A DNA stretch of 55,098 bases, taken from IMG/VR virus record IMGVR_UViG_3300013119_000328, positions 1 to 55,098 of that record. One strand, 5' to 3'. The notes beneath the pieces are model-generated. The model was given only the letters and a program-made list of their open reading frames with translations, was not told the DNA's origin and did no database searches. This document shows, piece after piece, positions 1-55,098 of the stretch; the first letter of the stretch is position 1; each line of letters opens with the position of its first letter. The translations under genes and the position numbers were made by a program. The DNA comes from a virus (Duplodnaviria; Caudoviricetes).

Positions 1-79
1 CGTATGCTCGCTTTGGCATCTTGGCTGCCTCGTGGACTTTCTGTACTCGTACTTGGATTGGGTCGTAGTCGGCTTTCAT
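1..79 (-). CDS. dut: Probable dUTPase, N-terminus only (runs off window)
   Basis: Not in ORF track. ATG at 79 overlaps the MTase stop (ATGA). Reads MKADYDPIQVRVQKVHEAAKMPKRAY, like the trimeric dUTPase N-terminal '..KL...A.LP.RA' segment. Confidence 0.6.
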   Translation of the reverse strand, partial: MKADYDPIQVRVQKVHEAAKMPKRAY

Positions 80-846
80 ACCTTCTGCTCCTCTGCCGCT
101 TGGGTGTTTGCTAACAGGCTCTCAAGCCTTTTTAGAGATTTGCTTACATACTCCTCGTCGAAATCGCACCCCCTGAACAAACGTCCAGACTTAGCAGCAG
201 CGATCATAGTGCTTCCAGACCCCGAAAAGCAATCAAGAACCACTCCCCCTTCGTCCGTATGAGCCCGGATGATCCTCTCAATGAGAGCGATGGGCTTCTG
301 TGTTGGGTGCCACCCAGCATACTCCTTACTTGTGGTGTGATTGTTTTTAGACCATACATCGGTTGGGATCTTCCCTAAAGGATTATTGCTTGCGCCTGTT
401 CTAACATTCTTCTTCATCTTGTAGGGCACACGAATGTCGTCGGCGTTGAATGGGAAAGTCTTCCCCTTGGAATACATCAAGAGGTCCTCGTGCTTACGAG
501 GGAACTTCTTCTTGGTCCTGCCACCCCAATCATACGCCCAGATGATCCAGTTTTGATAGTGGGACCCATCGATGTTATTGAGGACATCTAGTTTGTATCG
601 TAGGAACGTGTCGTGCTTAGTTGTCCCCCACACATAGAAGCAGCTTTCCGGCTTCATAACTCGAAAGCACTCTCTGGTCCACGCCTGACACCAGTCAAGG
701 TATTCTTGCTCATTTTTCCACTGATTGTCCCACCCATTCTTTACGATCTCAAAGTATGGTGGATCCACACACACGAGATCAACGGACTCATCTGGGATCG
801 TCTTCAGATATTCCAGGCAACCCATTGTCTTCAGGTCGATATTCAT
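76..846 (-). CDS. DNA N6-adenine/N4-cytosine methyltransferase, beta class
   Basis: DPPY motif IV near the N-terminus; HPTQKP and VLDCFSGSG (motif I) near the C-terminus. Start placed at the ATGA overlap with the upstream stop. Confidence 0.92.
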   Translation of the reverse strand: MNIDLKTMGCLEYLKTIPDESVDLVCVDPPYFEIVKNGWDNQWKNEQEYLDWCQAWTRECFRVMKPESCFYVWGTTKHDTFLRYKLDVLNNIDGSHYQNWIIWAYDWGGRTKKKFPRKHEDLLMYSKGKTFPFNADDIRVPYKMKKNVRTGASNNPLGKIPTDVWSKNNHTTSKEYAGWHPTQKPIALIERIIRAHTDEGGVVLDCFSGSGSTMIAAAKSGRLFRGCDFDEEYVSKSLKRLESLLANTQAAEEQKV

Positions 847-1385
847 TTCCATGTACTCATCTCCTTGAACCAAGTTGGCACCTCATTTCGTATCCAATAC
901 AAATCCTGTTTCCCACTCTTACCTCCGTGTTGGCGATATCGGTCTTGCCCTGCAAGGTTATCTAGGATATCTTGTTTCCCGGCCCACCACATTTGAAGGG
1001 AGTCTGGGTTGATTCCCACGAAGACGACTCGGTCGTAGTCTTGGAGCGTGCGGATTTGCTGCCAGGTGAATTGGTTATCCACACCACCCCAAGCCAAGCT
1101 CGTCTTCACTTCGATCTTCATACCTCCGGAGGTGGCACAGATGTCATAACCCTTGCCCGTCCCAGGCATCCTGGTGGGTCGGTTTGTCTTCTTGTGACGG
1201 AGAATAGATTCCCCACAACATTCCTCTAGTACGTCGGCAACTAATCGTTCCCCCCTCACCCCCTTGGCTACTGGGCTGGGGATGTTATAAAACCTTTCGA
1301 ACTTCGACCCACGCCATGCTGCTTCCGCCAGACTGGGCGGTTCGTTGTATGCACTGGTGTTCAAGGCTACCTCTGTCAGATCCAT
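843..1385 (-). CDS. PD-(D/E)xK nuclease, putative type II restriction endonuclease
   Basis: RGERLV helix, GYD...IEVKTS catalytic pattern; coupled to the MTase; RBS AAGGAGG. Confidence 0.65.
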   Translation of the reverse strand: MDLTEVALNTSAYNEPPSLAEAAWRGSKFERFYNIPSPVAKGVRGERLVADVLEECCGESILRHKKTNRPTRMPGTGKGYDICATSGGMKIEVKTSLAWGGVDNQFTWQQIRTLQDYDRVVFVGINPDSLQMWWAGKQDILDNLAGQDRYRQHGGKSGKQDLYWIRNEVPTWFKEMSTWK

Positions 1386-1503
1386 TTGTCCTCCTTCTCC
1401 TTCATAGTACTACTAATGCTCCTTTGTATATCTTTTTTGTTTGGTGCCCGAAATTCACTAGGCAGTAGTCGCCCCGGATTTCATATGCTCTCCTTCTATC
1501 CTT

Positions 1504-1565
1504 ATCTTATCATAGGGAGGTATTTTGTCAAGGGTTTGTTTTGGTTTATTTGTTTTTGTTGCCGG
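1504..1565 (-). promoter_or_regulatory. Sigma70-type promoter with upstream GGCAACAAAAA box
   Basis: TTGACA-N16-TAAGAT with TG extension; CCGGCAACAAAAAC upstream. Confidence 0.7.
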
Positions 1566-1566
1566 A

Positions 1567-2556
1567 TTATGATAGTCTGCGCAAATTCTTTCTCAACGAA
1601 CGAGTGCTAAAGCCCCACTTCGGATCATAGTCAAGACTGGCGATATATACTTTATTTAGGGTGATCTTGTCGTCGTCCTTGATACCCCAGCACTTAATCT
1701 GCGCATCATACGAATTACTATCACACGTTTTCAAAATCCAGAACGGTTTACCATTCTTGGTTTTGCGGACAACTACTTCTCGGGGGACGAACCAGACAAG
1801 CTTTAGATCGGGATCATACTCACTTACAGGGGGACAACCCTTCTCTAAGAGCGATTGCTGGAGTTCTACGGACATAATCTCGTGTAGAGGGAAAATGCCC
1901 GTTAGAGAGGCGAAATTCTCTAGGCGCTCCTCTGGGGAGAAATCCCCCTCGGGAGCATAAAGTTCGATGTTCTCTAATAGGTTCTTCTCCTTACGAGGGC
2001 GATCTACGGCGACCGAAGACCAGAAGTGCTTCATCCCAGTGAAATGGGCGTCCATCAACTCGTCAAGGGCTTGCGACCGGACAAGGATGTCTAGGGCTTT
2101 CTTGTTGAGCTTGGAGTAGATAACCGACTCGCTGAATAGGAACTCCTCGATCGTGTCGAAAGGGCGGTTCATTAGGATCTGCTCGACCGCTTTGTCGCCC
2201 AAACCCTTGATCCCCGTAAGGGGCTGGATGAGCGTCTTGCCGTCTTCGCTGATCTCCCAGACCAACCCAGAATGGTTGACGGAGGGCGAGGTAATCTCAT
2301 AACCAAAGGACTTGGCGGTGGCGATGGCGGACATCTTCTTGGCTTCTGGCTCGGTGTCGAGGAACGAAGCGATCCACTCGGGCTCGTAGTTGTGGAGGAG
2401 CCAAGCGCATTGGAAGGAGATGGCCCCGTAGGCGACCGAGTGAGAATTGCTCGTTAAAACCCCGTTTGCCAAATAGAATTGATGATCTTTGTGTCCTACC
2501 TCCAAATCATAGGTTGGGATCTCACCCACCTCCTCGACTAACTTAATTTTCGCCAT
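1567..2556 (-). CDS. dnaE: DNA polymerase III alpha, C-terminal half, led by a split C-intein
   Basis: 37-aa C-intein, then SHSVAYGAISFQ continuing the FNKSH motif; HhH GIKGLG; OB-fold tail. Confidence 0.93.
   Translation of the reverse strand: MAKIKLVEEVGEIPTYDLEVGHKDHQFYLANGVLTSNSHSVAYGAISFQCAWLLHNYEPEWIASFLDTEPEAKKMSAIATAKSFGYEITSPSVNHSGLVWEISEDGKTLIQPLTGIKGLGDKAVEQILMNRPFDTIEEFLFSESVIYSKLNKKALDILVRSQALDELMDAHFTGMKHFWSSVAVDRPRKEKNLLENIELYAPEGDFSPEERLENFASLTGIFPLHEIMSVELQQSLLEKGCPPVSEYDPDLKLVWFVPREVVVRKTKNGKPFWILKTCDSNSYDAQIKCWGIKDDDKITLNKVYIASLDYDPKWGFSTRSLRKNLRRLS
2446..2556 (-). mobile_element. Split intein C-fragment of DnaE (37 aa)
   Basis: MAKIKLVEEVGEIPTYDLEVGHKDHQFYLANGVLTSN|S: blocks F/G, terminal Asn, Ser+1. 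Confidence 0.93.
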
Positions 2557-2738
2557 CTTCGTAAACCTTTCCTATTTTGTGGATGCCGACAACCCTATTA
2601 TCCACCAAAAGCCTGATTTTGTCAAGTGCCTCTTTCTTTACTCTTCCCGTACTACTCGCACTTCTTTCCATGGCGTGCTATACCACCTGCTGTCTTTGTT
2701 TCTTTTCCGCACTCACAACGATATCCAGATTCTCCTCT
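2543..2738 (-). pseudogene. Remnant of a free-standing endonuclease gene in the dnaE gap
   Basis: An alternate frame encodes zinc-finger-like YRCECGKETKTAGGIARHGKKCE* (stop 2652-2654). A second short ORF (2671-2543) ends VKKEALDKIRLLVDNR...EDGEN*, overlapping the C-intein start. Confidence 0.55.
2597..2625 (-). promoter_or_regulatory. Sigma70-type promoter for the dnaE C-half
   Basis: TTGACA-N17-GATAAT in the gap between the dnaE halves. Confidence 0.7.
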
Positions 2739-3010
2739 AAGACTCTCTGAATAGGAAGCATTCTTCCGCACTCTGTTCTGAACTTGTGATCCATAGTACA
2801 CTCTATGCTTCTCCCATCGTCAAGCGTGAAACGGAACACCTTCTTCGTTCCGTTGTTGTGGTTCTTCAACACAGGTACCAAAAGGTCGGCTCCCGTATTT
2901 TCGTCCCGAGATCTCACCAGGTCGCCCTCTGATACCTCACAGATGGGCAGGTCAGCAATCACTTCCCCACCACTACTATAAACAGTCACGAGTTCAGAAA
3001 AAGACAAACA
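2678..3010 (-). mobile_element. Split intein N-fragment of DnaE (110 aa)
   Basis: CLSFSELV block A; IECTMDHKF block B (TxxH); stop with no block F/G. Confidence 0.93.
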
Positions 3011-5617
3011 TTGATTGAAAGAGTAGCCCGAGAAGTAAATCATCTTTTGCCACAAGTCATCAAGTTGCGCCTGCTTGAACCCCTTCGCTAGTCCGCCCTT
3101 GTCGAACTTTCCTCGCAGAGCCTCCTTGACCTCTTGGGTCTTGCCTGTGCCCTTCTTCGTGAGAACCTTGCGGAGCATGTTGCCCTCGTCAAGTGTTAGT
3201 CCCTCGCCGATCTTGTGGGCTAGCATCGCTAACTGCTCTTGGAAAACCAACAACCCATAGGTGTCCCCAAGGACCTCCTTGATGATCGGGTGATCGTAGG
3301 TGACCTGCTTCGGGTTCTCCTTGTTGGCGACATAGAGTTTATGGACGTTTGCTGATAAAGGTCCGGGTCGGTAGATCGCTGTGATGGCGGCGAAGTCCTC
3401 AAGGGAGGTTGGTCGTGCCTCTTGGCAGAACTTCTGGGCTCCTCCGTTTGTCATCTGGAAGATGCCAGCCCACTTGCCTCTGTGGAAGATGCTCTTCCAG
3501 ACCTCTTCGTCGTTAAAATCTAGTACATCGGGGTGGAGGTTCTTGTTGTAGAAATCTCTTACTTGCCCGAATGATGGGTCGGGAATGTTGTGGTGGCGCT
3601 TTAGGATGTGGCGGATGGCTCCGCTGATCATGCGGAGAGTGGAGAGACCAAGGAGATCGAACTTGATGAAGCCGAGTGGTTCCAAGTGGCGAACGTTTTG
3701 ACCCTCTGCCCACGGGGCTTGGATTGTCCCGCCAGAGTTGATCAAGGGCATATGGCGGTCAAGGTTCTCCGTGACCAGCACACCTCCGGCGTGGCGGCTG
3801 GTGCTCCGGATGTTGCCGAAAAGGACATCAACGTGGGTGGCGATTTGTGGGTGCTTCTCGAAGAACGCTTGAAGCGACTCGCTGTACTCCTTCACCTCGC
3901 TGAACGTAGGGACATAGACGCCAGCCGTGATGCCGTGGGCTTTCTTGGCTTTTGGGGTCGCCTCGCCCATCATAGCGCCTGTGACCTTGTTGACCTCCAT
4001 AAACGGGACATCATAGAACTTGCCAAGGTCCTTGAGGAGCGATCGGAGTTGGAGCGTGTTGAAGTTACTGATGGGGACAACCGTTGTCTCACCCCAGTCG
4101 TCTTGGAGGGCTCGGACGAGATCCATTCTCGATTCGTAATCGCTATCGATGTCCGGGTACCCTGATCCGCCCTTCGTCAGGAACCTCTCGAACTGAAGGT
4201 TGTACTTGATTGGGTCAATCTGGGTGATGTTGAGGACATAGGCAAGGAGGGAGCCCCCCGCTGATCCTCGTCCGAGACCCACGAGCATCATGTCTTGGGC
4301 TTTGTCGTTGATGGCTTTCATCGTCAGGAAGTATTGAGAGAACCCTCGGGTGTCGATGATGTCGATCTCGTATTTGAGGCGCTCGACATACTCCTTGTCG
4401 GTGTGGAGTTCTTTCTCTTTTAGCCCGCTGATGGCTAGCTCCGTGAGGGCTTGGGTGGCTGTTTTGCCCTCGGGGATCACGAACTCTGGAAGGCGAACGG
4501 TGGCGTCTGGTAAAAAGTCCTCAATGCGATCATAGGCGATGTCATGAGTGCGAGTGATAGACGCCAAAACAAAGTCGTCGTCATACTCTACTTTGGACCG
4601 GGATGAGTACTTCTTGTAACTCTCCCACATTTGGTCGCCGTTCTTTGGGTAGAGTTCGTAGCCGATGTCCTCTACTGACTCCGGGAGAAGGTTGGCGTCC
4701 TCGCCCCACGCAGGGGCTTTGCCCGCCCAGCCGATGCGCTTATACATCTCTCGGTCTTTCCAGAGTTCAGGGCGAGGATAGTGGCTATCTGCCGTGCTGA
4801 TGACTTGGATGCCGAGTTCGATGCAGACTTGGATCACATAGTTGTTGAGTTCGTGTTGTTCCGGTACATCGTTCCACTGGACCTCCCCATAGAAGCGGTC
4901 GCCGAAGATGTCTTTGAAGCGGGTGGCGGTGGCTCGCATTGCCTCAAGGACGTGGTCGGGCGATTTATCCTTGTTACGCCACATGTCATTAGCTAAGACC
5001 CCGGAAAGGCAGGCACTTGAGACAATCAACCCCTCGTTGTACTCCTCAAGCATCTCGAAGTCCATACGAGGGTAGCGATAGAAGTTTTCGGGGCGATAAC
5101 TATCGCTTACTAACTGAAAAAGGTTGTTGAGCCCAACCTGATTCTGGGCGACGATGACGAGATGAGAGCGGTTGTTCAAGGGGTTAAACTTTCGTCTTCC
5201 CTTGTCCTCCTCCTCGACGACCATCTTGAACTCCTCCTTCTTTTGCTTCTTGGAGTTCGCCTGATGCTCGTCTCGCATCACTCGCCACTTCTTGTGGCTC
5301 GGGATGAAGTAGGTTTCACAGCCATAGATGGCTTTAAACTCTTTGCCGCCTTTCCTCATCTTTTTGAGGTGCTCTACTTGGTACGAGAGCCCGTTCATGT
5401 GTCCATGGTCGGTCATCGCTAATGCTCGCATTCCATTCTCGTGGGCAAACTCCATATGTTCTTTCGGCATTCCGAGTCCGTCAAAAGGAGACATCCCGCT
5501 GTGTGCGTGAAGTCCTACGAAGGGGATCGTGGAAGTGATGCGATCGGGCTTGGTCTGCATAGGCGACCTTCCTTTGTTGTTCTCTAACTGTTCTTTATTG
5601 TAAGCGAAGACCGCCAT
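2678..5617 (-). CDS. dnaE: DNA polymerase III alpha, N-terminal half (PHP + polymerase), ending in a split N-intein
   Basis: PHP motifs LHAHS, TDHG, GCETY, ADSHY; GRGSAGGS; PDIDSD; KFDLLGL; GYSFNQ|CLS junction. Alternative start at 5560. Confidence 0.95.
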   Translation of the reverse strand: MAVFAYNKEQLENNKGRSPMQTKPDRITSTIPFVGLHAHSGMSPFDGLGMPKEHMEFAHENGMRALAMTDHGHMNGLSYQVEHLKKMRKGGKEFKAIYGCETYFIPSHKKWRVMRDEHQANSKKQKKEEFKMVVEEEDKGRRKFNPLNNRSHLVIVAQNQVGLNNLFQLVSDSYRPENFYRYPRMDFEMLEEYNEGLIVSSACLSGVLANDMWRNKDKSPDHVLEAMRATATRFKDIFGDRFYGEVQWNDVPEQHELNNYVIQVCIELGIQVISTADSHYPRPELWKDREMYKRIGWAGKAPAWGEDANLLPESVEDIGYELYPKNGDQMWESYKKYSSRSKVEYDDDFVLASITRTHDIAYDRIEDFLPDATVRLPEFVIPEGKTATQALTELAISGLKEKELHTDKEYVERLKYEIDIIDTRGFSQYFLTMKAINDKAQDMMLVGLGRGSAGGSLLAYVLNITQIDPIKYNLQFERFLTKGGSGYPDIDSDYESRMDLVRALQDDWGETTVVPISNFNTLQLRSLLKDLGKFYDVPFMEVNKVTGAMMGEATPKAKKAHGITAGVYVPTFSEVKEYSESLQAFFEKHPQIATHVDVLFGNIRSTSRHAGGVLVTENLDRHMPLINSGGTIQAPWAEGQNVRHLEPLGFIKFDLLGLSTLRMISGAIRHILKRHHNIPDPSFGQVRDFYNKNLHPDVLDFNDEEVWKSIFHRGKWAGIFQMTNGGAQKFCQEARPTSLEDFAAITAIYRPGPLSANVHKLYVANKENPKQVTYDHPIIKEVLGDTYGLLVFQEQLAMLAHKIGEGLTLDEGNMLRKVLTKKGTGKTQEVKEALRGKFDKGGLAKGFKQAQLDDLWQKMIYFSGYSFNQCLSFSELVTVYSSGGEVIADLPICEVSEGDLVRSRDENTGADLLVPVLKNHNNGTKKVFRFTLDDGRSIECTMDHKFRTECGRMLPIQRVLEENLDIVVSAEKKQRQQVV

Positions 5618-5626
5618 AAAGTCAAC

Positions 5627-6004
5627 CTATTCTTCGGGCTTTTCTTCTTTTTCTTTCTGCCCGTAAACCATCTGCTCTCCGTCTTCGAAGGTGATGGTGG
5701 TTATGTTGGTTGGGTGGGGACCGATGTGGGTGCTGATGAAGTCGCCCATCGACTCAAAGATGGCTATGGAGCCCTTGGGCGGAGGGAGGAGCCAGTGAAG
5801 GACAACGGCTCCCGTCGCATAGAGTACACCTTCGATGATGACGCCCGTCCCGCTGACTCCTGACTCATCATTTTGGCGATGGACGGTGAAAGTGCGGATG
5901 CCTCGGGGGGCTGTGCGTGCTGGTGGCTTAGGGCGAAGATCCTCTGCCTCAGCAACCGCTTCCTCTGAGGTTTCGAATGCCCCTCTGTTTCCTTCATCGA
6001 CCAT
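5627..6004 (-). CDS. Conserved-looking phage hypothetical protein
   Basis: RTFTVHRQNDESGVSGTGVIIEGV motif; operon position. Confidence 0.7.
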   Translation of the reverse strand: MVDEGNRGAFETSEEAVAEAEDLRPKPPARTAPRGIRTFTVHRQNDESGVSGTGVIIEGVLYATGAVVLHWLLPPPKGSIAIFESMGDFISTHIGPHPTNITTITFEDGEQMVYGQKEKEEKPEE

Positions 6005-6007
6005 AAA

Positions 6008-6295
6008 CTAACTCCCCGTAATGATGCACATTACATAGTTCGCTGGGACCATAATGATCTCTTCGTTGCCTATGACGACCTTTTCGATCATATGGGTGAG
6101 AATGATGATCTCGTGCCCGACCTCTAAACCCGCTGGGCTCTCAACATCTTGGGCGATCGCAGTGACCACCGCTCGTGTATACTCGCTCGGAGGCTTGGCG
6201 TCCTCTGGCAAAATGAATGATCGGGTTTCCACTTCCTTGGCGGTCTCTTCGACTACCTCGATCAATAGTCTCTTGTTTGCTGGGTTGATTTTCAC
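6008..6295 (-). CDS. groES: GroES/gp31-like co-chaperonin
   Basis: KINPANKRLLIE, FILPEDAK mobile-loop-like segment, AVVTAI, LEVGHEII. GTG start overlaps the upstream TGA. Confidence 0.7.
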   Translation of the reverse strand: MKINPANKRLLIEVVEETAKEVETRSFILPEDAKPPSEYTRAVVTAIAQDVESPAGLEVGHEIIILTHMIEKVVIGNEEIIMVPANYVMCIITGS

Positions 6296-6507
6296 TTCAA
6301 CTTCTCCCATTGTAGTTGTGCTGTTCTGAATGTCTTTTCGGTCATAATCGACCACTCTCTCTCGTTGCAGTGTTTGCAGTATGCCTCTACTGCTACATCT
6401 CGTCCAAATCGCCTTGTTTGTGATGTGGGCACCCAAGCGTGCTTGTCTGCGCTTGGGCATTCGCTCTCGTTGTATTTGTCTGGCATAAAATGATTGAAGT
6501 TAGACAT
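6292..6507 (-). CDS. Small Cys/His zinc-ribbon-like hypothetical protein
   Basis: ECP...HAW...YCKHC; RBS and promoter upstream. Confidence 0.7.
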   Translation of the reverse strand: MSNFNHFMPDKYNESECPSADKHAWVPTSQTRRFGRDVAVEAYCKHCNEREWSIMTEKTFRTAQLQWEKLK

Positions 6508-6529
6508 GTATTTCCCCTTCCGTCTTTCT

Positions 6530-6579
6530 ATTCTACTCTACTATTCTCGTTTTGTAAAGGTCTTTTCTTTTGTTGCCGG
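6530..6579 (-). promoter_or_regulatory. Sigma70-type promoter with GGCAACAAAA box
   Basis: CCGGCAACAAAAGAAAAGACC-TTTACA-N17-TAGAAT. Confidence 0.65.
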
Positions 6580-6821
6580 GTAATGGGTGATGGTGATTGA
6601 GCCGTCTTCGTATTCTGTGGCGAGCATCCGTTGGCCGGTGGTGAATAGGGCTGTCCAATAGGTGGCTGATGCTATCCTTGGTTGGATGTTTGCTTCTCTG
6701 CGGAACCACTCATGCCTCTTCGCCCCCAAGCGATTGAAAGTGGCTTGCCGACGAGGACATCACCTTGGGGACTGAGATAGAACTCATAGGTCTGTGCGGG
6801 TTGGCGTAATAGTTCGCTCAT
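6541..6821 (-). pseudogene. Hypothetical gene apparently split by a -1 shift at a G5 run
   Basis: ATG 6821 (ATGA-coupled) opens a 49-aa ORF. The -1 frame is open from the G5 run (6723-6727) to 6541 and has no convincing start of its own. Confidence 0.4.
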
Positions 6822-8092
6822 CTTCCTGCTTCTAAGGTGGCTCGCTCTTCTTCTGATACTCGCTCTAATTCTAGCGGCTGGAAGACCACAACTGCGTCAA
6901 AATAACGACCCTTGACAAACATCCCTAGGTTGTAGGACTTGATCTTCTCGTAGAGTTTCTGAAGTCCGCCAGAAGGACCCTTGATGGAGAATCCGTCGAC
7001 TGGGTCGCGGAACTGATCCTTGAGGTCGTCAGGATCCACAAGCGGATCGTAGATCTCATCGAGAGGGACCGAAACGCGATAGAGAGAATAGCCCGCACGG
7101 AAGAGGTGCTCCCTTTGGGTCGGATCCACATAGAAGAAGGTTCGTGGGGTCGTGACGCTCTCCATCTCTCGCCGAGAGTGCGTCTGTGACTTAAACTTGG
7201 GGTCTGTGGTGAATCGCTCGCCGAGTGACTCGTCGGCGTAGTGATAAAGAGTGATCTGGTTGCCTTGGGCGTAATCCTTGAGATAGTGGCGAGCTTCTGA
7301 TAAAATGGCGACCATCTCACGGAGTTCACGGAATTTAGTGCGACCGACGTTTAGGTGGTGCCAGTGACTCTTCGGAGGGACGCTGTCGTATAGGGCTGCC
7401 CTGGAATGCTCGCGAATCTCGGAAAGTAGCCCATTTACAGATGGGTTACATAGCTCATTTAGCCCCGCAAGATGATCCCCTTGGGCGAAGTCCTTCACTT
7501 GTGCTTCTTCTAGCTCATAGCCGTCATCAAAGAAAGGAATAAGGAACTTGCGACCAGCAGACTGACGCTCCTGAGAGTAGTTGGGACTCTCTGGGTCAAC
7601 TTCGTCGCCGAACAAAACTGCTGTGCGCTTGTTCGTCGTCTCTCCGCTGAATCTCGCTAAGGTGTCGTCTGTTGCTGGTGAGGTCTCCTTGATGTGCTCA
7701 ATGTACTCGAACTCATAGCTGTTGTCGGACTGCTTGGTTCCCCACACGACTGACTCCTGACGGAACATGCCAGCAAAACGAATCAACTCATCTCGGGAAA
7801 TGTTCGGGACCATGAAAGATCGCTCAAGGTCGCCGAAGCGACCACGAATACGAATAGGACCATAGCCACGAGAGCGCAGACCCGCCATCAACTGCTTGTT
7901 GCTGGCTACATTCTCCTTCTTGGGGAGTTCGGCGGCATACTCGCCACCCTCCGGCTTTGGGTTCCAGGCGGTGATGAAGCCGACCGAACTCACAGAGCCC
8001 ACGTTCCCCTGAAGGATGTTCTTGATCCTGTTGAAACCCGATTCGGTCAACCGGAACTCTCGCCACTTCTGAAATGTGTCTTTGATCGTCAT
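6818..8092 (-). CDS. Two-domain late protein: DUF3293-like N-domain plus possible ADP-ribosyltransferase-fold C-domain
   Basis: GFITAWNP...ERSF...FRQESVVW; then ITLYHY...RTFFY...LYRVSV. CTATTTA motif upstream. Confidence 0.5.
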   Translation of the reverse strand: MTIKDTFQKWREFRLTESGFNRIKNILQGNVGSVSSVGFITAWNPKPEGGEYAAELPKKENVASNKQLMAGLRSRGYGPIRIRGRFGDLERSFMVPNISRDELIRFAGMFRQESVVWGTKQSDNSYEFEYIEHIKETSPATDDTLARFSGETTNKRTAVLFGDEVDPESPNYSQERQSAGRKFLIPFFDDGYELEEAQVKDFAQGDHLAGLNELCNPSVNGLLSEIREHSRAALYDSVPPKSHWHHLNVGRTKFRELREMVAILSEARHYLKDYAQGNQITLYHYADESLGERFTTDPKFKSQTHSRREMESVTTPRTFFYVDPTQREHLFRAGYSLYRVSVPLDEIYDPLVDPDDLKDQFRDPVDGFSIKGPSGGLQKLYEKIKSYNLGMFVKGRYFDAVVVFQPLELERVSEEERATLEAGR

Positions 8093-8138
8093 CGCTATAC
8101 TTCTCCCTTTGTCGTCAAGATGTCTCCCCTAAATAGGA

Positions 8139-8405
8139 TCATCTTGCAACAAACCGCCCCAAGTATGCAACCTTCTCCAACCTCTTGATTTCGATCGGAT
8201 GGAGTTCGTTGGCTCGATAGGTGTGCTTTTTGTAGTCCTTCTTGGTCATATCCTCTCTGTGGGCTACTCTGCTCTCATAAACTCCATCATCAAACCAAGT
8301 CACTTTGAACTCTGCCCACCCATCGATGATCTCCTTCGAGGTGATCCTTCCGAATCGTAAAAGTCCATTGTAAGAATTCCAAACGCTACTTCCGATGTCT
8401 AACAC
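8139..8405 (-). CDS. Hypothetical protein, SH3-like beta pattern
   Basis: GTG start after AAGGAG; MLDIGSSVW...FGRIT...FKVTW. Promoter TTAACA-N16-GATAAT at 8431-8458 with GGCAACAAG box. Confidence 0.7.
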   Translation of the reverse strand: MLDIGSSVWNSYNGLLRFGRITSKEIIDGWAEFKVTWFDDGVYESRVAHREDMTKKDYKKHTYRANELHPIEIKRLEKVAYLGRFVAR

Positions 8406-8478
8406 ATTCTCTTCTCCTTTTCGTAACATCATTATCTCACAAATTTGGCTTTTGTTAAGTCTTTTTCTTGTTGCCCGA

Positions 8479-9162
8479 TTAAGTGATCTCACAACCGCCT
8501 GCTCCGCACGCTAGTGCTTCGGCTTGGACTGTGTTGTCTTCCATTTCGACGATGGCTTTGATGTCTACGCTGGTTAGGGTCTCCATCAAGGTGTCGTAGG
8601 TCTCCTTAGAGCAGTCGGTAAAGGGAGCCTGTTGGTAGGTGCCGCCGTCGAAGGGGAGGAGGGATAGACCTGTGTAGAACTCTCGGTTCTTCCACATCCA
8701 CTCTGCGAGGTCTTCCCACTCATTCTCACGCACACTTACGGTTGCTGAGACGTTGTTCTTGTTGGAACCCTTAGTGTGGCCTGGGAAGACCCAATCTTTG
8801 CTGACTTTCTTCACTCTCTCAAGGAAGCGGTAGGCGGATTCGCCTCGGGTGATGGCTCCCCCTGGGGCTCTCTGGGGGACCGAGATGACCGCCGTGTCAT
8901 GGGGGCGGAAATATTCATCTTCCACTAACTCAGGGTGGTAGGCGGCGAGATGCTGGTAGATCGCTTCGTTCTTGCCGACACGAATGCGACGGATGTAGTA
9001 CGGGGCGTGCCAAGCGTGGATGCCGGACGAGGTTCCCATAACGAGACTGGTCGTGTTGTGTACCACACAACCATTCCCCAGTTGATATGTGTGTGTTCCG
9101 TCAACTTCGAGATCGAGGGTCATTTGTTTCGCCTCACTCTTCTTGATGCTCTTAATTCTCAT
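8479..9162 (-). CDS. nrdJ: Class II ribonucleotide reductase, C-terminal part, led by a split C-intein
   Basis: 36-aa C-intein, then TTSLVMGTSSGIHAWH; NVSATV; YQQAPF; C-terminal ACGAGGCEI; own RBS AGGAG. Confidence 0.93.
   Translation of the reverse strand: MRIKSIKKSEAKQMTLDLEVDGTHTYQLGNGCVVHNTTSLVMGTSSGIHAWHAPYYIRRIRVGKNEAIYQHLAAYHPELVEDEYFRPHDTAVISVPQRAPGGAITRGESAYRFLERVKKVSKDWVFPGHTKGSNKNNVSATVSVRENEWEDLAEWMWKNREFYTGLSLLPFDGGTYQQAPFTDCSKETYDTLMETLTSVDIKAIVEMEDNTVQAEALACGAGGCEIT
9055..9162 (-). mobile_element. Split intein C-fragment of NrdJ (36 aa)
   Basis: MRIKSIKKSEAKQMTLDLEVDGTHTYQLGNGCVVHN|T. Confidence 0.93.
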
Positions 9163-9299
9163 TTTCGATTCTCCTTTTTAATTCCAATAACACTTTCTGC
9201 TTGTCCTCTTTGTAGTCTGCCTCTGGCACCCTTATCACTGTGTATCCTCTTTCCAACCAGAGAATATCCTTTTTGGCGAGCCAAAAGATAATCCTCTGC
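9152..9299 (-). pseudogene. C-terminal remnant of a Vsr/DUF559-like endonuclease in the nrdJ gap
   Basis: LERGYTVIRVPEADYKEDKQKVLLELKRRIENEN* (9256-9152) fits the 'GY.V.R.WE.D' C-terminus; catalytic N-part absent. Confidence 0.6.
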
Positions 9300-9629
9300 C
9301 TAATAACTTAGGATATCATCGTCGAGGTCTAAATCCGCAGCTTTGACCCAGCCCCGATTCGTAGTCAAAAAGCGATGCTCCTTCGTTGCGGAAACAGTCG
9401 TGCCGTCGTCTAGCTCAATCTCATATGTGTCTGCTAACCCATTGACGAACAACTTGGTGATAAGCTCCTTCTCGTTTTTCTCGTTGTAAACGTATATCTT
9501 CTCATTCGCCGGCAAAAACTCTCCCGCCGACCGCTTGATGATAGACTCCGTGTACCCATTGGCATCAAAGATTGTTGATAGCTTGATGTTTCCGAGGTTG
9601 GTGCGAATTTCTGTGTCTGCGGATAGACA
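9300..9629 (-). mobile_element. Split intein N-fragment of NrdJ (109 aa)
   Basis: CLSADTEIRT block A; SATKEHRFLT block B; GWVKAADL; stop. Confidence 0.93.
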
Positions 9630-11339
9630 ACCCGATGGCTTCACCGTAGTTAGGCGAGCGGCTGGGTTGGTGTTTAGCAACTCTGCTACTCGGGCGTTTT
9701 CAGCTTTGGCGACTTCTGCGGCTTTGGCGAGATCGATGTCCTCGCTCAGGACTGCTCCTGAGGCGATGCCCGTCATAGATACACCAACGAGGGCGTCCTT
9801 CTCTGTGTTTCGTTGCCACTTCGCTCGTAGGTAGTGGAAGTCGGTGTAGGATGCTTGAAGTGTGCCGATGAGGGTGGCTGCGGTGACTCTGGCTTCTAAG
9901 TCGGCTTGGTCTTCGATGTCTGAAACGTTGACTTCTACGAGATTGCAGAACTGCATTGAACGCAGGGCTATTTCTCCGCACGGGTTTGTCCCTAGCTCCT
10001 TATCGTTGCTCAGGACGATACCAGGTTCGCCAGCCCTGCTCATTTCGGTTCGCTTGAGAAGATTAAGGAAGAAGTCCTTTTCTATTTTGTGCCGCAAGAC
10101 CACTACTGAGTTGTTAGCACGACCTCGCTGGGGATTCGTCTCCCACCAGTTGCCGGCTTTGGCGGCGAGCATCTCCTCGTCGTCTGCATCAAAAAGGGCA
10201 ATCATAGCAGAGTTGTGAGATACAGACTCCAACCCCGTGGACGGATTCTTTGCCGTAAAGCAATGAACCTCATCAACCTCAATGTCATAAGTCTCCTCTG
10301 AACCGAAGTCTTCTACGTGCAAAATATCAACGAAATCGTACTTCTCTTTTGCAAAAGAATATCGGGTCGGGTCCTTAGAAATGTCGCTGGCGGTGGTCCA
10401 GATAATCTTCTCAGACTTCTTGTCCAACACCAGCCACCGATGGTTGGGTGTCGAAAGGTGATATCCCTCGGCAGTGGTAAGTTTTACGATATCCTGTTCG
10501 CCCTGCTCGAAGTTGTTCTTTACCTCATAATATCTCTCATTGTAATATACCGAGTCTCCTCTCGACATCTCTGATATCTCCTTGTATTGGTCCGGACCAA
10601 CACAGACTAAATAGTTGCTCGGCAGACATCTCCTAATTCCGCCAGCCAAAACTGCATCCGCAATGTGACACATAATATCATGGACCTCGATGGTCGTTAG
10701 TTTGGAACCGACGGGCTTGGACTCAAAAATGCCCTCGATCTTAACAAGGCACTCTCGGAGAGGTTGAGGTCCGGGCGCTTTGCCGCCAGAGGTGACCAAA
10801 AGGGCACCCTTCTCACGGATGTCGCTGTAATCGAATCGGATCTTGGAGCCACCAACATAGTACTGACGGACAAGGGCTTTGACCGAATCTGCCCAACCCT
10901 CGATACTGTCGCCGATGAGGAAACGGCGTGTGCGGTCGCTGTTCGGCTTTACGATCTCGGGCAGTTGTTCGGCGTGGTGGCTCTGGACGCTGTAACCCAC
11001 TCCGCAACCAGACAACAGGAGGAACATCGTCTCGTTGAAGGCTCGATAGTCGTCGATAGCGAGGAAGGCGCAGTTGAATAGGCGAGTTGGATTCACCTCG
11101 ATGGCTTTGCCTGCGAACTGCATCGAACGCATCGATGGGAGAACCTTCTTCGCTGATACGAGTTTGTAGGTGCTATTGATCTCATCTTTGAGTTCGGGGA
11201 ACTTCTTGATATGCATCGCCTTGTTGCGGGTGACCATCTCACCGAAGGTCTCCCTGCGATTCTTCTTGGGGAGATATTTTGCGTACTTCATGTATGTGGT
11301 GATGTCGGACAAAATGTCAACAGATAGATCTTTGCTCAT
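9300..11339 (-). CDS. nrdJ: Class II ribonucleotide reductase, N-terminal part, with a cis mini-intein and a terminal split N-intein
   Basis: VLPSMRSMQFAG, FNCAF, GCGVGYSVQ, GGIRR|..|SAMI, GTNPCGEI, FCNLVE, TVKPSG|CLS. Confidence 0.94.
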   Translation of the reverse strand: MSKDLSVDILSDITTYMKYAKYLPKKNRRETFGEMVTRNKAMHIKKFPELKDEINSTYKLVSAKKVLPSMRSMQFAGKAIEVNPTRLFNCAFLAIDDYRAFNETMFLLLSGCGVGYSVQSHHAEQLPEIVKPNSDRTRRFLIGDSIEGWADSVKALVRQYYVGGSKIRFDYSDIREKGALLVTSGGKAPGPQPLRECLVKIEGIFESKPVGSKLTTIEVHDIMCHIADAVLAGGIRRCLPSNYLVCVGPDQYKEISEMSRGDSVYYNERYYEVKNNFEQGEQDIVKLTTAEGYHLSTPNHRWLVLDKKSEKIIWTTASDISKDPTRYSFAKEKYDFVDILHVEDFGSEETYDIEVDEVHCFTAKNPSTGLESVSHNSAMIALFDADDEEMLAAKAGNWWETNPQRGRANNSVVVLRHKIEKDFFLNLLKRTEMSRAGEPGIVLSNDKELGTNPCGEIALRSMQFCNLVEVNVSDIEDQADLEARVTAATLIGTLQASYTDFHYLRAKWQRNTEKDALVGVSMTGIASGAVLSEDIDLAKAAEVAKAENARVAELLNTNPAARLTTVKPSGCLSADTEIRTNLGNIKLSTIFDANGYTESIIKRSAGEFLPANEKIYVYNEKNEKELITKLFVNGLADTYEIELDDGTTVSATKEHRFLTTNRGWVKAADLDLDDDILSY
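10212..10628 (-). mobile_element. Cis mini-intein in NrdJ (139 aa, no endonuclease)
   Basis: GGIRR|CLPSNY...STPNHRW...TYDIEVDEVHCF...VSHN|SAM. Confidence 0.92.
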
Positions 11340-11340
11340 G

Positions 11341-13992
11341 CTATTGGTTCTCCTTTTTGTTGTGTTTTTCTGTTGCCGCAGAGTTGGCGGCGTGGGCGGC
11401 CTGCTCTTTGGCTAGGTTCTCTTTTTGGCGTTTGAGGTCCCTGATGAATTTCTTCTTCTCCCAAGCAGGCAGAGCGTCTAGCTCCTCCTTGGTTTGGGGT
11501 CCGTTGGCTAGGAGATCACTGAGAGAGCGGTGCTCCGGGGCTTTGCTCTTCTTTCTGCGTCTGTTGCCTGGGACTGACTCATCATTATAGGTCTTGTACT
11601 TCTTCTTGAGCCAGTCCTGTTGCTCTTGTTTCGTCTTGGCGACGACAGAGTCAATCCCGCCCGCTTCGCTGTCGGGGTGGTGGACCTCAAGTCTGACTCG
11701 ACTGGTGTCGATCGTCATCGGATAGACGATGCCGTCTGGTCCGTTGCGGTTCTTGGCTACGAACATACGACCCTTATCTTGTGCCTTGTCTTCGACGGTC
11801 CGACTGATGGAGCAGATGAGATCAGCGACGAAGCACTTGTTGAACGCTTCGCTGATGCTCTCCATCGTGATGACTTCGGCGTTTAGCCCGCTGCGATTTG
11901 TTTGAGAACAAGACCAACAGACCGCCTCATATTTCTGCGCAATGCCTCGCATCTCCTCGTAAATATCACCTAGATTGTGTCGCAACTCAGTCTTGTATCC
12001 GCCTTGTTGGCGAGGGCGCAACAAATCCCCATAGTCGATGATGATCATATCGGGTTCAATGCCTCGCTGACGTAGGCGATCTAGGTGGTTCTCGATGGTG
12101 CTCGTGGATGCTGACTTGGTGGGATACTCCTTGACGATGAGTTTGCCCGTGACCCCACGAACCTCTTCTTCGATCTTGTCCTTCATCGAATGGAGGTCTT
12201 GGAGCTGGACCTTCGTAAGGCAACTGTCGTAGCGGTTGCCGACAACCGTATCTGCGAGTTCCAACGTATAGTGGACGACCGTCTTTCCCTCCTTAAGTGC
12301 TTGGGTGCCGAGGTGGACCATGGCCATCGATTTGCCAGAGTTGTGCGTGACCGTAAAGTCGCCCATCAAATATAGATGATCTCCCGTCAACTCAAAACCA
12401 TAATAGTAGTCATCAGGTACCTGCTCGACACTAAACCCTGTGCGAAGAACATTCTTCTTCTGTTGTCGTTCAGAGCACTTCTTGCGCTCAATGCGTACCG
12501 GGATTTTGATACAATCCCCCGAAATAGACACACGATAATACTGTCCCTTGGTTCCGTGTTGGTCCGACTTTGTGCACTCGGTCACATATGCCGCCAAGCC
12601 AAGACTCCGAGAGAGGAATGCCACATCGTCCGCAAGTCCTTGTGATTTGGAAACAAAGTCGTATCCATAACCCTTAGAACAACTTCCGTCGGTGTCGATC
12701 AAACCAGCCAATACTGAGAGGCGATCTGCCTCTGGTGCGACCAAGTATCCCGAAGGCACCCGCTTGTTGTCCGACTTCTGCCCATAGATGCCGATTTCTC
12801 TCAGGAATGTTCCTAGTGGGTTTCTAGGTTGCCCCGGCGAAACAAGGGCAAGGTCTATCGTCGAACCTGTTTGTTTCTGATACTCTCGAATTGTCAGTCC
12901 AAAAATGTCTGCTACCCGACAAACCTCTTCTCTCAAAACCTCATCGTCGCTCGTAAAGCGAATATTATAATTAGAGGTGGATCCGTCTCCCAACATCAGT
13001 CCGACGAAATAAGGGTGGGAGACTTTCGACTGAGAGGCGAATGACTTTACACCTGTTCTGTAAAGTTTGTGAATGTGCCTGAATGTCTTACTTTTGGTAA
13101 GATATTCGTCGACAGTTAGATTCACAACCTTTCCGGCAAAGGAAGTCCCATCGGCAGTCCTCACCAAGGACAAGATGTGGCCACCGTTGACAACGAACGA
13201 CTCACCCTTCACAGGGGTGATTCGGTACATCCTGTCCCGACCCCGAGCCAAGGTCTTTACGGCCCTTGGAAGCGAATCCGGACCCATCAATTCATCTCCT
13301 TTTCGGATATCTTCCACCGCTACTCTTTTTCCATCTGACATCATCACTAGCGTGCCTCGCTCATGGCAACCAGTTGGAGCGACGATGATTCCTAATTCCT
13401 TCTTACCTAGTCCGCCACGAGTAATGTCATCAATCTCGTCCCAGCCAGTAGAGATCGGGTCTCTATCGTGAATCGTGTAGCGATCCTCGAAGTCCTCAAT
13501 GAAGTCATGTCCGTAGTTGTTGTCTAGACCAAGCTTCATCGCCTGCTCAATAACCCCCTGGATCTCCTCGAAGGATGAGGTTTGTAGCAACTCTACCGAC
13601 TTGAGAATGGCGTCCTTGAGTTTCTGCTTCTTGCAAAAGTCAAGGGACTTCTCTCGAACGTACTCGCCGTCCTCGGCGTTGACGTCGCCCGTCTTGATCC
13701 GTGCTAAAAAGTCAATCATCTGCTTCTTGATGATGTCGCTTGCTTCGTCCAGCTCTGAGCGGATGATGGACGACACAATCACCTGCGTCGGGTGGACCTC
13801 ATACTTCTTCTTGTAGTCGAAGATGAGTTCAACGAAGGTGCGGATGTAGCGCAACTCCAAATAGTTGACTTCCAGGACCTCGATCATCTGGTTCGCAAAT
13901 GGGCGGTCTTCTAGGATGTTATATGCTAATTTCTCTTGGAACGCTTTACCGAATTTGGCAAATGTGATCTGTTCGTTCTTCTTCTTGGTCAA
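11341..13992 (-). CDS. dnaB: Replicative helicase (DnaB/T4 gp41-like) with intein
   Basis: ISTGWDEID, Walker A APTG|SGKS interrupted by an intein, HYTLEL, IIIDYGDLL, SQTNRSG, VAKNRNG. Confidence 0.93.
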   Translation of the reverse strand: MTKKKNEQITFAKFGKAFQEKLAYNILEDRPFANQMIEVLEVNYLELRYIRTFVELIFDYKKKYEVHPTQVIVSSIIRSELDEASDIIKKQMIDFLARIKTGDVNAEDGEYVREKSLDFCKKQKLKDAILKSVELLQTSSFEEIQGVIEQAMKLGLDNNYGHDFIEDFEDRYTIHDRDPISTGWDEIDDITRGGLGKKELGIIVAPTGCHERGTLVMMSDGKRVAVEDIRKGDELMGPDSLPRAVKTLARGRDRMYRITPVKGESFVVNGGHILSLVRTADGTSFAGKVVNLTVDEYLTKSKTFRHIHKLYRTGVKSFASQSKVSHPYFVGLMLGDGSTSNYNIRFTSDDEVLREEVCRVADIFGLTIREYQKQTGSTIDLALVSPGQPRNPLGTFLREIGIYGQKSDNKRVPSGYLVAPEADRLSVLAGLIDTDGSCSKGYGYDFVSKSQGLADDVAFLSRSLGLAAYVTECTKSDQHGTKGQYYRVSISGDCIKIPVRIERKKCSERQQKKNVLRTGFSVEQVPDDYYYGFELTGDHLYLMGDFTVTHNSGKSMAMVHLGTQALKEGKTVVHYTLELADTVVGNRYDSCLTKVQLQDLHSMKDKIEEEVRGVTGKLIVKEYPTKSASTSTIENHLDRLRQRGIEPDMIIIDYGDLLRPRQQGGYKTELRHNLGDIYEEMRGIAQKYEAVCWSCSQTNRSGLNAEVITMESISEAFNKCFVADLICSISRTVEDKAQDKGRMFVAKNRNGPDGIVYPMTIDTSRVRLEVHHPDSEAGGIDSVVAKTKQEQQDWLKKKYKTYNDESVPGNRRRKKSKAPEHRSLSDLLANGPQTKEELDALPAWEKKKFIRDLKRQKENLAKEQAAHAANSAATEKHNKKENQ
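12340..13368 (-). mobile_element. Cis intein with LAGLIDADG endonuclease in the helicase Walker A (343 aa)
   Basis: CHERGT...VNGGHIL...VGLMLGDG...LAGLIDTDGS...FTVTHN|S. Confidence 0.95.
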
Positions 13993-14007
13993 TCGTCTTC
14001 CGTTCTT

Positions 14008-14952
14008 TTATGCGTTCTGGAAATGGCTTAGTAAGTAGTCGAGATTGAGAGAACCGATCCCGTCTCTCATAAGCATAACACGGATTTTGGTTTTGTTCAA
14101 CCCTTTATTTTCTTTTATTGCCCGATAAAGTGCGGTGCTTTCTTCGGGTGAGATTTCTGGGTTGTAGAGCTGCATTATACGGTAATTGTCGGAGATGGTC
14201 TCTTGGTTATCGAGGAGATCTTGGTAGATTTTGACCTTGCCTAGGTTCTCCTTGGCGTGGGCTACTAAATCGCTGACTTGGTAGGAATTGTCCTCCCGTA
14301 AAAAGGGAAAACGCTTGATGGCGGTGGCTAGACCGACACGATGGAGACCAGGGAGGTTGTCGGAAGTGTCGCCAGCCATGGCTCGGGCTAGGGCGTAGTT
14401 CTTTGGGTGGATGCCGTCCTTTTCCAAGATAGTCTTTTTAGAGACGATCTGCTTGGCTACTGGACGAATAATAATTGTTTCATCATCACACAACTGGAAG
14501 AAATCCTTGTCGCTTGATAGGATCACTTTTTGCCAACCTGCGAAGTGTGGATGGCTAGTGGTCCAAGAAATCAGGTCGTCAGCCTCTTGGGTGGGAAGGT
14601 AAAGTTGTGTGAGAGGCATCTCTGCGAGATACTCTATGAGGCGAGAGATTTGCTCATCCTTGTTCGCTAACTCTTGGTTGTCGGAGATCTCAAATGCCCT
14701 ATTGAGGCGTTTGGGGATCTTTCGACCGGTTTTATAGTCCTCGTTGATGAGACGACGGCGGGCTGTTCCACCTGTGCCGTCCCAACACACCACGACCTCG
14801 TCCGGGTTGGTCTCTCGTAAATGTTTTTGCAAGGTCTTCATGAAACCATCTACGCCCCCAAAAGGGGCTCCGTTAGAATTTAGGGTTGGATTTACACACC
14901 ACGACCTAACAAACGCCCCGAGGGCATCTACGACTAATACTCGTTTACTCAT
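14008..14952 (-). CDS. 5'-3' exonuclease/flap endonuclease (T4 RNase H / PolI 5' nuclease family)
   Basis: VLVVDA, WDG, YKTGR, EADDLI, SSDKDFFQL, GDTSDNLPG. Start at the TGATG overlap. Confidence 0.92.
   Translation of the reverse strand: MSKRVLVVDALGAFVRSWCVNPTLNSNGAPFGGVDGFMKTLQKHLRETNPDEVVVCWDGTGGTARRRLINEDYKTGRKIPKRLNRAFEISDNQELANKDEQISRLIEYLAEMPLTQLYLPTQEADDLISWTTSHPHFAGWQKVILSSDKDFFQLCDDETIIIRPVAKQIVSKKTILEKDGIHPKNYALARAMAGDTSDNLPGLHRVGLATAIKRFPFLREDNSYQVSDLVAHAKENLGKVKIYQDLLDNQETISDNYRIMQLYNPEISPEESTALYRAIKENKGLNKTKIRVMLMRDGIGSLNLDYLLSHFQNA
14072..14124 (-). promoter_or_regulatory. Internal sigma70-type promoter upstream of the helicase
   Basis: CGGGCAATAAAAGAAAATAAAGGG-TTGAAC-N17-TATGCT with TG extension. 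Confidence 0.5.
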
Positions 14953-15341
14953 CAAAAGTCCATCGTTCCTGTGCCGTGCTCTGTTGTAAAAACCGCTCGG
15001 CGTAATCCGTGTTTGTTGATAATCTCTTGGCATTTAACACAAGGACAACTCATTCCGGGAAGGTCGTTCCTCCCCTTTCTCGCTACATAGATCGTCGCCC
15101 CCTGGAGGCGACTCTTGTCCTTCACTCGCCAAATGGCGTCCATCTCTGCGTGAACTGAACGAGTGAAATCCGCTTCGCTCGACTTGGGGTGGGTCTTGTA
15201 TCTGTTCCTCCCCACGGAGATCACATTTCCGCCCTTCACTATCACCGCTACATGGCGATGGAGGAGGCTCTTGCTATACTCGTTCGTGTCTATCTTCCGC
15301 AGGGCAAATGCTAGGAACTTATTTCGCTTCCTCTTTGTCAT
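14952..15341 (-). CDS. Cytidine/dCMP deaminase-family zinc protein
   Basis: HAEMDAI and CPCVKC motifs. Promoter TTGACA-N16-TAGAAT at 15362-15389. Confidence 0.85.
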   Translation of the reverse strand: MTKRKRNKFLAFALRKIDTNEYSKSLLHRHVAVIVKGGNVISVGRNRYKTHPKSSEADFTRSVHAEMDAIWRVKDKSRLQGATIYVARKGRNDLPGMSCPCVKCQEIINKHGLRRAVFTTEHGTGTMDF

Positions 15342-15385
15342 CTCGCCCTACCTTCTTACCTATTCTACACTCATCTTCCAAAATG

Positions 15386-16612
15386 TCAAGAACTCTTTTC
15401 TTCATCTGCCCGCTGAGTGGTTTGATCGAGAATCTCTAACACTCGCTCTTTGAACTTGTCCTCTGTCAACATTTTGAGCCAACTGCCTGCCTGGAACTTC
15501 TTGGACTTCGTGCCATCAGCATATTCTAACTCCTTCCAAGTCGTCCCATGAATGTACTGAGAGTCCTTAACTGCTTCCAGCCAACTTTCCTCATCTTGAA
15601 TCCCAACCCTGTCGCCGCCCCACAAAATCTTAAACATCGCTTTGCGACCTTGGGTGCCTCCTCGTGATTTCTCGATCTTAGCCGAGACAGATGAACCGAT
15701 GCGCTCGCCCCGGTCATTCTCAACAAAAGATGCTCTTGCTTTGCGTCCCGTCAACCAGATACGAAGAGTGTATGCATAAGTTAGCGCCTTGCCTCCCGGT
15801 GTAAAGTACGGAGTCACAAGCGCCTCTGCTGGGGTCTTGGGGATATTAATGCGTAGTTGGTTGATAATCATTAAGGTGTGTTGCTTTGCGTTGAGTGGGT
15901 TAATCAGCTTTTGGAGTCCGGCACCAATTACTTTGGGTTTACGGAGCATCCCGCCAGCATTGGGGTTGAGTTTTTCGGACTCTAAATCCGATTCACAGGG
16001 AGTAAAGGCTAAACTGTCCCAGATGAATAAGATCTGCTTATCAGTGGAGTCAATAATAGTATCGATAGTATCAAAGACAAACTCACAGGAGGTTGCTGGA
16101 ATGTAAAGGAAGTTTTCCAAATTGACGCCGGAACGCTCTAGAAACTGCGCATCCAGAGCCGACTCTGAGTCAAAATAGACAACATCAATTCCCTTCTTCT
16201 GTGCGTTGACGGCAACCTGCACTGCCATATAACTCTTTCCGGTGTTGTGGTTCAGGATGCCGTTGCCGTAATAACATGCCTCAGGGTGTTTGACTGTGAT
16301 GTCAACAATTTGCTTCGCACCTACCTGGCTGACCTGGCTGACTTCATGGTATTCGCCATCATCACAAAGTAGTCTTGTTGAGCCGACGACGAGTTCGCTA
16401 GTGCGGACCCACCCTTCTGATGCGAAGAACCTATGTTCCGCTGTGACTTCGATCCGGCGCTCATTTGCTAGAACCACCTCGTGTGCCGGCAACAGCCCCT
16501 TGTCGATGTAGTCGACGATCTCCGTGTACTCCCCCGACAAAGTCTTAACCCGTACCTTGTGTCCGGCATTGAGCAACTCTTTGACCTCTGCGATTCTGAT
16601 CTTCTTCTTCAT
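15386..16612 (-). CDS. recA: RecA/UvsX recombinase, C-terminal part, led by a long split C-intein
   Basis: 123-aa intein part ending ILNHN|TGKS; then YFDSESALD, FIWDSLA, INQLR, TPGGKAL. Alternative GTG start at 16618. Confidence 0.92.
   Translation of the reverse strand: MKKKIRIAEVKELLNAGHKVRVKTLSGEYTEIVDYIDKGLLPAHEVVLANERRIEVTAEHRFFASEGWVRTSELVVGSTRLLCDDGEYHEVSQVSQVGAKQIVDITVKHPEACYYGNGILNHNTGKSYMAVQVAVNAQKKGIDVVYFDSESALDAQFLERSGVNLENFLYIPATSCEFVFDTIDTIIDSTDKQILFIWDSLAFTPCESDLESEKLNPNAGGMLRKPKVIGAGLQKLINPLNAKQHTLMIINQLRINIPKTPAEALVTPYFTPGGKALTYAYTLRIWLTGRKARASFVENDRGERIGSSVSAKIEKSRGGTQGRKAMFKILWGGDRVGIQDEESWLEAVKDSQYIHGTTWKELEYADGTKSKKFQAGSWLKMLTEDKFKERVLEILDQTTQRADEEKSS
16244..16612 (-). 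mobile_element. Atypical split intein C-fragment of RecA (123 aa, blocks B, F, G)
   Basis: EVTAEHRFF block B; IVDITVKHPEACYYGNGILNHN|T. Confidence 0.92.
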
Positions 16613-16824
16613 ACCCACTTTAACAACCTTTCATATTCTGTGCTGTTCATTGGTTCTATTGTACCTGATTCTATCAACTTGTCAAGTGTTTCTTTGTCAT
16701 ACTTCGGAAAACTAAAATCCTCCTCTGTCACGACTGTGAACTTCAAGCCCCATTGCTCACAAAACGATCGGGCGGCGGCGAACCTTGCTTTGTTTTCTCG
16801 TGTATCAAGTAGGCGGCCTATCAG
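16609..16824 (-). pseudogene. C-terminal remnant of a TnsA-like endonuclease in the recA gap
   Basis: LIGRLLDTRENKARFAAARSFCEQWGLKFTVVTEEDF...LLKWV*; its TGA overlaps the C-intein ATG. Confidence 0.65.
16658..16685 (-). promoter_or_regulatory. Sigma70-type promoter for the recA C-part
   Basis: TTGACA-N16-TACAAT inside the nuclease remnant. Confidence 0.7.
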
Positions 16825-16866
16825 TCAATCCACTTCCACCTCGATAAGGGTGTCGTCTGAAACGCA
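16825..16866 (-). mobile_element. Atypical split intein N-fragment of RecA (13 aa)
   Basis: CVSDDTLIEVEVD is block A only, followed by TGA. Confidence 0.88.
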
Positions 16867-17061
16867 GGCTTCAAGCCCCGCCACCTCACATATTTTGCCT
16901 ACTGGAATACCAGCTCGTTGCCCCTGTTTGATGATGTTGTCTAACCACCTTGAACCAGTGGGGATCCAATCTGACACCGTTGATGGGTCATTCTCGTCCA
17001 TACGGTAGGCAACTTGGGCTCGCTTGTTCAGCATCTTTTTAAGGTCATCGATGTTGGACAT
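16825..17061 (-). CDS. recA: RecA/UvsX N-terminal part ending in a 13-aa N-intein
   Basis: WIPTGSRWLD...GIPVGKICEVAGLEA|CVSDDTLIEVEVD*; RBS TAAGGAG. Confidence 0.9.
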   Translation of the reverse strand: MSNIDDLKKMLNKRAQVAYRMDENDPSTVSDWIPTGSRWLDNIIKQGQRAGIPVGKICEVAGLEACVSDDTLIEVEVD

Positions 17062-17108
17062 GTTTATCTCCTTATTGTTTTATTTCTTGTTGCCCGCTAA
17101 TGAGGTTA

Positions 17109-17252
17109 TCAAACGGGCTTTCGTTTGGTCTTGCGACAGCATGAGCAGTGGGAACTGATGCCCTCGCAAGATCGGCAACTAACTGCTCCGCAATTTCCAC
17201 AGCGATAAATGACCTCTCGTGCCTTGCATGATGCGCATTTTCCGTATGCCAT
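17109..17252 (-). CDS. 47-aa cysteine-rich zinc-finger microprotein
   Basis: Not in ORF track. RBS AAAGGAG; MAYGKCASCKAREVIYRCGNCGAVSCRSCEGISSHCSCCRKTKRKPV has four CxxC. Confidence 0.75.
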   Translation of the reverse strand: MAYGKCASCKAREVIYRCGNCGAVSCRSCEGISSHCSCCRKTKRKPV

Positions 17253-17273
17253 AATTCTTCTCCTTTTGTCTTG

Positions 17274-17762
17274 TTATTTGTTAGTTTCTTTATCGTTAAC
17301 ATAGCGACACTTGAGGATGGCGATGCCTTGTCCCCTCAGCGGCTTGCGGGAATACACACCAATCGTGCCCATCTTGTGGAGAGGTTTGTTGGTGCCGTCA
17401 TTTTTGCAGATGCCCAAATCGTAGAAGATGCGGTTCTTCATGATTTCACAACTCAGACCCCGCGTCTCTTCGTTGCCTTCGCGGGTAATCTTGTCGACAC
17501 CGCACCCCTCAGCACCCACACCCTGCAAGTCGAAGAGGTATGGACCGTCGTTGAGGACGGTGTGGTGCCACTTTTTCGGAACATCTTCCCCTTCCGATTG
17601 GGAGAGCACCCACTCAATACGGCGTCTCTTCTTCGAAGGACCAGCATCAACGGTTAGGGGTACCCCAGCGTCAATACCAGCGTCAATACCAGCGTCAAGT
17701 GCGATTGGTGCTTTCGAAGTGCAACCCGTCAGAAGCGCAAGCGCTAGACCCAACTTCTTCAT
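17274..17762 (-). CDS. Putative lipoprotein
   Basis: MKKLGLALALLTG|C lipobox followed by a DAG-repeat linker. Confidence 0.75.
   Translation of the reverse strand: MKKLGLALALLTGCTSKAPIALDAGIDAGIDAGVPLTVDAGPSKKRRRIEWVLSQSEGEDVPKKWHHTVLNDGPYLFDLQGVGAEGCGVDKITREGNEETRGLSCEIMKNRIFYDLGICKNDGTNKPLHKMGTIGVYSRKPLRGQGIAILKCRYVNDKETNK
17665..17698. repeat. 12-bp tandem repeat (~2.8 copies) encoding DAGI
   Basis: ccagcgtcaata x2 plus ccagcgtcaa. Confidence 0.9.
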
Positions 17763-17786
17763 GTCTCTTTTCCTCTTGTCTGTTGA

Positions 17787-17824
17787 TGCCCGAAGGCAGG
17801 CAGTTTAGCCACATGCCGAGGTGG
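17787..17824 (-). other. Candidate structured RNA downstream of ssb (pseudoknot plus UUCG hairpin)
   Basis: CCAC-CUC-GGCA-U-GUGG-CUAAAC-UGCC, then UGCC-UUCG-GGCA. Confidence 0.4.
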
Positions 17825-17832
17825 TGAAGGAC

Positions 17833-18597
17833 CTATGCGAGCAGGTCGTCAAAGGCGGACTCGATGTCCGTGACCTTCGTGGTCGCTTCGGCACTTGCGC
17901 CTCCGCCTCCGTAGCGAGTGGTGCCGTCAGAAGTGTCTGCGTCGGCTCCGCCACTCAAAGTCTCATCGAGAAGTCTCTGGGCTTGCTCGGTGGTTGTGGG
18001 TGGGAACTGCTCCTCGAAGTTGGGAATGTTCGCGAGGAAGTTCTCAATCTGCTCGGGAGTGCCGAGTGGCGACGACTTGCGGGCAGGGCGAAGTTCCGTA
18101 GTGGGATACATCTGCCCCGCCTTCTTGCCGTAATCCAGTCGAAGGTCAGTACCCGCCTCTGGGTCTGCGATGTCGCCGTAGTCAGGATCGAGGACGATCT
18201 TGAGTAGTGCCTCGTAGGTGGTCTTCGAAAAGCCCCACAAGCGAACACCCTTCTCCTCCTCGCCACGGACGACGACGGGAGCAAATACCCGCATCTTCGG
18301 GAAGAAGTTTCGCGCCATCGCACGGCTCTCCTCGGTGTCCTCGTTCCACAACTTGTTGCCGAAGTCGCCGATGGGATCCTTGAGCCCAAAGGTTCGTGGA
18401 CTGATCAAAGTGGTCTTCTGATCCGCCCCAAGGCGATAGTGGAACTGATAGTCACGGAAGGGGTCTCCGTCTGTTGGTGCTACGATGCGGATCGTTTGGG
18501 ATCCCTCTTGGGGCTTCCAGAAGCCATCTGCTCCGCCACCCTTGGTGGTGAGTTTGTTGTATTTCGCTCGCATTGCGTCTAGGTTAATACCTGCCAT
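17833..18597 (-). CDS. Single-stranded DNA-binding protein, gp32-like
   Basis: FWKPQEGSQTIRIV, GVRLWGFSK, DYGDIADPEAGTDL, acidic tail ending FDDLLA. Confidence 0.85.
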   Translation of the reverse strand: MAGINLDAMRAKYNKLTTKGGGADGFWKPQEGSQTIRIVAPTDGDPFRDYQFHYRLGADQKTTLISPRTFGLKDPIGDFGNKLWNEDTEESRAMARNFFPKMRVFAPVVVRGEEEKGVRLWGFSKTTYEALLKIVLDPDYGDIADPEAGTDLRLDYGKKAGQMYPTTELRPARKSSPLGTPEQIENFLANIPNFEEQFPPTTTEQAQRLLDETLSGGADADTSDGTTRYGGGGASAEATTKVTDIESAFDDLLA

Positions 18598-18661
18598 TTT
18601 CTCTTCCTTTTCTCGGGGTTCATCCCCATTTTGCCGTTATGGCGTGTTATTGTGTATCCTT

Positions 18662-18715
18662 ATGATACGCTAAAAATCTCACTTTGTAAAGGGCTTTATT
18701 TCTTTTTTGTTGCCG
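18662..18715 (-). promoter_or_regulatory. ssb promoter with GGCAACAAAAAA box
   Basis: TTTACA-N17-TATCAT. Confidence 0.65.
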
Positions 18716-18833
18716 ACAAACCAACTCCTCTCTGCCCTTTGGTCGGCTCTCCATCTACAAGTAGTATCTCATGGGACGAGGGTTTCGTCAAGGTTTAATT
18801 TGAGGTATTTTGAGAAAAAAACGGAAGCAGTTG

Positions 18834-19292
18834 TTATTCTTCGGTTTCTTCTTCGGGAAGGGACTCATCGCTGACTTCGAGGATCTTTTCAAGCGCAAGC
18901 TCAACTCGCTTCAACTCGCCACCGAAGGTGAGAAGGGCGCAATTCCTGTGATCTTCCCAATTGAGCTTGAGGTCTCTTCCTGACTTTCCGTTATGCTCAA
19001 GTTCGAGGGCTTTGTTTAGTCCGTTGATCGTGTAGATCGTGCTCGTTTCTTTCTTGCGGTGGACCCGGATGGTGAAATGGACGCTGGCTGGGGTGTCCTT
19101 GGGCGATAAAGCGACAGTGTTGAAGGTGATGACCTTGCGGGTCACATCTTGGGTGTCGTTGAACACAAATATGAACTTGTTGGTTAGTTCGTGTTTCTCA
19201 AGGATATGCTGAACCACTTCGTCTGTTGTCGTACCATCTGCGTCTCTAATTATCGTTGCGAGCAATACACCCCTCTTTCTGTTTTTGGCCAA
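18834..19292 (-). CDS. Conserved-looking large-phage hypothetical protein
   Basis: HRKKETSTIYTINGLN motif; clean ORF. Confidence 0.7.
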   Translation of the reverse strand: MAKNRKRGVLLATIIRDADGTTTDEVVQHILEKHELTNKFIFVFNDTQDVTRKVITFNTVALSPKDTPASVHFTIRVHRKKETSTIYTINGLNKALELEHNGKSGRDLKLNWEDHRNCALLTFGGELKRVELALEKILEVSDESLPEEETEE

Positions 19293-19349
19293 TTCATCAA
19301 CCCTCCGTCCGTTCGTCTTTCCTATTTAGTCGGTGAGAGATGCTTTTCA

Positions 19350-20165
19350 TCAGCGGTTCTGTGAAAAGTCCGTATAGATGCGGACAAAGGATTGATTTTC
19401 TGAACCCTCTATTTGATAAACTGCGTAGGCACACCTTGTTCCATCGTCGACCTCTTCCTTTACCTTTGACTTGATCTTCCCCAAAAGACTCGTGTCTTTC
19501 ATTTCTGCCTCTGGGATCCCATAGTAGAGTTTCTTGTCTTTTGTGCCCGATAGTGGATAAAAGGAGGTTTCGGTGTTGTCCGGGAGGAGGTGACCAAAGG
19601 TGGCTATGCGGACGCCTTCGGGCTTGATGTGCTCTGCTTGCTTTATGGGGCTGATGTGCTCATAGAAATTCGTCATCGTGAAAACAGAGAGGATGGCCTT
19701 TGTGATTCCAGCGTCAACCTCGTCAAGTGCTATGTCGCCAAGAGTGGCTTCGACTGCGGGGCGAGAAACAAGGTAGAGGTGCTCCAATATGCCAGAGAGG
19801 GCTAATCCCTGCAAGGCGCGGAAAAGCAACCCTTCATTCTCTTTGTTTGGAAGGGGTAGCATGTCCAACTCTGGCTCAACATAGAGCACGCTGACTTTTG
19901 CTTTGCAGAGGATTTCCAAAAGAGCAAGAGTTGCTCCCGTGATAGGGCCACCACCCTCGATAACCAAGAGGACTTCTGACTTCTTTGTTATACCCTTAAT
20001 TTTGCGCTTGATTGAAGCTGTGGGGAAATTCTCCTCGTAGGACTCCATCGTAGAGTGGTCGCCAAGCGTCTCCTCGTCAAAAAAGTAGGTCTTGTACTCT
20101 GGTAGCCCGCCGAACCCGTCTATGAGGGGCTTTGTGGCGCTCCCTAATCCAACTATCTTATCCAA
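19350..20165 (-). CDS. Divergent tubulin/FtsZ-like protein
   Basis: N-terminal IVGLGS and VLLVIEGGGPITGA echo the GLGQAG and GGGTGSG motifs, but are degenerate. Confidence 0.5.
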   Translation of the reverse strand: MDKIVGLGSATKPLIDGFGGLPEYKTYFFDEETLGDHSTMESYEENFPTASIKRKIKGITKKSEVLLVIEGGGPITGATLALLEILCKAKVSVLYVEPELDMLPLPNKENEGLLFRALQGLALSGILEHLYLVSRPAVEATLGDIALDEVDAGITKAILSVFTMTNFYEHISPIKQAEHIKPEGVRIATFGHLLPDNTETSFYPLSGTKDKKLYYGIPEAEMKDTSLLGKIKSKVKEEVDDGTRCAYAVYQIEGSENQSFVRIYTDFSQNR

Positions 20166-21366
20166 ATTGCTTTGCCTTCCTCATATCGCCGAAGTTCTTG
20201 CCGATCTCTGTGTTTACCCTGAACTTGCCGAACCTTGTGTTTCCAAATTCCGCAGCAAGTGTAGTAAGTAGTTCCTTGTCCTCTATGTCTAAGTCGATCA
20301 CTACCGAATCGTGGATGATGAATGCTATTTTTGATTTGTGCCCGATAAGCAGTTTTCGTAGTTTGGTCGCTTGTTCGAGGGTCATGTCGGCTGTGGTTGA
20401 CTGGATGAGGTAGTTGAGGGCGAGATGGTCGCTCGCTGGGATGTCTCGGGAGTAGGGAGTGGAGACGCTGTGCCCGTCGTAGTATTTGCGGGTTAGTTTG
20501 GCTTTGTTGTAGCGCTTGCGGAGGATTGATTTGTACTCGTTGAGGGCAGGTGAGTGACTTCCGTAGAGCCAGGCGAAAAAAGTGCGTTTGGCTTCGTCTC
20601 TCGTGATGTCGCTGAAGGTGTGCTTGGCGTTGTAGTCATGTACATCTTCCCCTGGTTGGTCTTCGCCTAATAGAGAAAGGAGGACACGGATTTCGGCGGC
20701 GTTGAAGTCGAACTCAACAAAGAGGTCGTTGGTTGGTTTGACGATTGTCCTGTCTTCCTTTCTCAGGGTGAGTATCGGGAAGGTTTTGGGCTTTGTGGTG
20801 AGGCGACCTGTGATGGTGCCGAATTGGTTGTAGACGACGCTCCTTGATGAGTTTCTCACCTTCCTAATGGTAGATAATGTCTGTGGGTCGGTGGCTGTGA
20901 GGGACGATGTGTCTATGTTGAGAGTATCATCCTTTATTTCTGCTAATAACTTGCGGACCTCGAACAGATTTCGGTAGTTTGGAGGTTTCTTGTGGTTCTC
21001 GATCACATAGTTGGTGATCTCGTTCTTTAAGGCGTTGTAGCGACGAAGAAACCACGGAGGCAGGATGTCGTAAAGACAATTGCTCTTGATGTCTATCTTG
21101 CTGATTTTTAGTGAACGGACAAAAGCAAGGCGCTGGTGGCGCAGCGCCTCCCACTCCTCTTGGAGAAAGTCGGGACACACCTCGTCAAGGGTTTTACCTT
21201 GGGCGTAAAGATCGGCATAGTCAACCCCCCTGTATCCGTCAAGATAGGACGAATAGGACCATGAACGAGTGAGGTCCTCGGGAAAGTCGTCTAGATCGAA
21301 CACAAGGTCGCCGTCGTAGTAGATGCCTACGCACTCGCCTTTGTCGTCTAGGGTCTGGAATAGCAA
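20158..21366 (-). CDS. polA: Family A DNA polymerase, short (polymerase domain only)
   Basis: TITGRL; motif A FDFNAAEIR; motif B RDEAKRTFFAWLYG; LNYLIQSTTAD; motif C IHDS. Confidence 0.85.
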   Translation of the reverse strand: MLFQTLDDKGECVGIYYDGDLVFDLDDFPEDLTRSWSYSSYLDGYRGVDYADLYAQGKTLDEVCPDFLQEEWEALRHQRLAFVRSLKISKIDIKSNCLYDILPPWFLRRYNALKNEITNYVIENHKKPPNYRNLFEVRKLLAEIKDDTLNIDTSSLTATDPQTLSTIRKVRNSSRSVVYNQFGTITGRLTTKPKTFPILTLRKEDRTIVKPTNDLFVEFDFNAAEIRVLLSLLGEDQPGEDVHDYNAKHTFSDITRDEAKRTFFAWLYGSHSPALNEYKSILRKRYNKAKLTRKYYDGHSVSTPYSRDIPASDHLALNYLIQSTTADMTLEQATKLRKLLIGHKSKIAFIIHDSVVIDLDIEDKELLTTLAAEFGNTRFGKFRVNTEIGKNFGDMRKAKQFG

Positions 21367-21397
21367 TAAAGGGTGCCTCGGTTATTTCTACCCTACG

Positions 21398-21426
21398 AGA
21401 ATACCACAGGATCGGCTTGGCGTCAA
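21398..21426 (-). promoter_or_regulatory. Sigma70-type promoter at the start of the replication block
   Basis: TTGACG-N17-TATTCT with TG extension. Confidence 0.65.
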
Positions 21427-21430
21427 GGGG

Positions 21431-22594
21431 TTATTTTGGGGGACCGATGTACTCTTGTTGGAGATAGTCAAGGGCGGTCTCGTAGTCTGTGGCCAAATAG
21501 GTGTCTAAAATATCACGGAGGGCTGATGAGTGATGTTGGGCGGGGCGGACCTCTCCTCGCTCCAAGAGGCGTAGGTGGTAATAATTCATCAAAGACCATT
21601 TCGGACCATAATTACCAGAAGAGACCTCCGTCCCGAACTCATCGGCGAAGGTAGTCGGTAGTCGCTCATAGGAAACGGGAACTGTGTCGCCTTGGCAATT
21701 CTGTTTGCTCCCGAAAACATATGGATTCGCCTCCTGGAACGCCTGATACATCCCATAGAGATAATGTTTTAGTGAGTTCATATCGAGATGATGAGCGTAG
21801 TCATAAAACACCCCATCATACAGGACATACTCCGGACTATCATAGGTAGCGATATGTTTCCTCATGGCGTCTGAATTTAGGTTCGCCACCAATCTCCAAG
21901 GGGCGTTCTTGTCTATATAAAAGCCCTCTTGGGCGGCGAAGGCGGCGAACACCTCGAAAGTCTCATCGTCGATGTAGGTGTCTGACTTCCCATAGTCCTC
22001 CGAGTGTCCCTCTGGGGGGGCGATCTCTATGACAAGACCCGAAGTGCCGATGGGGGCTAGGTTTGACTCGATGAACCCACAGCGGGTTATTGGAGACTCG
22101 GAAGCAATATGACGGAACAAGGTTGAAGCGACCCCCATAAAACCATTGAACGAATCTGCCTTCCTTTTTCTTCTGCCCGAAAGATACATCTCGGACATGG
22201 GGATATAAAGGTTCTCCTTGATGTGTTTGTCATATATCGCCCCAAGTGAGATATATCCAGTGTGGGCTCTGATTTTGTAAAAAGGGGAACTCGTGGCAAC
22301 TTGCCCCTTATTCTTCAACTCTATCATTCGCTCGACAAGAGAAGACCATGCGTCGGCGACGAAGTTTAGTGCAAAGAGGGTCTGGTCGTCGCTGGCGTAA
22401 CGCAATTGTTTGAGTTTCTCTGATCTCACAACGAGGGGCTTGCCGTATTCTGACACTTTCCCGTAGTTTGGGTATTCCGTCCACAAGTCAATCAAATTAC
22501 CGATGTCCGTGTTGGCGTATGCTCGCTCCTTGTATGCCTTGCGCTGATGGAACAATTCCGCTGTCGGATTGTCATTCGCTCCGTAAAAAGCCAC
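21431..22594 (-). CDS. Hypothetical protein, probably baseplate-associated
   Basis: 387-aa ORF at the end of the tail operon. Confidence 0.6.
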   Translation of the reverse strand: MAFYGANDNPTAELFHQRKAYKERAYANTDIGNLIDLWTEYPNYGKVSEYGKPLVVRSEKLKQLRYASDDQTLFALNFVADAWSSLVERMIELKNKGQVATSSPFYKIRAHTGYISLGAIYDKHIKENLYIPMSEMYLSGRRKRKADSFNGFMGVASTLFRHIASESPITRCGFIESNLAPIGTSGLVIEIAPPEGHSEDYGKSDTYIDDETFEVFAAFAAQEGFYIDKNAPWRLVANLNSDAMRKHIATYDSPEYVLYDGVFYDYAHHLDMNSLKHYLYGMYQAFQEANPYVFGSKQNCQGDTVPVSYERLPTTFADEFGTEVSSGNYGPKWSLMNYYHLRLLERGEVRPAQHHSSALRDILDTYLATDYETALDYLQQEYIGPPK

Positions 22595-22597
22595 TCT

Positions 22598-25129
22598 CTA
22601 TGCCCCCCTCTTCGCTGATGGTTTGGATTCCCATATGCACTTCAAGTCGGTAGTGAATCCGCTGGGCGAGATGGTGTTGCTCACGGAGGTTACACGATAA
22701 TAACCACCCAACTTGAGGGCGTCTGCCTTCTCCCTCGTCAAGGCAAGGTCGGCGTTGATATAGATGTATTGCCCAGGACGGAACAAGCTATTCCCAACTA
22801 ATTGAAGTTGACAATCTTGTGGCAGGGCTAATGGTCCCATCGGGTCGCCACCCGAGGCGGCAGCAGCTACATTCTGCGAGTGAAGGTGCTGATTCTCCTG
22901 CTGTGAGAAACTGAAACTCAACACCAGTCCCCTATCGGCTCCGAGATAAAGATGATGGGTGCCGTTGGCTATATCCTCCTCTGGCGTCCTTATCTTGGTT
23001 TTTGTTTTCTTTCCCGAATATAGAACGAGGTATTCTGAGATTTGCGAAGAGTTGGTTGCTTCGTCCCATTGGCGGTCCGAAGAGGTTTGGAGGAGTTTGC
23101 TAGATTTCCCCAGCGTGGTGCCCGATTTCACATCCTCCTCTAACGCAAATAGGGTTGTCTCGAACACCGAAGGACCATCGAAGGAACACTGATTAAACGC
23201 TGGCTCCAAAAGGTTGCGGAAGAGGGATTTGATAAAGTGGCGTAAAGGGAAAGTCTTTCTCTGTGGTTTGACGACTTTCTCCAAGAACCACACCTGAAGC
23301 TGGTTCAAGCTGATTGGGATATCTGCCATGCTTACCCTCGTGCCATCCTGGAATGGAACTTCAACATTTCCAAGAACGAGTTTCTGCTTTTCGCTAATTG
23401 TTGCTCCCGACAACACCACATCTAAAAGGTCACCAAAGAGGATATAGTTGATTCGGACTGTCCCACTATCTGGTGCTGAATTGATGGGGTTGAGACTTTC
23501 GGACATCGCCTTCTTGCTCGCTTCGTCTCTCTTGTCTTTGTCTTCGGCGCTCACAACAGACCCGATTGGCCCACTCTCTCCTTTGAGCCAGTTTGTCATC
23601 GCAGGATTGATTGACTGCCTCTTTGCCTTGGAGGCATTCATTCTTCGTCCGGCGACCATCTCCTTCGCACTGAGGATGCCCACTTCATCATCTTCGCCCT
23701 TCGTCTCTCCGATGACGAGTGAGCGATATGCCTCATTAGTCACTGGGAGAGTGTATATCTTCTTTGAGTTGAGAATCGCTGTGAGTATACCAGACTGCTT
23801 CTTCTTGGCATCAGTCTTCCTGATCTTGCCCAGTACAATGTTATAGTTCTTTATTGCCGTTCCCACAGATTTTAGTGAGGTCTTCTGGTCGTTGCCAGCG
23901 CTCGTATTTGCGACCAAGGTATAAAGCAGTTGCTCTTTCTTGAATATCTTGAGGTCCTCGGAGATGCGATGCTCATATATTGGGTAGTGAGAGGTAGGGT
24001 GATTTATGAGGAGAGTCTCGCTATCCCTCAAAACCCCAGGCTCCCTCTTGGTGTTACCAGGTGTATTGCCCCACTTCACCATCTCCCCAAGAGCGGTGTT
24101 TGGTCCTCCATAATCGTCTACGCTCTTACTTGGGAGGTCAGAATAACGGAGCTTTGTTGACTTTGTCCGACTTATACTCTTCGAGGCACCAGCCGCCGGG
24201 AAGACATCGCTGTCTGGACCAGAAAAGGCCGACTCTATGCTGGCAGCGTATAGGATCTTTAGAATTACTTGCCCCTCTTGCCCAAAGGTGATCTCATGTT
24301 TTGTCATCTCCAACATCAGCGTAACCCGTGTATTCTTCACTGCTTGGTAGAACTTACGATCCTTGACCGAGAGTGCTTCGCCAGGAGGCAAGGAAGGTGT
24401 AGCCCAGCCAATGACCGCACGAAGTCTCGTCGCTGACCCTGACTTTGATTGCTTGTTTTTCCGTCTCTTTTGGTTCGAAAGGCTATTAGAATTGTTCTTC
24501 TTTGCAGCCCTGAGGTCGGCTATCTGCTTCTTCAACTCTTTTATTCTCTCTGCTGCTTTTCCTGTCGGATTAGGTGGCGTGGATGTCCCCATTGGCGGAA
24601 CCAAAAGTTCAATATAGGGACCATTCACCAAGTCGGCTATTGCTGCGAAGTGGATAGTAGTCTCTGCTGTGAAACTCATAGCACCAGGATTCTCATTGTC
24701 AAAGGAGAAATTGAAGTCGGTTATGCCAGCACCCGCCCCAACAACTCGATCCTGAAACATCTCGCTCGCAGAGGAGGGGGCTGAACCATTTATTGAGGGC
24801 ACAACACTATATTCACTGAAGTAGATGGGGTGATCGGCGTCGTCACCCGTCTCACGGAACAAGCGAATCTGTGGTACCAGATAGCCCAACTGGGCGGCGG
24901 TGGCAGTCATCATCTCCTCGGCTCCGTTTGATTTTGCTATGAGCCCAATCAATTCATCCGAACGGACTTCATTTGTCGTGAGAATCAAATTCTCTCTGTC
25001 GACCGGGGCTCGCTCTTTGCCTTTGAATTTCGTAATGAGATCCATGTTGGCGATCAAGTAGCACTGTTCGTTAGTTCTGGCTTGATCGGCGGCTTTGGCG
25101 GGATCAGTTATTATTGTGTTTTCCGACAC
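22598..25129 (-). CDS. Baseplate hub-like protein
   Basis: C-terminal LVGNSLFRPGQYIYI...GGYYRVTSVSNTISPSGFTT, typical of gp27/gpD-like hubs; follows TMP and LysM genes. Confidence 0.6.
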   Translation of the reverse strand: MSENTIITDPAKAADQARTNEQCYLIANMDLITKFKGKERAPVDRENLILTTNEVRSDELIGLIAKSNGAEEMMTATAAQLGYLVPQIRLFRETGDDADHPIYFSEYSVVPSINGSAPSSASEMFQDRVVGAGAGITDFNFSFDNENPGAMSFTAETTIHFAAIADLVNGPYIELLVPPMGTSTPPNPTGKAAERIKELKKQIADLRAAKKNNSNSLSNQKRRKNKQSKSGSATRLRAVIGWATPSLPPGEALSVKDRKFYQAVKNTRVTLMLEMTKHEITFGQEGQVILKILYAASIESAFSGPDSDVFPAAGASKSISRTKSTKLRYSDLPSKSVDDYGGPNTALGEMVKWGNTPGNTKREPGVLRDSETLLINHPTSHYPIYEHRISEDLKIFKKEQLLYTLVANTSAGNDQKTSLKSVGTAIKNYNIVLGKIRKTDAKKKQSGILTAILNSKKIYTLPVTNEAYRSLVIGETKGEDDEVGILSAKEMVAGRRMNASKAKRQSINPAMTNWLKGESGPIGSVVSAEDKDKRDEASKKAMSESLNPINSAPDSGTVRINYILFGDLLDVVLSGATISEKQKLVLGNVEVPFQDGTRVSMADIPISLNQLQVWFLEKVVKPQRKTFPLRHFIKSLFRNLLEPAFNQCSFDGPSVFETTLFALEEDVKSGTTLGKSSKLLQTSSDRQWDEATNSSQISEYLVLYSGKKTKTKIRTPEEDIANGTHHLYLGADRGLVLSFSFSQQENQHLHSQNVAAAASGGDPMGPLALPQDCQLQLVGNSLFRPGQYIYINADLALTREKADALKLGGYYRVTSVSNTISPSGFTTDLKCIWESKPSAKRGA

Positions 25130-25138
25130 GGCTCTTCC

Positions 25139-25483
25139 CTAATAGACTCGATAATATGATAGGAGTTCCTCAATTGGAGACGGGATCAACACCTTGTCTC
25201 CAAACGAATAGTGACTATCAGTAGGTTTCTGATTGAACCAAGCGATGACCCACCACAAGGACGGGTCTCCGTAATGTTCTGCGGCCAGCTTATAAAGTCG
25301 AGAGCCTCGTTTCCAAGTACTAACACTGGTCTCTATCTTGCTTATCTCTTTTGGGGTTGGGTATCGCATTTTTGCAGTACCATACTGACTTATGTGATTC
25401 ACGCCCTTCTCTTGGAAGAACTCCTTCTTATAGCCCTCGTCATCATTTATCATAACTGGGCGGATGTCTAATCGTGATGGCAT
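25139..25483 (-). CDS. Baseplate wedge LysM-like protein (gp53/tail X-like)
   Basis: LYKLAAEHYGDPSLWWVIAWFN...GDKVLIP. Confidence 0.75.
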   Translation of the reverse strand: MPSRLDIRPVMINDDEGYKKEFFQEKGVNHISQYGTAKMRYPTPKEISKIETSVSTWKRGSRLYKLAAEHYGDPSLWWVIAWFNQKPTDSHYSFGDKVLIPSPIEELLSYYRVY

Positions 25484-25495
25484 CTGACTTGCTCC

Positions 25496-26320
25496 CTATG
25501 GATTGAACACTGAATCATTGTTTGCTGCTTGGACCTCTGGCGGGACAGATTGCTGAATCGGCGCTGTTGCAGAGCCAGCAGAATGTCCGTAGGGGAACCC
25601 GCTATTCTGGAGATTCCCCCTGAACTCTCCTTTTCCGTCCCAACCTAACTCGTGCTCGTGGAGAGGTGTAAAATCAAGACTCAATGACAGTTCTTTGGGG
25701 GTTATGGTGTCGCCACTGATAAATACGCCTTGGTCCAAGTTTGGATTCGTCGAGAAGCCAGCAGCATAACCAAGGAGCCCACCACCTGTCTTGGCGTTCA
25801 TGATGAGGTTTGCGAACTTCACTCGCAATAGAGGCGCTGATTTGATCGTTGTTGCTCCACCTGCTTTTGAGGCATATGAGGGATATAGGAACTGCTCCAA
25901 AAGGGCAACTTTGGCAAGGTTCCTTTCGGCTTCTGCCTCGCTGAATGCTGGAATCACCCAGGCTGCCGTGATTTTGCGTGTAGTGCCCTGATATGTTGGT
26001 AATGGGTCCATGCGCCCATATGCGGGCTGCTCGTCCCAATTGGATGAGTAACTATCCGAAATCTCTGTCAAAAAGGCTGGGAATGACACCACCTTCCCTG
26101 TTGTGACATGGGTTATCTCTATTGATAGGCGCAGTTGGTCTGACAAGTTATCAACGGCAGAATCAGTCGCCCCGATGGGCAAAGAACTCATATTCGCCGA
26201 GCCTGCACCTTGAAGGGATGAATATCCTCTTGTGGACGCGTTGCTCCCGACATCCCTAGGGGCAGGATTCCCTTGTCCTCCTGTGGACGCTGGGCTTACT
26301 TTTCTTCTGTGGTCTTCCAT
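25496..26320 (-). CDS. Tail tube initiator / baseplate protein
   Basis: FPAFLTEISDSYSSNW...YGRMDPLPTYQGTTRKI, a tube-like pattern; directly after TMP. Confidence 0.6.
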   Translation of the reverse strand: MEDHRRKVSPASTGGQGNPAPRDVGSNASTRGYSSLQGAGSANMSSLPIGATDSAVDNLSDQLRLSIEITHVTTGKVVSFPAFLTEISDSYSSNWDEQPAYGRMDPLPTYQGTTRKITAAWVIPAFSEAEAERNLAKVALLEQFLYPSYASKAGGATTIKSAPLLRVKFANLIMNAKTGGGLLGYAAGFSTNPNLDQGVFISGDTITPKELSLSLDFTPLHEHELGWDGKGEFRGNLQNSGFPYGHSAGSATAPIQQSVPPEVQAANNDSVFNP

Positions 26321-26326
26321 CTTCTA

Positions 26327-28516
26327 TTATCCTATGCTGAACGCTGTTGACATCTTCTTGTTGAGTTGGTCGATTATGGCGTTGCCCAACTCCCTCTCAT
26401 TCAATATCAACTTCACTATGGTTGGTGTGTTTGATGCTTCTTTTTGTTGCCCGCTGGTGGCTTTGGCGAGTTCTTGGGTCTTGTCGTTCGGAACGACTTG
26501 TGCGCCTCGGGGGAGATTGACTAGCTCGGGTCCACGCTCACCGACGATGGCTGGACCACCTATGTGGTTGTCTGTGCCGTCTGCGAGCATCGGTATCTTG
26601 GGAATGCCCCACTCTTGTCCGCCAATGAGCGGGACCCAGTCGGGAACCTGAACTGATAAACTGCCCAGAGTTGAGTTGAATATTCCGGCGACTGCGTTAA
26701 GCGGACCCGTGAAAACCGAATAGAGTCCGCTAGCGACCGAAGTGATGGTGTCCCATAGTCCGGTAAACATCCCAGATATCCCTCCGACCACCATGTCCCA
26801 ATGCTTGTACAGAAGAGAACCAGCAGCTATGACCCAACCAATTGGCCCAAGCAAAAATGCCAGACTAACTGCCAAGAGATCGATCATCAGACCGCCCTCC
26901 ATAAATATCGAAACAAGTTCATCCCAATAGTAAATAGCCAAAGCAATGGGGGTGACCATTGCCGCAATGACGGCAATAAGCGGCAAGAAGGGTGCTATCG
27001 CAGCCCAGGCGGCTGTCGCGACCCCCCAAAGCGCACCAGACATAAGCCAGCTGACTGCGGCACCAACCTTTGACGCAGCGATCAGTCCCCACATCCCGCT
27101 AGCGGTGGAGAATAAACCTGCAACCGAAGCCCAAAGCCCTCCGATCAGTATTGGGAACAAGACGACGCCGAGGACGGTTGCCAATGAGTTGATTAGTATT
27201 TCTGACTCTGCGAGTTTAGAGGCGAGCCAACCAAGCGGAGTCAGCAGCACGGTGTTTAAAAAACCTGCCAAAGGGGCAAAGGCTGCGAACACCTGATCCT
27301 TAATCTTGCTTAGTTTCTCGCCAAGACTCTGAGTGCCTTCGATCAAATCATCAAATGACTTTTGGGCGGCGGTACGCTCTTCTTCTGGTCCCATCATTTT
27401 GCCGAGTGTTGAGACATCGATTCCCATTGCCTCTGCTGCTGCCATCTTCTGGAACTTCGACATGTCCTCGAATGCTGTTCCTGTTTCTAACATGTTGGAG
27501 CGGAGCATCTCCATACGTTCCGCCTCGGTGGCGTTCATCATTTCCATTGCGTTGAGGTTAGTTCCCAGTTGGGCGTTCAATTTGCCGACAGAAGATGCAG
27601 CGCCATCGAAAGTATCGAACTTGGCGGTCATCGAGAGGACTTCGTTCGTTTCTAACCCCATCTTCTTGGCAGCAGAGGCGATGTCCATGAAGACCTTCGT
27701 GGCTTGGTTGCCGTATTTGGCGAGATCCTTGCTGGCTGATGCGAAGTCTGCCGCCAACTGTGATGGCGAAGCGCCAATCTCGTTACCGAGAGTAACCAAT
27801 TCTTCCTGAAAGGCGATCGATTGCTCGACTGATTGTCCGAGGGCACCAACGAGCATATCGGTTATTTGGGCACTGGTGCCAGCCTCTATCCCAAATTGAG
27901 CCAATTCCGCTGTGGCACCGACAAGGGCGGACCGGGAGGCTTCTGTCTGGTGGGTGAACCCAACGAAATTTGTGTTCAAGGCACCAATTGATGCGGCAGC
28001 GTCGCCGCCGAAGCGAGCCATCACTTGTGCCGACTCTACTAAACTGGTGTTGAACTTGTTGACTAACCCTGTCTGTTTGGATATCTTTGCCGCTTGGTTG
28101 TGGACCTCCATGAGGCTCTTCTGGAACTGATCTGTTAACGAGTTTAGAGTCTCTTGTGCTTTGACTTGAATCTCTGCGAGCCTATTAATATTAGCCTGTG
28201 CTTTGGCTTCCTCTTTTCTCCTATCTTCCTCCTGTTCCGTTCGCTGGCGGAGGAGGTCCATCTGCTCTCTCGTCACTCCTGCGGTTTGGCGACGAAGTTC
28301 CAACTCAATTTCCATGCTTGCTACTAGTTTGGCATTACCAGCCGCTTCCGCCAGAGCAATCTTCTCTTTGAGGCTCAGTTCATCTTTGAGCAGGTCGAGA
28401 AGCTCCTTCTTCTGTTCTGCATTCTCTGCAATACCAAGCGCAGCAGTCTCAGCCGCTGATGGTCCTGATGGTCCTGATGGTCCTGATGGTCCGCCGCCCG
28501 AGTTGTCGTAACTCAT
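26327..28516 (-). CDS. Tape measure protein
   Basis: Helical Ala-rich body, hydrophobic segments, C-terminal LADG...VGERGPELV motif. Confidence 0.8.
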   Translation of the reverse strand: MSYDNSGGGPSGPSGPSGPSAAETAALGIAENAEQKKELLDLLKDELSLKEKIALAEAAGNAKLVASMEIELELRRQTAGVTREQMDLLRQRTEQEEDRRKEEAKAQANINRLAEIQVKAQETLNSLTDQFQKSLMEVHNQAAKISKQTGLVNKFNTSLVESAQVMARFGGDAAASIGALNTNFVGFTHQTEASRSALVGATAELAQFGIEAGTSAQITDMLVGALGQSVEQSIAFQEELVTLGNEIGASPSQLAADFASASKDLAKYGNQATKVFMDIASAAKKMGLETNEVLSMTAKFDTFDGAASSVGKLNAQLGTNLNAMEMMNATEAERMEMLRSNMLETGTAFEDMSKFQKMAAAEAMGIDVSTLGKMMGPEEERTAAQKSFDDLIEGTQSLGEKLSKIKDQVFAAFAPLAGFLNTVLLTPLGWLASKLAESEILINSLATVLGVVLFPILIGGLWASVAGLFSTASGMWGLIAASKVGAAVSWLMSGALWGVATAAWAAIAPFLPLIAVIAAMVTPIALAIYYWDELVSIFMEGGLMIDLLAVSLAFLLGPIGWVIAAGSLLYKHWDMVVGGISGMFTGLWDTITSVASGLYSVFTGPLNAVAGIFNSTLGSLSVQVPDWVPLIGGQEWGIPKIPMLADGTDNHIGGPAIVGERGPELVNLPRGAQVVPNDKTQELAKATSGQQKEASNTPTIVKLILNERELGNAIIDQLNKKMSTAFSIG
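28456..28492. repeat. 9-bp tandem repeat x4 encoding (GPS)4 at the TMP N-terminus
   Basis: ctgatggtc x4. Confidence 0.9.
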
Positions 28517-28525
28517 CTGCTAACC

Positions 28526-28858
28526 CTACTTGAGAGGCCAGTTGATGCCAGTCTCTTTCTCAAACTTAGCAATAGAGTGTTTCAGTTGGTGGCGGCGCTT
28601 AAAGACCATAGGATCATCTAGACCATATTTCTTGATGGCATTCATGAATAGCTTCTCTTTGGTGAGAGCATCCGTAAAACGCATTATCTGAATGCGATTG
28701 CCCTGAACTCTCACAGGGACGCTGGTTCCTTTAAACATCTTCTCTAAAAGATACTGCATCCAAGCGGCGAAGACCTTGATCATGTTCTCGTTGATCGCTT
28801 CTCCTCCCAGCGAGTTTAGATCAATGACCATATTTTCAAAGTCTTGTTCCTTTTCCAT
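28526..28858 (-). CDS. Hypothetical late protein
   Basis: Likely start MEKEQDF; ends FEKETGINWPLK; CTACTTA variant motif upstream. Confidence 0.65.
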   Translation of the reverse strand: MEKEQDFENMVIDLNSLGGEAINENMIKVFAAWMQYLLEKMFKGTSVPVRVQGNRIQIMRFTDALTKEKLFMNAIKKYGLDDPMVFKRRHQLKHSIAKFEKETGINWPLK

Positions 28859-28921
28859 CTTTCTTATTGCTCCCCGATAATCATTGTTTAGCCTGTGGGC
28901 TATTGTAAGTAGGTAGGACAC

Positions 28922-28948
28922 AAATAATAAAGGAGGCTTGCGCCCCCT
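28922..28948 (-). terminator. Rho-independent terminator
   Basis: AGGGGGC-GCAA-GCCUCCU stem (one G-U pair) followed by UUAUUAUUU. Confidence 0.65.
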
Positions 28949-28958
28949 CTACTAATAA

Positions 28959-29168
28959 CTAGTAACTCCGCTTAGAGCGTGCTTGCGATGCCGCTTTCTT
29001 TTGTTGCTCGTTCTCTTCCTTTATCTGATCCGCAAGTCTCTTCAAGAACCACCTTCTCAACTTGATTGGCAAGTTGTATGCCTCAAAGAAACTCCAGCCT
29101 CCGTAATACTTTAACTGGAAGAACTCGTTATATACTGACTCTGAATACTCAGGCGTCAGGCCATAGAA
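28959..29168 (-). CDS. Tail chaperone C-terminal extension, probably frameshift-expressed
   Basis: FYGLTPEYSE...GGWSFFEAYNLP...RRWFLKRL in the +1 frame; no ATG or RBS of its own. Confidence 0.6.
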   Translation of the reverse strand, partial: FYGLTPEYSESVYNEFFQLKYYGGWSFFEAYNLPIKLRRWFLKRLADQIKEENEQQKKAASQARSKRSY

Positions 29169-29997
29169 AGTTGACAGTGAGCGGGACCGCCCGGCCCGCT
29201 TGTTCGAAATCACAATTAGAGCACTCAAAATCAGTCTCCAAAGAGACCGAAGGTGTAATTTGTCCGTGAACCTCGCGGATATAACGAGAATCCATTGCTG
29301 GCATGTTGTCTACAAACGAATTTACGAAGGCGAGATCTGGGTTGCCGTTTACCGACACAATCATCTGCCGCAATTGAGTCGTTAGATTTGAATCGGGCAG
29401 ACGGTGCTGTTTCCGCTTGGCTGTCGTGCGGGCGATAGCTAACTCATCTGCCCCTGTCATCATCCGACACTCTACTGTGGCTTTTGTTGCCGGGACGGCG
29501 AACTTATAGGTGTTGCTCGCTGTGAACTCAACTCCCTCTATTTCTTCTGACTCATGAGTGGTGGTAACCGCTTCGATGGAGAATGTGCCGTCTTCTACTG
29601 ACTCACACCGAGGACAGGTGACTTGGGTGGCATACTCGTCGCCATAGCCCGTGACTCGGGCGGCGATGAGGATGGCACTCTTGTCTCCCGTTAGGAGGTC
29701 TTTTGCCTTGATGGACTTGTTGAGGATTACGCTTTCCACCAGTCGGTCAAGTACGAGACCCTTCTTGATGAGCGATTTGGAGGTTAGGATGTCCTCCTCT
29801 TTTGCTGTCATAAACCTGATCTCGATAGAATCCTCCTCATAGAGAGGATGACCGTCGGGATAGAACTTACCCCGAGATGGCAAGGGGACGAACTCCGTTG
29901 GAGTCGACCAAGACATTGGGGTGCCTGTGGGGGCAATTGCAGAAGGGGACCCCGTCGAAGACGAAGACCCCCCTGTGCGTTCATTGTTTCTGCTCAT
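29149..29997 (-). CDS. Tail/baseplate assembly chaperone (T4 gp26-like)
   Basis: VPLPSRGKFYP, MTAKEEDIL, GDKSAILIAARVTGYG, two CxxC, ends FLWPDA. Confidence 0.75.
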   Translation of the reverse strand: MSRNNERTGGSSSSTGSPSAIAPTGTPMSWSTPTEFVPLPSRGKFYPDGHPLYEEDSIEIRFMTAKEEDILTSKSLIKKGLVLDRLVESVILNKSIKAKDLLTGDKSAILIAARVTGYGDEYATQVTCPRCESVEDGTFSIEAVTTTHESEEIEGVEFTASNTYKFAVPATKATVECRMMTGADELAIARTTAKRKQHRLPDSNLTTQLRQMIVSVNGNPDLAFVNSFVDNMPAMDSRYIREVHGQITPSVSLETDFECSNCDFEQAGRAVPLTVNFLWPDA

Positions 29998-30021
29998 TTA
30001 ATAACCTTTCGTTGATACTCT

Positions 30022-30050
30022 ATTGTATCATTGTTTTTGTTGCCCGTTAA
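30022..30050 (-). promoter_or_regulatory. Possible sigma70-type promoter for the tail chaperone
   Basis: TTAACG-N17-TACAAT with TG extension; GGCAACAAAAAC forms the spacer. Confidence 0.5.
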
Positions 30051-30061
30051 GGGCGTATTCG

Positions 30062-30607
30062 CTAGTAACCGGCTGCTGGCTGTCCTGACTTTGATAGCTC
30101 GGCCCAATCGTACTTGATTGTAGCTTGGAGTTCCATTAGTCCGTCGTCCTCATAGGAGAGGGTCTGACCGAAATCGACGCTACTGAACCAAGCGTTCTTC
30201 AAGTCCCACACTTCGATCTCTCCGCCGTCGGCGTCGAGCTGGACGATGCGAACTGCGCCGCCGATGGCTGCGATAGCCTTGGCCTTGCTCGTGGTCTGGA
30301 TTGCGTTTGGGCTGTCGGGATAAGAATAGCCCGACTTCATGATGGCGTTTAGAAGGGTGCGAGCCATGTCGGGGGCGACTGGGTCAGCCAAAGTGACGGA
30401 CATCTCTCCCTTCCAAGTCACACGACCGGGGAACTTGAACTCGTGATTCAAGAAGGTGTGCTTACTCTCTGTGATCTCCATAGTGGGCTTGTCAGCCTGT
30501 TTGATGACCCAAACGGGGATCCCGCCGATGTAGAGGAAAAACCTATATTTGCGTTTTGGGTCGGACGCTGCGTCCCCCCAGAAAATACCTTCGCCTGCGT
30601 TTGCCAT
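30062..30607 (-). CDS. Tail tube protein (gp19-like)
   Basis: DPKRKYRF...FPGRVTW...LDADGGEIEVWDL...IKYDWA; follows the sheath. Confidence 0.85.
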   Translation of the reverse strand: MANAGEGIFWGDAASDPKRKYRFFLYIGGIPVWVIKQADKPTMEITESKHTFLNHEFKFPGRVTWKGEMSVTLADPVAPDMARTLLNAIMKSGYSYPDSPNAIQTTSKAKAIAAIGGAVRIVQLDADGGEIEVWDLKNAWFSSVDFGQTLSYEDDGLMELQATIKYDWAELSKSGQPAAGY

Positions 30608-30647
30608 TTATTCGTTACTCCTTGTGGTAAATAGTTTCGTTTAGGGG

Positions 30648-33638
30648 TTAGTCCTCGAAGGATGCCCCTGTGTTTGTGATCGCAAAGTCAATAGCGAAGA
30701 ACTCAACAGAGCGGGTAGGCTTGAGGAGGATCTTTGCGTACATAATGTTACGGTCTTGTAGATCTGGTGTCGTCGTTGACTCGTCCAAAATGAGTTTGAA
30801 GTCCTCAAGTCCGTAGCGTGATTTGACACTGCGGAGGATAGGTTCAGCCTGACCGATGAAGCGGTTCCAGGTAGACTGAGTGTTCTGGTCGAACAACATA
30901 CGACTTGCGATGAAACTGATCTCCTTCTTGAGGTAGATCATTAGGCGGCGCACATTCACTCGATCCAAGGCAGACGGGGTGATTTGTAGTGTCTTCTGTC
31001 CGAAGATTACAATTCCTTCTGCTGGGAACTGGGCGATTGGGTTGATGTTTGCCTCATAAAGAGCGTCACGATCTTCCGATGTTAGGCGACGAGAGGTGTC
31101 TAGGACGGGGATACCAGCGGCACCCTCGCTTAGTCCGCCTCGGGAAAAACCAGCAGGAGCGAACCATGGAGCCTTCACACGATCCGTGTGAGAGTAGGCA
31201 CCGAGGGCTGCGATTGATGGAGGAGCCCAGAGGTTCTGGCTCGTGAACGTATCCTGAATCTTGATCCAGGGGTAGTAGCAAGCACCATAAGAAGTGTTGA
31301 GCCCACGGTCACGCAAAGCGTCGACTGTGGTCTCTATGCTGTTGGCGCTGCGAACTTCAAACGAAGTCTTGGCTTCCGCTGCGGGGATGAGGCTTCCGCT
31401 TGACAAATCGATGATTGCCATGGCATCACCTCGGTTCTCACAAACATCTACCATCTTCTGAGTTGTTGCTGTGTCTGTGACGCCAGGCGCTACGAGCAGG
31501 TTGTACTGAGCGGCCTCTGGGTCACGGACAACATCGATTGCTCGCACTAAAGTGTGCTTGGCGTAGTCAGTCGTCTCGGTGCCGAGAGCAGAGTTGCGGA
31601 AAGGCTCACGCTCAAGGATGTCTAGTCCGTCTGTTCCGCCATGGAGGCAGGTTGTGAACTTGGTGAATCCAGCATTGAGGACGTTCTTCCAACTCTCGTC
31701 TTGGGTAAGAGGGTTGACCGATGCGCCTCCACGAACCTTTGCCGTGGGGAAGTCCTTGCCTGCCGTGAAACTATCGCCGGCGAGGCGGGCACCACGGACA
31801 TATTCCGCTGAGGTGGGCTTGTCCGTCACCGGCTTCACATCATCCAATGTAAAGACATAAGGCGTGACTACCGTGGAAGTGGTGAGATTGGGGTCTGAGG
31901 TGGCTCCGGCTTCCTCGATGCCATAGGCGACAGTCGGATCGTTGACCCCTTGTGCTAGACCGCAGAGCATATCAATGACCGAAGGATTCAGTGAGGCGTC
32001 TGTGTGGCTCTTGCCTAGGTAGGTACCAAAATAAGACTTCTTGGGGGCTGCGCCTACCCAAGATGAGTCAGTGACGAGTGGCACCTCAGGGAATCGGAAC
32101 TCAGGGGCGTGAGCGAGGACGCCATCCAGGATGCGGGCGTCGAGGGCGGCGCTGGAACCCTTCGTCCCGAAAGCGCCAACACCGGAACCGTCGAGCATGG
32201 TTTCGGCAGAGCTGACGAAGTCAGTGGCTGCGGCAACCAAGTTTACGTTGCGATACTTGGGAGCGCCCCAAAACCCGAAGGGTAGGTAGGCTGCATCGGC
32301 AGATCCCGCATCGACATCGGAGTCCATCACCACTCGAACGATGTTCGACTTGTTTGAGTGATTGCCGTAAGCCTTCATTCTCTTCTCAGAGGAGTCGTAC
32401 TTGGAGTAGCGGTCGCCGATCTTGGCCGCAATATAATTGGGGGAAGATGGGTTTAGGTTACACCCAGAGAACCTCTCTAGCGTCTCTGGGCGGGCGTCTG
32501 TGTCCCCAAGGCGTCGAAGGAGGATAGTGAAAGTACCATAAGGATCTGAAGTATTTGTTGACGCCTTGATGTCGACGACGGATATCTTGACTTCACGCTG
32601 AGTCTGTGATCCCCCGTCAAGCGCCTCAATGCGGAATAGTTTCTGCATATCTTCTGGCTTGTATCCGGCGATGTTGCCCGAGATGTCTTGTGAGATAAAC
32701 CAACCTGTGGATGCTTTCTGGGATGCGTAAAGACGATTGGATTGTTCTTCTTGTCCGCCACCCGTAGATTGTAGCGGCATAAGGGCTGCAAGATATTTCT
32801 CGGTAGAGACATTTGGTTCGACTTGTTCTCCACCCAACTGGGAATACATCTGGTTGAAGTCGCCGCCGACTACGTGCTCAAACGACTCGCCCAAGAAGTA
32901 GTTCTCGACCGTGTTATTTATGTCACTGTTGAGGAGCGTTGGGTTTGTGTTTAGAACCTTACGGATGAATTTGTCGCTATTGCGATCGAAGTTGAATTCT
33001 TTGATAGAGTCATCGCCCATCACCAACTTGACATGTCCAGCGGTGGCGCTCTCAACTAAGGTGCAAGATGCTGTGACAGCGACGTCGGTGCCGGCGGCAG
33101 TATTGTACCCTGACACTCGGGCTCGGTTACCCGCCACTCCTGTCTTGTTGTAGATGACGGCAACAAGTGACCCTGTTAGTTGTCCGTTGTTGGCGTCGAT
33201 TGCAGCAGATCCTGAAGGAAATAAGAACAGCCCCTGTGCTCCACCCGTATTATCGTCGGCAGACAAGTTTCCAACCTTCCAACCAGCAGCGCCATCGGTT
33301 CCATCGGCGGCGTCGGGGTGTTGCTCGCCAAGTAGGCGAACCATGGTTACTGTTGGGTTATTCTTCAGCCATGCCTGAGCAGCATAGGCGGCATATGTAG
33401 GAGCGGTGAGGTTTCCGTCACGCCACACATCCTCTCCTTGGGCTCCGGCAACAGGCTCGCCGAATACAGTGACGAACTCAGAGTAGGACTCTACAGTCAC
33501 AGGGCGCATCCCAGGTCCCTTGCGGGTTCTGCCGATGATCATCGGTCCGATGGTGCCAGGCTCTCTTGGTAGTTGCGAGTTGTCGATTTCGTTGACGAAC
33601 ACGCCAGGGGATACAAATTTGAATTTCTTCTCAGACAT
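30648..33638 (-). CDS. Tail sheath protein (gp18-like)
   Basis: FVSPGVFVNEID; PWFAPAGFSRG; INPIAQFP; GQKTLQ; LDRVNVRRL. Confidence 0.96.
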   Translation of the reverse strand: MSEKKFKFVSPGVFVNEIDNSQLPREPGTIGPMIIGRTRKGPGMRPVTVESYSEFVTVFGEPVAGAQGEDVWRDGNLTAPTYAAYAAQAWLKNNPTVTMVRLLGEQHPDAADGTDGAAGWKVGNLSADDNTGGAQGLFLFPSGSAAIDANNGQLTGSLVAVIYNKTGVAGNRARVSGYNTAAGTDVAVTASCTLVESATAGHVKLVMGDDSIKEFNFDRNSDKFIRKVLNTNPTLLNSDINNTVENYFLGESFEHVVGGDFNQMYSQLGGEQVEPNVSTEKYLAALMPLQSTGGGQEEQSNRLYASQKASTGWFISQDISGNIAGYKPEDMQKLFRIEALDGGSQTQREVKISVVDIKASTNTSDPYGTFTILLRRLGDTDARPETLERFSGCNLNPSSPNYIAAKIGDRYSKYDSSEKRMKAYGNHSNKSNIVRVVMDSDVDAGSADAAYLPFGFWGAPKYRNVNLVAAATDFVSSAETMLDGSGVGAFGTKGSSAALDARILDGVLAHAPEFRFPEVPLVTDSSWVGAAPKKSYFGTYLGKSHTDASLNPSVIDMLCGLAQGVNDPTVAYGIEEAGATSDPNLTTSTVVTPYVFTLDDVKPVTDKPTSAEYVRGARLAGDSFTAGKDFPTAKVRGGASVNPLTQDESWKNVLNAGFTKFTTCLHGGTDGLDILEREPFRNSALGTETTDYAKHTLVRAIDVVRDPEAAQYNLLVAPGVTDTATTQKMVDVCENRGDAMAIIDLSSGSLIPAAEAKTSFEVRSANSIETTVDALRDRGLNTSYGACYYPWIKIQDTFTSQNLWAPPSIAALGAYSHTDRVKAPWFAPAGFSRGGLSEGAAGIPVLDTSRRLTSEDRDALYEANINPIAQFPAEGIVIFGQKTLQITPSALDRVNVRRLMIYLKKEISFIASRMLFDQNTQSTWNRFIGQAEPILRSVKSRYGLEDFKLILDESTTTPDLQDRNIMYAKILLKPTRSVEFFAIDFAITNTGASFED

Positions 33639-33691
33639 TTAGGGTTTCTCCTTGTTTATATAAAGCGTCTCTATGGTCGCCTGCTCTTTAC

Positions 33692-33698
33692 TAAATAG
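33692..33698 (-). promoter_or_regulatory. Candidate late promoter CTATTTA (example upstream of the sheath)
   Basis: Same 7-mer is intergenic at 8130, 30628, 33692, 36405, 40977 and 52112. Confidence 0.6.
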
Positions 33699-33727
33699 TG
33701 TTGTTTGTGACCAAACGACTATTAGTG

Positions 33728-34636
33728 TTAGGGGTTGATTTTATTCTTCTTGCCAACTACCTCAAATACATCGGGGTTGGACGAGGTCTTCTTCTTGATG
33801 TGATAGTCTAGTTCGTCCTGTGTGATTGCTCTTTCTCTTTGGAACTTGACTTCTGCTGCTGTCTCTCTCACTACGATAAATGGTTGTTCTTGGTTTACAT
33901 CATCCCCTATGATATACCCTAAAACCTTGATTGTTAAGGTGGTGTTAAACTTTCTTTCTTCTTGCCCGAGAGAGGCTGCGTTATTGTCTTGGGAGAAAGA
34001 GGGCTGGATGAAGGCTTCGTACTTGTTGCCTTCGTGGCGAATGATGAAGGAGTTTTGGGCTCCGGTTCTCGTCATAAAAGGTGTTGTGAGTTGGTTCATC
34101 TGCTGGAGATACTCTGTTGTGATTGAGATTGTGAACTCTACATCCAAATAGACAGGCTGGGGGATGCTGATTGTTTCGTAGACGATCTTGCTGTTTTCAC
34201 GAGGCCCAGTTTTGAAGGTTTTGTCGCCAGATGGGCGAATGCTGTCTGCGTTTGCTCTGTCTCTTGTTTTCTCCTGTTGGACACGGCGGGCTATAGTGAC
34301 TGAGCCGCCTTTAGCATCGGGGTTAGGGGGCATATTTGCCCAATAGATGCCTCGACTGCCAGGGTCCTTCGTGATGGAGGTTCTCTCGACGGAAATCATC
34401 GGATAAATGAGTGTTGATTGTTTGTCGCGAAGGTTCACACTGCTCTTTATCATGTGTGCCCGCTCTTGGGTTGAGAAAAGTACAGGTACCTTCTTGAAAC
34501 CCTTGTTCGTGTCGCAAAACAAGTTCATCGTCTCATCAACATGTCTGAAAAGAGCGAAATCAATCGTCTCCAGGGTCGATGGGTTTATTGGGAAGTGTGT
34601 CTTCTTCTGTTCGTCTAACTCTGTTCTACGAGGCAT
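33728..34636 (-). CDS. Tail terminator / sheath stabilizer (gp15-like)
   Basis: LIYPMISVER...PQPVYLDVEFTISITTEYLQQMNQL; between neck and sheath genes. Confidence 0.65.
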   Translation of the reverse strand: MPRRTELDEQKKTHFPINPSTLETIDFALFRHVDETMNLFCDTNKGFKKVPVLFSTQERAHMIKSSVNLRDKQSTLIYPMISVERTSITKDPGSRGIYWANMPPNPDAKGGSVTIARRVQQEKTRDRANADSIRPSGDKTFKTGPRENSKIVYETISIPQPVYLDVEFTISITTEYLQQMNQLTTPFMTRTGAQNSFIIRHEGNKYEAFIQPSFSQDNNAASLGQEERKFNTTLTIKVLGYIIGDDVNQEQPFIVVRETAAEVKFQRERAITQDELDYHIKKKTSSNPDVFEVVGKKNKINP

Positions 34637-35114
34637 CGAATAAACCCTCCCTTGCCTTGCGACATGTTGCTACAACTTCCAGCTTGGAGCCGTCCTGTCC
34701 GAATAGGTACCTCGGCTCTTGGAGTTGCGTTATTTCATAGTATTTGTTGTCGTACTGGACGAAGTCGCCCTCTCTCACCCACAAATCCTGATCCTCTGTG
34801 AGGCGTCTCTTGTGAAAGTGTGCCTCGAAGCTGTCCGTCTTATCTAAACCAAACTTCTCGGATTTGCTCTCGCTTCCGCTGTAGTTGATTAGGACATAGA
34901 CCCTTATTGGGTTTAGGAAGGTCTTCTTTATCGCCTCGCCATAGAGGGCGTGGTAGTTTGTCCTCTTTTGGTCTATCGGGAAGTACAATAGTTGCTGTCC
35001 TATTACCTTCTCTATTATCTCGTCGTTGACCTGTTTTACTAAGTCTTTTTCTTTTTGCCCGACGAAGAGAGGGGCGGGTGGGGACTCGGGTTGGGACCAT
35101 TTGTTATCACTCAT
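34626..35114 (-). CDS. Neck / head-closure protein (gp14-like)
   Basis: YHALYGEA...REGDFVQYDNKYYEI; position. Confidence 0.65.
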   Translation of the reverse strand: MSDNKWSQPESPPAPLFVGQKEKDLVKQVNDEIIEKVIGQQLLYFPIDQKRTNYHALYGEAIKKTFLNPIRVYVLINYSGSESKSEKFGLDKTDSFEAHFHKRRLTEDQDLWVREGDFVQYDNKYYEITQLQEPRYLFGQDGSKLEVVATCRKAREGLFDAS

Positions 35115-35120
35115 TTGCTA

Positions 35121-36365
35121 TTATCCTACGTAAATGCCTTGGGGAACTCGTTTGAGGACGTTCTCCGTAGCGTCTTGTAGGCTCTGATCGCTCTCGGCGA
35201 GCTTGCCGTAGGTCAACTCATCGAACACAGTCTTGAGTTCTTCTCTCAACTTGTCTTGCTCTTCCTTTCCCTGCGATATGAGGTCTGAGCCGTTTAGGGT
35301 GATGTCGTTGCCCGGGATCGGAATAGAGGAGAGCTTGGAGCGGACCTGACCGAGCGTCTCTTTGCAAAGAGCAAGCGCAAAGCGTCGGATCCAGTGTTTG
35401 CCTACCGAGTTGATGTTCTCAAAAGGGACATTCGGGAATGGGAGAGAATTGACATTATTGATGCCGTCTGCGCCGTACTTGCGATCTGACTCTTCCTCGT
35501 AGGACTCGTTGGCTACGCGGAAGCGAACCCACATCTTCTCGGCTGAATATGATGATGGGGTTGGGTAAAGGCGAAGGCGGTTGTTGTGAATCTCGTAGGA
35601 ATAGTGCGATGCTCTCACTTTTAGGGAGTTCTCGAATGCGGATGCGTAGAGTTCCTGTTGCCACACAGGTACAGCCTCAAATGTGCTGTTTGCTCCATAT
35701 TGTCCGTAGGTGCCAGCCTTGAAGCCTCGTCCGCTGTTGGTGTGTCCGAAGAAACGCCAGATAGAGGTGTTGGGCTTGAAATATAACTTGTCAATCAATA
35801 TCTTGTTGTTGCCGACCAAAGAGGAAAAGGCGTCTTGGCCTGCTACGAGGTCTTGGAGGTCATAGTCCTGCTGGTTGTCTACAAGGTCAAACGAAGCAGA
35901 ATAGGTCTTCTCATGGCTGTTTAGCCCTGCTTGGGCGGCGATGGAGGCGGCGACGTGGGATGAATAGAACAAAGTGAAGCGAGGCAACTTGAGGTTCGGT
36001 TTGATGTTTAGGTCGGCACCATCGGAGCGATAGGCGGTCATCTCGCCGTCTTCGTTGAATGAACCAGTTGCGCCACCGAGCATGTCGGAAAGGACGTTCT
36101 TGGCTTGATGGGTATTTAGGAGATATGAGTACTCCAAACAAGACTCTTCGTATGCCTTGTAGACGTTGGCGGACTCGATCTCGATGTCGAGCATGTTCCC
36201 GCCAAGCTTACCATAGACATAGGCGACTTGGTCGGATGCGCCGTTGTTGAAGGCGGCAGTCGTGTAAATGCCATACGCAAGGGCGGCTTGGACTGCCGAA
36301 GCGTCCCCTGTTGCCGGTAGTGCTTTGGCGCTTGTTGTGCTTTTGGGTGATAGATCTGTGGGCAT
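35121..36365 (-). CDS. Neck / head-tail adaptor (gp13-like)
   Basis: KLGGNMLDIEI; WIRRFALALCKETLGQVRSK; ITLNGSDL. Confidence 0.75.
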   Translation of the reverse strand: MPTDLSPKSTTSAKALPATGDASAVQAALAYGIYTTAAFNNGASDQVAYVYGKLGGNMLDIEIESANVYKAYEESCLEYSYLLNTHQAKNVLSDMLGGATGSFNEDGEMTAYRSDGADLNIKPNLKLPRFTLFYSSHVAASIAAQAGLNSHEKTYSASFDLVDNQQDYDLQDLVAGQDAFSSLVGNNKILIDKLYFKPNTSIWRFFGHTNSGRGFKAGTYGQYGANSTFEAVPVWQQELYASAFENSLKVRASHYSYEIHNNRLRLYPTPSSYSAEKMWVRFRVANESYEEESDRKYGADGINNVNSLPFPNVPFENINSVGKHWIRRFALALCKETLGQVRSKLSSIPIPGNDITLNGSDLISQGKEEQDKLREELKTVFDELTYGKLAESDQSLQDATENVLKRVPQGIYVG

Positions 36366-36426
36366 CTGTGTTGCTCCTATTGTTAGGCGTAGGTGTAACC
36401 TTACTAAATAGGTTGGGCGAGGATGT

Positions 36427-37920
36427 TTAGTCTATCTCCATCATAAAGATGTTTGAGCCACAGCCGTAAACCTTTCTTACTCCTGCTTCTTCTGCTACTT
36501 GTTTTTCTGTTTTTCCTTTTTGTGCCCGATAATTGAAGCGGTTGTGGCGGACTTTGCCGTCTGTGTACCAATAGTCGAGTTGAGTGGTGCCCTTGTGGGT
36601 GAAACCTGACTTCTCGTAGACTGCGCCCGTGCCGAAGCGAAGATCGGCGTAGGTGAGGATGTTTTGGTAGCTTTGTTCCTTTGCCCACACAAGCGCCCTT
36701 GATAGGAGGCGAGTGAAGCCACCGACGACGATAGTATCGGTCTTTGTGGCGAGGCGGGCGATCTCTATCGCAGCGGCGTCACGATATTTCTTGTGGGCTG
36801 GAGTGCGGAGAGACAAGGCGGTGACGAGGGTGCCTTCATGATATAGCCCAAAGGTGATCTTGGATTTTGTGTTGCCGGAAATGTGATTGGATGCGAAAAA
36901 GTCCCTTGACTGAACTCGGGGGACGATGGCGACTTCACACTTTCTCGCAAATAGACGATTATCGACCTTGTTTGCTCGCTGGCGGATCATCGACTCAACG
37001 ATGGGGCGCTTTTCTGCCCACTCGTCCGAAAAAATGTGGAACAACCTGATGTCGCTTGCTGAACAGGCTTCTGTCTTCTCCTTGTGGTACCCTTTTCCCT
37101 TCCTGTCCTCTGTATGCCAGTAAAGTCCGTTGTACTCTATCGCTAAACGTGACTCGGGGACATAAATGTCCAACTCCCTCGGCCCGATCACCGATCTCGT
37201 GTTGTGCTCCACCTTCTCAAACAAGGTTTCTGTGAAACTTCTCACCTCTCGCTCCTCCAAGGACGCTGGGGTGCAAGTTCGACAAACTGCATGGTTGTGC
37301 AACATAAACCAAGATCGTTTCTCGATAGTTCCACACTCTACACAGCGGGCGTCCATTAGGACATGTTGATTTTCGTAATCTTCATATTTATTGAGTATCT
37401 CATAGCGGGTGACTAACTCGTCTGAACCCTCTGCAAAACGCTCACTCGTCAGTCCCTTATTGCTGTTTCTCCACTCTTCTAGCCCACGAAGAGTTGCCTC
37501 GTGGAGTGAGCGACCATACCAAGGGTTTCCCGCTCCCGTCATTCTCTTGGCGTGGGCGGCGACTGAAGGGGAGTTTTCCTTAGTTAGCCCCTTGCGCCAT
37601 GAGGCGCTTGGTCCTGTGTCGGAGCCAAATCCATAGAGGCGGGCAAATTCAGATTTAGATTGGGCTACATGTTTCTCGCAATATCTTCTAAATGAATAGT
37701 CCCCTCTGACGTATCTTGTGTCCTCGCCACACTCCTTGCAGGGTGGTCTGGTGCCCCCAAAATAGTGCTTTATGAGATATTCATCCATCTTCATTTTGTG
37801 CTTTGCTCCGATGTGCCCCGCGAAGGACGCCTTCGTGGCACACTGCTTGCCGCACTCTCTACAGAGCATTATCTCTTTGTCTGTCGCTTCGGGGCGGTGG
37901 TTCATCCTGTTCTTCTTCAT
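36427..37920 (-). CDS. Free-standing Hef-like endonuclease: C2H2 finger, Vsr-like nuclease, GNAT/Mom-like C-domain
   Basis: CRECGK...H...H; ELDIYVPESRLAIEYNGLYWH; IEIARLA...VGGFTRLL...TYAD...GAVYEKSGF. Confidence 0.75.
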   Translation of the reverse strand: MKKNRMNHRPEATDKEIMLCRECGKQCATKASFAGHIGAKHKMKMDEYLIKHYFGGTRPPCKECGEDTRYVRGDYSFRRYCEKHVAQSKSEFARLYGFGSDTGPSASWRKGLTKENSPSVAAHAKRMTGAGNPWYGRSLHEATLRGLEEWRNSNKGLTSERFAEGSDELVTRYEILNKYEDYENQHVLMDARCVECGTIEKRSWFMLHNHAVCRTCTPASLEEREVRSFTETLFEKVEHNTRSVIGPRELDIYVPESRLAIEYNGLYWHTEDRKGKGYHKEKTEACSASDIRLFHIFSDEWAEKRPIVESMIRQRANKVDNRLFARKCEVAIVPRVQSRDFFASNHISGNTKSKITFGLYHEGTLVTALSLRTPAHKKYRDAAAIEIARLATKTDTIVVGGFTRLLSRALVWAKEQSYQNILTYADLRFGTGAVYEKSGFTHKGTTQLDYWYTDGKVRHNRFNYRAQKGKTEKQVAEEAGVRKVYGCGSNIFMMEID

Positions 37921-37936
37921 AACTTCTCCTCCCCCT

Positions 37937-37965
37937 ATTGTATCATTACTACATAGTGTTGTAAA
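37937..37965 (-). promoter_or_regulatory. Sigma70-type promoter of the endonuclease gene
   Basis: TTTACA-N17-TACAAT with TG extension; RBS GGAGGAG. Confidence 0.7.
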
Positions 37966-37998
37966 GGGGGTTTTATCCCGTTAGGCGATGTTCTAGGC

Positions 37999-38030
37999 AA
38001 AAAGAAACCCCGCCACTATGGACGGGGTTC
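37999..38030 (-). terminator. Terminator after the major capsid gene
   Basis: AACCCCG(U)CCA-UAG-UGGCGGGGUU stem followed by UCUUUUU. Confidence 0.8.
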
Positions 38031-38074
38031 CTAAATTGACCTAACCTATCTCTAGGCGGGTATAGCTTGCGCTA

Positions 38075-39799
38075 TTAGCCCATTAGAAGATCGTGTACCA
38101 CTACCAAGCCGTACATGTCGGGGCGAACCATCTCTTTTGCGAACCTGGTTGACACACCCTTGACTGGCTTGAACGTAGCAGGGTCGATGATGGTGGGTGT
38201 CACCTGTAGCGGGACGTAGGGAGCGTAAACATATCCGCTCTCTAGGAAACCACTTCCTCGACGACCGACTAGGACGAGCGAGCGAGGGAAGTAAGGATCG
38301 ACATAAATGTCCATCTTCTTGCTTAGGCTACCAACCTTCTCTGGACCCCAAGAGCCCTTCTCGTCCTCGTTGCCGACCGACGCACGGAATGCAGCGGTGA
38401 ACTCAAGGATAGAAGCAACGTCGGGAGAGCAGACGAGGAAGTTAGCGCCGCCACGGAGGGTCTTGCGGTGCATGACAGCCGAGAGGTCGTTGATTACCTC
38501 AAGGAGAGTCTCGTACCACTCGCTGACCGAACCAGTGAAGTCCAAGGCAGTGCCCTTATTTCCGGTGGTACGATTGAGGTTCGTACCAGGAACACGAGAC
38601 CAGTGATAGGTTCCGCACTTAGCGCCAGCGATGAGGTCACCAAGGATCTCTTGGTCGATCTCAAGTCCAATCATCTCAGAGAGGACGCTGGTTAGCTCGA
38701 CTTCGGCGTCTACGCTGTGGTAGGCGTTGAGGTCCTGAGCAAGCTCAGGGGTCCACTTGGCCTTGAGCTTCTTGGACACTGCTGTCACAGCGACAGAGTC
38801 AACCTTAAGGTCGATTTCTGCAATAGCATTGCCTGGCTCGTGGAGCATCTGATTTGCAACTGGGATGACAGAACCTACTGCTCCGCCGTCTTCGAGGGGG
38901 TCCGCAGAAGCAAAAGTAAGGTTCCGATCGGTGGCGTCGGCGCCGCTGATGTCGAGCGAGTCGCCAATGACCACTAGGTCCAGCTTATTAGCCGCTGGTG
39001 ATGTGGTCAAGCGACGGACAACGTTGCTTCCTGCCAACTTGACAGAAGAGAGAGCGCTTCCATCTACTTTGGCCCAATCGGCAGCAGAGAGTTGTATGCG
39101 CAGAACGGCAACCTTGTGAGATGACGTTGTAGCCAAGTAGTCCAACAAATCAGCGTCAGCACGAATAGCTGTCATCATGGTGTTTCCGGCGGGGGTGTCG
39201 GCGATGACCTCGGTGTGAGCGAGCGCTGCTAGGTGCTGGATGCTCTTGCCGTCGGCGATAGCGCCGGCTGAGGCGACGCGGTCTGTAATAGTTACAGTTG
39301 CGTGTGCAGAGGCATAGCCGCTATCAAGGTTATAGAAGCCCTGTGGACCTTCAGAGGCTTTTGCTTCTGTCTCGTTACCAAAGTCAACTCCACCTTGGAG
39401 TCCCTTGGCGACAACACGACCACCATAGACAGACTCATCTATAGCATTGTGACCGCTAGCGGTGCCACGTTGGAAGTCCATGAAGAACACGAGACCACTT
39501 GGGAGACTCATGGGTTGGACGGAAACGAGTTCCTGAGCGATTAGTCCTCCGAACACGCGGCGAACTAGTGGGAATGCGACGGCTGCGAAGCCCTCGACGT
39601 CACCACCAGCCATTGTAGACTCCTCTTTGAGAAGCTGTGCGGCTTGGTTCTCTAGTAGACGGGCCATACCATCACGAGCGATATCGCTGGCTAGACCTTC
39701 GAGGAGACCTGTAGCCTCCCATTTGCCAACAAGAGCCTTGCTCTCGTTAGCGACCGAGCGAGCTTGGATGCCCTCGGTTAGTTTTCCTATAATAGACAT
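38075..39799 (-). CDS. Major capsid protein (gp23-like)
   Basis: KWEATGLLEG, FPLVRRVF, VSVQPMSLPSGLVF, KLKAKWTPELAQDLNAYH, YAPYVPLQ. Confidence 0.96.
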   Translation of the reverse strand: MSIIGKLTEGIQARSVANESKALVGKWEATGLLEGLASDIARDGMARLLENQAAQLLKEESTMAGGDVEGFAAVAFPLVRRVFGGLIAQELVSVQPMSLPSGLVFFMDFQRGTASGHNAIDESVYGGRVVAKGLQGGVDFGNETEAKASEGPQGFYNLDSGYASAHATVTITDRVASAGAIADGKSIQHLAALAHTEVIADTPAGNTMMTAIRADADLLDYLATTSSHKVAVLRIQLSAADWAKVDGSALSSVKLAGSNVVRRLTTSPAANKLDLVVIGDSLDISGADATDRNLTFASADPLEDGGAVGSVIPVANQMLHEPGNAIAEIDLKVDSVAVTAVSKKLKAKWTPELAQDLNAYHSVDAEVELTSVLSEMIGLEIDQEILGDLIAGAKCGTYHWSRVPGTNLNRTTGNKGTALDFTGSVSEWYETLLEVINDLSAVMHRKTLRGGANFLVCSPDVASILEFTAAFRASVGNEDEKGSWGPEKVGSLSKKMDIYVDPYFPRSLVLVGRRGSGFLESGYVYAPYVPLQVTPTIIDPATFKPVKGVSTRFAKEMVRPDMYGLVVVHDLLMG

Positions 39800-39824
39800 A
39801 TTGTCTTTCTCCTATGTTTGTTTG

Positions 39825-40928
39825 TTAAATTCCCGCTAAGTGTGCCCAGCGGCTCTTTTGCGGTGTTGGTATTGTAGATGAAACCTCTTGGCGAGCACGG
39901 AGTCTCGCTGAAGAACTCTTTGTTACGGCTTCGGATAGTGACTTGTTGGCTTTAGCAACTTTCTCGCCGGTGCCCACTGTCCTCTGAAGTGTCTCATAGA
40001 TGGTCTTCGCTTCATCAACGGTTTGTGCGTTCTGGAGATGTTCTGCCATTTGCTTGCGCTGGCGCTCATTTAGGGAGCCGTTCTTCAGGACACGGTTGGT
40101 ATAGAATAGTCGTGCATTCGATAGGTTGATTTCTTGCAACCTCTCTTTTGCCTGCCCGAGCAGTTCTAGTAACTCTTTGTTTTTTGTTGCCGACTCTTTG
40201 AGTTGGGCTTGTAGGTTTGTGTTGAGGGTCTTGGCTTCCTCTAGCTCGGCGGGATCTTGTCCGTCGGCGGCTTGGGGGGCCTCTTCTTCCTCTTCTTCTA
40301 GTTCGATTTCGACCTCTTCGTCGCCCTCTTCCATCTCGGATAGGGCTTCGGCGGCGGCGTTAGGGACGTCGATGGCGAGCATCTCCTTGAAGAGTTGCTC
40401 TAGCTCCCCCTCATTGATCTCGATCTCGTCGTTCTCTAGTTCGTCCTTGTGGTTGATCTTCTCGTTGGTGCGGTTGGCAGCGATTTCGTCCTCGCTGAAC
40501 CCAGGGTCGAGAATCTGCTCTTCATCCTCAAGTTCGGGGATGCCTACTTCGTCGGCAATTGCCTCACGATCCATTACACCTTCTTCGCCGCCCTCTTCTG
40601 CTTCGGCAGCGGCGATGATGGCGTCTAGGTCGATAGTGACCACTTCGTCCTCGGCAGACTCATGACCTGCGGGGATGGCAGACATGACTGCGGCGTCCAT
40701 ACTGGGCTCTTCGGCAGACATCTCGTCTTCCATACCCGTCTCCATGTCCATCTCTCCTTCGAGACCTTCCTCATCATCCATCCCAAGCGGGTCTTCTTCT
40801 AGAAGACGCTGGACTGCCTCCTTTACTTCGGAAGCATAGCGCTCAATGACTTGACTTTCGGCGTTCTTGTTCGCTGCCTCACGGAGCGACTTGGCGTCGA
40901 TTATTGCTTGCTCTAGCATACTGGACAT
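39825..40928 (-). CDS. Prohead core/scaffold protein
   Basis: Very acidic coiled coil directly upstream of the capsid gene; EINLSNARLFYTN. Confidence 0.75.
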   Translation of the reverse strand: MSSMLEQAIIDAKSLREAANKNAESQVIERYASEVKEAVQRLLEEDPLGMDDEEGLEGEMDMETGMEDEMSAEEPSMDAAVMSAIPAGHESAEDEVVTIDLDAIIAAAEAEEGGEEGVMDREAIADEVGIPELEDEEQILDPGFSEDEIAANRTNEKINHKDELENDEIEINEGELEQLFKEMLAIDVPNAAAEALSEMEEGDEEVEIELEEEEEEAPQAADGQDPAELEEAKTLNTNLQAQLKESATKNKELLELLGQAKERLQEINLSNARLFYTNRVLKNGSLNERQRKQMAEHLQNAQTVDEAKTIYETLQRTVGTGEKVAKANKSLSEAVTKSSSARLRARQEVSSTIPTPQKSRWAHLAGI

Positions 40929-41013
40929 TTATGAGTTCCTCTCGGTTTATTAGTAGATACGCTAGGCGCATTACACTAAATAGTTGTTCTGTTAGCGAAA
41001 CGACTTTTAGTTG

Positions 41014-41400
41014 TTATGCCGTATCTAGACCTGCACCCGTGAGGGCATACATCTGGGAAGGCTCGATGTTCGTTAGTTCGGCTGAGAGGTCGAAGGCGCT
41101 GTCGGCTGCGGTCCCAGTGACAAACACCTCTTTGCACTTCACGTTGAATGTCATCCTTTCATTTGCTTCGAGTGTCACAAAGTGGAGCCCGGCGATGGCG
41201 TTACCCGTGTTGGCAAAATGGACCCTGACAGATGCAGTCTTCGCAGTCACAGTGACGGCACTACTGACATAAGGAAACTCGACCGTAATTGTTGTGCCGT
41301 CACCTATAGCAGAAGACCCAGTCATAAATGGTCGTCCTGAAACCTGGTAGGAACCGACGCTGCCGAGTCCCGCTTTGTAGTGTGAAAATGTATCAGCCAT
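41014..41400 (-). CDS. Hypothetical virion protein
   Basis: GLGSVGSYQVSGRPF, beta-rich, in the head module. Confidence 0.6.
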   Translation of the reverse strand: MADTFSHYKAGLGSVGSYQVSGRPFMTGSSAIGDGTTITVEFPYVSSAVTVTAKTASVRVHFANTGNAIAGLHFVTLEANERMTFNVKCKEVFVTGTAADSAFDLSAELTNIEPSQMYALTGAGLDTA

Positions 41401-41418
41401 TGCTGCTTCTCCTATTGG

Positions 41419-41709
41419 TTATCGTTTGCGAGGCTTTGGGAGCCCCCTGAAGTTAAGTAGTTCGTTGTTTTTGCGATTTACACGATCAATGACCCTTTGG
41501 CGCTCACGCTTCGCCTCTCGGCGGCGCTCTGATTTACCTCTGAAATACATTCTCTCTCGCACTTCGTCGAGCATCCCAACATTCCTAACCATACGACTAA
41601 ATCGCTTTACCAACAACTCACTGTCGCCGTCCTTGGTGTTGCGCAGCTCGATTATGCCGCTGATTTGTTGCTCGCCCTTTCGAGGTCTGCTGTAATTGTT
41701 GTTGCTCAT
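41419..41709 (-). CDS. rpsU: Ribosomal protein bS21 homolog
   Basis: DSELLVKRFSRMVRNVGMLDEVRERMYFRGKSERRREAKR follows the bS21 pattern. Confidence 0.75.
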   Translation of the reverse strand: MSNNNYSRPRKGEQQISGIIELRNTKDGDSELLVKRFSRMVRNVGMLDEVRERMYFRGKSERRREAKRERQRVIDRVNRKNNELLNFRGLPKPRKR

Positions 41710-41712
41710 TTG

Positions 41713-42096
41713 TTAGCCTTTCTTTAGCCTGTTTGAGATTGTTCCCCAGTTTCCTAAACCGGGCATGTTTGAAATATCGACGCCTGCGTCGCTTGCTCCA
41801 TCATCCAGGGGTGTTGTTCCCTCGAAGAGGTGGGCGTTTGGTAGTTTTGTTTTTGTTGCCGCATTAGCGTAGGGGTCTGGTTGGGATCCCATCATGGCTT
41901 GGCGGAGTTTGGCTCTGACAGCCTCTCTGTCGGATGCCTGCGCCTGTACTGCTGGGGCTTGGGACTCTGCGACGACACGAGTCGTTGCTCCTAAACCTTG
42001 GGCGACCTCGGTGACGATTGAGCGTAGTGCCCCTTCCTCGAAAATGACTTCCTTTACGCACTCCTTGATGAGTGACTTAAGTTCTGATTTCTTCAT
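41713..42096 (-). CDS. Hypothetical head-module protein
   Basis: MKKSELKSLIKECVKEVIFEE; ATGA-coupled to the upstream gene. Confidence 0.7.
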   Translation of the reverse strand: MKKSELKSLIKECVKEVIFEEGALRSIVTEVAQGLGATTRVVAESQAPAVQAQASDREAVRAKLRQAMMGSQPDPYANAATKTKLPNAHLFEGTTPLDDGASDAGVDISNMPGLGNWGTISNRLKKG

Positions 42097-43589
42097 CCCG
42101 CCTCTTTCTCTTTGGGTGTGTTCTCTAACTCGTAATAGATGTTGCCACAGTTCCAAATCCTGTCGTAACCGTTCATCAACATGTTCTCTAATTCCGTCTT
42201 TGCGCCATCATAAATAGGCAACAACTTCTTTAAACGGCGCTTCATAAACTTTTGACGACTGTGGACCTGACGATAGTCCTTCGAAACATACTGGTATCCT
42301 ACTGCTGTTTCCCTGACACGAGAGAACCCTAGACGCTCATAAGTGCCGCCGCTAAAGGTTGCCTTGTCACAATAGGAAACCAACTTTCTAGATGTGGACC
42401 CTCGTAAATAGTGGACCAAAAGCCTCCGAGAGCCGCCGACTATCGTACACCCCGCCCTAGAACATAAACGAATCAACTCATCAGTATCTTCCTCAAACCT
42501 AGATGAACCAAAGGACGCCATCATTATCAACTCGCCGCAATACTCTAGTCCATAATGCTTAGATGCTGCCGCGAAACCCTGGAGGTGGTTAGAATCATAA
42601 AACTCTCTCGCTGTCGACGAGTTGGGACGCACCACACTGCACTCTCTGGCGGTCACCCTCTTCTCCACCTTGCCGAGCCTTGAAGCGATGATGTTCTTGA
42701 TGATGGCTTGCTTGTCACGCCAATCATGTTCCCACACATAAAGTACATCTATCCCCAAAGAGTTATAGTACTCTTGTTTCTGTTTGTGGTATTGTTTATC
42801 TTTGTTGCCGGCAAATTCAGAGTGCCAATAAGTTCCATTGAACTCTATCCCTAGGGACTCAGTCGGCAGGTAGATGTCTAGTTCATGCCCCCCGTCTCTA
42901 TGGTGGCGCTCGATCTCGAACCCCAAGGTTACAACATAGTCCGCAAGTTGCTGCTCGCCAAGAGAAGTACCCACGCGAGGTTTGCACCGACGACACTGGA
43001 TACATTCTGCTGCCTCTGATGTCTTGTTCAGAGATCTCTCGAAAGTCTCCTTACACTCCAGACATCTAAACTTGCCTTTCTGCAAGTTTATCGATAAGCT
43101 GTGGTCTGGTGACGAAATCAACTCAAGATTCTCACGTACACACAACGCCCGAAGCCTTGCTCCAAATAGTTTCCTGCTGCGATCAGCACGCAATGATGGA
43201 GAACTCATTGTGTTTTTGGCTCCATACCTCGAAACCATAGTTGCTGATGCTTTCTCTTGTACCTGTTTGTTCCCAAAAGGAGATTTTGAGCCGTATCGCT
43301 CTATGTTTGTTTCAGCAATCTTTTTGAGTACGGCAGGAGAGTGCATCTGGTGACGTACCCCATAGGTTTCTTCGAGTGTATCTCCTTTGCGCCGCTTTAC
43401 ACAACCCTTGTCCGGGCACCTACGACCAAGGTCAATCAGATTCTTCTTGTTGGTCCAAAAGAGTGTGCCACAAGTCACATGCTCTATCTCGAACTTGGTC
43501 CGATTATTTACATACTTAAAATCTGCTGCGAGCACATACTCTTCTGTTTCGTTTGTGAATTGACGGATTTGCTGCTCAGGCGACATCAA
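42093..43589 (-). CDS. Second Hef-like free-standing endonuclease with (E/S)(T/R)YG repeats and GNAT/Mom-like C-domain
   Basis: ETYGV/ERYGS/SRYGA repeats; ELDIYLPTESLGIEFNGTYWH; ELIRLCS...VGGSRRLL...SYCD...TYERLGF. Confidence 0.75.
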   Translation of the reverse strand: MMSPEQQIRQFTNETEEYVLAADFKYVNNRTKFEIEHVTCGTLFWTNKKNLIDLGRRCPDKGCVKRRKGDTLEETYGVRHQMHSPAVLKKIAETNIERYGSKSPFGNKQVQEKASATMVSRYGAKNTMSSPSLRADRSRKLFGARLRALCVRENLELISSPDHSLSINLQKGKFRCLECKETFERSLNKTSEAAECIQCRRCKPRVGTSLGEQQLADYVVTLGFEIERHHRDGGHELDIYLPTESLGIEFNGTYWHSEFAGNKDKQYHKQKQEYYNSLGIDVLYVWEHDWRDKQAIIKNIIASRLGKVEKRVTARECSVVRPNSSTAREFYDSNHLQGFAAASKHYGLEYCGELIMMASFGSSRFEEDTDELIRLCSRAGCTIVGGSRRLLVHYLRGSTSRKLVSYCDKATFSGGTYERLGFSRVRETAVGYQYVSKDYRQVHSRQKFMKRRLKKLLPIYDGAKTELENMLMNGYDRIWNCGNIYYELENTPKEKEAG

Positions 43590-44176
43590 TCCTCCAAAAT
43601 GTCGTTTAGGGCTCGGTTGATTCGATCTGCTTTGGTGAGATTAGTTCTCACTTGGCTCTCGGCGACAAGGTAGGCTCCCGTGGTGCTTGGCTCACTCACC
43701 AAGTCAAAGCATAGTAGTTGGAAGTCATCTTCGACCATGGTTACTCCGTTGGCTTGGCGGGTACTTCCTAGACCACGACTGGATATGCCGAGTTGGACGC
43801 CACCCTGTACGAGGTTCTTGGCGATCTTGCCTGCGGGAGTGTCGAGGATCTTCATCTTGCCCATGACATCGTCGCCGTCCCACCACACTTCGGTTACGAG
43901 ATGGCTGGCGTTCTTGAGTTCCACTACTGAACTATCAGGGTGGTCTAGTTCGCCGATGGCTCGCCCCTCCTTGACTAGTTTCTCGTAGTTCTTCATCTCA
44001 CGCTCTAAAATAGGACGGGGGTAGATGCGACCGTTGCCGTTCTTGGCGTTGGCTGCTTGGATCTTGCCAGCTACGATGAGATGGGTACCCTCCTTGTTTC
44101 CAGCACGCTCTTCCTCCGTGAGGAGGCTGTCGCTGTAATCCAAATTCATAAACTCTTCTAATACATACTTTTTCAT
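43586..44176 (-). CDS. Prohead core protease (gp21-like)
   Basis: NGNGRIYP, GELDHP, GISSRGLGS, FDLVSEPS. Confidence 0.93.
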   Translation of the reverse strand: MKKYVLEEFMNLDYSDSLLTEEERAGNKEGTHLIVAGKIQAANAKNGNGRIYPRPILEREMKNYEKLVKEGRAIGELDHPDSSVVELKNASHLVTEVWWDGDDVMGKMKILDTPAGKIAKNLVQGGVQLGISSRGLGSTRQANGVTMVEDDFQLLCFDLVSEPSTTGAYLVAESQVRTNLTKADRINRALNDILED

Positions 44177-44198
44177 TTTGTTTCCCGAAAGTAGTTAA

Positions 44199-44534
44199 CT
44201 ACCCTTGCAACAGCGTCTTACTCTTGGGAGCATCCACCGTTTTGTTGTTCTGTGTGTGTTCAATCCTAATTCCCTCGTCGCTTATTAGCATAGAAAGTGC
44301 ATAACTCGTGCCCGCCCCTAGTGCTCCCATCACGAAACAGTTAGCGGGCGAAACGCTGTAAGTAAATAGGTCTGTAAATGGGTTTAGGCACACCAGAAGT
44401 GCGCTTACCCAGAAGCCGACGCAAAGAGGGCAGTGGAAAAAATGGTGTTTGGGGCGAATAGGGTTGAAAATGCGACCATAGACGAGCATGGTGGTCAACC
44501 CATAAGAAGATAGAATAAAGTAGATGAGGTCCAT
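44199..44534 (-). CDS. Small membrane protein (DUF1360-like)
   Basis: Hydrophobic helices around FHCPLCVGFW. Confidence 0.6.
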   Translation of the reverse strand: MDLIYFILSSYGLTTMLVYGRIFNPIRPKHHFFHCPLCVGFWVSALLVCLNPFTDLFTYSVSPANCFVMGALGAGTSYALSMLISDEGIRIEHTQNNKTVDAPKSKTLLQG

Positions 44535-45083
44535 CTAATAAACGTAGCCCCCGTAAACCATATTGCCGGTTGCGCGTTGCTTCTCTCGGACATCTTCCTC
44601 GTTCTCTATTTCGCCAAGTTCAGTGGACTCTTCGTCCCCAGGGTTGATAAAGCGATCTTCGGCGTTCTCCTCTATATCGTTTCCGAACTCACCCTCGACA
44701 TGGTACTTGTTGAAATACTTCTCAAGCTCAAGGAGGGCTACCTGTACGGGGCTGACCTCTTCACTCTCGCCTAGTTTCGCCTCATAAACTCCGTAAACGA
44801 AGCCTGCTTCCATCGGTCCGTCTATGAGTCCACGGCTGGACATCTCTGCGTAGAACTCCTTTTGCTTGTGATATACCTCCTCACCAACTCCTTGGTGTGG
44901 GACCATCATTATTTTGTTCTTTGCCGGAGAAATGACAATATCCATCATGTCGTGCTCCTGGATGATGATGTCGCCTGATAGGGACTTGTGAGCCCTGAGG
45001 CGGACTGTGGCTTGCGGAGGGGCAACTTCCTCTATGTCTGCACCACCTGCGGTGCCAGAGTTTATCGTGATCTTAATTGGCAT
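44535..45083 (-). CDS. Hypothetical protein
   Basis: Operon-coupled ORF. Confidence 0.65.
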   Translation of the reverse strand: MPIKITINSGTAGGADIEEVAPPQATVRLRAHKSLSGDIIIQEHDMMDIVISPAKNKIMMVPHQGVGEEVYHKQKEFYAEMSSRGLIDGPMEAGFVYGVYEAKLGESEEVSPVQVALLELEKYFNKYHVEGEFGNDIEENAEDRFINPGDEESTELGEIENEEDVREKQRATGNMVYGGYVY

Positions 45084-45900
45084 CGGCTTGGTACTCGCTT
45101 GCTAGTTTCTGAAGTTTCATTATCTTCTTGAGGTCTGACTCGTCCAACTCTCTCGTTGCGTACTCATTGATCAAGGCAAGGACATTATTGGTCGCTTGGG
45201 TCATCTCCTCATCCTCTTTCACTTCCGTCATCACAAGTGACTTCTCAACTGCGGACTTGATGCGACTCAACTCCTCGTTGAGGAATACCTTGAGAGCGGT
45301 GCCTCCGTCGGCATCTGCGGTGATGTAGTGAGATAAGAACTCTCTCTGCTCGTCCAGTAGTGATCCGTAGCGACTATTGAAGTTGTTCGCAAATGTCTTG
45401 ACAGTGAAGTCATCAACAGACTCCGCTGTCTCCTGTTTGGCTAGTTCGGTCGAGGTGAGGTCTTCGATTATCACCTGTTCCATCAAAACACGGCTCTTGA
45501 TGGAAGACTGCTGGTTCAACACAGATGCTATTGTTGCTAGGCTCCGATAGTTGGGGACATTGTTCGAGAAAACATAGCTCCCAAAACCCTTGTTGATTTT
45601 GTTGATAAGGTTACTCTGCTCTGCGAATAGGGTGTCCTTATCTATTTCGCCATGAACTCGACGCACCTCAACGATTAGGCGCTGGGCTGTCTCCCTGTCT
45701 AGGGTGCTTGATTCTGCTAGCGTAGAGTAGCATTCTAACTCCCGAGCAAGAGTAGTACCAGAGGCAAAGGACTCTTTGATGAGAGATGCCAGTGCTGCCT
45801 TGCGTTTTGACTTACCTTCTATTGCCGCACGAGTTAACTCACGGATGAGCGCCTCATAGACGAAGGCTGTGTTGCGCTTTTTATTGTGTTTCATCTTCAT
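45073..45900 (-). CDS. Conserved-looking head-module protein
   Basis: MKHNKKRNTAFVYEAL; directly downstream of the portal. Confidence 0.7.
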   Translation of the reverse strand: MKMKHNKKRNTAFVYEALIRELTRAAIEGKSKRKAALASLIKESFASGTTLARELECYSTLAESSTLDRETAQRLIVEVRRVHGEIDKDTLFAEQSNLINKINKGFGSYVFSNNVPNYRSLATIASVLNQQSSIKSRVLMEQVIIEDLTSTELAKQETAESVDDFTVKTFANNFNSRYGSLLDEQREFLSHYITADADGGTALKVFLNEELSRIKSAVEKSLVMTEVKEDEEMTQATNNVLALINEYATRELDESDLKKIMKLQKLASEYQADAN

Positions 45901-47804
45901 TATTTGCTCCCCATTTGCTCGATCAATTTAGTGATGTCTCGCTTCGTTTCAAAAAGAAGCGCCTCATCCTTATTTAGTCGCTCGGATACGCCAGCGCCCA
46001 AACGAGACAAATCAGCCGCTCCTTTGAAGATGTTCCTCTTGGTACTTGATCCCATCTGCTGACCTGTTTGGGCTGCGTAACTTCGGCGTCTAGGACCCAT
46101 CCCGCTACGCTTGTCGTCTTTTGTTGGGTGGTATACTTTTCCTTTTGAGCCGGGTGTTAGATATCCTCCGTCATCTCTTTTGCCGGGCTCGGAGAGGAGA
46201 GGTCCGTCGTCTTCTACCTCTTCGTCGCCTCCGAGGGCATCACCGCCGAGGTCGTCGCCTCCGAAATCGGCGACGCCGCCAAAGTCATCTCCGCCGCCGA
46301 GGTCGCCCTCTTCGCCTTCGGTTGGCTCGTTGGCGTATTCTGCGACCGCTAATTCTGCTGACTTCTCGATGACTGCGTCGATCTTGGCGTCGCCATATCT
46401 CTCTTCGACTACCTTGGCGATCTCTTGCTCGTCTAGTTTGAAAATGTTCTCGTAAATCCAATGCTTCGAGAAGTAACCGTCGGTGGCGGCACCAGCGATG
46501 TCAAAGCGAGTGCGGAGATGCTCCAATTCCTGCAATTCGGCTATCTTGCTCGGGTTGTTGAGGGTCAGCTTGAAACTCAACAGGTCTGCGTCTCTGAATC
46601 CCAAAGTGTAGAGGTGGACGACGGTCATCTTCTCCAACTCGGCGATGACAACACGCTGGAGGCGCTGGATCGTTCTTGCGAAGCGAATGTCCTTCTGGGC
46701 TAAAGTTGTCTTGTCCTCTATTGTGTCTGATTGGGCTAAATATGCCTTCGGCACCTTGAGCGCCGAAAAGAGCTTGTCTCGGAGATACTCGACATCCTCG
46801 ATGGCGTTCGTGAGTTGTCCGGCGGCGAGAGTCTCAATCTTGGAAGATTGCCCTGCACGAGTGGGGATGTAATAGTCCTCGTCGATACTGAATGAGTTGT
46901 AGCGGAGATCTACTCGTCCCGAATCTGGATCGACAATCTGGTTGCGCTTCATCTGCGTCTTGACTTGCTCGATGTATTGCTCGACGTCGTTTGGTGGGAT
47001 GTTACCTACGTCGATGTAGAAAACTCGGCGCTCGGGGGCTCTTACCACTCGGTATGCCATCATGGCGTCTTCTACAAGAGTTAGTTGTCTCCAAATTCTT
47101 CTTGCCGGCTCCAAGACCGATGTCCCGTAGGGGACGTACTTATCATTGCCAAGGAGGCGGAAGTGGGCTAGTTGCCAGTTCTCGAAGGTGACGCCGTTTG
47201 AGTCTGCGCCGTTCCAGAAGTACTGGACATAGTTGGGATTGGTGGGGTCTTTGCCCTCAACTCGCTCAATCTCACGAGTAGGAAGAGGAATGACATTAGT
47301 GATGCCATGCTCGTCATCGATATCAAGATAAAGGAAGTAATCCCCGAACTTGCACATAGAGCGAGCCCAGCCAAATAGGTTTGCCTCGATATTCAAGACG
47401 TTGAATAACAAGGTGTTGATCACTTGCTTGATTTCTTGATTCTGGCAATCCACCTTGATCATTGGGCTCAATTCCGAGGAGGTTGTGATCTCATCGGCGT
47501 AAATGTCAAGCGCAGAAGCGATCTCGGGCGAATATTCCATCTGATCAAAATCAGAATAACGCTCGCCTCGCTCCATAAGGGCAAACTGGTGATTCTGGAT
47601 CTGCATGAAGGGGTTGTAGTGCTCCTTCTTCTTGAATTCACGACCCGTGTTTGACCTGAATGTATATTTGTCAACTGTTGATGCTCGTGGGGTCTTGATA
47701 GCCGATCGTCTGCGATCAGTTATCGGCCCACTGAACATTCTAGTGAGTCTCCTAAATAACGAAGAGTCACTGTTCCTTGGATTATTGCCGTCGTATGAAG
47801 CCAT
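45900..47804 (-). CDS. Portal protein (gp20-like)
   Basis: ALDIYADE, YRVVRAPERRVFYIDVGNIP, EDYYIP, ALKVPKAYL. Confidence 0.95.
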   Translation of the reverse strand: MASYDGNNPRNSDSSLFRRLTRMFSGPITDRRRSAIKTPRASTVDKYTFRSNTGREFKKKEHYNPFMQIQNHQFALMERGERYSDFDQMEYSPEIASALDIYADEITTSSELSPMIKVDCQNQEIKQVINTLLFNVLNIEANLFGWARSMCKFGDYFLYLDIDDEHGITNVIPLPTREIERVEGKDPTNPNYVQYFWNGADSNGVTFENWQLAHFRLLGNDKYVPYGTSVLEPARRIWRQLTLVEDAMMAYRVVRAPERRVFYIDVGNIPPNDVEQYIEQVKTQMKRNQIVDPDSGRVDLRYNSFSIDEDYYIPTRAGQSSKIETLAAGQLTNAIEDVEYLRDKLFSALKVPKAYLAQSDTIEDKTTLAQKDIRFARTIQRLQRVVIAELEKMTVVHLYTLGFRDADLLSFKLTLNNPSKIAELQELEHLRTRFDIAGAATDGYFSKHWIYENIFKLDEQEIAKVVEERYGDAKIDAVIEKSAELAVAEYANEPTEGEEGDLGGGDDFGGVADFGGDDLGGDALGGDEEVEDDGPLLSEPGKRDDGGYLTPGSKGKVYHPTKDDKRSGMGPRRRSYAAQTGQQMGSSTKRNIFKGAADLSRLGAGVSERLNKDEALLFETKRDITKLIEQMGSK

Positions 47805-47810
47805 CTTTTT

Positions 47811-49406
47811 CTATCCCTTGTAGATCCACGAAATGTCGTGGATTCTTCCGTCTGTCCCAATCATCGTTGTTTGGGGTTTGTTTATCCTCTCGTAACCAGT
47901 CATTCCAGCGATCTTTGTGTTCATTCCTCTTGAACTGACTGATATTCCACCTATCATTGCTTTTTTATAGTTTAGTTCTCTTTGGTTTGCCGTAAAAGCA
48001 GTGTCCCTTACCCAGCATCCTATTGCGAGGGCGATGACGAGGTCGTCGTTGTATGATCTCATCGCTTGGGGTCTGCCGTTTTGCCAAATAAAAGTCTTGA
48101 GTTCTTCTGCCGTCCTTTGTGAATTTACTTTAAGTAGTTTGTTTCTGACGAACTCTTCCATTTTGGCGATCACAAGAGGGCGTGTTTTTTGAGACATCGT
48201 GAAACCAGCAACTCCTCCCATCGCCGTAGCGGTTACTTGATCCACATATTCATGGGTACTCTTGATCGAGTAGTAAATGTTATTATACTCTAATTCTTCT
48301 ATTCTGGAAAGGACCCCATAGTCTTTATTATTTTCGACGACCAAAAGGGCGTTGTTATACTCGCTCGCCATCCCAACCAGAATAGGAGCAAACATGTCGG
48401 CGGTGAGTTTCCCCTGATATTCGGCGACCTGCTCCATGGAGGCGACCTTCAAAATATGGACTACGCTATAATCAGAGCCATCCCCTCTTGAAACATCTGC
48501 GACTGCGAGATAATCAGTGCCATCTTGGGGGGGCTCCCAGATCCAATAGTTTCTATCAAACCCGACACGATGGAGGGGCTCAGAAGCGACACTCAACACC
48601 CTCTGTAGGTCACCTCCGTCGATAACTGTGTCGCCAGAGGCATTGAAACTACACTCCAGCTCCTGCGCAACATCTCGGCGAGACATATTCGCTGTCTCCT
48701 CTTCAAACCAAGCATCATCTCGGTCTGGGTGGAGATCCCACATCAATTTCATCGGGTGAAAGTTGTTTTTGCCCTCAACTGCTTCTGTGTAAGTTTTGTG
48801 GAACCAGTTTCCTACGCCATTAGGAGAAGACAAGGCGATACAACTACCACCCGTTGATAGGGTGGAGTAGATACTCGTCCAAATATCGGTCATTTCGGAA
48901 ATGTGGGCAGCCTCGTCGATCACCAATAAAGACAGCGCCTCTGAACGTCCTGCGTCGCCAGAAGTAGATGATGCTTTCACTTGTGAGCCGTTCGACAACT
49001 CAAACGAACCTCGGTTATCAATCGTAATCGTAGCGATTCTCAACCAATTCGGCAAATGCTTGTAAATCGACTTGGCTTTCTTGACGAGATTGGTCGCCAC
49101 AGCCATCTTGGTCGCTATTACAAGGACATTCTTCTCTCTGTGGAACAACATCAACCAACAAATGTATGCCGCCGAGGTAGTTGAGATGCCCAACTGGCGG
49201 GCTTTGAGGATCACCGTGAAGCGGTTCTCCTTTACATCATTGAGAACATCTTCCTGAAACGGGAACAACTCAAACGGGATCAAGCCTCGCTTGGGTTCCG
49301 AAATCTTCGCATAGTTCTTTGTGAAATAGACGGGATCTCGACCACATCGGACCACCTCCTTCATTATCTCCTTTTTGGAGAGTTTCAGGGGCGCTTTTCT
49401 AACCAT
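47811..49406 (-). CDS. Terminase large subunit (gp17-like)
   Basis: LKARQLGIST, VIDEAAH, SSPNG, ADVSRGDGSDYS, NDDLVIA. Confidence 0.96.
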   Translation of the reverse strand: MVRKAPLKLSKKEIMKEVVRCGRDPVYFTKNYAKISEPKRGLIPFELFPFQEDVLNDVKENRFTVILKARQLGISTTSAAYICWLMLFHREKNVLVIATKMAVATNLVKKAKSIYKHLPNWLRIATITIDNRGSFELSNGSQVKASSTSGDAGRSEALSLLVIDEAAHISEMTDIWTSIYSTLSTGGSCIALSSPNGVGNWFHKTYTEAVEGKNNFHPMKLMWDLHPDRDDAWFEEETANMSRRDVAQELECSFNASGDTVIDGGDLQRVLSVASEPLHRVGFDRNYWIWEPPQDGTDYLAVADVSRGDGSDYSVVHILKVASMEQVAEYQGKLTADMFAPILVGMASEYNNALLVVENNKDYGVLSRIEELEYNNIYYSIKSTHEYVDQVTATAMGGVAGFTMSQKTRPLVIAKMEEFVRNKLLKVNSQRTAEELKTFIWQNGRPQAMRSYNDDLVIALAIGCWVRDTAFTANQRELNYKKAMIGGISVSSRGMNTKIAGMTGYERINKPQTTMIGTDGRIHDISWIYKG

Positions 49407-49961
49407 TTAGCCCTCTGGTGTTTCTGGGTTCTTTGGTGCCTTGTCGTTGTCGGCTTTCTTGTCCGTGCTGAGTTCTAGGAACTTCTTGAAGCTCTTCTCT
49501 GGACCCTCTTCGGATGGTTGTCTAATTGACTCTACTTCTTTTTCTTGCCCGCCGATGGTGTATGCTTTTCGAGCTTCGACCCAAGAGCGGATGCGAGAGG
49601 TTGAGTTTAGAGCAACAGAGGTTTCGCCAGCAGGAGTGAGGGATACTGACTCCTTGCGGATGACCTTGTATTCCTTTTTGAGGTACTTGAGGATGTCGGC
49701 GAACTTGCTCTCGATCTCTTCGTCGAAGCGATGGCGTGGGTGGACCTCCTTGAGGAGGACCTCCGACTGGTAGGTCACGATCATCTGGTTGGCGGCGAAA
49801 CGGACCCTGAAGCCGTCAAGCATCGCTCGCTCATACATGCCACGACCCTCTTCTCTGCGAAGACCGATCTTGAGGGGCTCACCCTTGTCGTCAAGAGCGC
49901 CGTCAAATGCGTTTGCTGCCGCTTGGGCTAGTCCTGAAATTACTTCTGCTATGTTAGACAT
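49407..49961 (-). CDS. Hypothetical protein
   Basis: Abuts neighbouring genes. Confidence 0.7.
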   Translation of the reverse strand: MSNIAEVISGLAQAAANAFDGALDDKGEPLKIGLRREEGRGMYERAMLDGFRVRFAANQMIVTYQSEVLLKEVHPRHRFDEEIESKFADILKYLKKEYKVIRKESVSLTPAGETSVALNSTSRIRSWVEARKAYTIGGQEKEVESIRQPSEEGPEKSFKKFLELSTDKKADNDKAPKNPETPEG

Positions 49962-50372
49962 TTAAATCTTTCTCCGTTTTAATGCTGTCTCGATCCGACC
50001 TTCGTCGGGTCGCCAGCCGTTAGTCCATCTCTCTTCCCTGCCGTCCACGAACTCAACATGGCACTCGTAGCAACAGGCAAACCTATTCATAAATAGGTCG
50101 TCCCTTCCCGAAAAAGAATAAGTTTCACAAACAGGGCACACTCGGGCGGTTTTACGCCCCAAAGCACGCTCGGTGATCATGACGCCCTCGACCTCCACCT
50201 TCTTCATTTCTCCGTCGTTATCTCGTCGGGTTTGGCGCTTCAGTTGAGCCAAATATTCCTTTTCTCGCTCGGGGCTCCACTCCGCACGGAAGTCCTTGAC
50301 GGACTGCTCTCCGTACTCCTCGGCGAACAACTTCTCAAGGTGGGCTATCTGGTCTAAATCTACTTTTGTCAT
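49962..50372 (-). CDS. Hypothetical protein with zinc-binding motif
   Basis: CPVC...CCYECH. Confidence 0.7.
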   Translation of the reverse strand: MTKVDLDQIAHLEKLFAEEYGEQSVKDFRAEWSPEREKEYLAQLKRQTRRDNDGEMKKVEVEGVMITERALGRKTARVCPVCETYSFSGRDDLFMNRFACCYECHVEFVDGREERWTNGWRPDEGRIETALKRRKI

Positions 50373-50373
50373 A

Positions 50374-50760
50374 TTATTGTCCTTGATAAACTGCTTTGGT
50401 TGTGGCGATCACCGCTGCGCCGCCGAGGACGATCCCCGTGACAAAGGCGATTGAGCCACGATTTCGCTCGAACCAGCCACTTCGCTTGCTGATAATGGAT
50501 TTCAGCTCCTTGTTGGCTTCTCTCGTGGAGGCAAGGATACTCATGCAGACCTGTTGATCAACCTCACACTCCTGAAATTTGGCTCTGTCGTCGATCTTGG
50601 CTTTCAGGAGTTTCCGATAGGACTGCTCGCTGACTAGAATGCCTATGTATTTTGAGTTCCCAACCAATACTGATGCTGGTCTGTCGTCGAAATAGGTTAC
50701 TTCGCCTGCTTGGGTTGTTGTCCCTGTTGATAAAATTAGGGCTATTGCTAAAACTTTCAA
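50374..50760 (-). CDS. Putative spanin-like protein
   Basis: Signal peptide, coiled coil and C-terminal TM segment; overlaps the upstream TM gene. Confidence 0.45.
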   Translation of the reverse strand: MKVLAIALILSTGTTTQAGEVTYFDDRPASVLVGNSKYIGILVSEQSYRKLLKAKIDDRAKFQECEVDQQVCMSILASTREANKELKSIISKRSGWFERNRGSIAFVTGIVLGGAAVIATTKAVYQGQ

Positions 50761-51071
50761 TCAAGTTCCTTTCTGATACGAATGAGGGCTTCTAATCTCT
50801 CTGTTCGGTCGTCTATCTCTTTGGTCGTTTCTAGTTGTTTGATGTAGACATCTTTTACTGCCTTTATCTTCTCTTTTTGTAGCCGGCTGATGGTCTCGGC
50901 TTCTTTGGTCTTGATTGTGAGGTCGGTGAAGATCTCTTTTATGCGTTTTGTCTCATTTGGAGCGGGCTTTACGAGGCGATAGAGGTAATAGAGGGCAAGG
51001 AATAGGGTAAAGGTGGCGAGGGCGACTTTTAGTCCGTATTCGTTGAGTTTCTGTTTGATTCGGTTTAGCAC
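50757..51071 (-). CDS. Putative inner-membrane spanin-like protein
   Basis: N-terminal TM followed by a charged coiled coil. Confidence 0.5.
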   Translation of the reverse strand: MLNRIKQKLNEYGLKVALATFTLFLALYYLYRLVKPAPNETKRIKEIFTDLTIKTKEAETISRLQKEKIKAVKDVYIKQLETTKEIDDRTERLEALIRIRKELD

Positions 51072-51254
51072 TTACTTACCATGCTTCCATTTGGTAGCAA
51101 TGTCGGCGAATCCCTGAATCCCAACATAGGCGAGTGAGATTGCTACCCACTGGTCGCCGTTGATCTGGTTTAGGTAGAGCATCAAGGTGCTTGTGGACCA
51201 CACCATCAGTTTGCGTGAAGACCACTTTCCTAATACTTTGTCTATTTTAGGCAT
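51072..51254 (-). CDS. Putative holin (60 aa)
   Basis: SRKLMVW...QWVAISLAYVGIQG: two hydrophobic segments and a basic tail. Confidence 0.55.
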   Translation of the reverse strand: MPKIDKVLGKWSSRKLMVWSTSTLMLYLNQINGDQWVAISLAYVGIQGFADIATKWKHGK

Positions 51255-52071
51255 CTCTTTCTCCTTGTGCTGTTGGGTCGTTCCAGTCGATCTCACCCTG
51301 CGAAAGAGCAGAGACAGCGCTGGGAACGTTTGGTTCGTCGATCACGGGCATATCTGGGCGGGCTGGTGCCCACGGGGGAACAGAGAGAGTTAGGGCGGAA
51401 AGGTTGCTGACGATCTTGTCGCCAGCAGACTTGATCGCTTCGTCGCCTTGTTGTCCCGTCCACTCTTCCAAAGCAGATAGAACAACGGCTGACTCTACGG
51501 GGAATTTCCCGTCAATACCTTCCTTGGCGAACTTGGTGAGAGTCTCTCTTACAGATGCTTCCTCAAATTGCTCGAAGCCCCCGCTGGCGGGCTTGCCTTC
51601 GAGTTCGCCGAAGCGCCCGACCGTCATAGCGTTGAGCACCTTCACTAAATCTGCGCCAGGCATATCAACCAAGAAGCCTCCGACAGGCTTAGTGGGATCA
51701 ACCATCGCCGTCGAGATCCATCTGTGATGTCCGTCCATAATGAACTTGTCACTACTGATGAATGCACCAAGGTCGCCACCGAGGGACATCTTTCCTCGGA
51801 TCATAGAGATGACAAAGCCCATGGCTTTCTGAATATTCATAGAGGTCTGCGAGGGCCTGAGTTCAGACACTGGGAATAAAGCCTGCGACTTGACGGCGAC
51901 CTTGTCGTCGCTCTCGTTCCCATCTTCCAATCCCGCCGTTGTGACCTTCTTCGCTTGATCGGCGTCAGTAACCCACTTGGATAACTCCTTTGGGAATTTG
52001 TCGAGATTCCGCTCCTTGAGGATCTTGATGGTTTGCTCGACGATTTGCTTCTTGGTCTTGGTGCTCAGCAT
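51247..52071 (-). CDS. ParB/Srx-like domain protein
   Basis: VSELRPSQT...FISSDKFIMDGHHRW; CTATTTA motif upstream. Confidence 0.75.
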   Translation of the reverse strand: MLSTKTKKQIVEQTIKILKERNLDKFPKELSKWVTDADQAKKVTTAGLEDGNESDDKVAVKSQALFPVSELRPSQTSMNIQKAMGFVISMIRGKMSLGGDLGAFISSDKFIMDGHHRWISTAMVDPTKPVGGFLVDMPGADLVKVLNAMTVGRFGELEGKPASGGFEQFEEASVRETLTKFAKEGIDGKFPVESAVVLSALEEWTGQQGDEAIKSAGDKIVSNLSALTLSVPPWAPARPDMPVIDEPNVPSAVSALSQGEIDWNDPTAQGERDA

Positions 52072-52133
52072 TAATCTGGGTCCTTGGGTTTGAGTGGTTA
52101 GGTTCACATAATAAATAGTGACTCTACTCCCTT

Positions 52134-52313
52134 TTACTCCTCCACGTCCCAACCCCTCTTGTCGCAGTTGCTGTTTCCTCGCTTGAAGAGGAGTTTTAGG
52201 TCTTCAATGATGACATAACACATCTCGGCGTACTCTGGCTTTCCGTCCCTGACACTCTTCTCAGCCATCTTTTCATATTCTTTGATGATCATGTTGAAGT
52301 CCTTGTATTTCAT
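52134..52313 (-). CDS. Hypothetical protein (59 aa)
   Basis: Not in track; MKYKDFNMIIKEYEK... fills the gap. Confidence 0.6.
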   Translation of the reverse strand: MKYKDFNMIIKEYEKMAEKSVRDGKPEYAEMCYVIIEDLKLLFKRGNSNCDKRGWDVEE

Positions 52314-52320
52314 TTTGTTG

Positions 52321-52542
52321 TTAGTTTTCTTTTGGTGCCGAGAAAGTTTCGGTGGAGGATACGACGATTAGGTCGGCTTCATGGACATCGTAGTGGCTGG
52401 CAGCCATCTCATCGATGAGGCTGATGTGTTCCTGGACGAGGATTTGCCAGTAGTTGTCCTCTAACTGCTTCACGACGAGACCAGGGGAGCCGTAGCCGTC
52501 GGGACTGAGGAAGGCGAGTTTGACGAGGTCACCGATCTGCAT
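52321..52542 (-). CDS. Small SH3/KOW-like hypothetical protein
   Basis: MQIGDLVKL...GLVVK. Confidence 0.65.
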   Translation of the reverse strand: MQIGDLVKLAFLSPDGYGSPGLVVKQLEDNYWQILVQEHISLIDEMAASHYDVHEADLIVVSSTETFSAPKEN

Positions 52543-52720
52543 CTTCCACCTCGCCGTCAATTGAGATTAGGAGGTCGCCCAAAATGAAACCCATCACACA
52601 CTCGTTTTGATTGAGGTGGTTGGCGAGGGTGTCGTGGTCGTTGGACACAAGATAGGCGATGATGATCTCTTTGAGTTCTTCGGTACTAATACGGATGTTT
52701 TTGAGACTTGTGGCTCTCAT
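52529..52720 (-). CDS. Hypothetical protein
   Basis: MRATSLKNIRISTEELKEII; abuts neighbours. Confidence 0.6.
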   Translation of the reverse strand: MRATSLKNIRISTEELKEIIIAYLVSNDHDTLANHLNQNECVMGFILGDLLISIDGEVEDADR

Positions 52721-52721
52721 C

Positions 52722-53006
52722 TTATCTCTCTTTCTTTGTTGCTGTGATTTTGGTGAGGAGGCGCTGAGAGGTGTTGGTCTCTGATGATTCGTTCCACAGG
52801 ACTTTGGCCTCAGGGATGATGCACGCTCCCCATTTGCCGTCATCATCAACAACATCGACCTCGGCAATGCGAGTTGAGACAACTAACCCTGTTTTGAGGC
52901 CGGATCGCCAACTAAACCACTCTTTGTTCTCGTTGGAGTCGGCGGGGTGTCTCCACTCCACAAGGTCGCCGGGTGATAGGTGGGCGTCGGAGGAGTAATC
53001 ATTCAT
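52722..53006 (-). CDS. Small SH3/KOW-like hypothetical protein
   Basis: LSPGDLVEW...TGLVV...AKVLW. Confidence 0.65.
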   Translation of the reverse strand: MNDYSSDAHLSPGDLVEWRHPADSNENKEWFSWRSGLKTGLVVSTRIAEVDVVDDDGKWGACIIPEAKVLWNESSETNTSQRLLTKITATKKER

Positions 53007-53790
53007 CTTCTTCGCCTTTGTTCTCCGTCCAGACCCACCCTGTGTCCTTGGTATAGTCGATATTCGGACTGACCCACTCAAAGGTGCCCGTCTCGTAAAA
53101 TTTAGTGATGGGTTTGTGGTTTTCCAAGTCGTTGAGCGCCATCTTCAAACTCTCGATGTCGTTTGGGGTGGCTTCGCACCACGAGTGGGCTTCGCCGTCT
53201 TCGTCTATATAGACCTCCGAGAGTTGATAGATGGGTTCGCCGTTGTCCCCCTCATCTACCTTGATTTGTCCGTAGCGCCAAGCGATGAACATTTCGCCGT
53301 CGTCGCCAAAGATGTCCTTTTTTGGTTCACCACACCCACCACACATGGTGATGCCTGATAAATTGCTGGTTTTGACGACTGAAAGGTTTTCTCTATGTTG
53401 TCCGCATCCGTCGCAGATCCCACTGACGTCGTCGGCACTTCTGCCCCAATCGGCAGCCAGCGCCCGGGCGAAGCTGGGGTCAGGTCCGACCACCTGAGGG
53501 AGCAAGAAATCTGGTTCTGAGTTGTCCCGCTCCGTTTCAAGTTCCTGAGTCTCTCGTCCTCCAGAATGGACGACGATCTCTAACCCCGCTTGATGCTTCA
53601 TAAACATCAAGCCAGGGAAGGCTTCGTAGAATAGGTTTGCGAGGCTTTCCGCTTCGTTTGCTCGTGGGTCGGAATGAGTGGCTGGGTCCTCATGAACCGT
53701 AGAGAGCGGGCCTACCACATCGTCATCGTCGTGATTGTATTGGGTCAGAATCCACCCGTTGTCCAAGCGTCTGATACTTACTTCTGACAT
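52999..53790 (-). CDS. Hypothetical acidic protein with central CxxC...CxxC
   Basis: RBS AGGAG; promoter upstream. Confidence 0.7.
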   Translation of the reverse strand: MSEVSIRRLDNGWILTQYNHDDDDVVGPLSTVHEDPATHSDPRANEAESLANLFYEAFPGLMFMKHQAGLEIVVHSGGRETQELETERDNSEPDFLLPQVVGPDPSFARALAADWGRSADDVSGICDGCGQHRENLSVVKTSNLSGITMCGGCGEPKKDIFGDDGEMFIAWRYGQIKVDEGDNGEPIYQLSEVYIDEDGEAHSWCEATPNDIESLKMALNDLENHKPITKFYETGTFEWVSPNIDYTKDTGWVWTENKGEEDE

Positions 53791-53806
53791 TTCTGTCTCC
53801 TATCTT

Positions 53807-54079
53807 CTAACTCACATTACCTTTGAAATGGTTATTTGTCAAGGTTTTTCTTTTGTTGCCGACTCTGTGGGCGTTTGCTGGTCGTGATTTGCCTATGGTT
53901 TCGTGGCAGGGTTGATGATATTGACCGAGCCAGTCGGTGACCTCTTTCTCTGTGTCATCGTAATATTGGAAGTATGTTGGAGTGGTTAGCCCGTCTAACC
54001 CACTTAGCAAATTGATGGAGGCATTTGTTTCTGGTGCGAGGTCGCCCACTCTAAGCTCTTTACGCCACTCGTTGCTCAC
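53807..54079 (-). CDS. Hypothetical protein, possibly degenerate
   Basis: GTGA-coupled start MSNEWRKELRVGDL; its 3' end runs through a promoter. Confidence 0.4.
   Translation of the reverse strand: MSNEWRKELRVGDLAPETNASINLLSGLDGLTTPTYFQYYDDTEKEVTDWLGQYHQPCHETIGKSRPANAHRVGNKRKTLTNNHFKGNVS
53814..53861 (-). promoter_or_regulatory. Sigma70-type promoter with GGCAACAAAA box
   Basis: CGGCAACAAAAGAAAAACC-TTGACA-N17-TAATGT. Confidence 0.65.
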
Positions 54080-54237
54080 TTGCGCTTCCGTTCCGCCAGA
54101 GGCTGGATGCGCTTGAAACTTTCCCAGGTCAATTCTGGGACGACGACAGTAACCGCCTCCCATGCCTCCACACGAGACATAGACGGGTTAGTGTTCTCGA
54201 CGATAATGTTAATGAGTTCCTTGAACTTCGGTTTCAC
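54076..54237 (-). CDS. Hypothetical protein (53 aa)
   Basis: Not in track; AGGAG RBS, GTG start, MKPKFKELINII. Confidence 0.6.
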   Translation of the reverse strand: MKPKFKELINIIVENTNPSMSRVEAWEAVTVVVPELTWESFKRIQPLAERKRK

Positions 54238-54246
54238 GTCTCTCTC

Positions 54247-54402
54247 CTACAGCCAGTTAGAGTTTTCTACAAGATGATCACCAACAACATGCAAGATGGC
54301 TTTGGCATCTTGAGGGTGCTCGCAAATGGCGGCACTCCAAAAGTCAATAGCGATCTTACCTTGGGCATTGAGAATATTTTCAATATGGTCTTGAACCGAC
54401 AT
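54247..54402 (-). CDS. Hypothetical protein
   Basis: TAAGGAG RBS; promoter TTGACA-N16-TATTAT at 54422-54449. Confidence 0.6.
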   Translation of the reverse strand: MSVQDHIENILNAQGKIAIDFWSAAICEHPQDAKAILHVVGDHLVENSNWL

Positions 54403-54445
54403 CGCTCTCTCCTTACATCTTATAATAGCACGGATAGAGTGTATG

Positions 54446-54655
54446 TCAAGTAAATTTCTTTTTTGTTTTTGCCCTTTGTACAAGTTGTACATCTGCTGCA
54501 CGGATGCGAATCAGTTCACCCTCTGGGCTTACGATCTCTGCCATCTTCATCAATTTATCGTATTTGAAAAGTAATCCTATTTTCCAGTCAGTATATCTCT
54601 TTGGCTCAACATGCCAGGTGCATATTCTATATCTGACAAGATCACCGTCTCTCAT
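54446..54655 (-). CDS. Small SH3/KOW-like hypothetical protein
   Basis: MRDGDLVRY...IGLL; promoter TTGACA-N17-TATGCT at 54667-54695 with GGCAACAAATAAAAAG upstream. Confidence 0.65.
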   Translation of the reverse strand: MRDGDLVRYRICTWHVEPKRYTDWKIGLLFKYDKLMKMAEIVSPEGELIRIRAADVQLVQRAKTKKKFT

Positions 54656-54703
54656 TGACTCACATAAGCATAACCATCTTGACGTTCAATGTCAATGGTC
54701 TTT

Positions 54704-55027
54704 TTATTTGTTGCCTTCAAAATCTTCACCGACTTTCATCTTCTTTATCCTCGCAGTTTTTGCTGCTCTTGATCTTCCGTTGGCTGAGATGTAAACAGTG
54801 TCTTCTTCGATTTCGAAGAACCTATCTCGATAGTCGTCACAAAGTTCAATCACAAATGATTTTCCTGCATTTTCTGGTGCGATTCTGTCTTCCAGCCAAT
54901 CAAGCCGATCGCTGCACTCTTTCCAGCAGTGGTTCGCCGTTGCAAGTTCTTCTTCTAGTTCTTTGATTCTTAGTTCCAAACTATCCTCACTTGGAGATGA
55001 GTGATTACCTTTTGTATCTTTGCTCAT
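54704..55027 (-). CDS. Hypothetical protein
   Basis: Coiled-coil N-terminus; ATGA-coupled to an upstream partial ORF. Confidence 0.6.
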   Translation of the reverse strand: MSKDTKGNHSSPSEDSLELRIKELEEELATANHCWKECSDRLDWLEDRIAPENAGKSFVIELCDDYRDRFFEIEEDTVYISANGRSRAAKTARIKKMKVGEDFEGNK

Positions 55028-55098
55028 TTCTCTTCTCCATCTTCCCCAAATTCTTCTTGATACTCTCTCATCAATTCTGAAGGATCGAAACCCTCAAG
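55024..55098 (-). CDS. Partial CDS (C-terminus)
   Basis: Open frame LEGFDPSELMREYQEEFGEDGEEK* at the window edge. Confidence 0.5.
   Translation of the reverse strand, partial: LEGFDPSELMREYQEEFGEDGEEK

Follow-up and report, generated by a model that had tools for sequence, protein, structure and literature searches.

Three replication and repair genes broken by split inteins on one marine phage contig, with endonuclease-gene relics in the breaks

How does a phage obtain DNA polymerase III alpha (DnaE), a class II ribonucleotide reductase (NrdJ) and a RecA/UvsX-like protein when its gene for each of them is broken in two? The question is raised by a 55,098-nt stretch of metagenomic DNA, analysed here as a whole (henceforth the window), which is a piece of a marine T4-like myophage genome with a completeness of about 30% (CheckV), so that some 180 kb would be expected for the complete genome. 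A sequence-only reading of the window had located breaks in DnaE, NrdJ and RecA at FNQ|SHS, KPSG|TT and GLEA|TGKS, and all three are present on the minus strand where it had put them, together with N- and C-intein fragments of the lengths it had given and the two cis inteins it had listed, one in NrdJ and the other in a DnaB-like helicase (Table 1). All five inteins (three split and two cis) sit in replication or repair genes within 16 kb.

Table 1. Positions in the window of the broken genes, their intein fragments and gaps, and the genes and inteins beside them.
Feature	Length	Position	Strand	Remarks
DnaE N-half ORF	979 aa	2678..5617	-	PHP, NTPase and finger domains, then N-intein
DnaE N-intein	110 aa	2681..3010	-	Cys1 directly after ...GYSFNQ
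DnaE gap	121 bp	2557..2677	-	Free-standing endonuclease 3' remnant; sigma-70-like site; Shine-Dalgarno-like GGAAAGG ahead of C-ORF
DnaE C-half ORF	329 aa	1567..2556	-	C-intein, then extein SHSVAYG
DnaE C-intein	37 aa	2446-2556	-	Ends ...TSN
NrdJ N-half ORF	679 aa	9300..11339	-	Cis mini-intein inside, N-intein at end
NrdJ cis mini-intein	139 aa	10212..10628	-	Between GGIRR and SAMIALF
NrdJ N-intein	109 aa	9303..9629	-	Cys1 after ...TVKPSG
NrdJ gap	137 bp	9163..9299	-	DUF559/Vsr-like endonuclease 3' remnant; strong AAGGAG ahead of C-ORF
NrdJ C-half ORF	227 aa	8479..9162	-	C-intein, then extein TTSLV
NrdJ C-intein	36 aa	9055-9162	-	Ends ...VHN
DnaB-like helicase		11341..13992	-	Cis intein in Walker A motif
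DnaB cis intein	343 aa	12340-13368	-	LAGLIDADG endonuclease domain; relatives without this intein
RecA/UvsX-like N-half ORF	78 aa	16825..17061	-	Extein to ...AGLEA, then N-intein
RecA N-intein	13 aa	16828-16866	-	Last 13 aa of N-half ORF
RecA gap	206 bp	16619..16824	-	TnsA/endonuclease-I-like free-standing gene 3' remnant; sigma-70-like site
RecA/UvsX-like C-half ORF		15386..16618	-	C-intein including block B, then TGKSYMA (Walker A)
RecA C-intein	123 or 125 aa	16244-16618	-	123 aa from ATG 16612 or 125 aa from GTG 16618; ends ...NHN

Each of the three genes consists of two adjacent minus-strand ORFs that form two translation units: the first half ends in a stop, a gap in another frame follows, and the second half begins at a new start. 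The halves are open over 78–979 codons, and every C-ORF has, as had been claimed, a start of its own, which a Shine-Dalgarno-like sequence precedes. Cysteine is the first intein residue in all three pairs, after FNQ, KPSG and GLEA. The TxxH motif, which defines intein block B, is kept as TMDH in DnaE, TKEH in NrdJ and TAEH in RecA, in the last case within the C-ORF, and the C-inteins with their +1 residues read TSN|S, VHN|T and NHN|T, respectively. Threonine is a rarer +1 nucleophile than cysteine or serine, and the +1 Thr of NrdJ and RecA is conserved in the homologs inspected. Once both intein fragments are removed, intein-free homologs are colinear across every junction, which reads ...GYGFN(L/K)SHAVSY in two DnaE homologs (P0122, P0135), ...TVKPSGTSSLVLG in an NrdJ homolog (P0304) and ...AGLEATGKSYMAVQ in a RecA homolog that is 77% identical (P0002).

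The DnaE N-intein matches the Npu and Ssp DnaE inteins in the PDB (E 1e-11), and its C-intein aligns end to end with Npu IntC. Eleven of the best 120 matches to the DnaE C-ORF are themselves C-ORFs of 329–336 aa, and the nine inspected all carry the C-intein at the protein start; a contiguous DnaE allele at the same insertion site is also present (P0172). For NrdJ, the N-intein scores 42.4 bits against Pfam Intein_splicing (cut-off 35.8) and the C-intein alone gave no PDB match at E <= 10. About 60 of the best 120 matches to the NrdJ C-ORF are C-ORFs of 225–246 aa that span the entire query, with the C-intein at the protein start in 7/7 inspected.

The RecA pair is split at a different topological site from the other two. 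The best PDB match of its C-intein is VidaL (6vgv, E 4.9e-7, residues 4–124); we take VidaL (6vgv/6vgw) to come from the UvsX gene of a Lake Vida metagenome. Contiguous RecA alleles (P0007, P0013) place the break point in the loop after CV.EDT.I.V. A single-protein search for relatives gave one weak locus, and an alignment-based search was used instead. Among the 20 related IMG/VR loci with an upstream RecA N-part, 16 (12 distinct) are split at the same point and four (three distinct) are contiguous. The gaps at the split relatives measure 9, 138, 157, about 510 and 1133–1349 nt, the long ones carrying an ORF of 370–440 aa. The N-intein has 13–14 aa in all 13 aligned loci, and Cys1 is invariant in 13/13 N-ORFs. 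The RecA intein is therefore grouped here with the atypical inteins of VidaL type (S1 split position). A predicted complex of N-ORF residues 40–78 with C-ORF residues 1–135 scored 0.68, with 0.00 for the best of three controls; 58 of 80 solved complexes attain this mark and two of 110 mismatched pairs do, counts that apply here only approximately because own alignments were used. At least 77% of the contacts agree between runs, the partner pLDDT is at least 51, and the modelled interface covers exactly residues 64–78, although this pass may reflect likeness to the solved VidaL complex and not binding. In Pseudomonas jumbo phages (PA5oct, MIJ3 and kin) the alignment with the RecA C-ORF begins at residue 3, so these phages may possess a related intein; a split PolB intein is the only one described in the MIJ3 paper.

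As for the cis inteins, the NrdJ mini-intein occupies a site that reads GGIRRAAMIALF in intein-free relatives, whose matches jump residues 239–376. A fourth fractured gene was sought in the PolA-like ORF at 20158–21366 and its neighbour, where no intein motif was found.

With the genes truly broken, matching intein fragments on the halves and no catalytic residue lost, trans-splicing is the best reading. We consider it highly probable that the window holds the known fractured-gene arrangement with its endonucleases lost, the halves being rejoined by split-intein trans-splicing. Read-through of the stop codons or an altered code could not fuse the halves, because no gap length is divisible by three; in the RecA spacer, moreover, the frame is closed by a second TGA. 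RNA introns were also discarded: an Rfam gathering search of positions 1400–17400 gave no intron or other RNA family.

The arrangement probably arose as follows. Inteins would have invaded the replication module five times, and in three of them a free-standing homing-endonuclease gene would have been inserted into the coding sequence, splitting the intein. Each endonuclease gene would then have been nearly all deleted, leaving its last 40–68 codons as a spacer in which the ribosome-binding site of the C-half lies. With the N- and C-halves translated separately from adjacent ORFs, the intein fragments would associate, those of DnaE and NrdJ as a canonical split (~110 + 36 aa) and those of RecA as an atypical split just past the first two strands (13 + 123 aa; strand numbering as given in PMC13014065). 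The associated fragments would fold into a HINT domain and splice to give full-length DnaE, NrdJ and RecA, and NrdJ would additionally have to cis-splice its mini-intein. Splicing itself, its efficiency, the lack of cross-reaction between pairs and the use of the promoter-like sites described below are what we infer.

The gaps point to this history. The frame-0 peptide of the DnaE gap resembles residues 302–334 of the 340-residue endonuclease ORF that lies between the DnaE halves of another locus (L129; z 18.6), the frame-1 peptide of the NrdJ gap residues 342–378 of 385 in the corresponding ORF of L045 (z 7.1), and the frame-0 peptide of the RecA gap residues 335–381 of 400 in that of L005 (z 11.1). 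Each gap peptide matches solely the C-terminus of its cognate endonuclease, all nine non-cognate pairs having z <= 2.2, and the RecA peptide has blastp matches in 8 of 11 related gap ORF sets. The L045 ORF matches DUF559 (26.5 bits, cut-off 20.6). In Pfam the RecA gap peptide had a match to TnsA-like N that is below the cut-off (E 0.0013), and the DnaE and NrdJ gap peptides gave nothing. Full endonuclease genes occupy the break in relatives at DnaE (L129, L040), at NrdJ (L045 and L043, both of DUF559 type) and at RecA (L005 and others). Judged from these alignments, every short gap is what remains of the 3' end of the cognate endonuclease gene, which is new here: the free-standing genes are reduced to 3' remnants of 40–68 codons without a start.

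Two of the spacers hold a further feature. A sigma-70-like site aimed at the C-half is found in the DnaE gap (TTGACA-17-GATAAT, 2625–2597) and in the RecA gap (TTGACA-16-TACAAT, 16685–16658). The entire 55-kb window has only four such 11-of-12 sites, all on the coding strand (mean in shuffles 0.59), and for these two the distance to the C-ORF downstream is about 40 nt. Hexamers identical to those of the DnaE site occur in L129, inside its intact endonuclease gene, and a 12-of-12 site occurs in the 138-bp remnant of a further locus, L009. A scan of the NrdJ gap gave no promoter-like site of at least 9 of 12. Only two of 18 related split loci have a site of at least 11 of 12 upstream of the C-ORF, so the idea of a promoter cannot be generalised; the DnaE and RecA spacers of the window probably do also carry a promoter for the C-half. 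A more far-reaching proposal, which we regard as unlikely, is that the endonuclease 3' ends were selectively kept as promoter and ribosome-binding site of the C-half, the DnaE and RecA halves being separate transcription units that form a natural AND gate, alongside a working natural split intein whose 13-aa N-fragment would be the shortest for which a record was found. If this were true, endonuclease invasion would have permanently rewired expression, and full-length DnaE and RecA would be made only when both units are on.

The sequence-only reading had gone further and seen in the three pairs a post-translational gate on replication. That split inteins are kept because they time or condition replication, with the pairs selected for orthogonality, we hold to be improbable, even though the near-consensus promoter-like sites of the DnaE and RecA C-halves could put the halves under different control and all five inteins are found in replication and repair genes. 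The gaps are relics of three different homing-endonuclease genes, and a selfish-element history of invasion and decay explains the breaks without a regulatory role, which leaves the claimed gate unsupported; nor was any condition-sensing feature seen. Moreover, the three closest relatives (G006–G008), whose versions of these proteins are 58–77% identical and whose genes follow the same order, have no intein at the sites examined, so the inteins are dispensable for the enzymes. When IMG/VR relatives are ranked by extein similarity, the best 80 include only two DnaE loci and one NrdJ locus that are split at these sites. The best TerL matches in cultured phages are just 42–44% identical (Flavobacterium phage immuto and Microcystis phage Mel-JY01), and the RecA of Mel-JY01 aligns to the extein only.

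Orthogonality does not call for selection either, as unrelated split inteins usually are orthogonal anyway. Since orthogonality in vivo was seen for 15 of 16 unrelated split inteins (PMC7090010), mutual orthogonality of the three pairs would be the expected default and not a surprise, the more so as the RecA pair has its own split site. The charge contrast that had been claimed between DnaE and NrdJ holds as regards its opposite polarity (net charge -3 for the DnaE C-intein; +1 for the NrdJ C-intein, with a basic start; -8 for the NrdJ N-intein, with an acidic end). The basic tail of the DnaE N-intein, which had been counted as part of that contrast, is located beyond the join of N- and C-parts in the contiguous allele P0172 and may not be part of the fold.

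It is very improbable that the halves function unspliced, either as two-chain enzymes or held together by intein fragments that serve as tight non-covalent dimerisation modules. Two-chain enzymes have a precedent in the NrdA of an Aeromonas phage, split by an endonuclease gene (PMC3045599), but a docking module would need none of the residues (Cys1, TxxH, terminal Asn, +1 Ser/Thr) that are kept in all pairs and in diverged homologs. The breaks also interrupt catalytic motifs (Walker A; FNKSH), which would hardly tolerate the insertion of a folded HINT domain of 136–147 residues.

The breaks themselves can be followed in other assemblies. The sequence-only reading had named read mapping across the gaps as a check, and both the NrdJ gap and the RecA gap recur in Logan contigs of three other samples: those of runs X2 and X3 bridge the NrdJ gap and those of X3 and X4 the RecA gap, with no frame-restoring changes. 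All four runs, X1–X4, come from one study, and no RNA run was listed among them. A contig of X1, possibly the source sample, bridges the DnaE gap, and the two contigs of X1 meet within the RecA gap without bridging it. Run X4 contains a strain variant of the NrdJ gap that lacks 10 bases at 9280–9293. The window is a metagenome assembly, its closest relatives have intact intein-free genes and the phage lineage could in principle be decaying, but that the breaks are assembly errors or fresh pseudogenes, the enzymes not being made, is scarcely credible when contigs of other samples and many independent, diverged assemblies share the break points, both halves are open in all three genes and every C-ORF has its start and Shine-Dalgarno-like sequence.

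Trans-splicing of halves separated by endonuclease decay thus remains the preferred reading, and it is of interest on several counts. Within one intein family there is a natural series from contiguous genes to genes split by a full endonuclease gene, by a truncated gene, by a short remnant and finally by almost no spacer, which backs the 2009 proposal that split inteins arise by endonuclease insertion, with relics of three different endonucleases caught in one genome. The phage lineage carries five inteins in 16 kb, its nearest relatives having none at the same sites. Finally, two canonical pairs of opposite charge polarity and an atypical one, resident in the same genome, are candidates for orthogonal protein ligation, and the 13–14-aa N-fragments of the RecA family are within easy reach of peptide synthesis.

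The precedent that the sequence-only reading had cited, fractured genes in phage metagenomes, is correct and closer than it had implied, as fractured DnaE and NrdJ genes were published in 2009 and, among solved structures, VidaL comes closest to the RecA C-intein. The fractured hosts of Dassa 2009 (PMC2677866) include DnaE (three loci) and NrdJ (two loci), mainly in phage-like metagenome DNA, with Vsr-like endonucleases in half of the loci, a gp41-7 locus already without an endonuclease gene and metagenomic DnaE integration points that differ from the cyanobacterial one. As there, conserved genes for enzymes of DNA synthesis and repair are broken by split inteins. Here, by contrast, a free-standing endonuclease gene between the halves is found at none of the three loci, just its 3' end being left, and three fractured genes are on one contig. 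RecA/UvsX is not among the eight host types in the accessible text of that paper, where UvsX occurs just as a neighbouring gene and recA just in connection with group I introns. A literature search for several natural split inteins in one genome found just engineering papers and Dassa 2009, which does not prove their absence.

The DnaE intein resembles the cyanobacterial Npu and Ssp inteins in its homologous N-intein, and shares with Npu a penultimate Ser in the C-intein. The halves are adjacent here (121 bp apart), whereas the cyanobacterial ones are at distant loci; the +1 residue is Ser here and Cys there; the insertion here is after FN(K/Q); and the C-intein starts acidic here and basic in Npu. 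The window thus has neither the insertion point nor the separate loci of the cyanobacterial DnaE split-intein allele. We take the cyanobacterial junction to be AEY|CFNKSH, four residues upstream of the site described here. The cyanobacterial extein motif was looked for in PMC11168065 and not found there.

The RecA intein is like VidaL in its S1-type split, its very short N-fragment and its block B in the C-fragment. According to PMC13014065, VidaL is split right after strand beta2 (the S1 position), has an N-fragment of 16 aa and splices with a half-time of about 1 min. Unlike it, the RecA intein has an N-fragment of 13 aa, shorter than the natural fragments of 15–16 aa named in that source, and the match between the two C-inteins is distant. 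As to charge, the charged strands of IntC are given as negative in gp41-1 and positive in Npu DnaE, where a charge swap alone left cross-activity (bioRxiv 10.1101/546465). By this measure the DnaE pair described here is like gp41-1 and the NrdJ pair like Npu DnaE, so that, unlike in either of these systems singly, both polarities coexist in one genome.

All three genes are broken at the motifs, and carry intein halves of the lengths, that the sequence-only reading had given, and the two cis inteins it listed are present as well, one in NrdJ (a 139-aa mini-intein) and one in a DnaB-like helicase (343 aa, LAGLIDADG, sited in the Walker A motif). None of the gap lengths between the halves is a multiple of three, so the halves cannot be fused by read-through. 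The NrdJ N-intein scored above the Pfam cut-off, the DnaE N-intein matches the solved Npu and Ssp DnaE inteins (E 1e-11), and the best match of the RecA C-intein is the atypical split intein VidaL (E 4.9e-7). Each pair has intact chemistry (Cys at position 1, TxxH in block B, a terminal Asn and Ser/Thr at +1).

Positions of the split genes, their gaps and other features in the window
Feature	Position	Strand	Description	Junction	Gap	Gap match in cognate ORF (z)
DnaE N-ORF	2678-5617		N-intein 110 aa	FNQ|SHS	121 bp	L129, residues 302-334 of 340 (18.6)
DnaE C-ORF	1567-2556		C-intein 37 aa			
NrdJ N-ORF	9300-11339		N-intein 109 aa	KPSG|TT	137 bp	L045, residues 342-378 of 385 (7.1)
NrdJ C-ORF	8479-9162		C-intein 36 aa			
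RecA-like N-ORF	16825-17061		N-intein 13 aa	GLEA|TGKS	206 bp	L005, residues 335-381 of 400 (11.1)
RecA-like C-ORF	15386-16618		C-intein 123 aa, from ATG at 16612			
NrdJ gap variant	9280-9293		run X4			
Sigma-70-like site	15389-15362	-	11 of 12 positions			
Sigma-70-like site	54449-54422	-	11 of 12 positions			
ORF	14952-15341					
DUF3293 ORF	6818-8092	-	424 aa			
Partial polymerase ORF	20158-21366	-	402 aa			
Neighbour ORF	21431-22594					
Tail sheath	30648-33638	-	996 aa			
Endonuclease-like ORF	36427-37920	-	497 aa			
Gp23-type capsid protein	38075-39799	-	574 aa			
Endonuclease-like ORF	42093-43589	-	498 aa			

As a check on the breaks being assembly errors, contigs from three other samples of the same study (runs X2-X4) were aligned to 1500-17100. 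The NrdJ gap was bridged by X2 and X3 contigs and the RecA gap by X3 and X4 contigs, with no frame-restoring change, and both gaps are thus reproduced in independent assemblies. The DnaE gap was bridged by a contig of run X1, but X1 may be the source sample. The X4 strain variant carries four small deletions (10 bases in total) and one substitution in the NrdJ gap, by the N-ORF stop, as expected of non-coding DNA.

The same breaks were found again in diverged sequences from elsewhere. For RecA, 11 database proteins (404-436 aa) start at the identical intein point, and two longer ones (P0007 and P0013) are contiguous alleles; of the 20 IMG/VR loci whose N-part lies upstream, 16 (12 distinct sequences) share this break point and four (three distinct) are contiguous, and all 13 aligned loci have an N-fragment of 13-14 aa. 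C-ORFs of 329-336 aa make up 11 of the best 120 DnaE matches, and all nine that were read begin with a C-intein. About 60 of the best 120 NrdJ matches are whole-length C-ORFs (225-246 aa; seven of seven read begin with a C-intein). The length window used in these database searches biases them towards split forms, which are rare once IMG/VR relatives are ranked by extein similarity. For DnaE, the site is free of inteins in 78 of the 81 loci classified, and just 2 of the 80 similarity-fetched loci are split (L040 being our own addition); one of the 82 loci supplied went unclassified. For NrdJ the corresponding figure is 80 of 81, a count that leaves out L043 (strand filter), later found split. 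A contiguous DnaE allele, its N-part passing directly into its C-part, was seen at FNK|SH in the fragment P0172. At its start this protein has the C-part of another intein, inserted at a different site (...VHN|CIFQEQ), and the DnaE of that organism therefore appears fractured elsewhere.

All three junctions are exact, since intein-free homologs read straight across them. At the RecA junction P0002, 77% identical to the RecA extein, reads ...AGLEATGKSYMAVQ; at the DnaE junction P0122 and P0135 read ...GYGFN(L/K)SHAVSY; and at the NrdJ split junction P0304 reads ...TVKPSGTSSLVLG. Relatives reading GGIRRAAMIALF confirm the NrdJ cis-intein site.

The main addition to the earlier reading is the origin of the gaps, which are relics of endonuclease genes. 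In related loci a free-standing gene occupies the space between the halves: an ORF of 340 aa (L129) or 257 aa (L040) in DnaE, of 385 aa (L045) or 333 aa (L043) in NrdJ, and of 370-440 aa in eight RecA loci (L005, L007, L008, L011, L013, L017, L021, L024). The L045 ORF matches DUF559 (26.5 bits against a cut-off of 20.6), which fits the Vsr-like endonucleases of Dassa 2009, and the RecA-locus ORFs give sub-threshold TnsA/endonuclease-I and NUMOD3 matches. Each translated gap of the window aligns only to the extreme C-terminus of its cognate endonuclease (z computed against 300 shuffles), with z no higher than 2.2 in all nine non-cognate pairs. By blastp the RecA remnant matches 8 of 11 related gap ORF sets, L007, L021 and L009 being without a match. 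The RecA family displays a whole decay series between the halves, from the full gene (1133-1349 nt) through a truncated gene of ~165 aa (510 nt, L014-L016) and remnants of 206 nt (the window), 157 nt (L019) and 138 nt (L009) to only 9 nt (L012/L025). The three split inteins thus represent fractured genes whose endonucleases have been lost. One fractured locus without an endonuclease, gp41-7, was already noted in 2009 (Dassa 2009, PMC2677866).

Survival of the 3' end may relate to expression of the C-halves. The remnant adjoins the C-ORF start and supplies its Shine-Dalgarno-like sequence. Sigma-70-like sites at 11 of 12 positions occur four times in the whole 55-kb window, all on the coding strand (shuffle mean 0.59), and two of them lie within remnants, preceding the C-ORFs of DnaE and RecA by ~40 nt. 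One of the remaining two sits at the RecA C-ORF end, ahead of another ORF. L129 has identical hexamers inside its intact endonuclease gene and the L009 remnant holds a perfect 12-of-12 site. The DnaE and RecA remnants may thus carry putative promoters for the C-halves, an idea we keep at moderate strength because the scan found no such site in the NrdJ gap, and in most related split loci no site reached 10 of 12. The 2009 description of fractured genes reportedly remarked that control elements arrived with the endonuclease genes, and the promoter idea agrees with this.

Trans-splicing is likely given the preserved motifs: the N- and C-halves would be produced separately, and their intein fragments would come together as a folded HINT domain and then splice. 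A complex model of the RecA pair (N-ORF residues 40-78 with C-ORF residues 1-135) scored 0.68, the best of three controls reaching 0.00, and passed a mark that 58 of 80 solved complexes reached, as did 2 of 110 mismatched pairs, a calibration that holds only roughly here because our own alignments were used. Runs share at least 77% of contacts, with partner pLDDT of at least 51, and the interface (residues 64-78) comprises the 13-aa fragment and two extein residues. As VidaL is solved (PDB 6vgv/6vgw), the pass may show likeness rather than new evidence. The earlier suggestion of a post-translational gate on replication is unsupported.

The DnaE and NrdJ inteins have only conserved blocks in common (10/27 and 10/23 identities in the best local alignments), and the break in the RecA intein falls at another topological position. 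A published 24 x 24 test found in vivo orthogonality for 15 of 16 different inteins, the residual cross-talk involving mostly atypical short fragments (PMC7090010). Together with this result, the divergence makes orthogonality of the three pairs the expected outcome; the short RecA fragment marks the pair in which it would be most worth testing. The charge contrast proposed between the DnaE and NrdJ pairs is real in sequence and mirrors that of gp41-1 versus Npu DnaE. For Npu DnaE, a swap of those charges was not by itself enough to abolish cross-activity (bioRxiv 10.1101/546465). In the DnaE N-intein the basic end, whose role is uncertain, continues past the position at which the N- and C-parts meet in P0172.

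The window is an entire IMG/VR virus record (55,098 bp, linear, completeness ~30% by CheckV), present in four public runs of a single marine-metagenome study. All its sizeable genes lie on the minus strand, and it encodes T4-type structural proteins (Gp23 major capsid protein, Gp20 portal, T4-type large terminase, tail sheath, tape measure protein); the closest cultured phages by terminase, Flavobacterium phage immuto and Microcystis phage Mel-JY01, are only 42-44% identical. On either side of the capsid genes lies a full-length free-standing endonuclease-like ORF. The two match phrog_3339/phrog_559 'homing/HNH endonuclease'; one has in addition a Mom-family domain, the other DUF7487 and a match to the MTES_1575 nuclease below threshold. 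In the DnaE locus L040, the endonuclease ORF also matches phrog_559. The tail sheath (profile of 496 positions) and the capsid protein (two matching stretches) each seemingly contain a large insertion, with no intein family matched. An ORF with a partial family-A DNA polymerase match only (profile positions 108-236 of 381) shares the genome with Pol III alpha; no intein motifs were seen in it or in its neighbour, which has no family match. Between the DnaE and NrdJ genes lies an ORF with an N-terminal DUF3293 match.

The closest records (G006-G008) keep the gene order and are 58-77% identical in these proteins; none of the three has the inteins of RecA, NrdJ (either one) or DnaB, and G007 and G008, which the DnaE comparison covers, lack the DnaE intein too (G006 is a fragment). 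Ten other records with split RecA, eight of them fragments, were searched. One (G001) also has split DnaE, one (G003) split NrdJ with its endonuclease, and one (G013, locus L215) NrdJ split elsewhere, within the NPC|CE active-site motif, with a gap of ~88 bp; none of the ten has all three. Proteins P0291 and P0313 also represent NrdJ split at NPC|CE. RecA/UvsX-like genes of the Pseudomonas jumbo phages PA5oct, MIJ3 and kin, and of Salicola phage SCTP-2, align to the window's RecA C-ORF from residue 3-5; this spans the C-intein part, and these phages may therefore carry a related intein, of which the MIJ3 paper makes no mention.

Split inteins in phage replication genes, arising via endonuclease insertion, are already known as a kind. 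VidaL-type atypical S1-split inteins serve as laboratory tools. Of moderate interest are the co-residence of three split inteins, the relics of three endonucleases and the 13-aa fragment. Searches of open-access text turned up no earlier account of a phage genome with three natural split inteins. DnaE and NrdJ were reported as hosts in 2009 (Dassa 2009, PMC2677866). Natural atypical N-fragments span 15-37 aa according to a 2026 paper (PMC13014065), with PolB16 record-short at 15 aa and VidaL at 16 aa; against these figures, the 13-14 aa N-fragment of the RecA family would be shorter.
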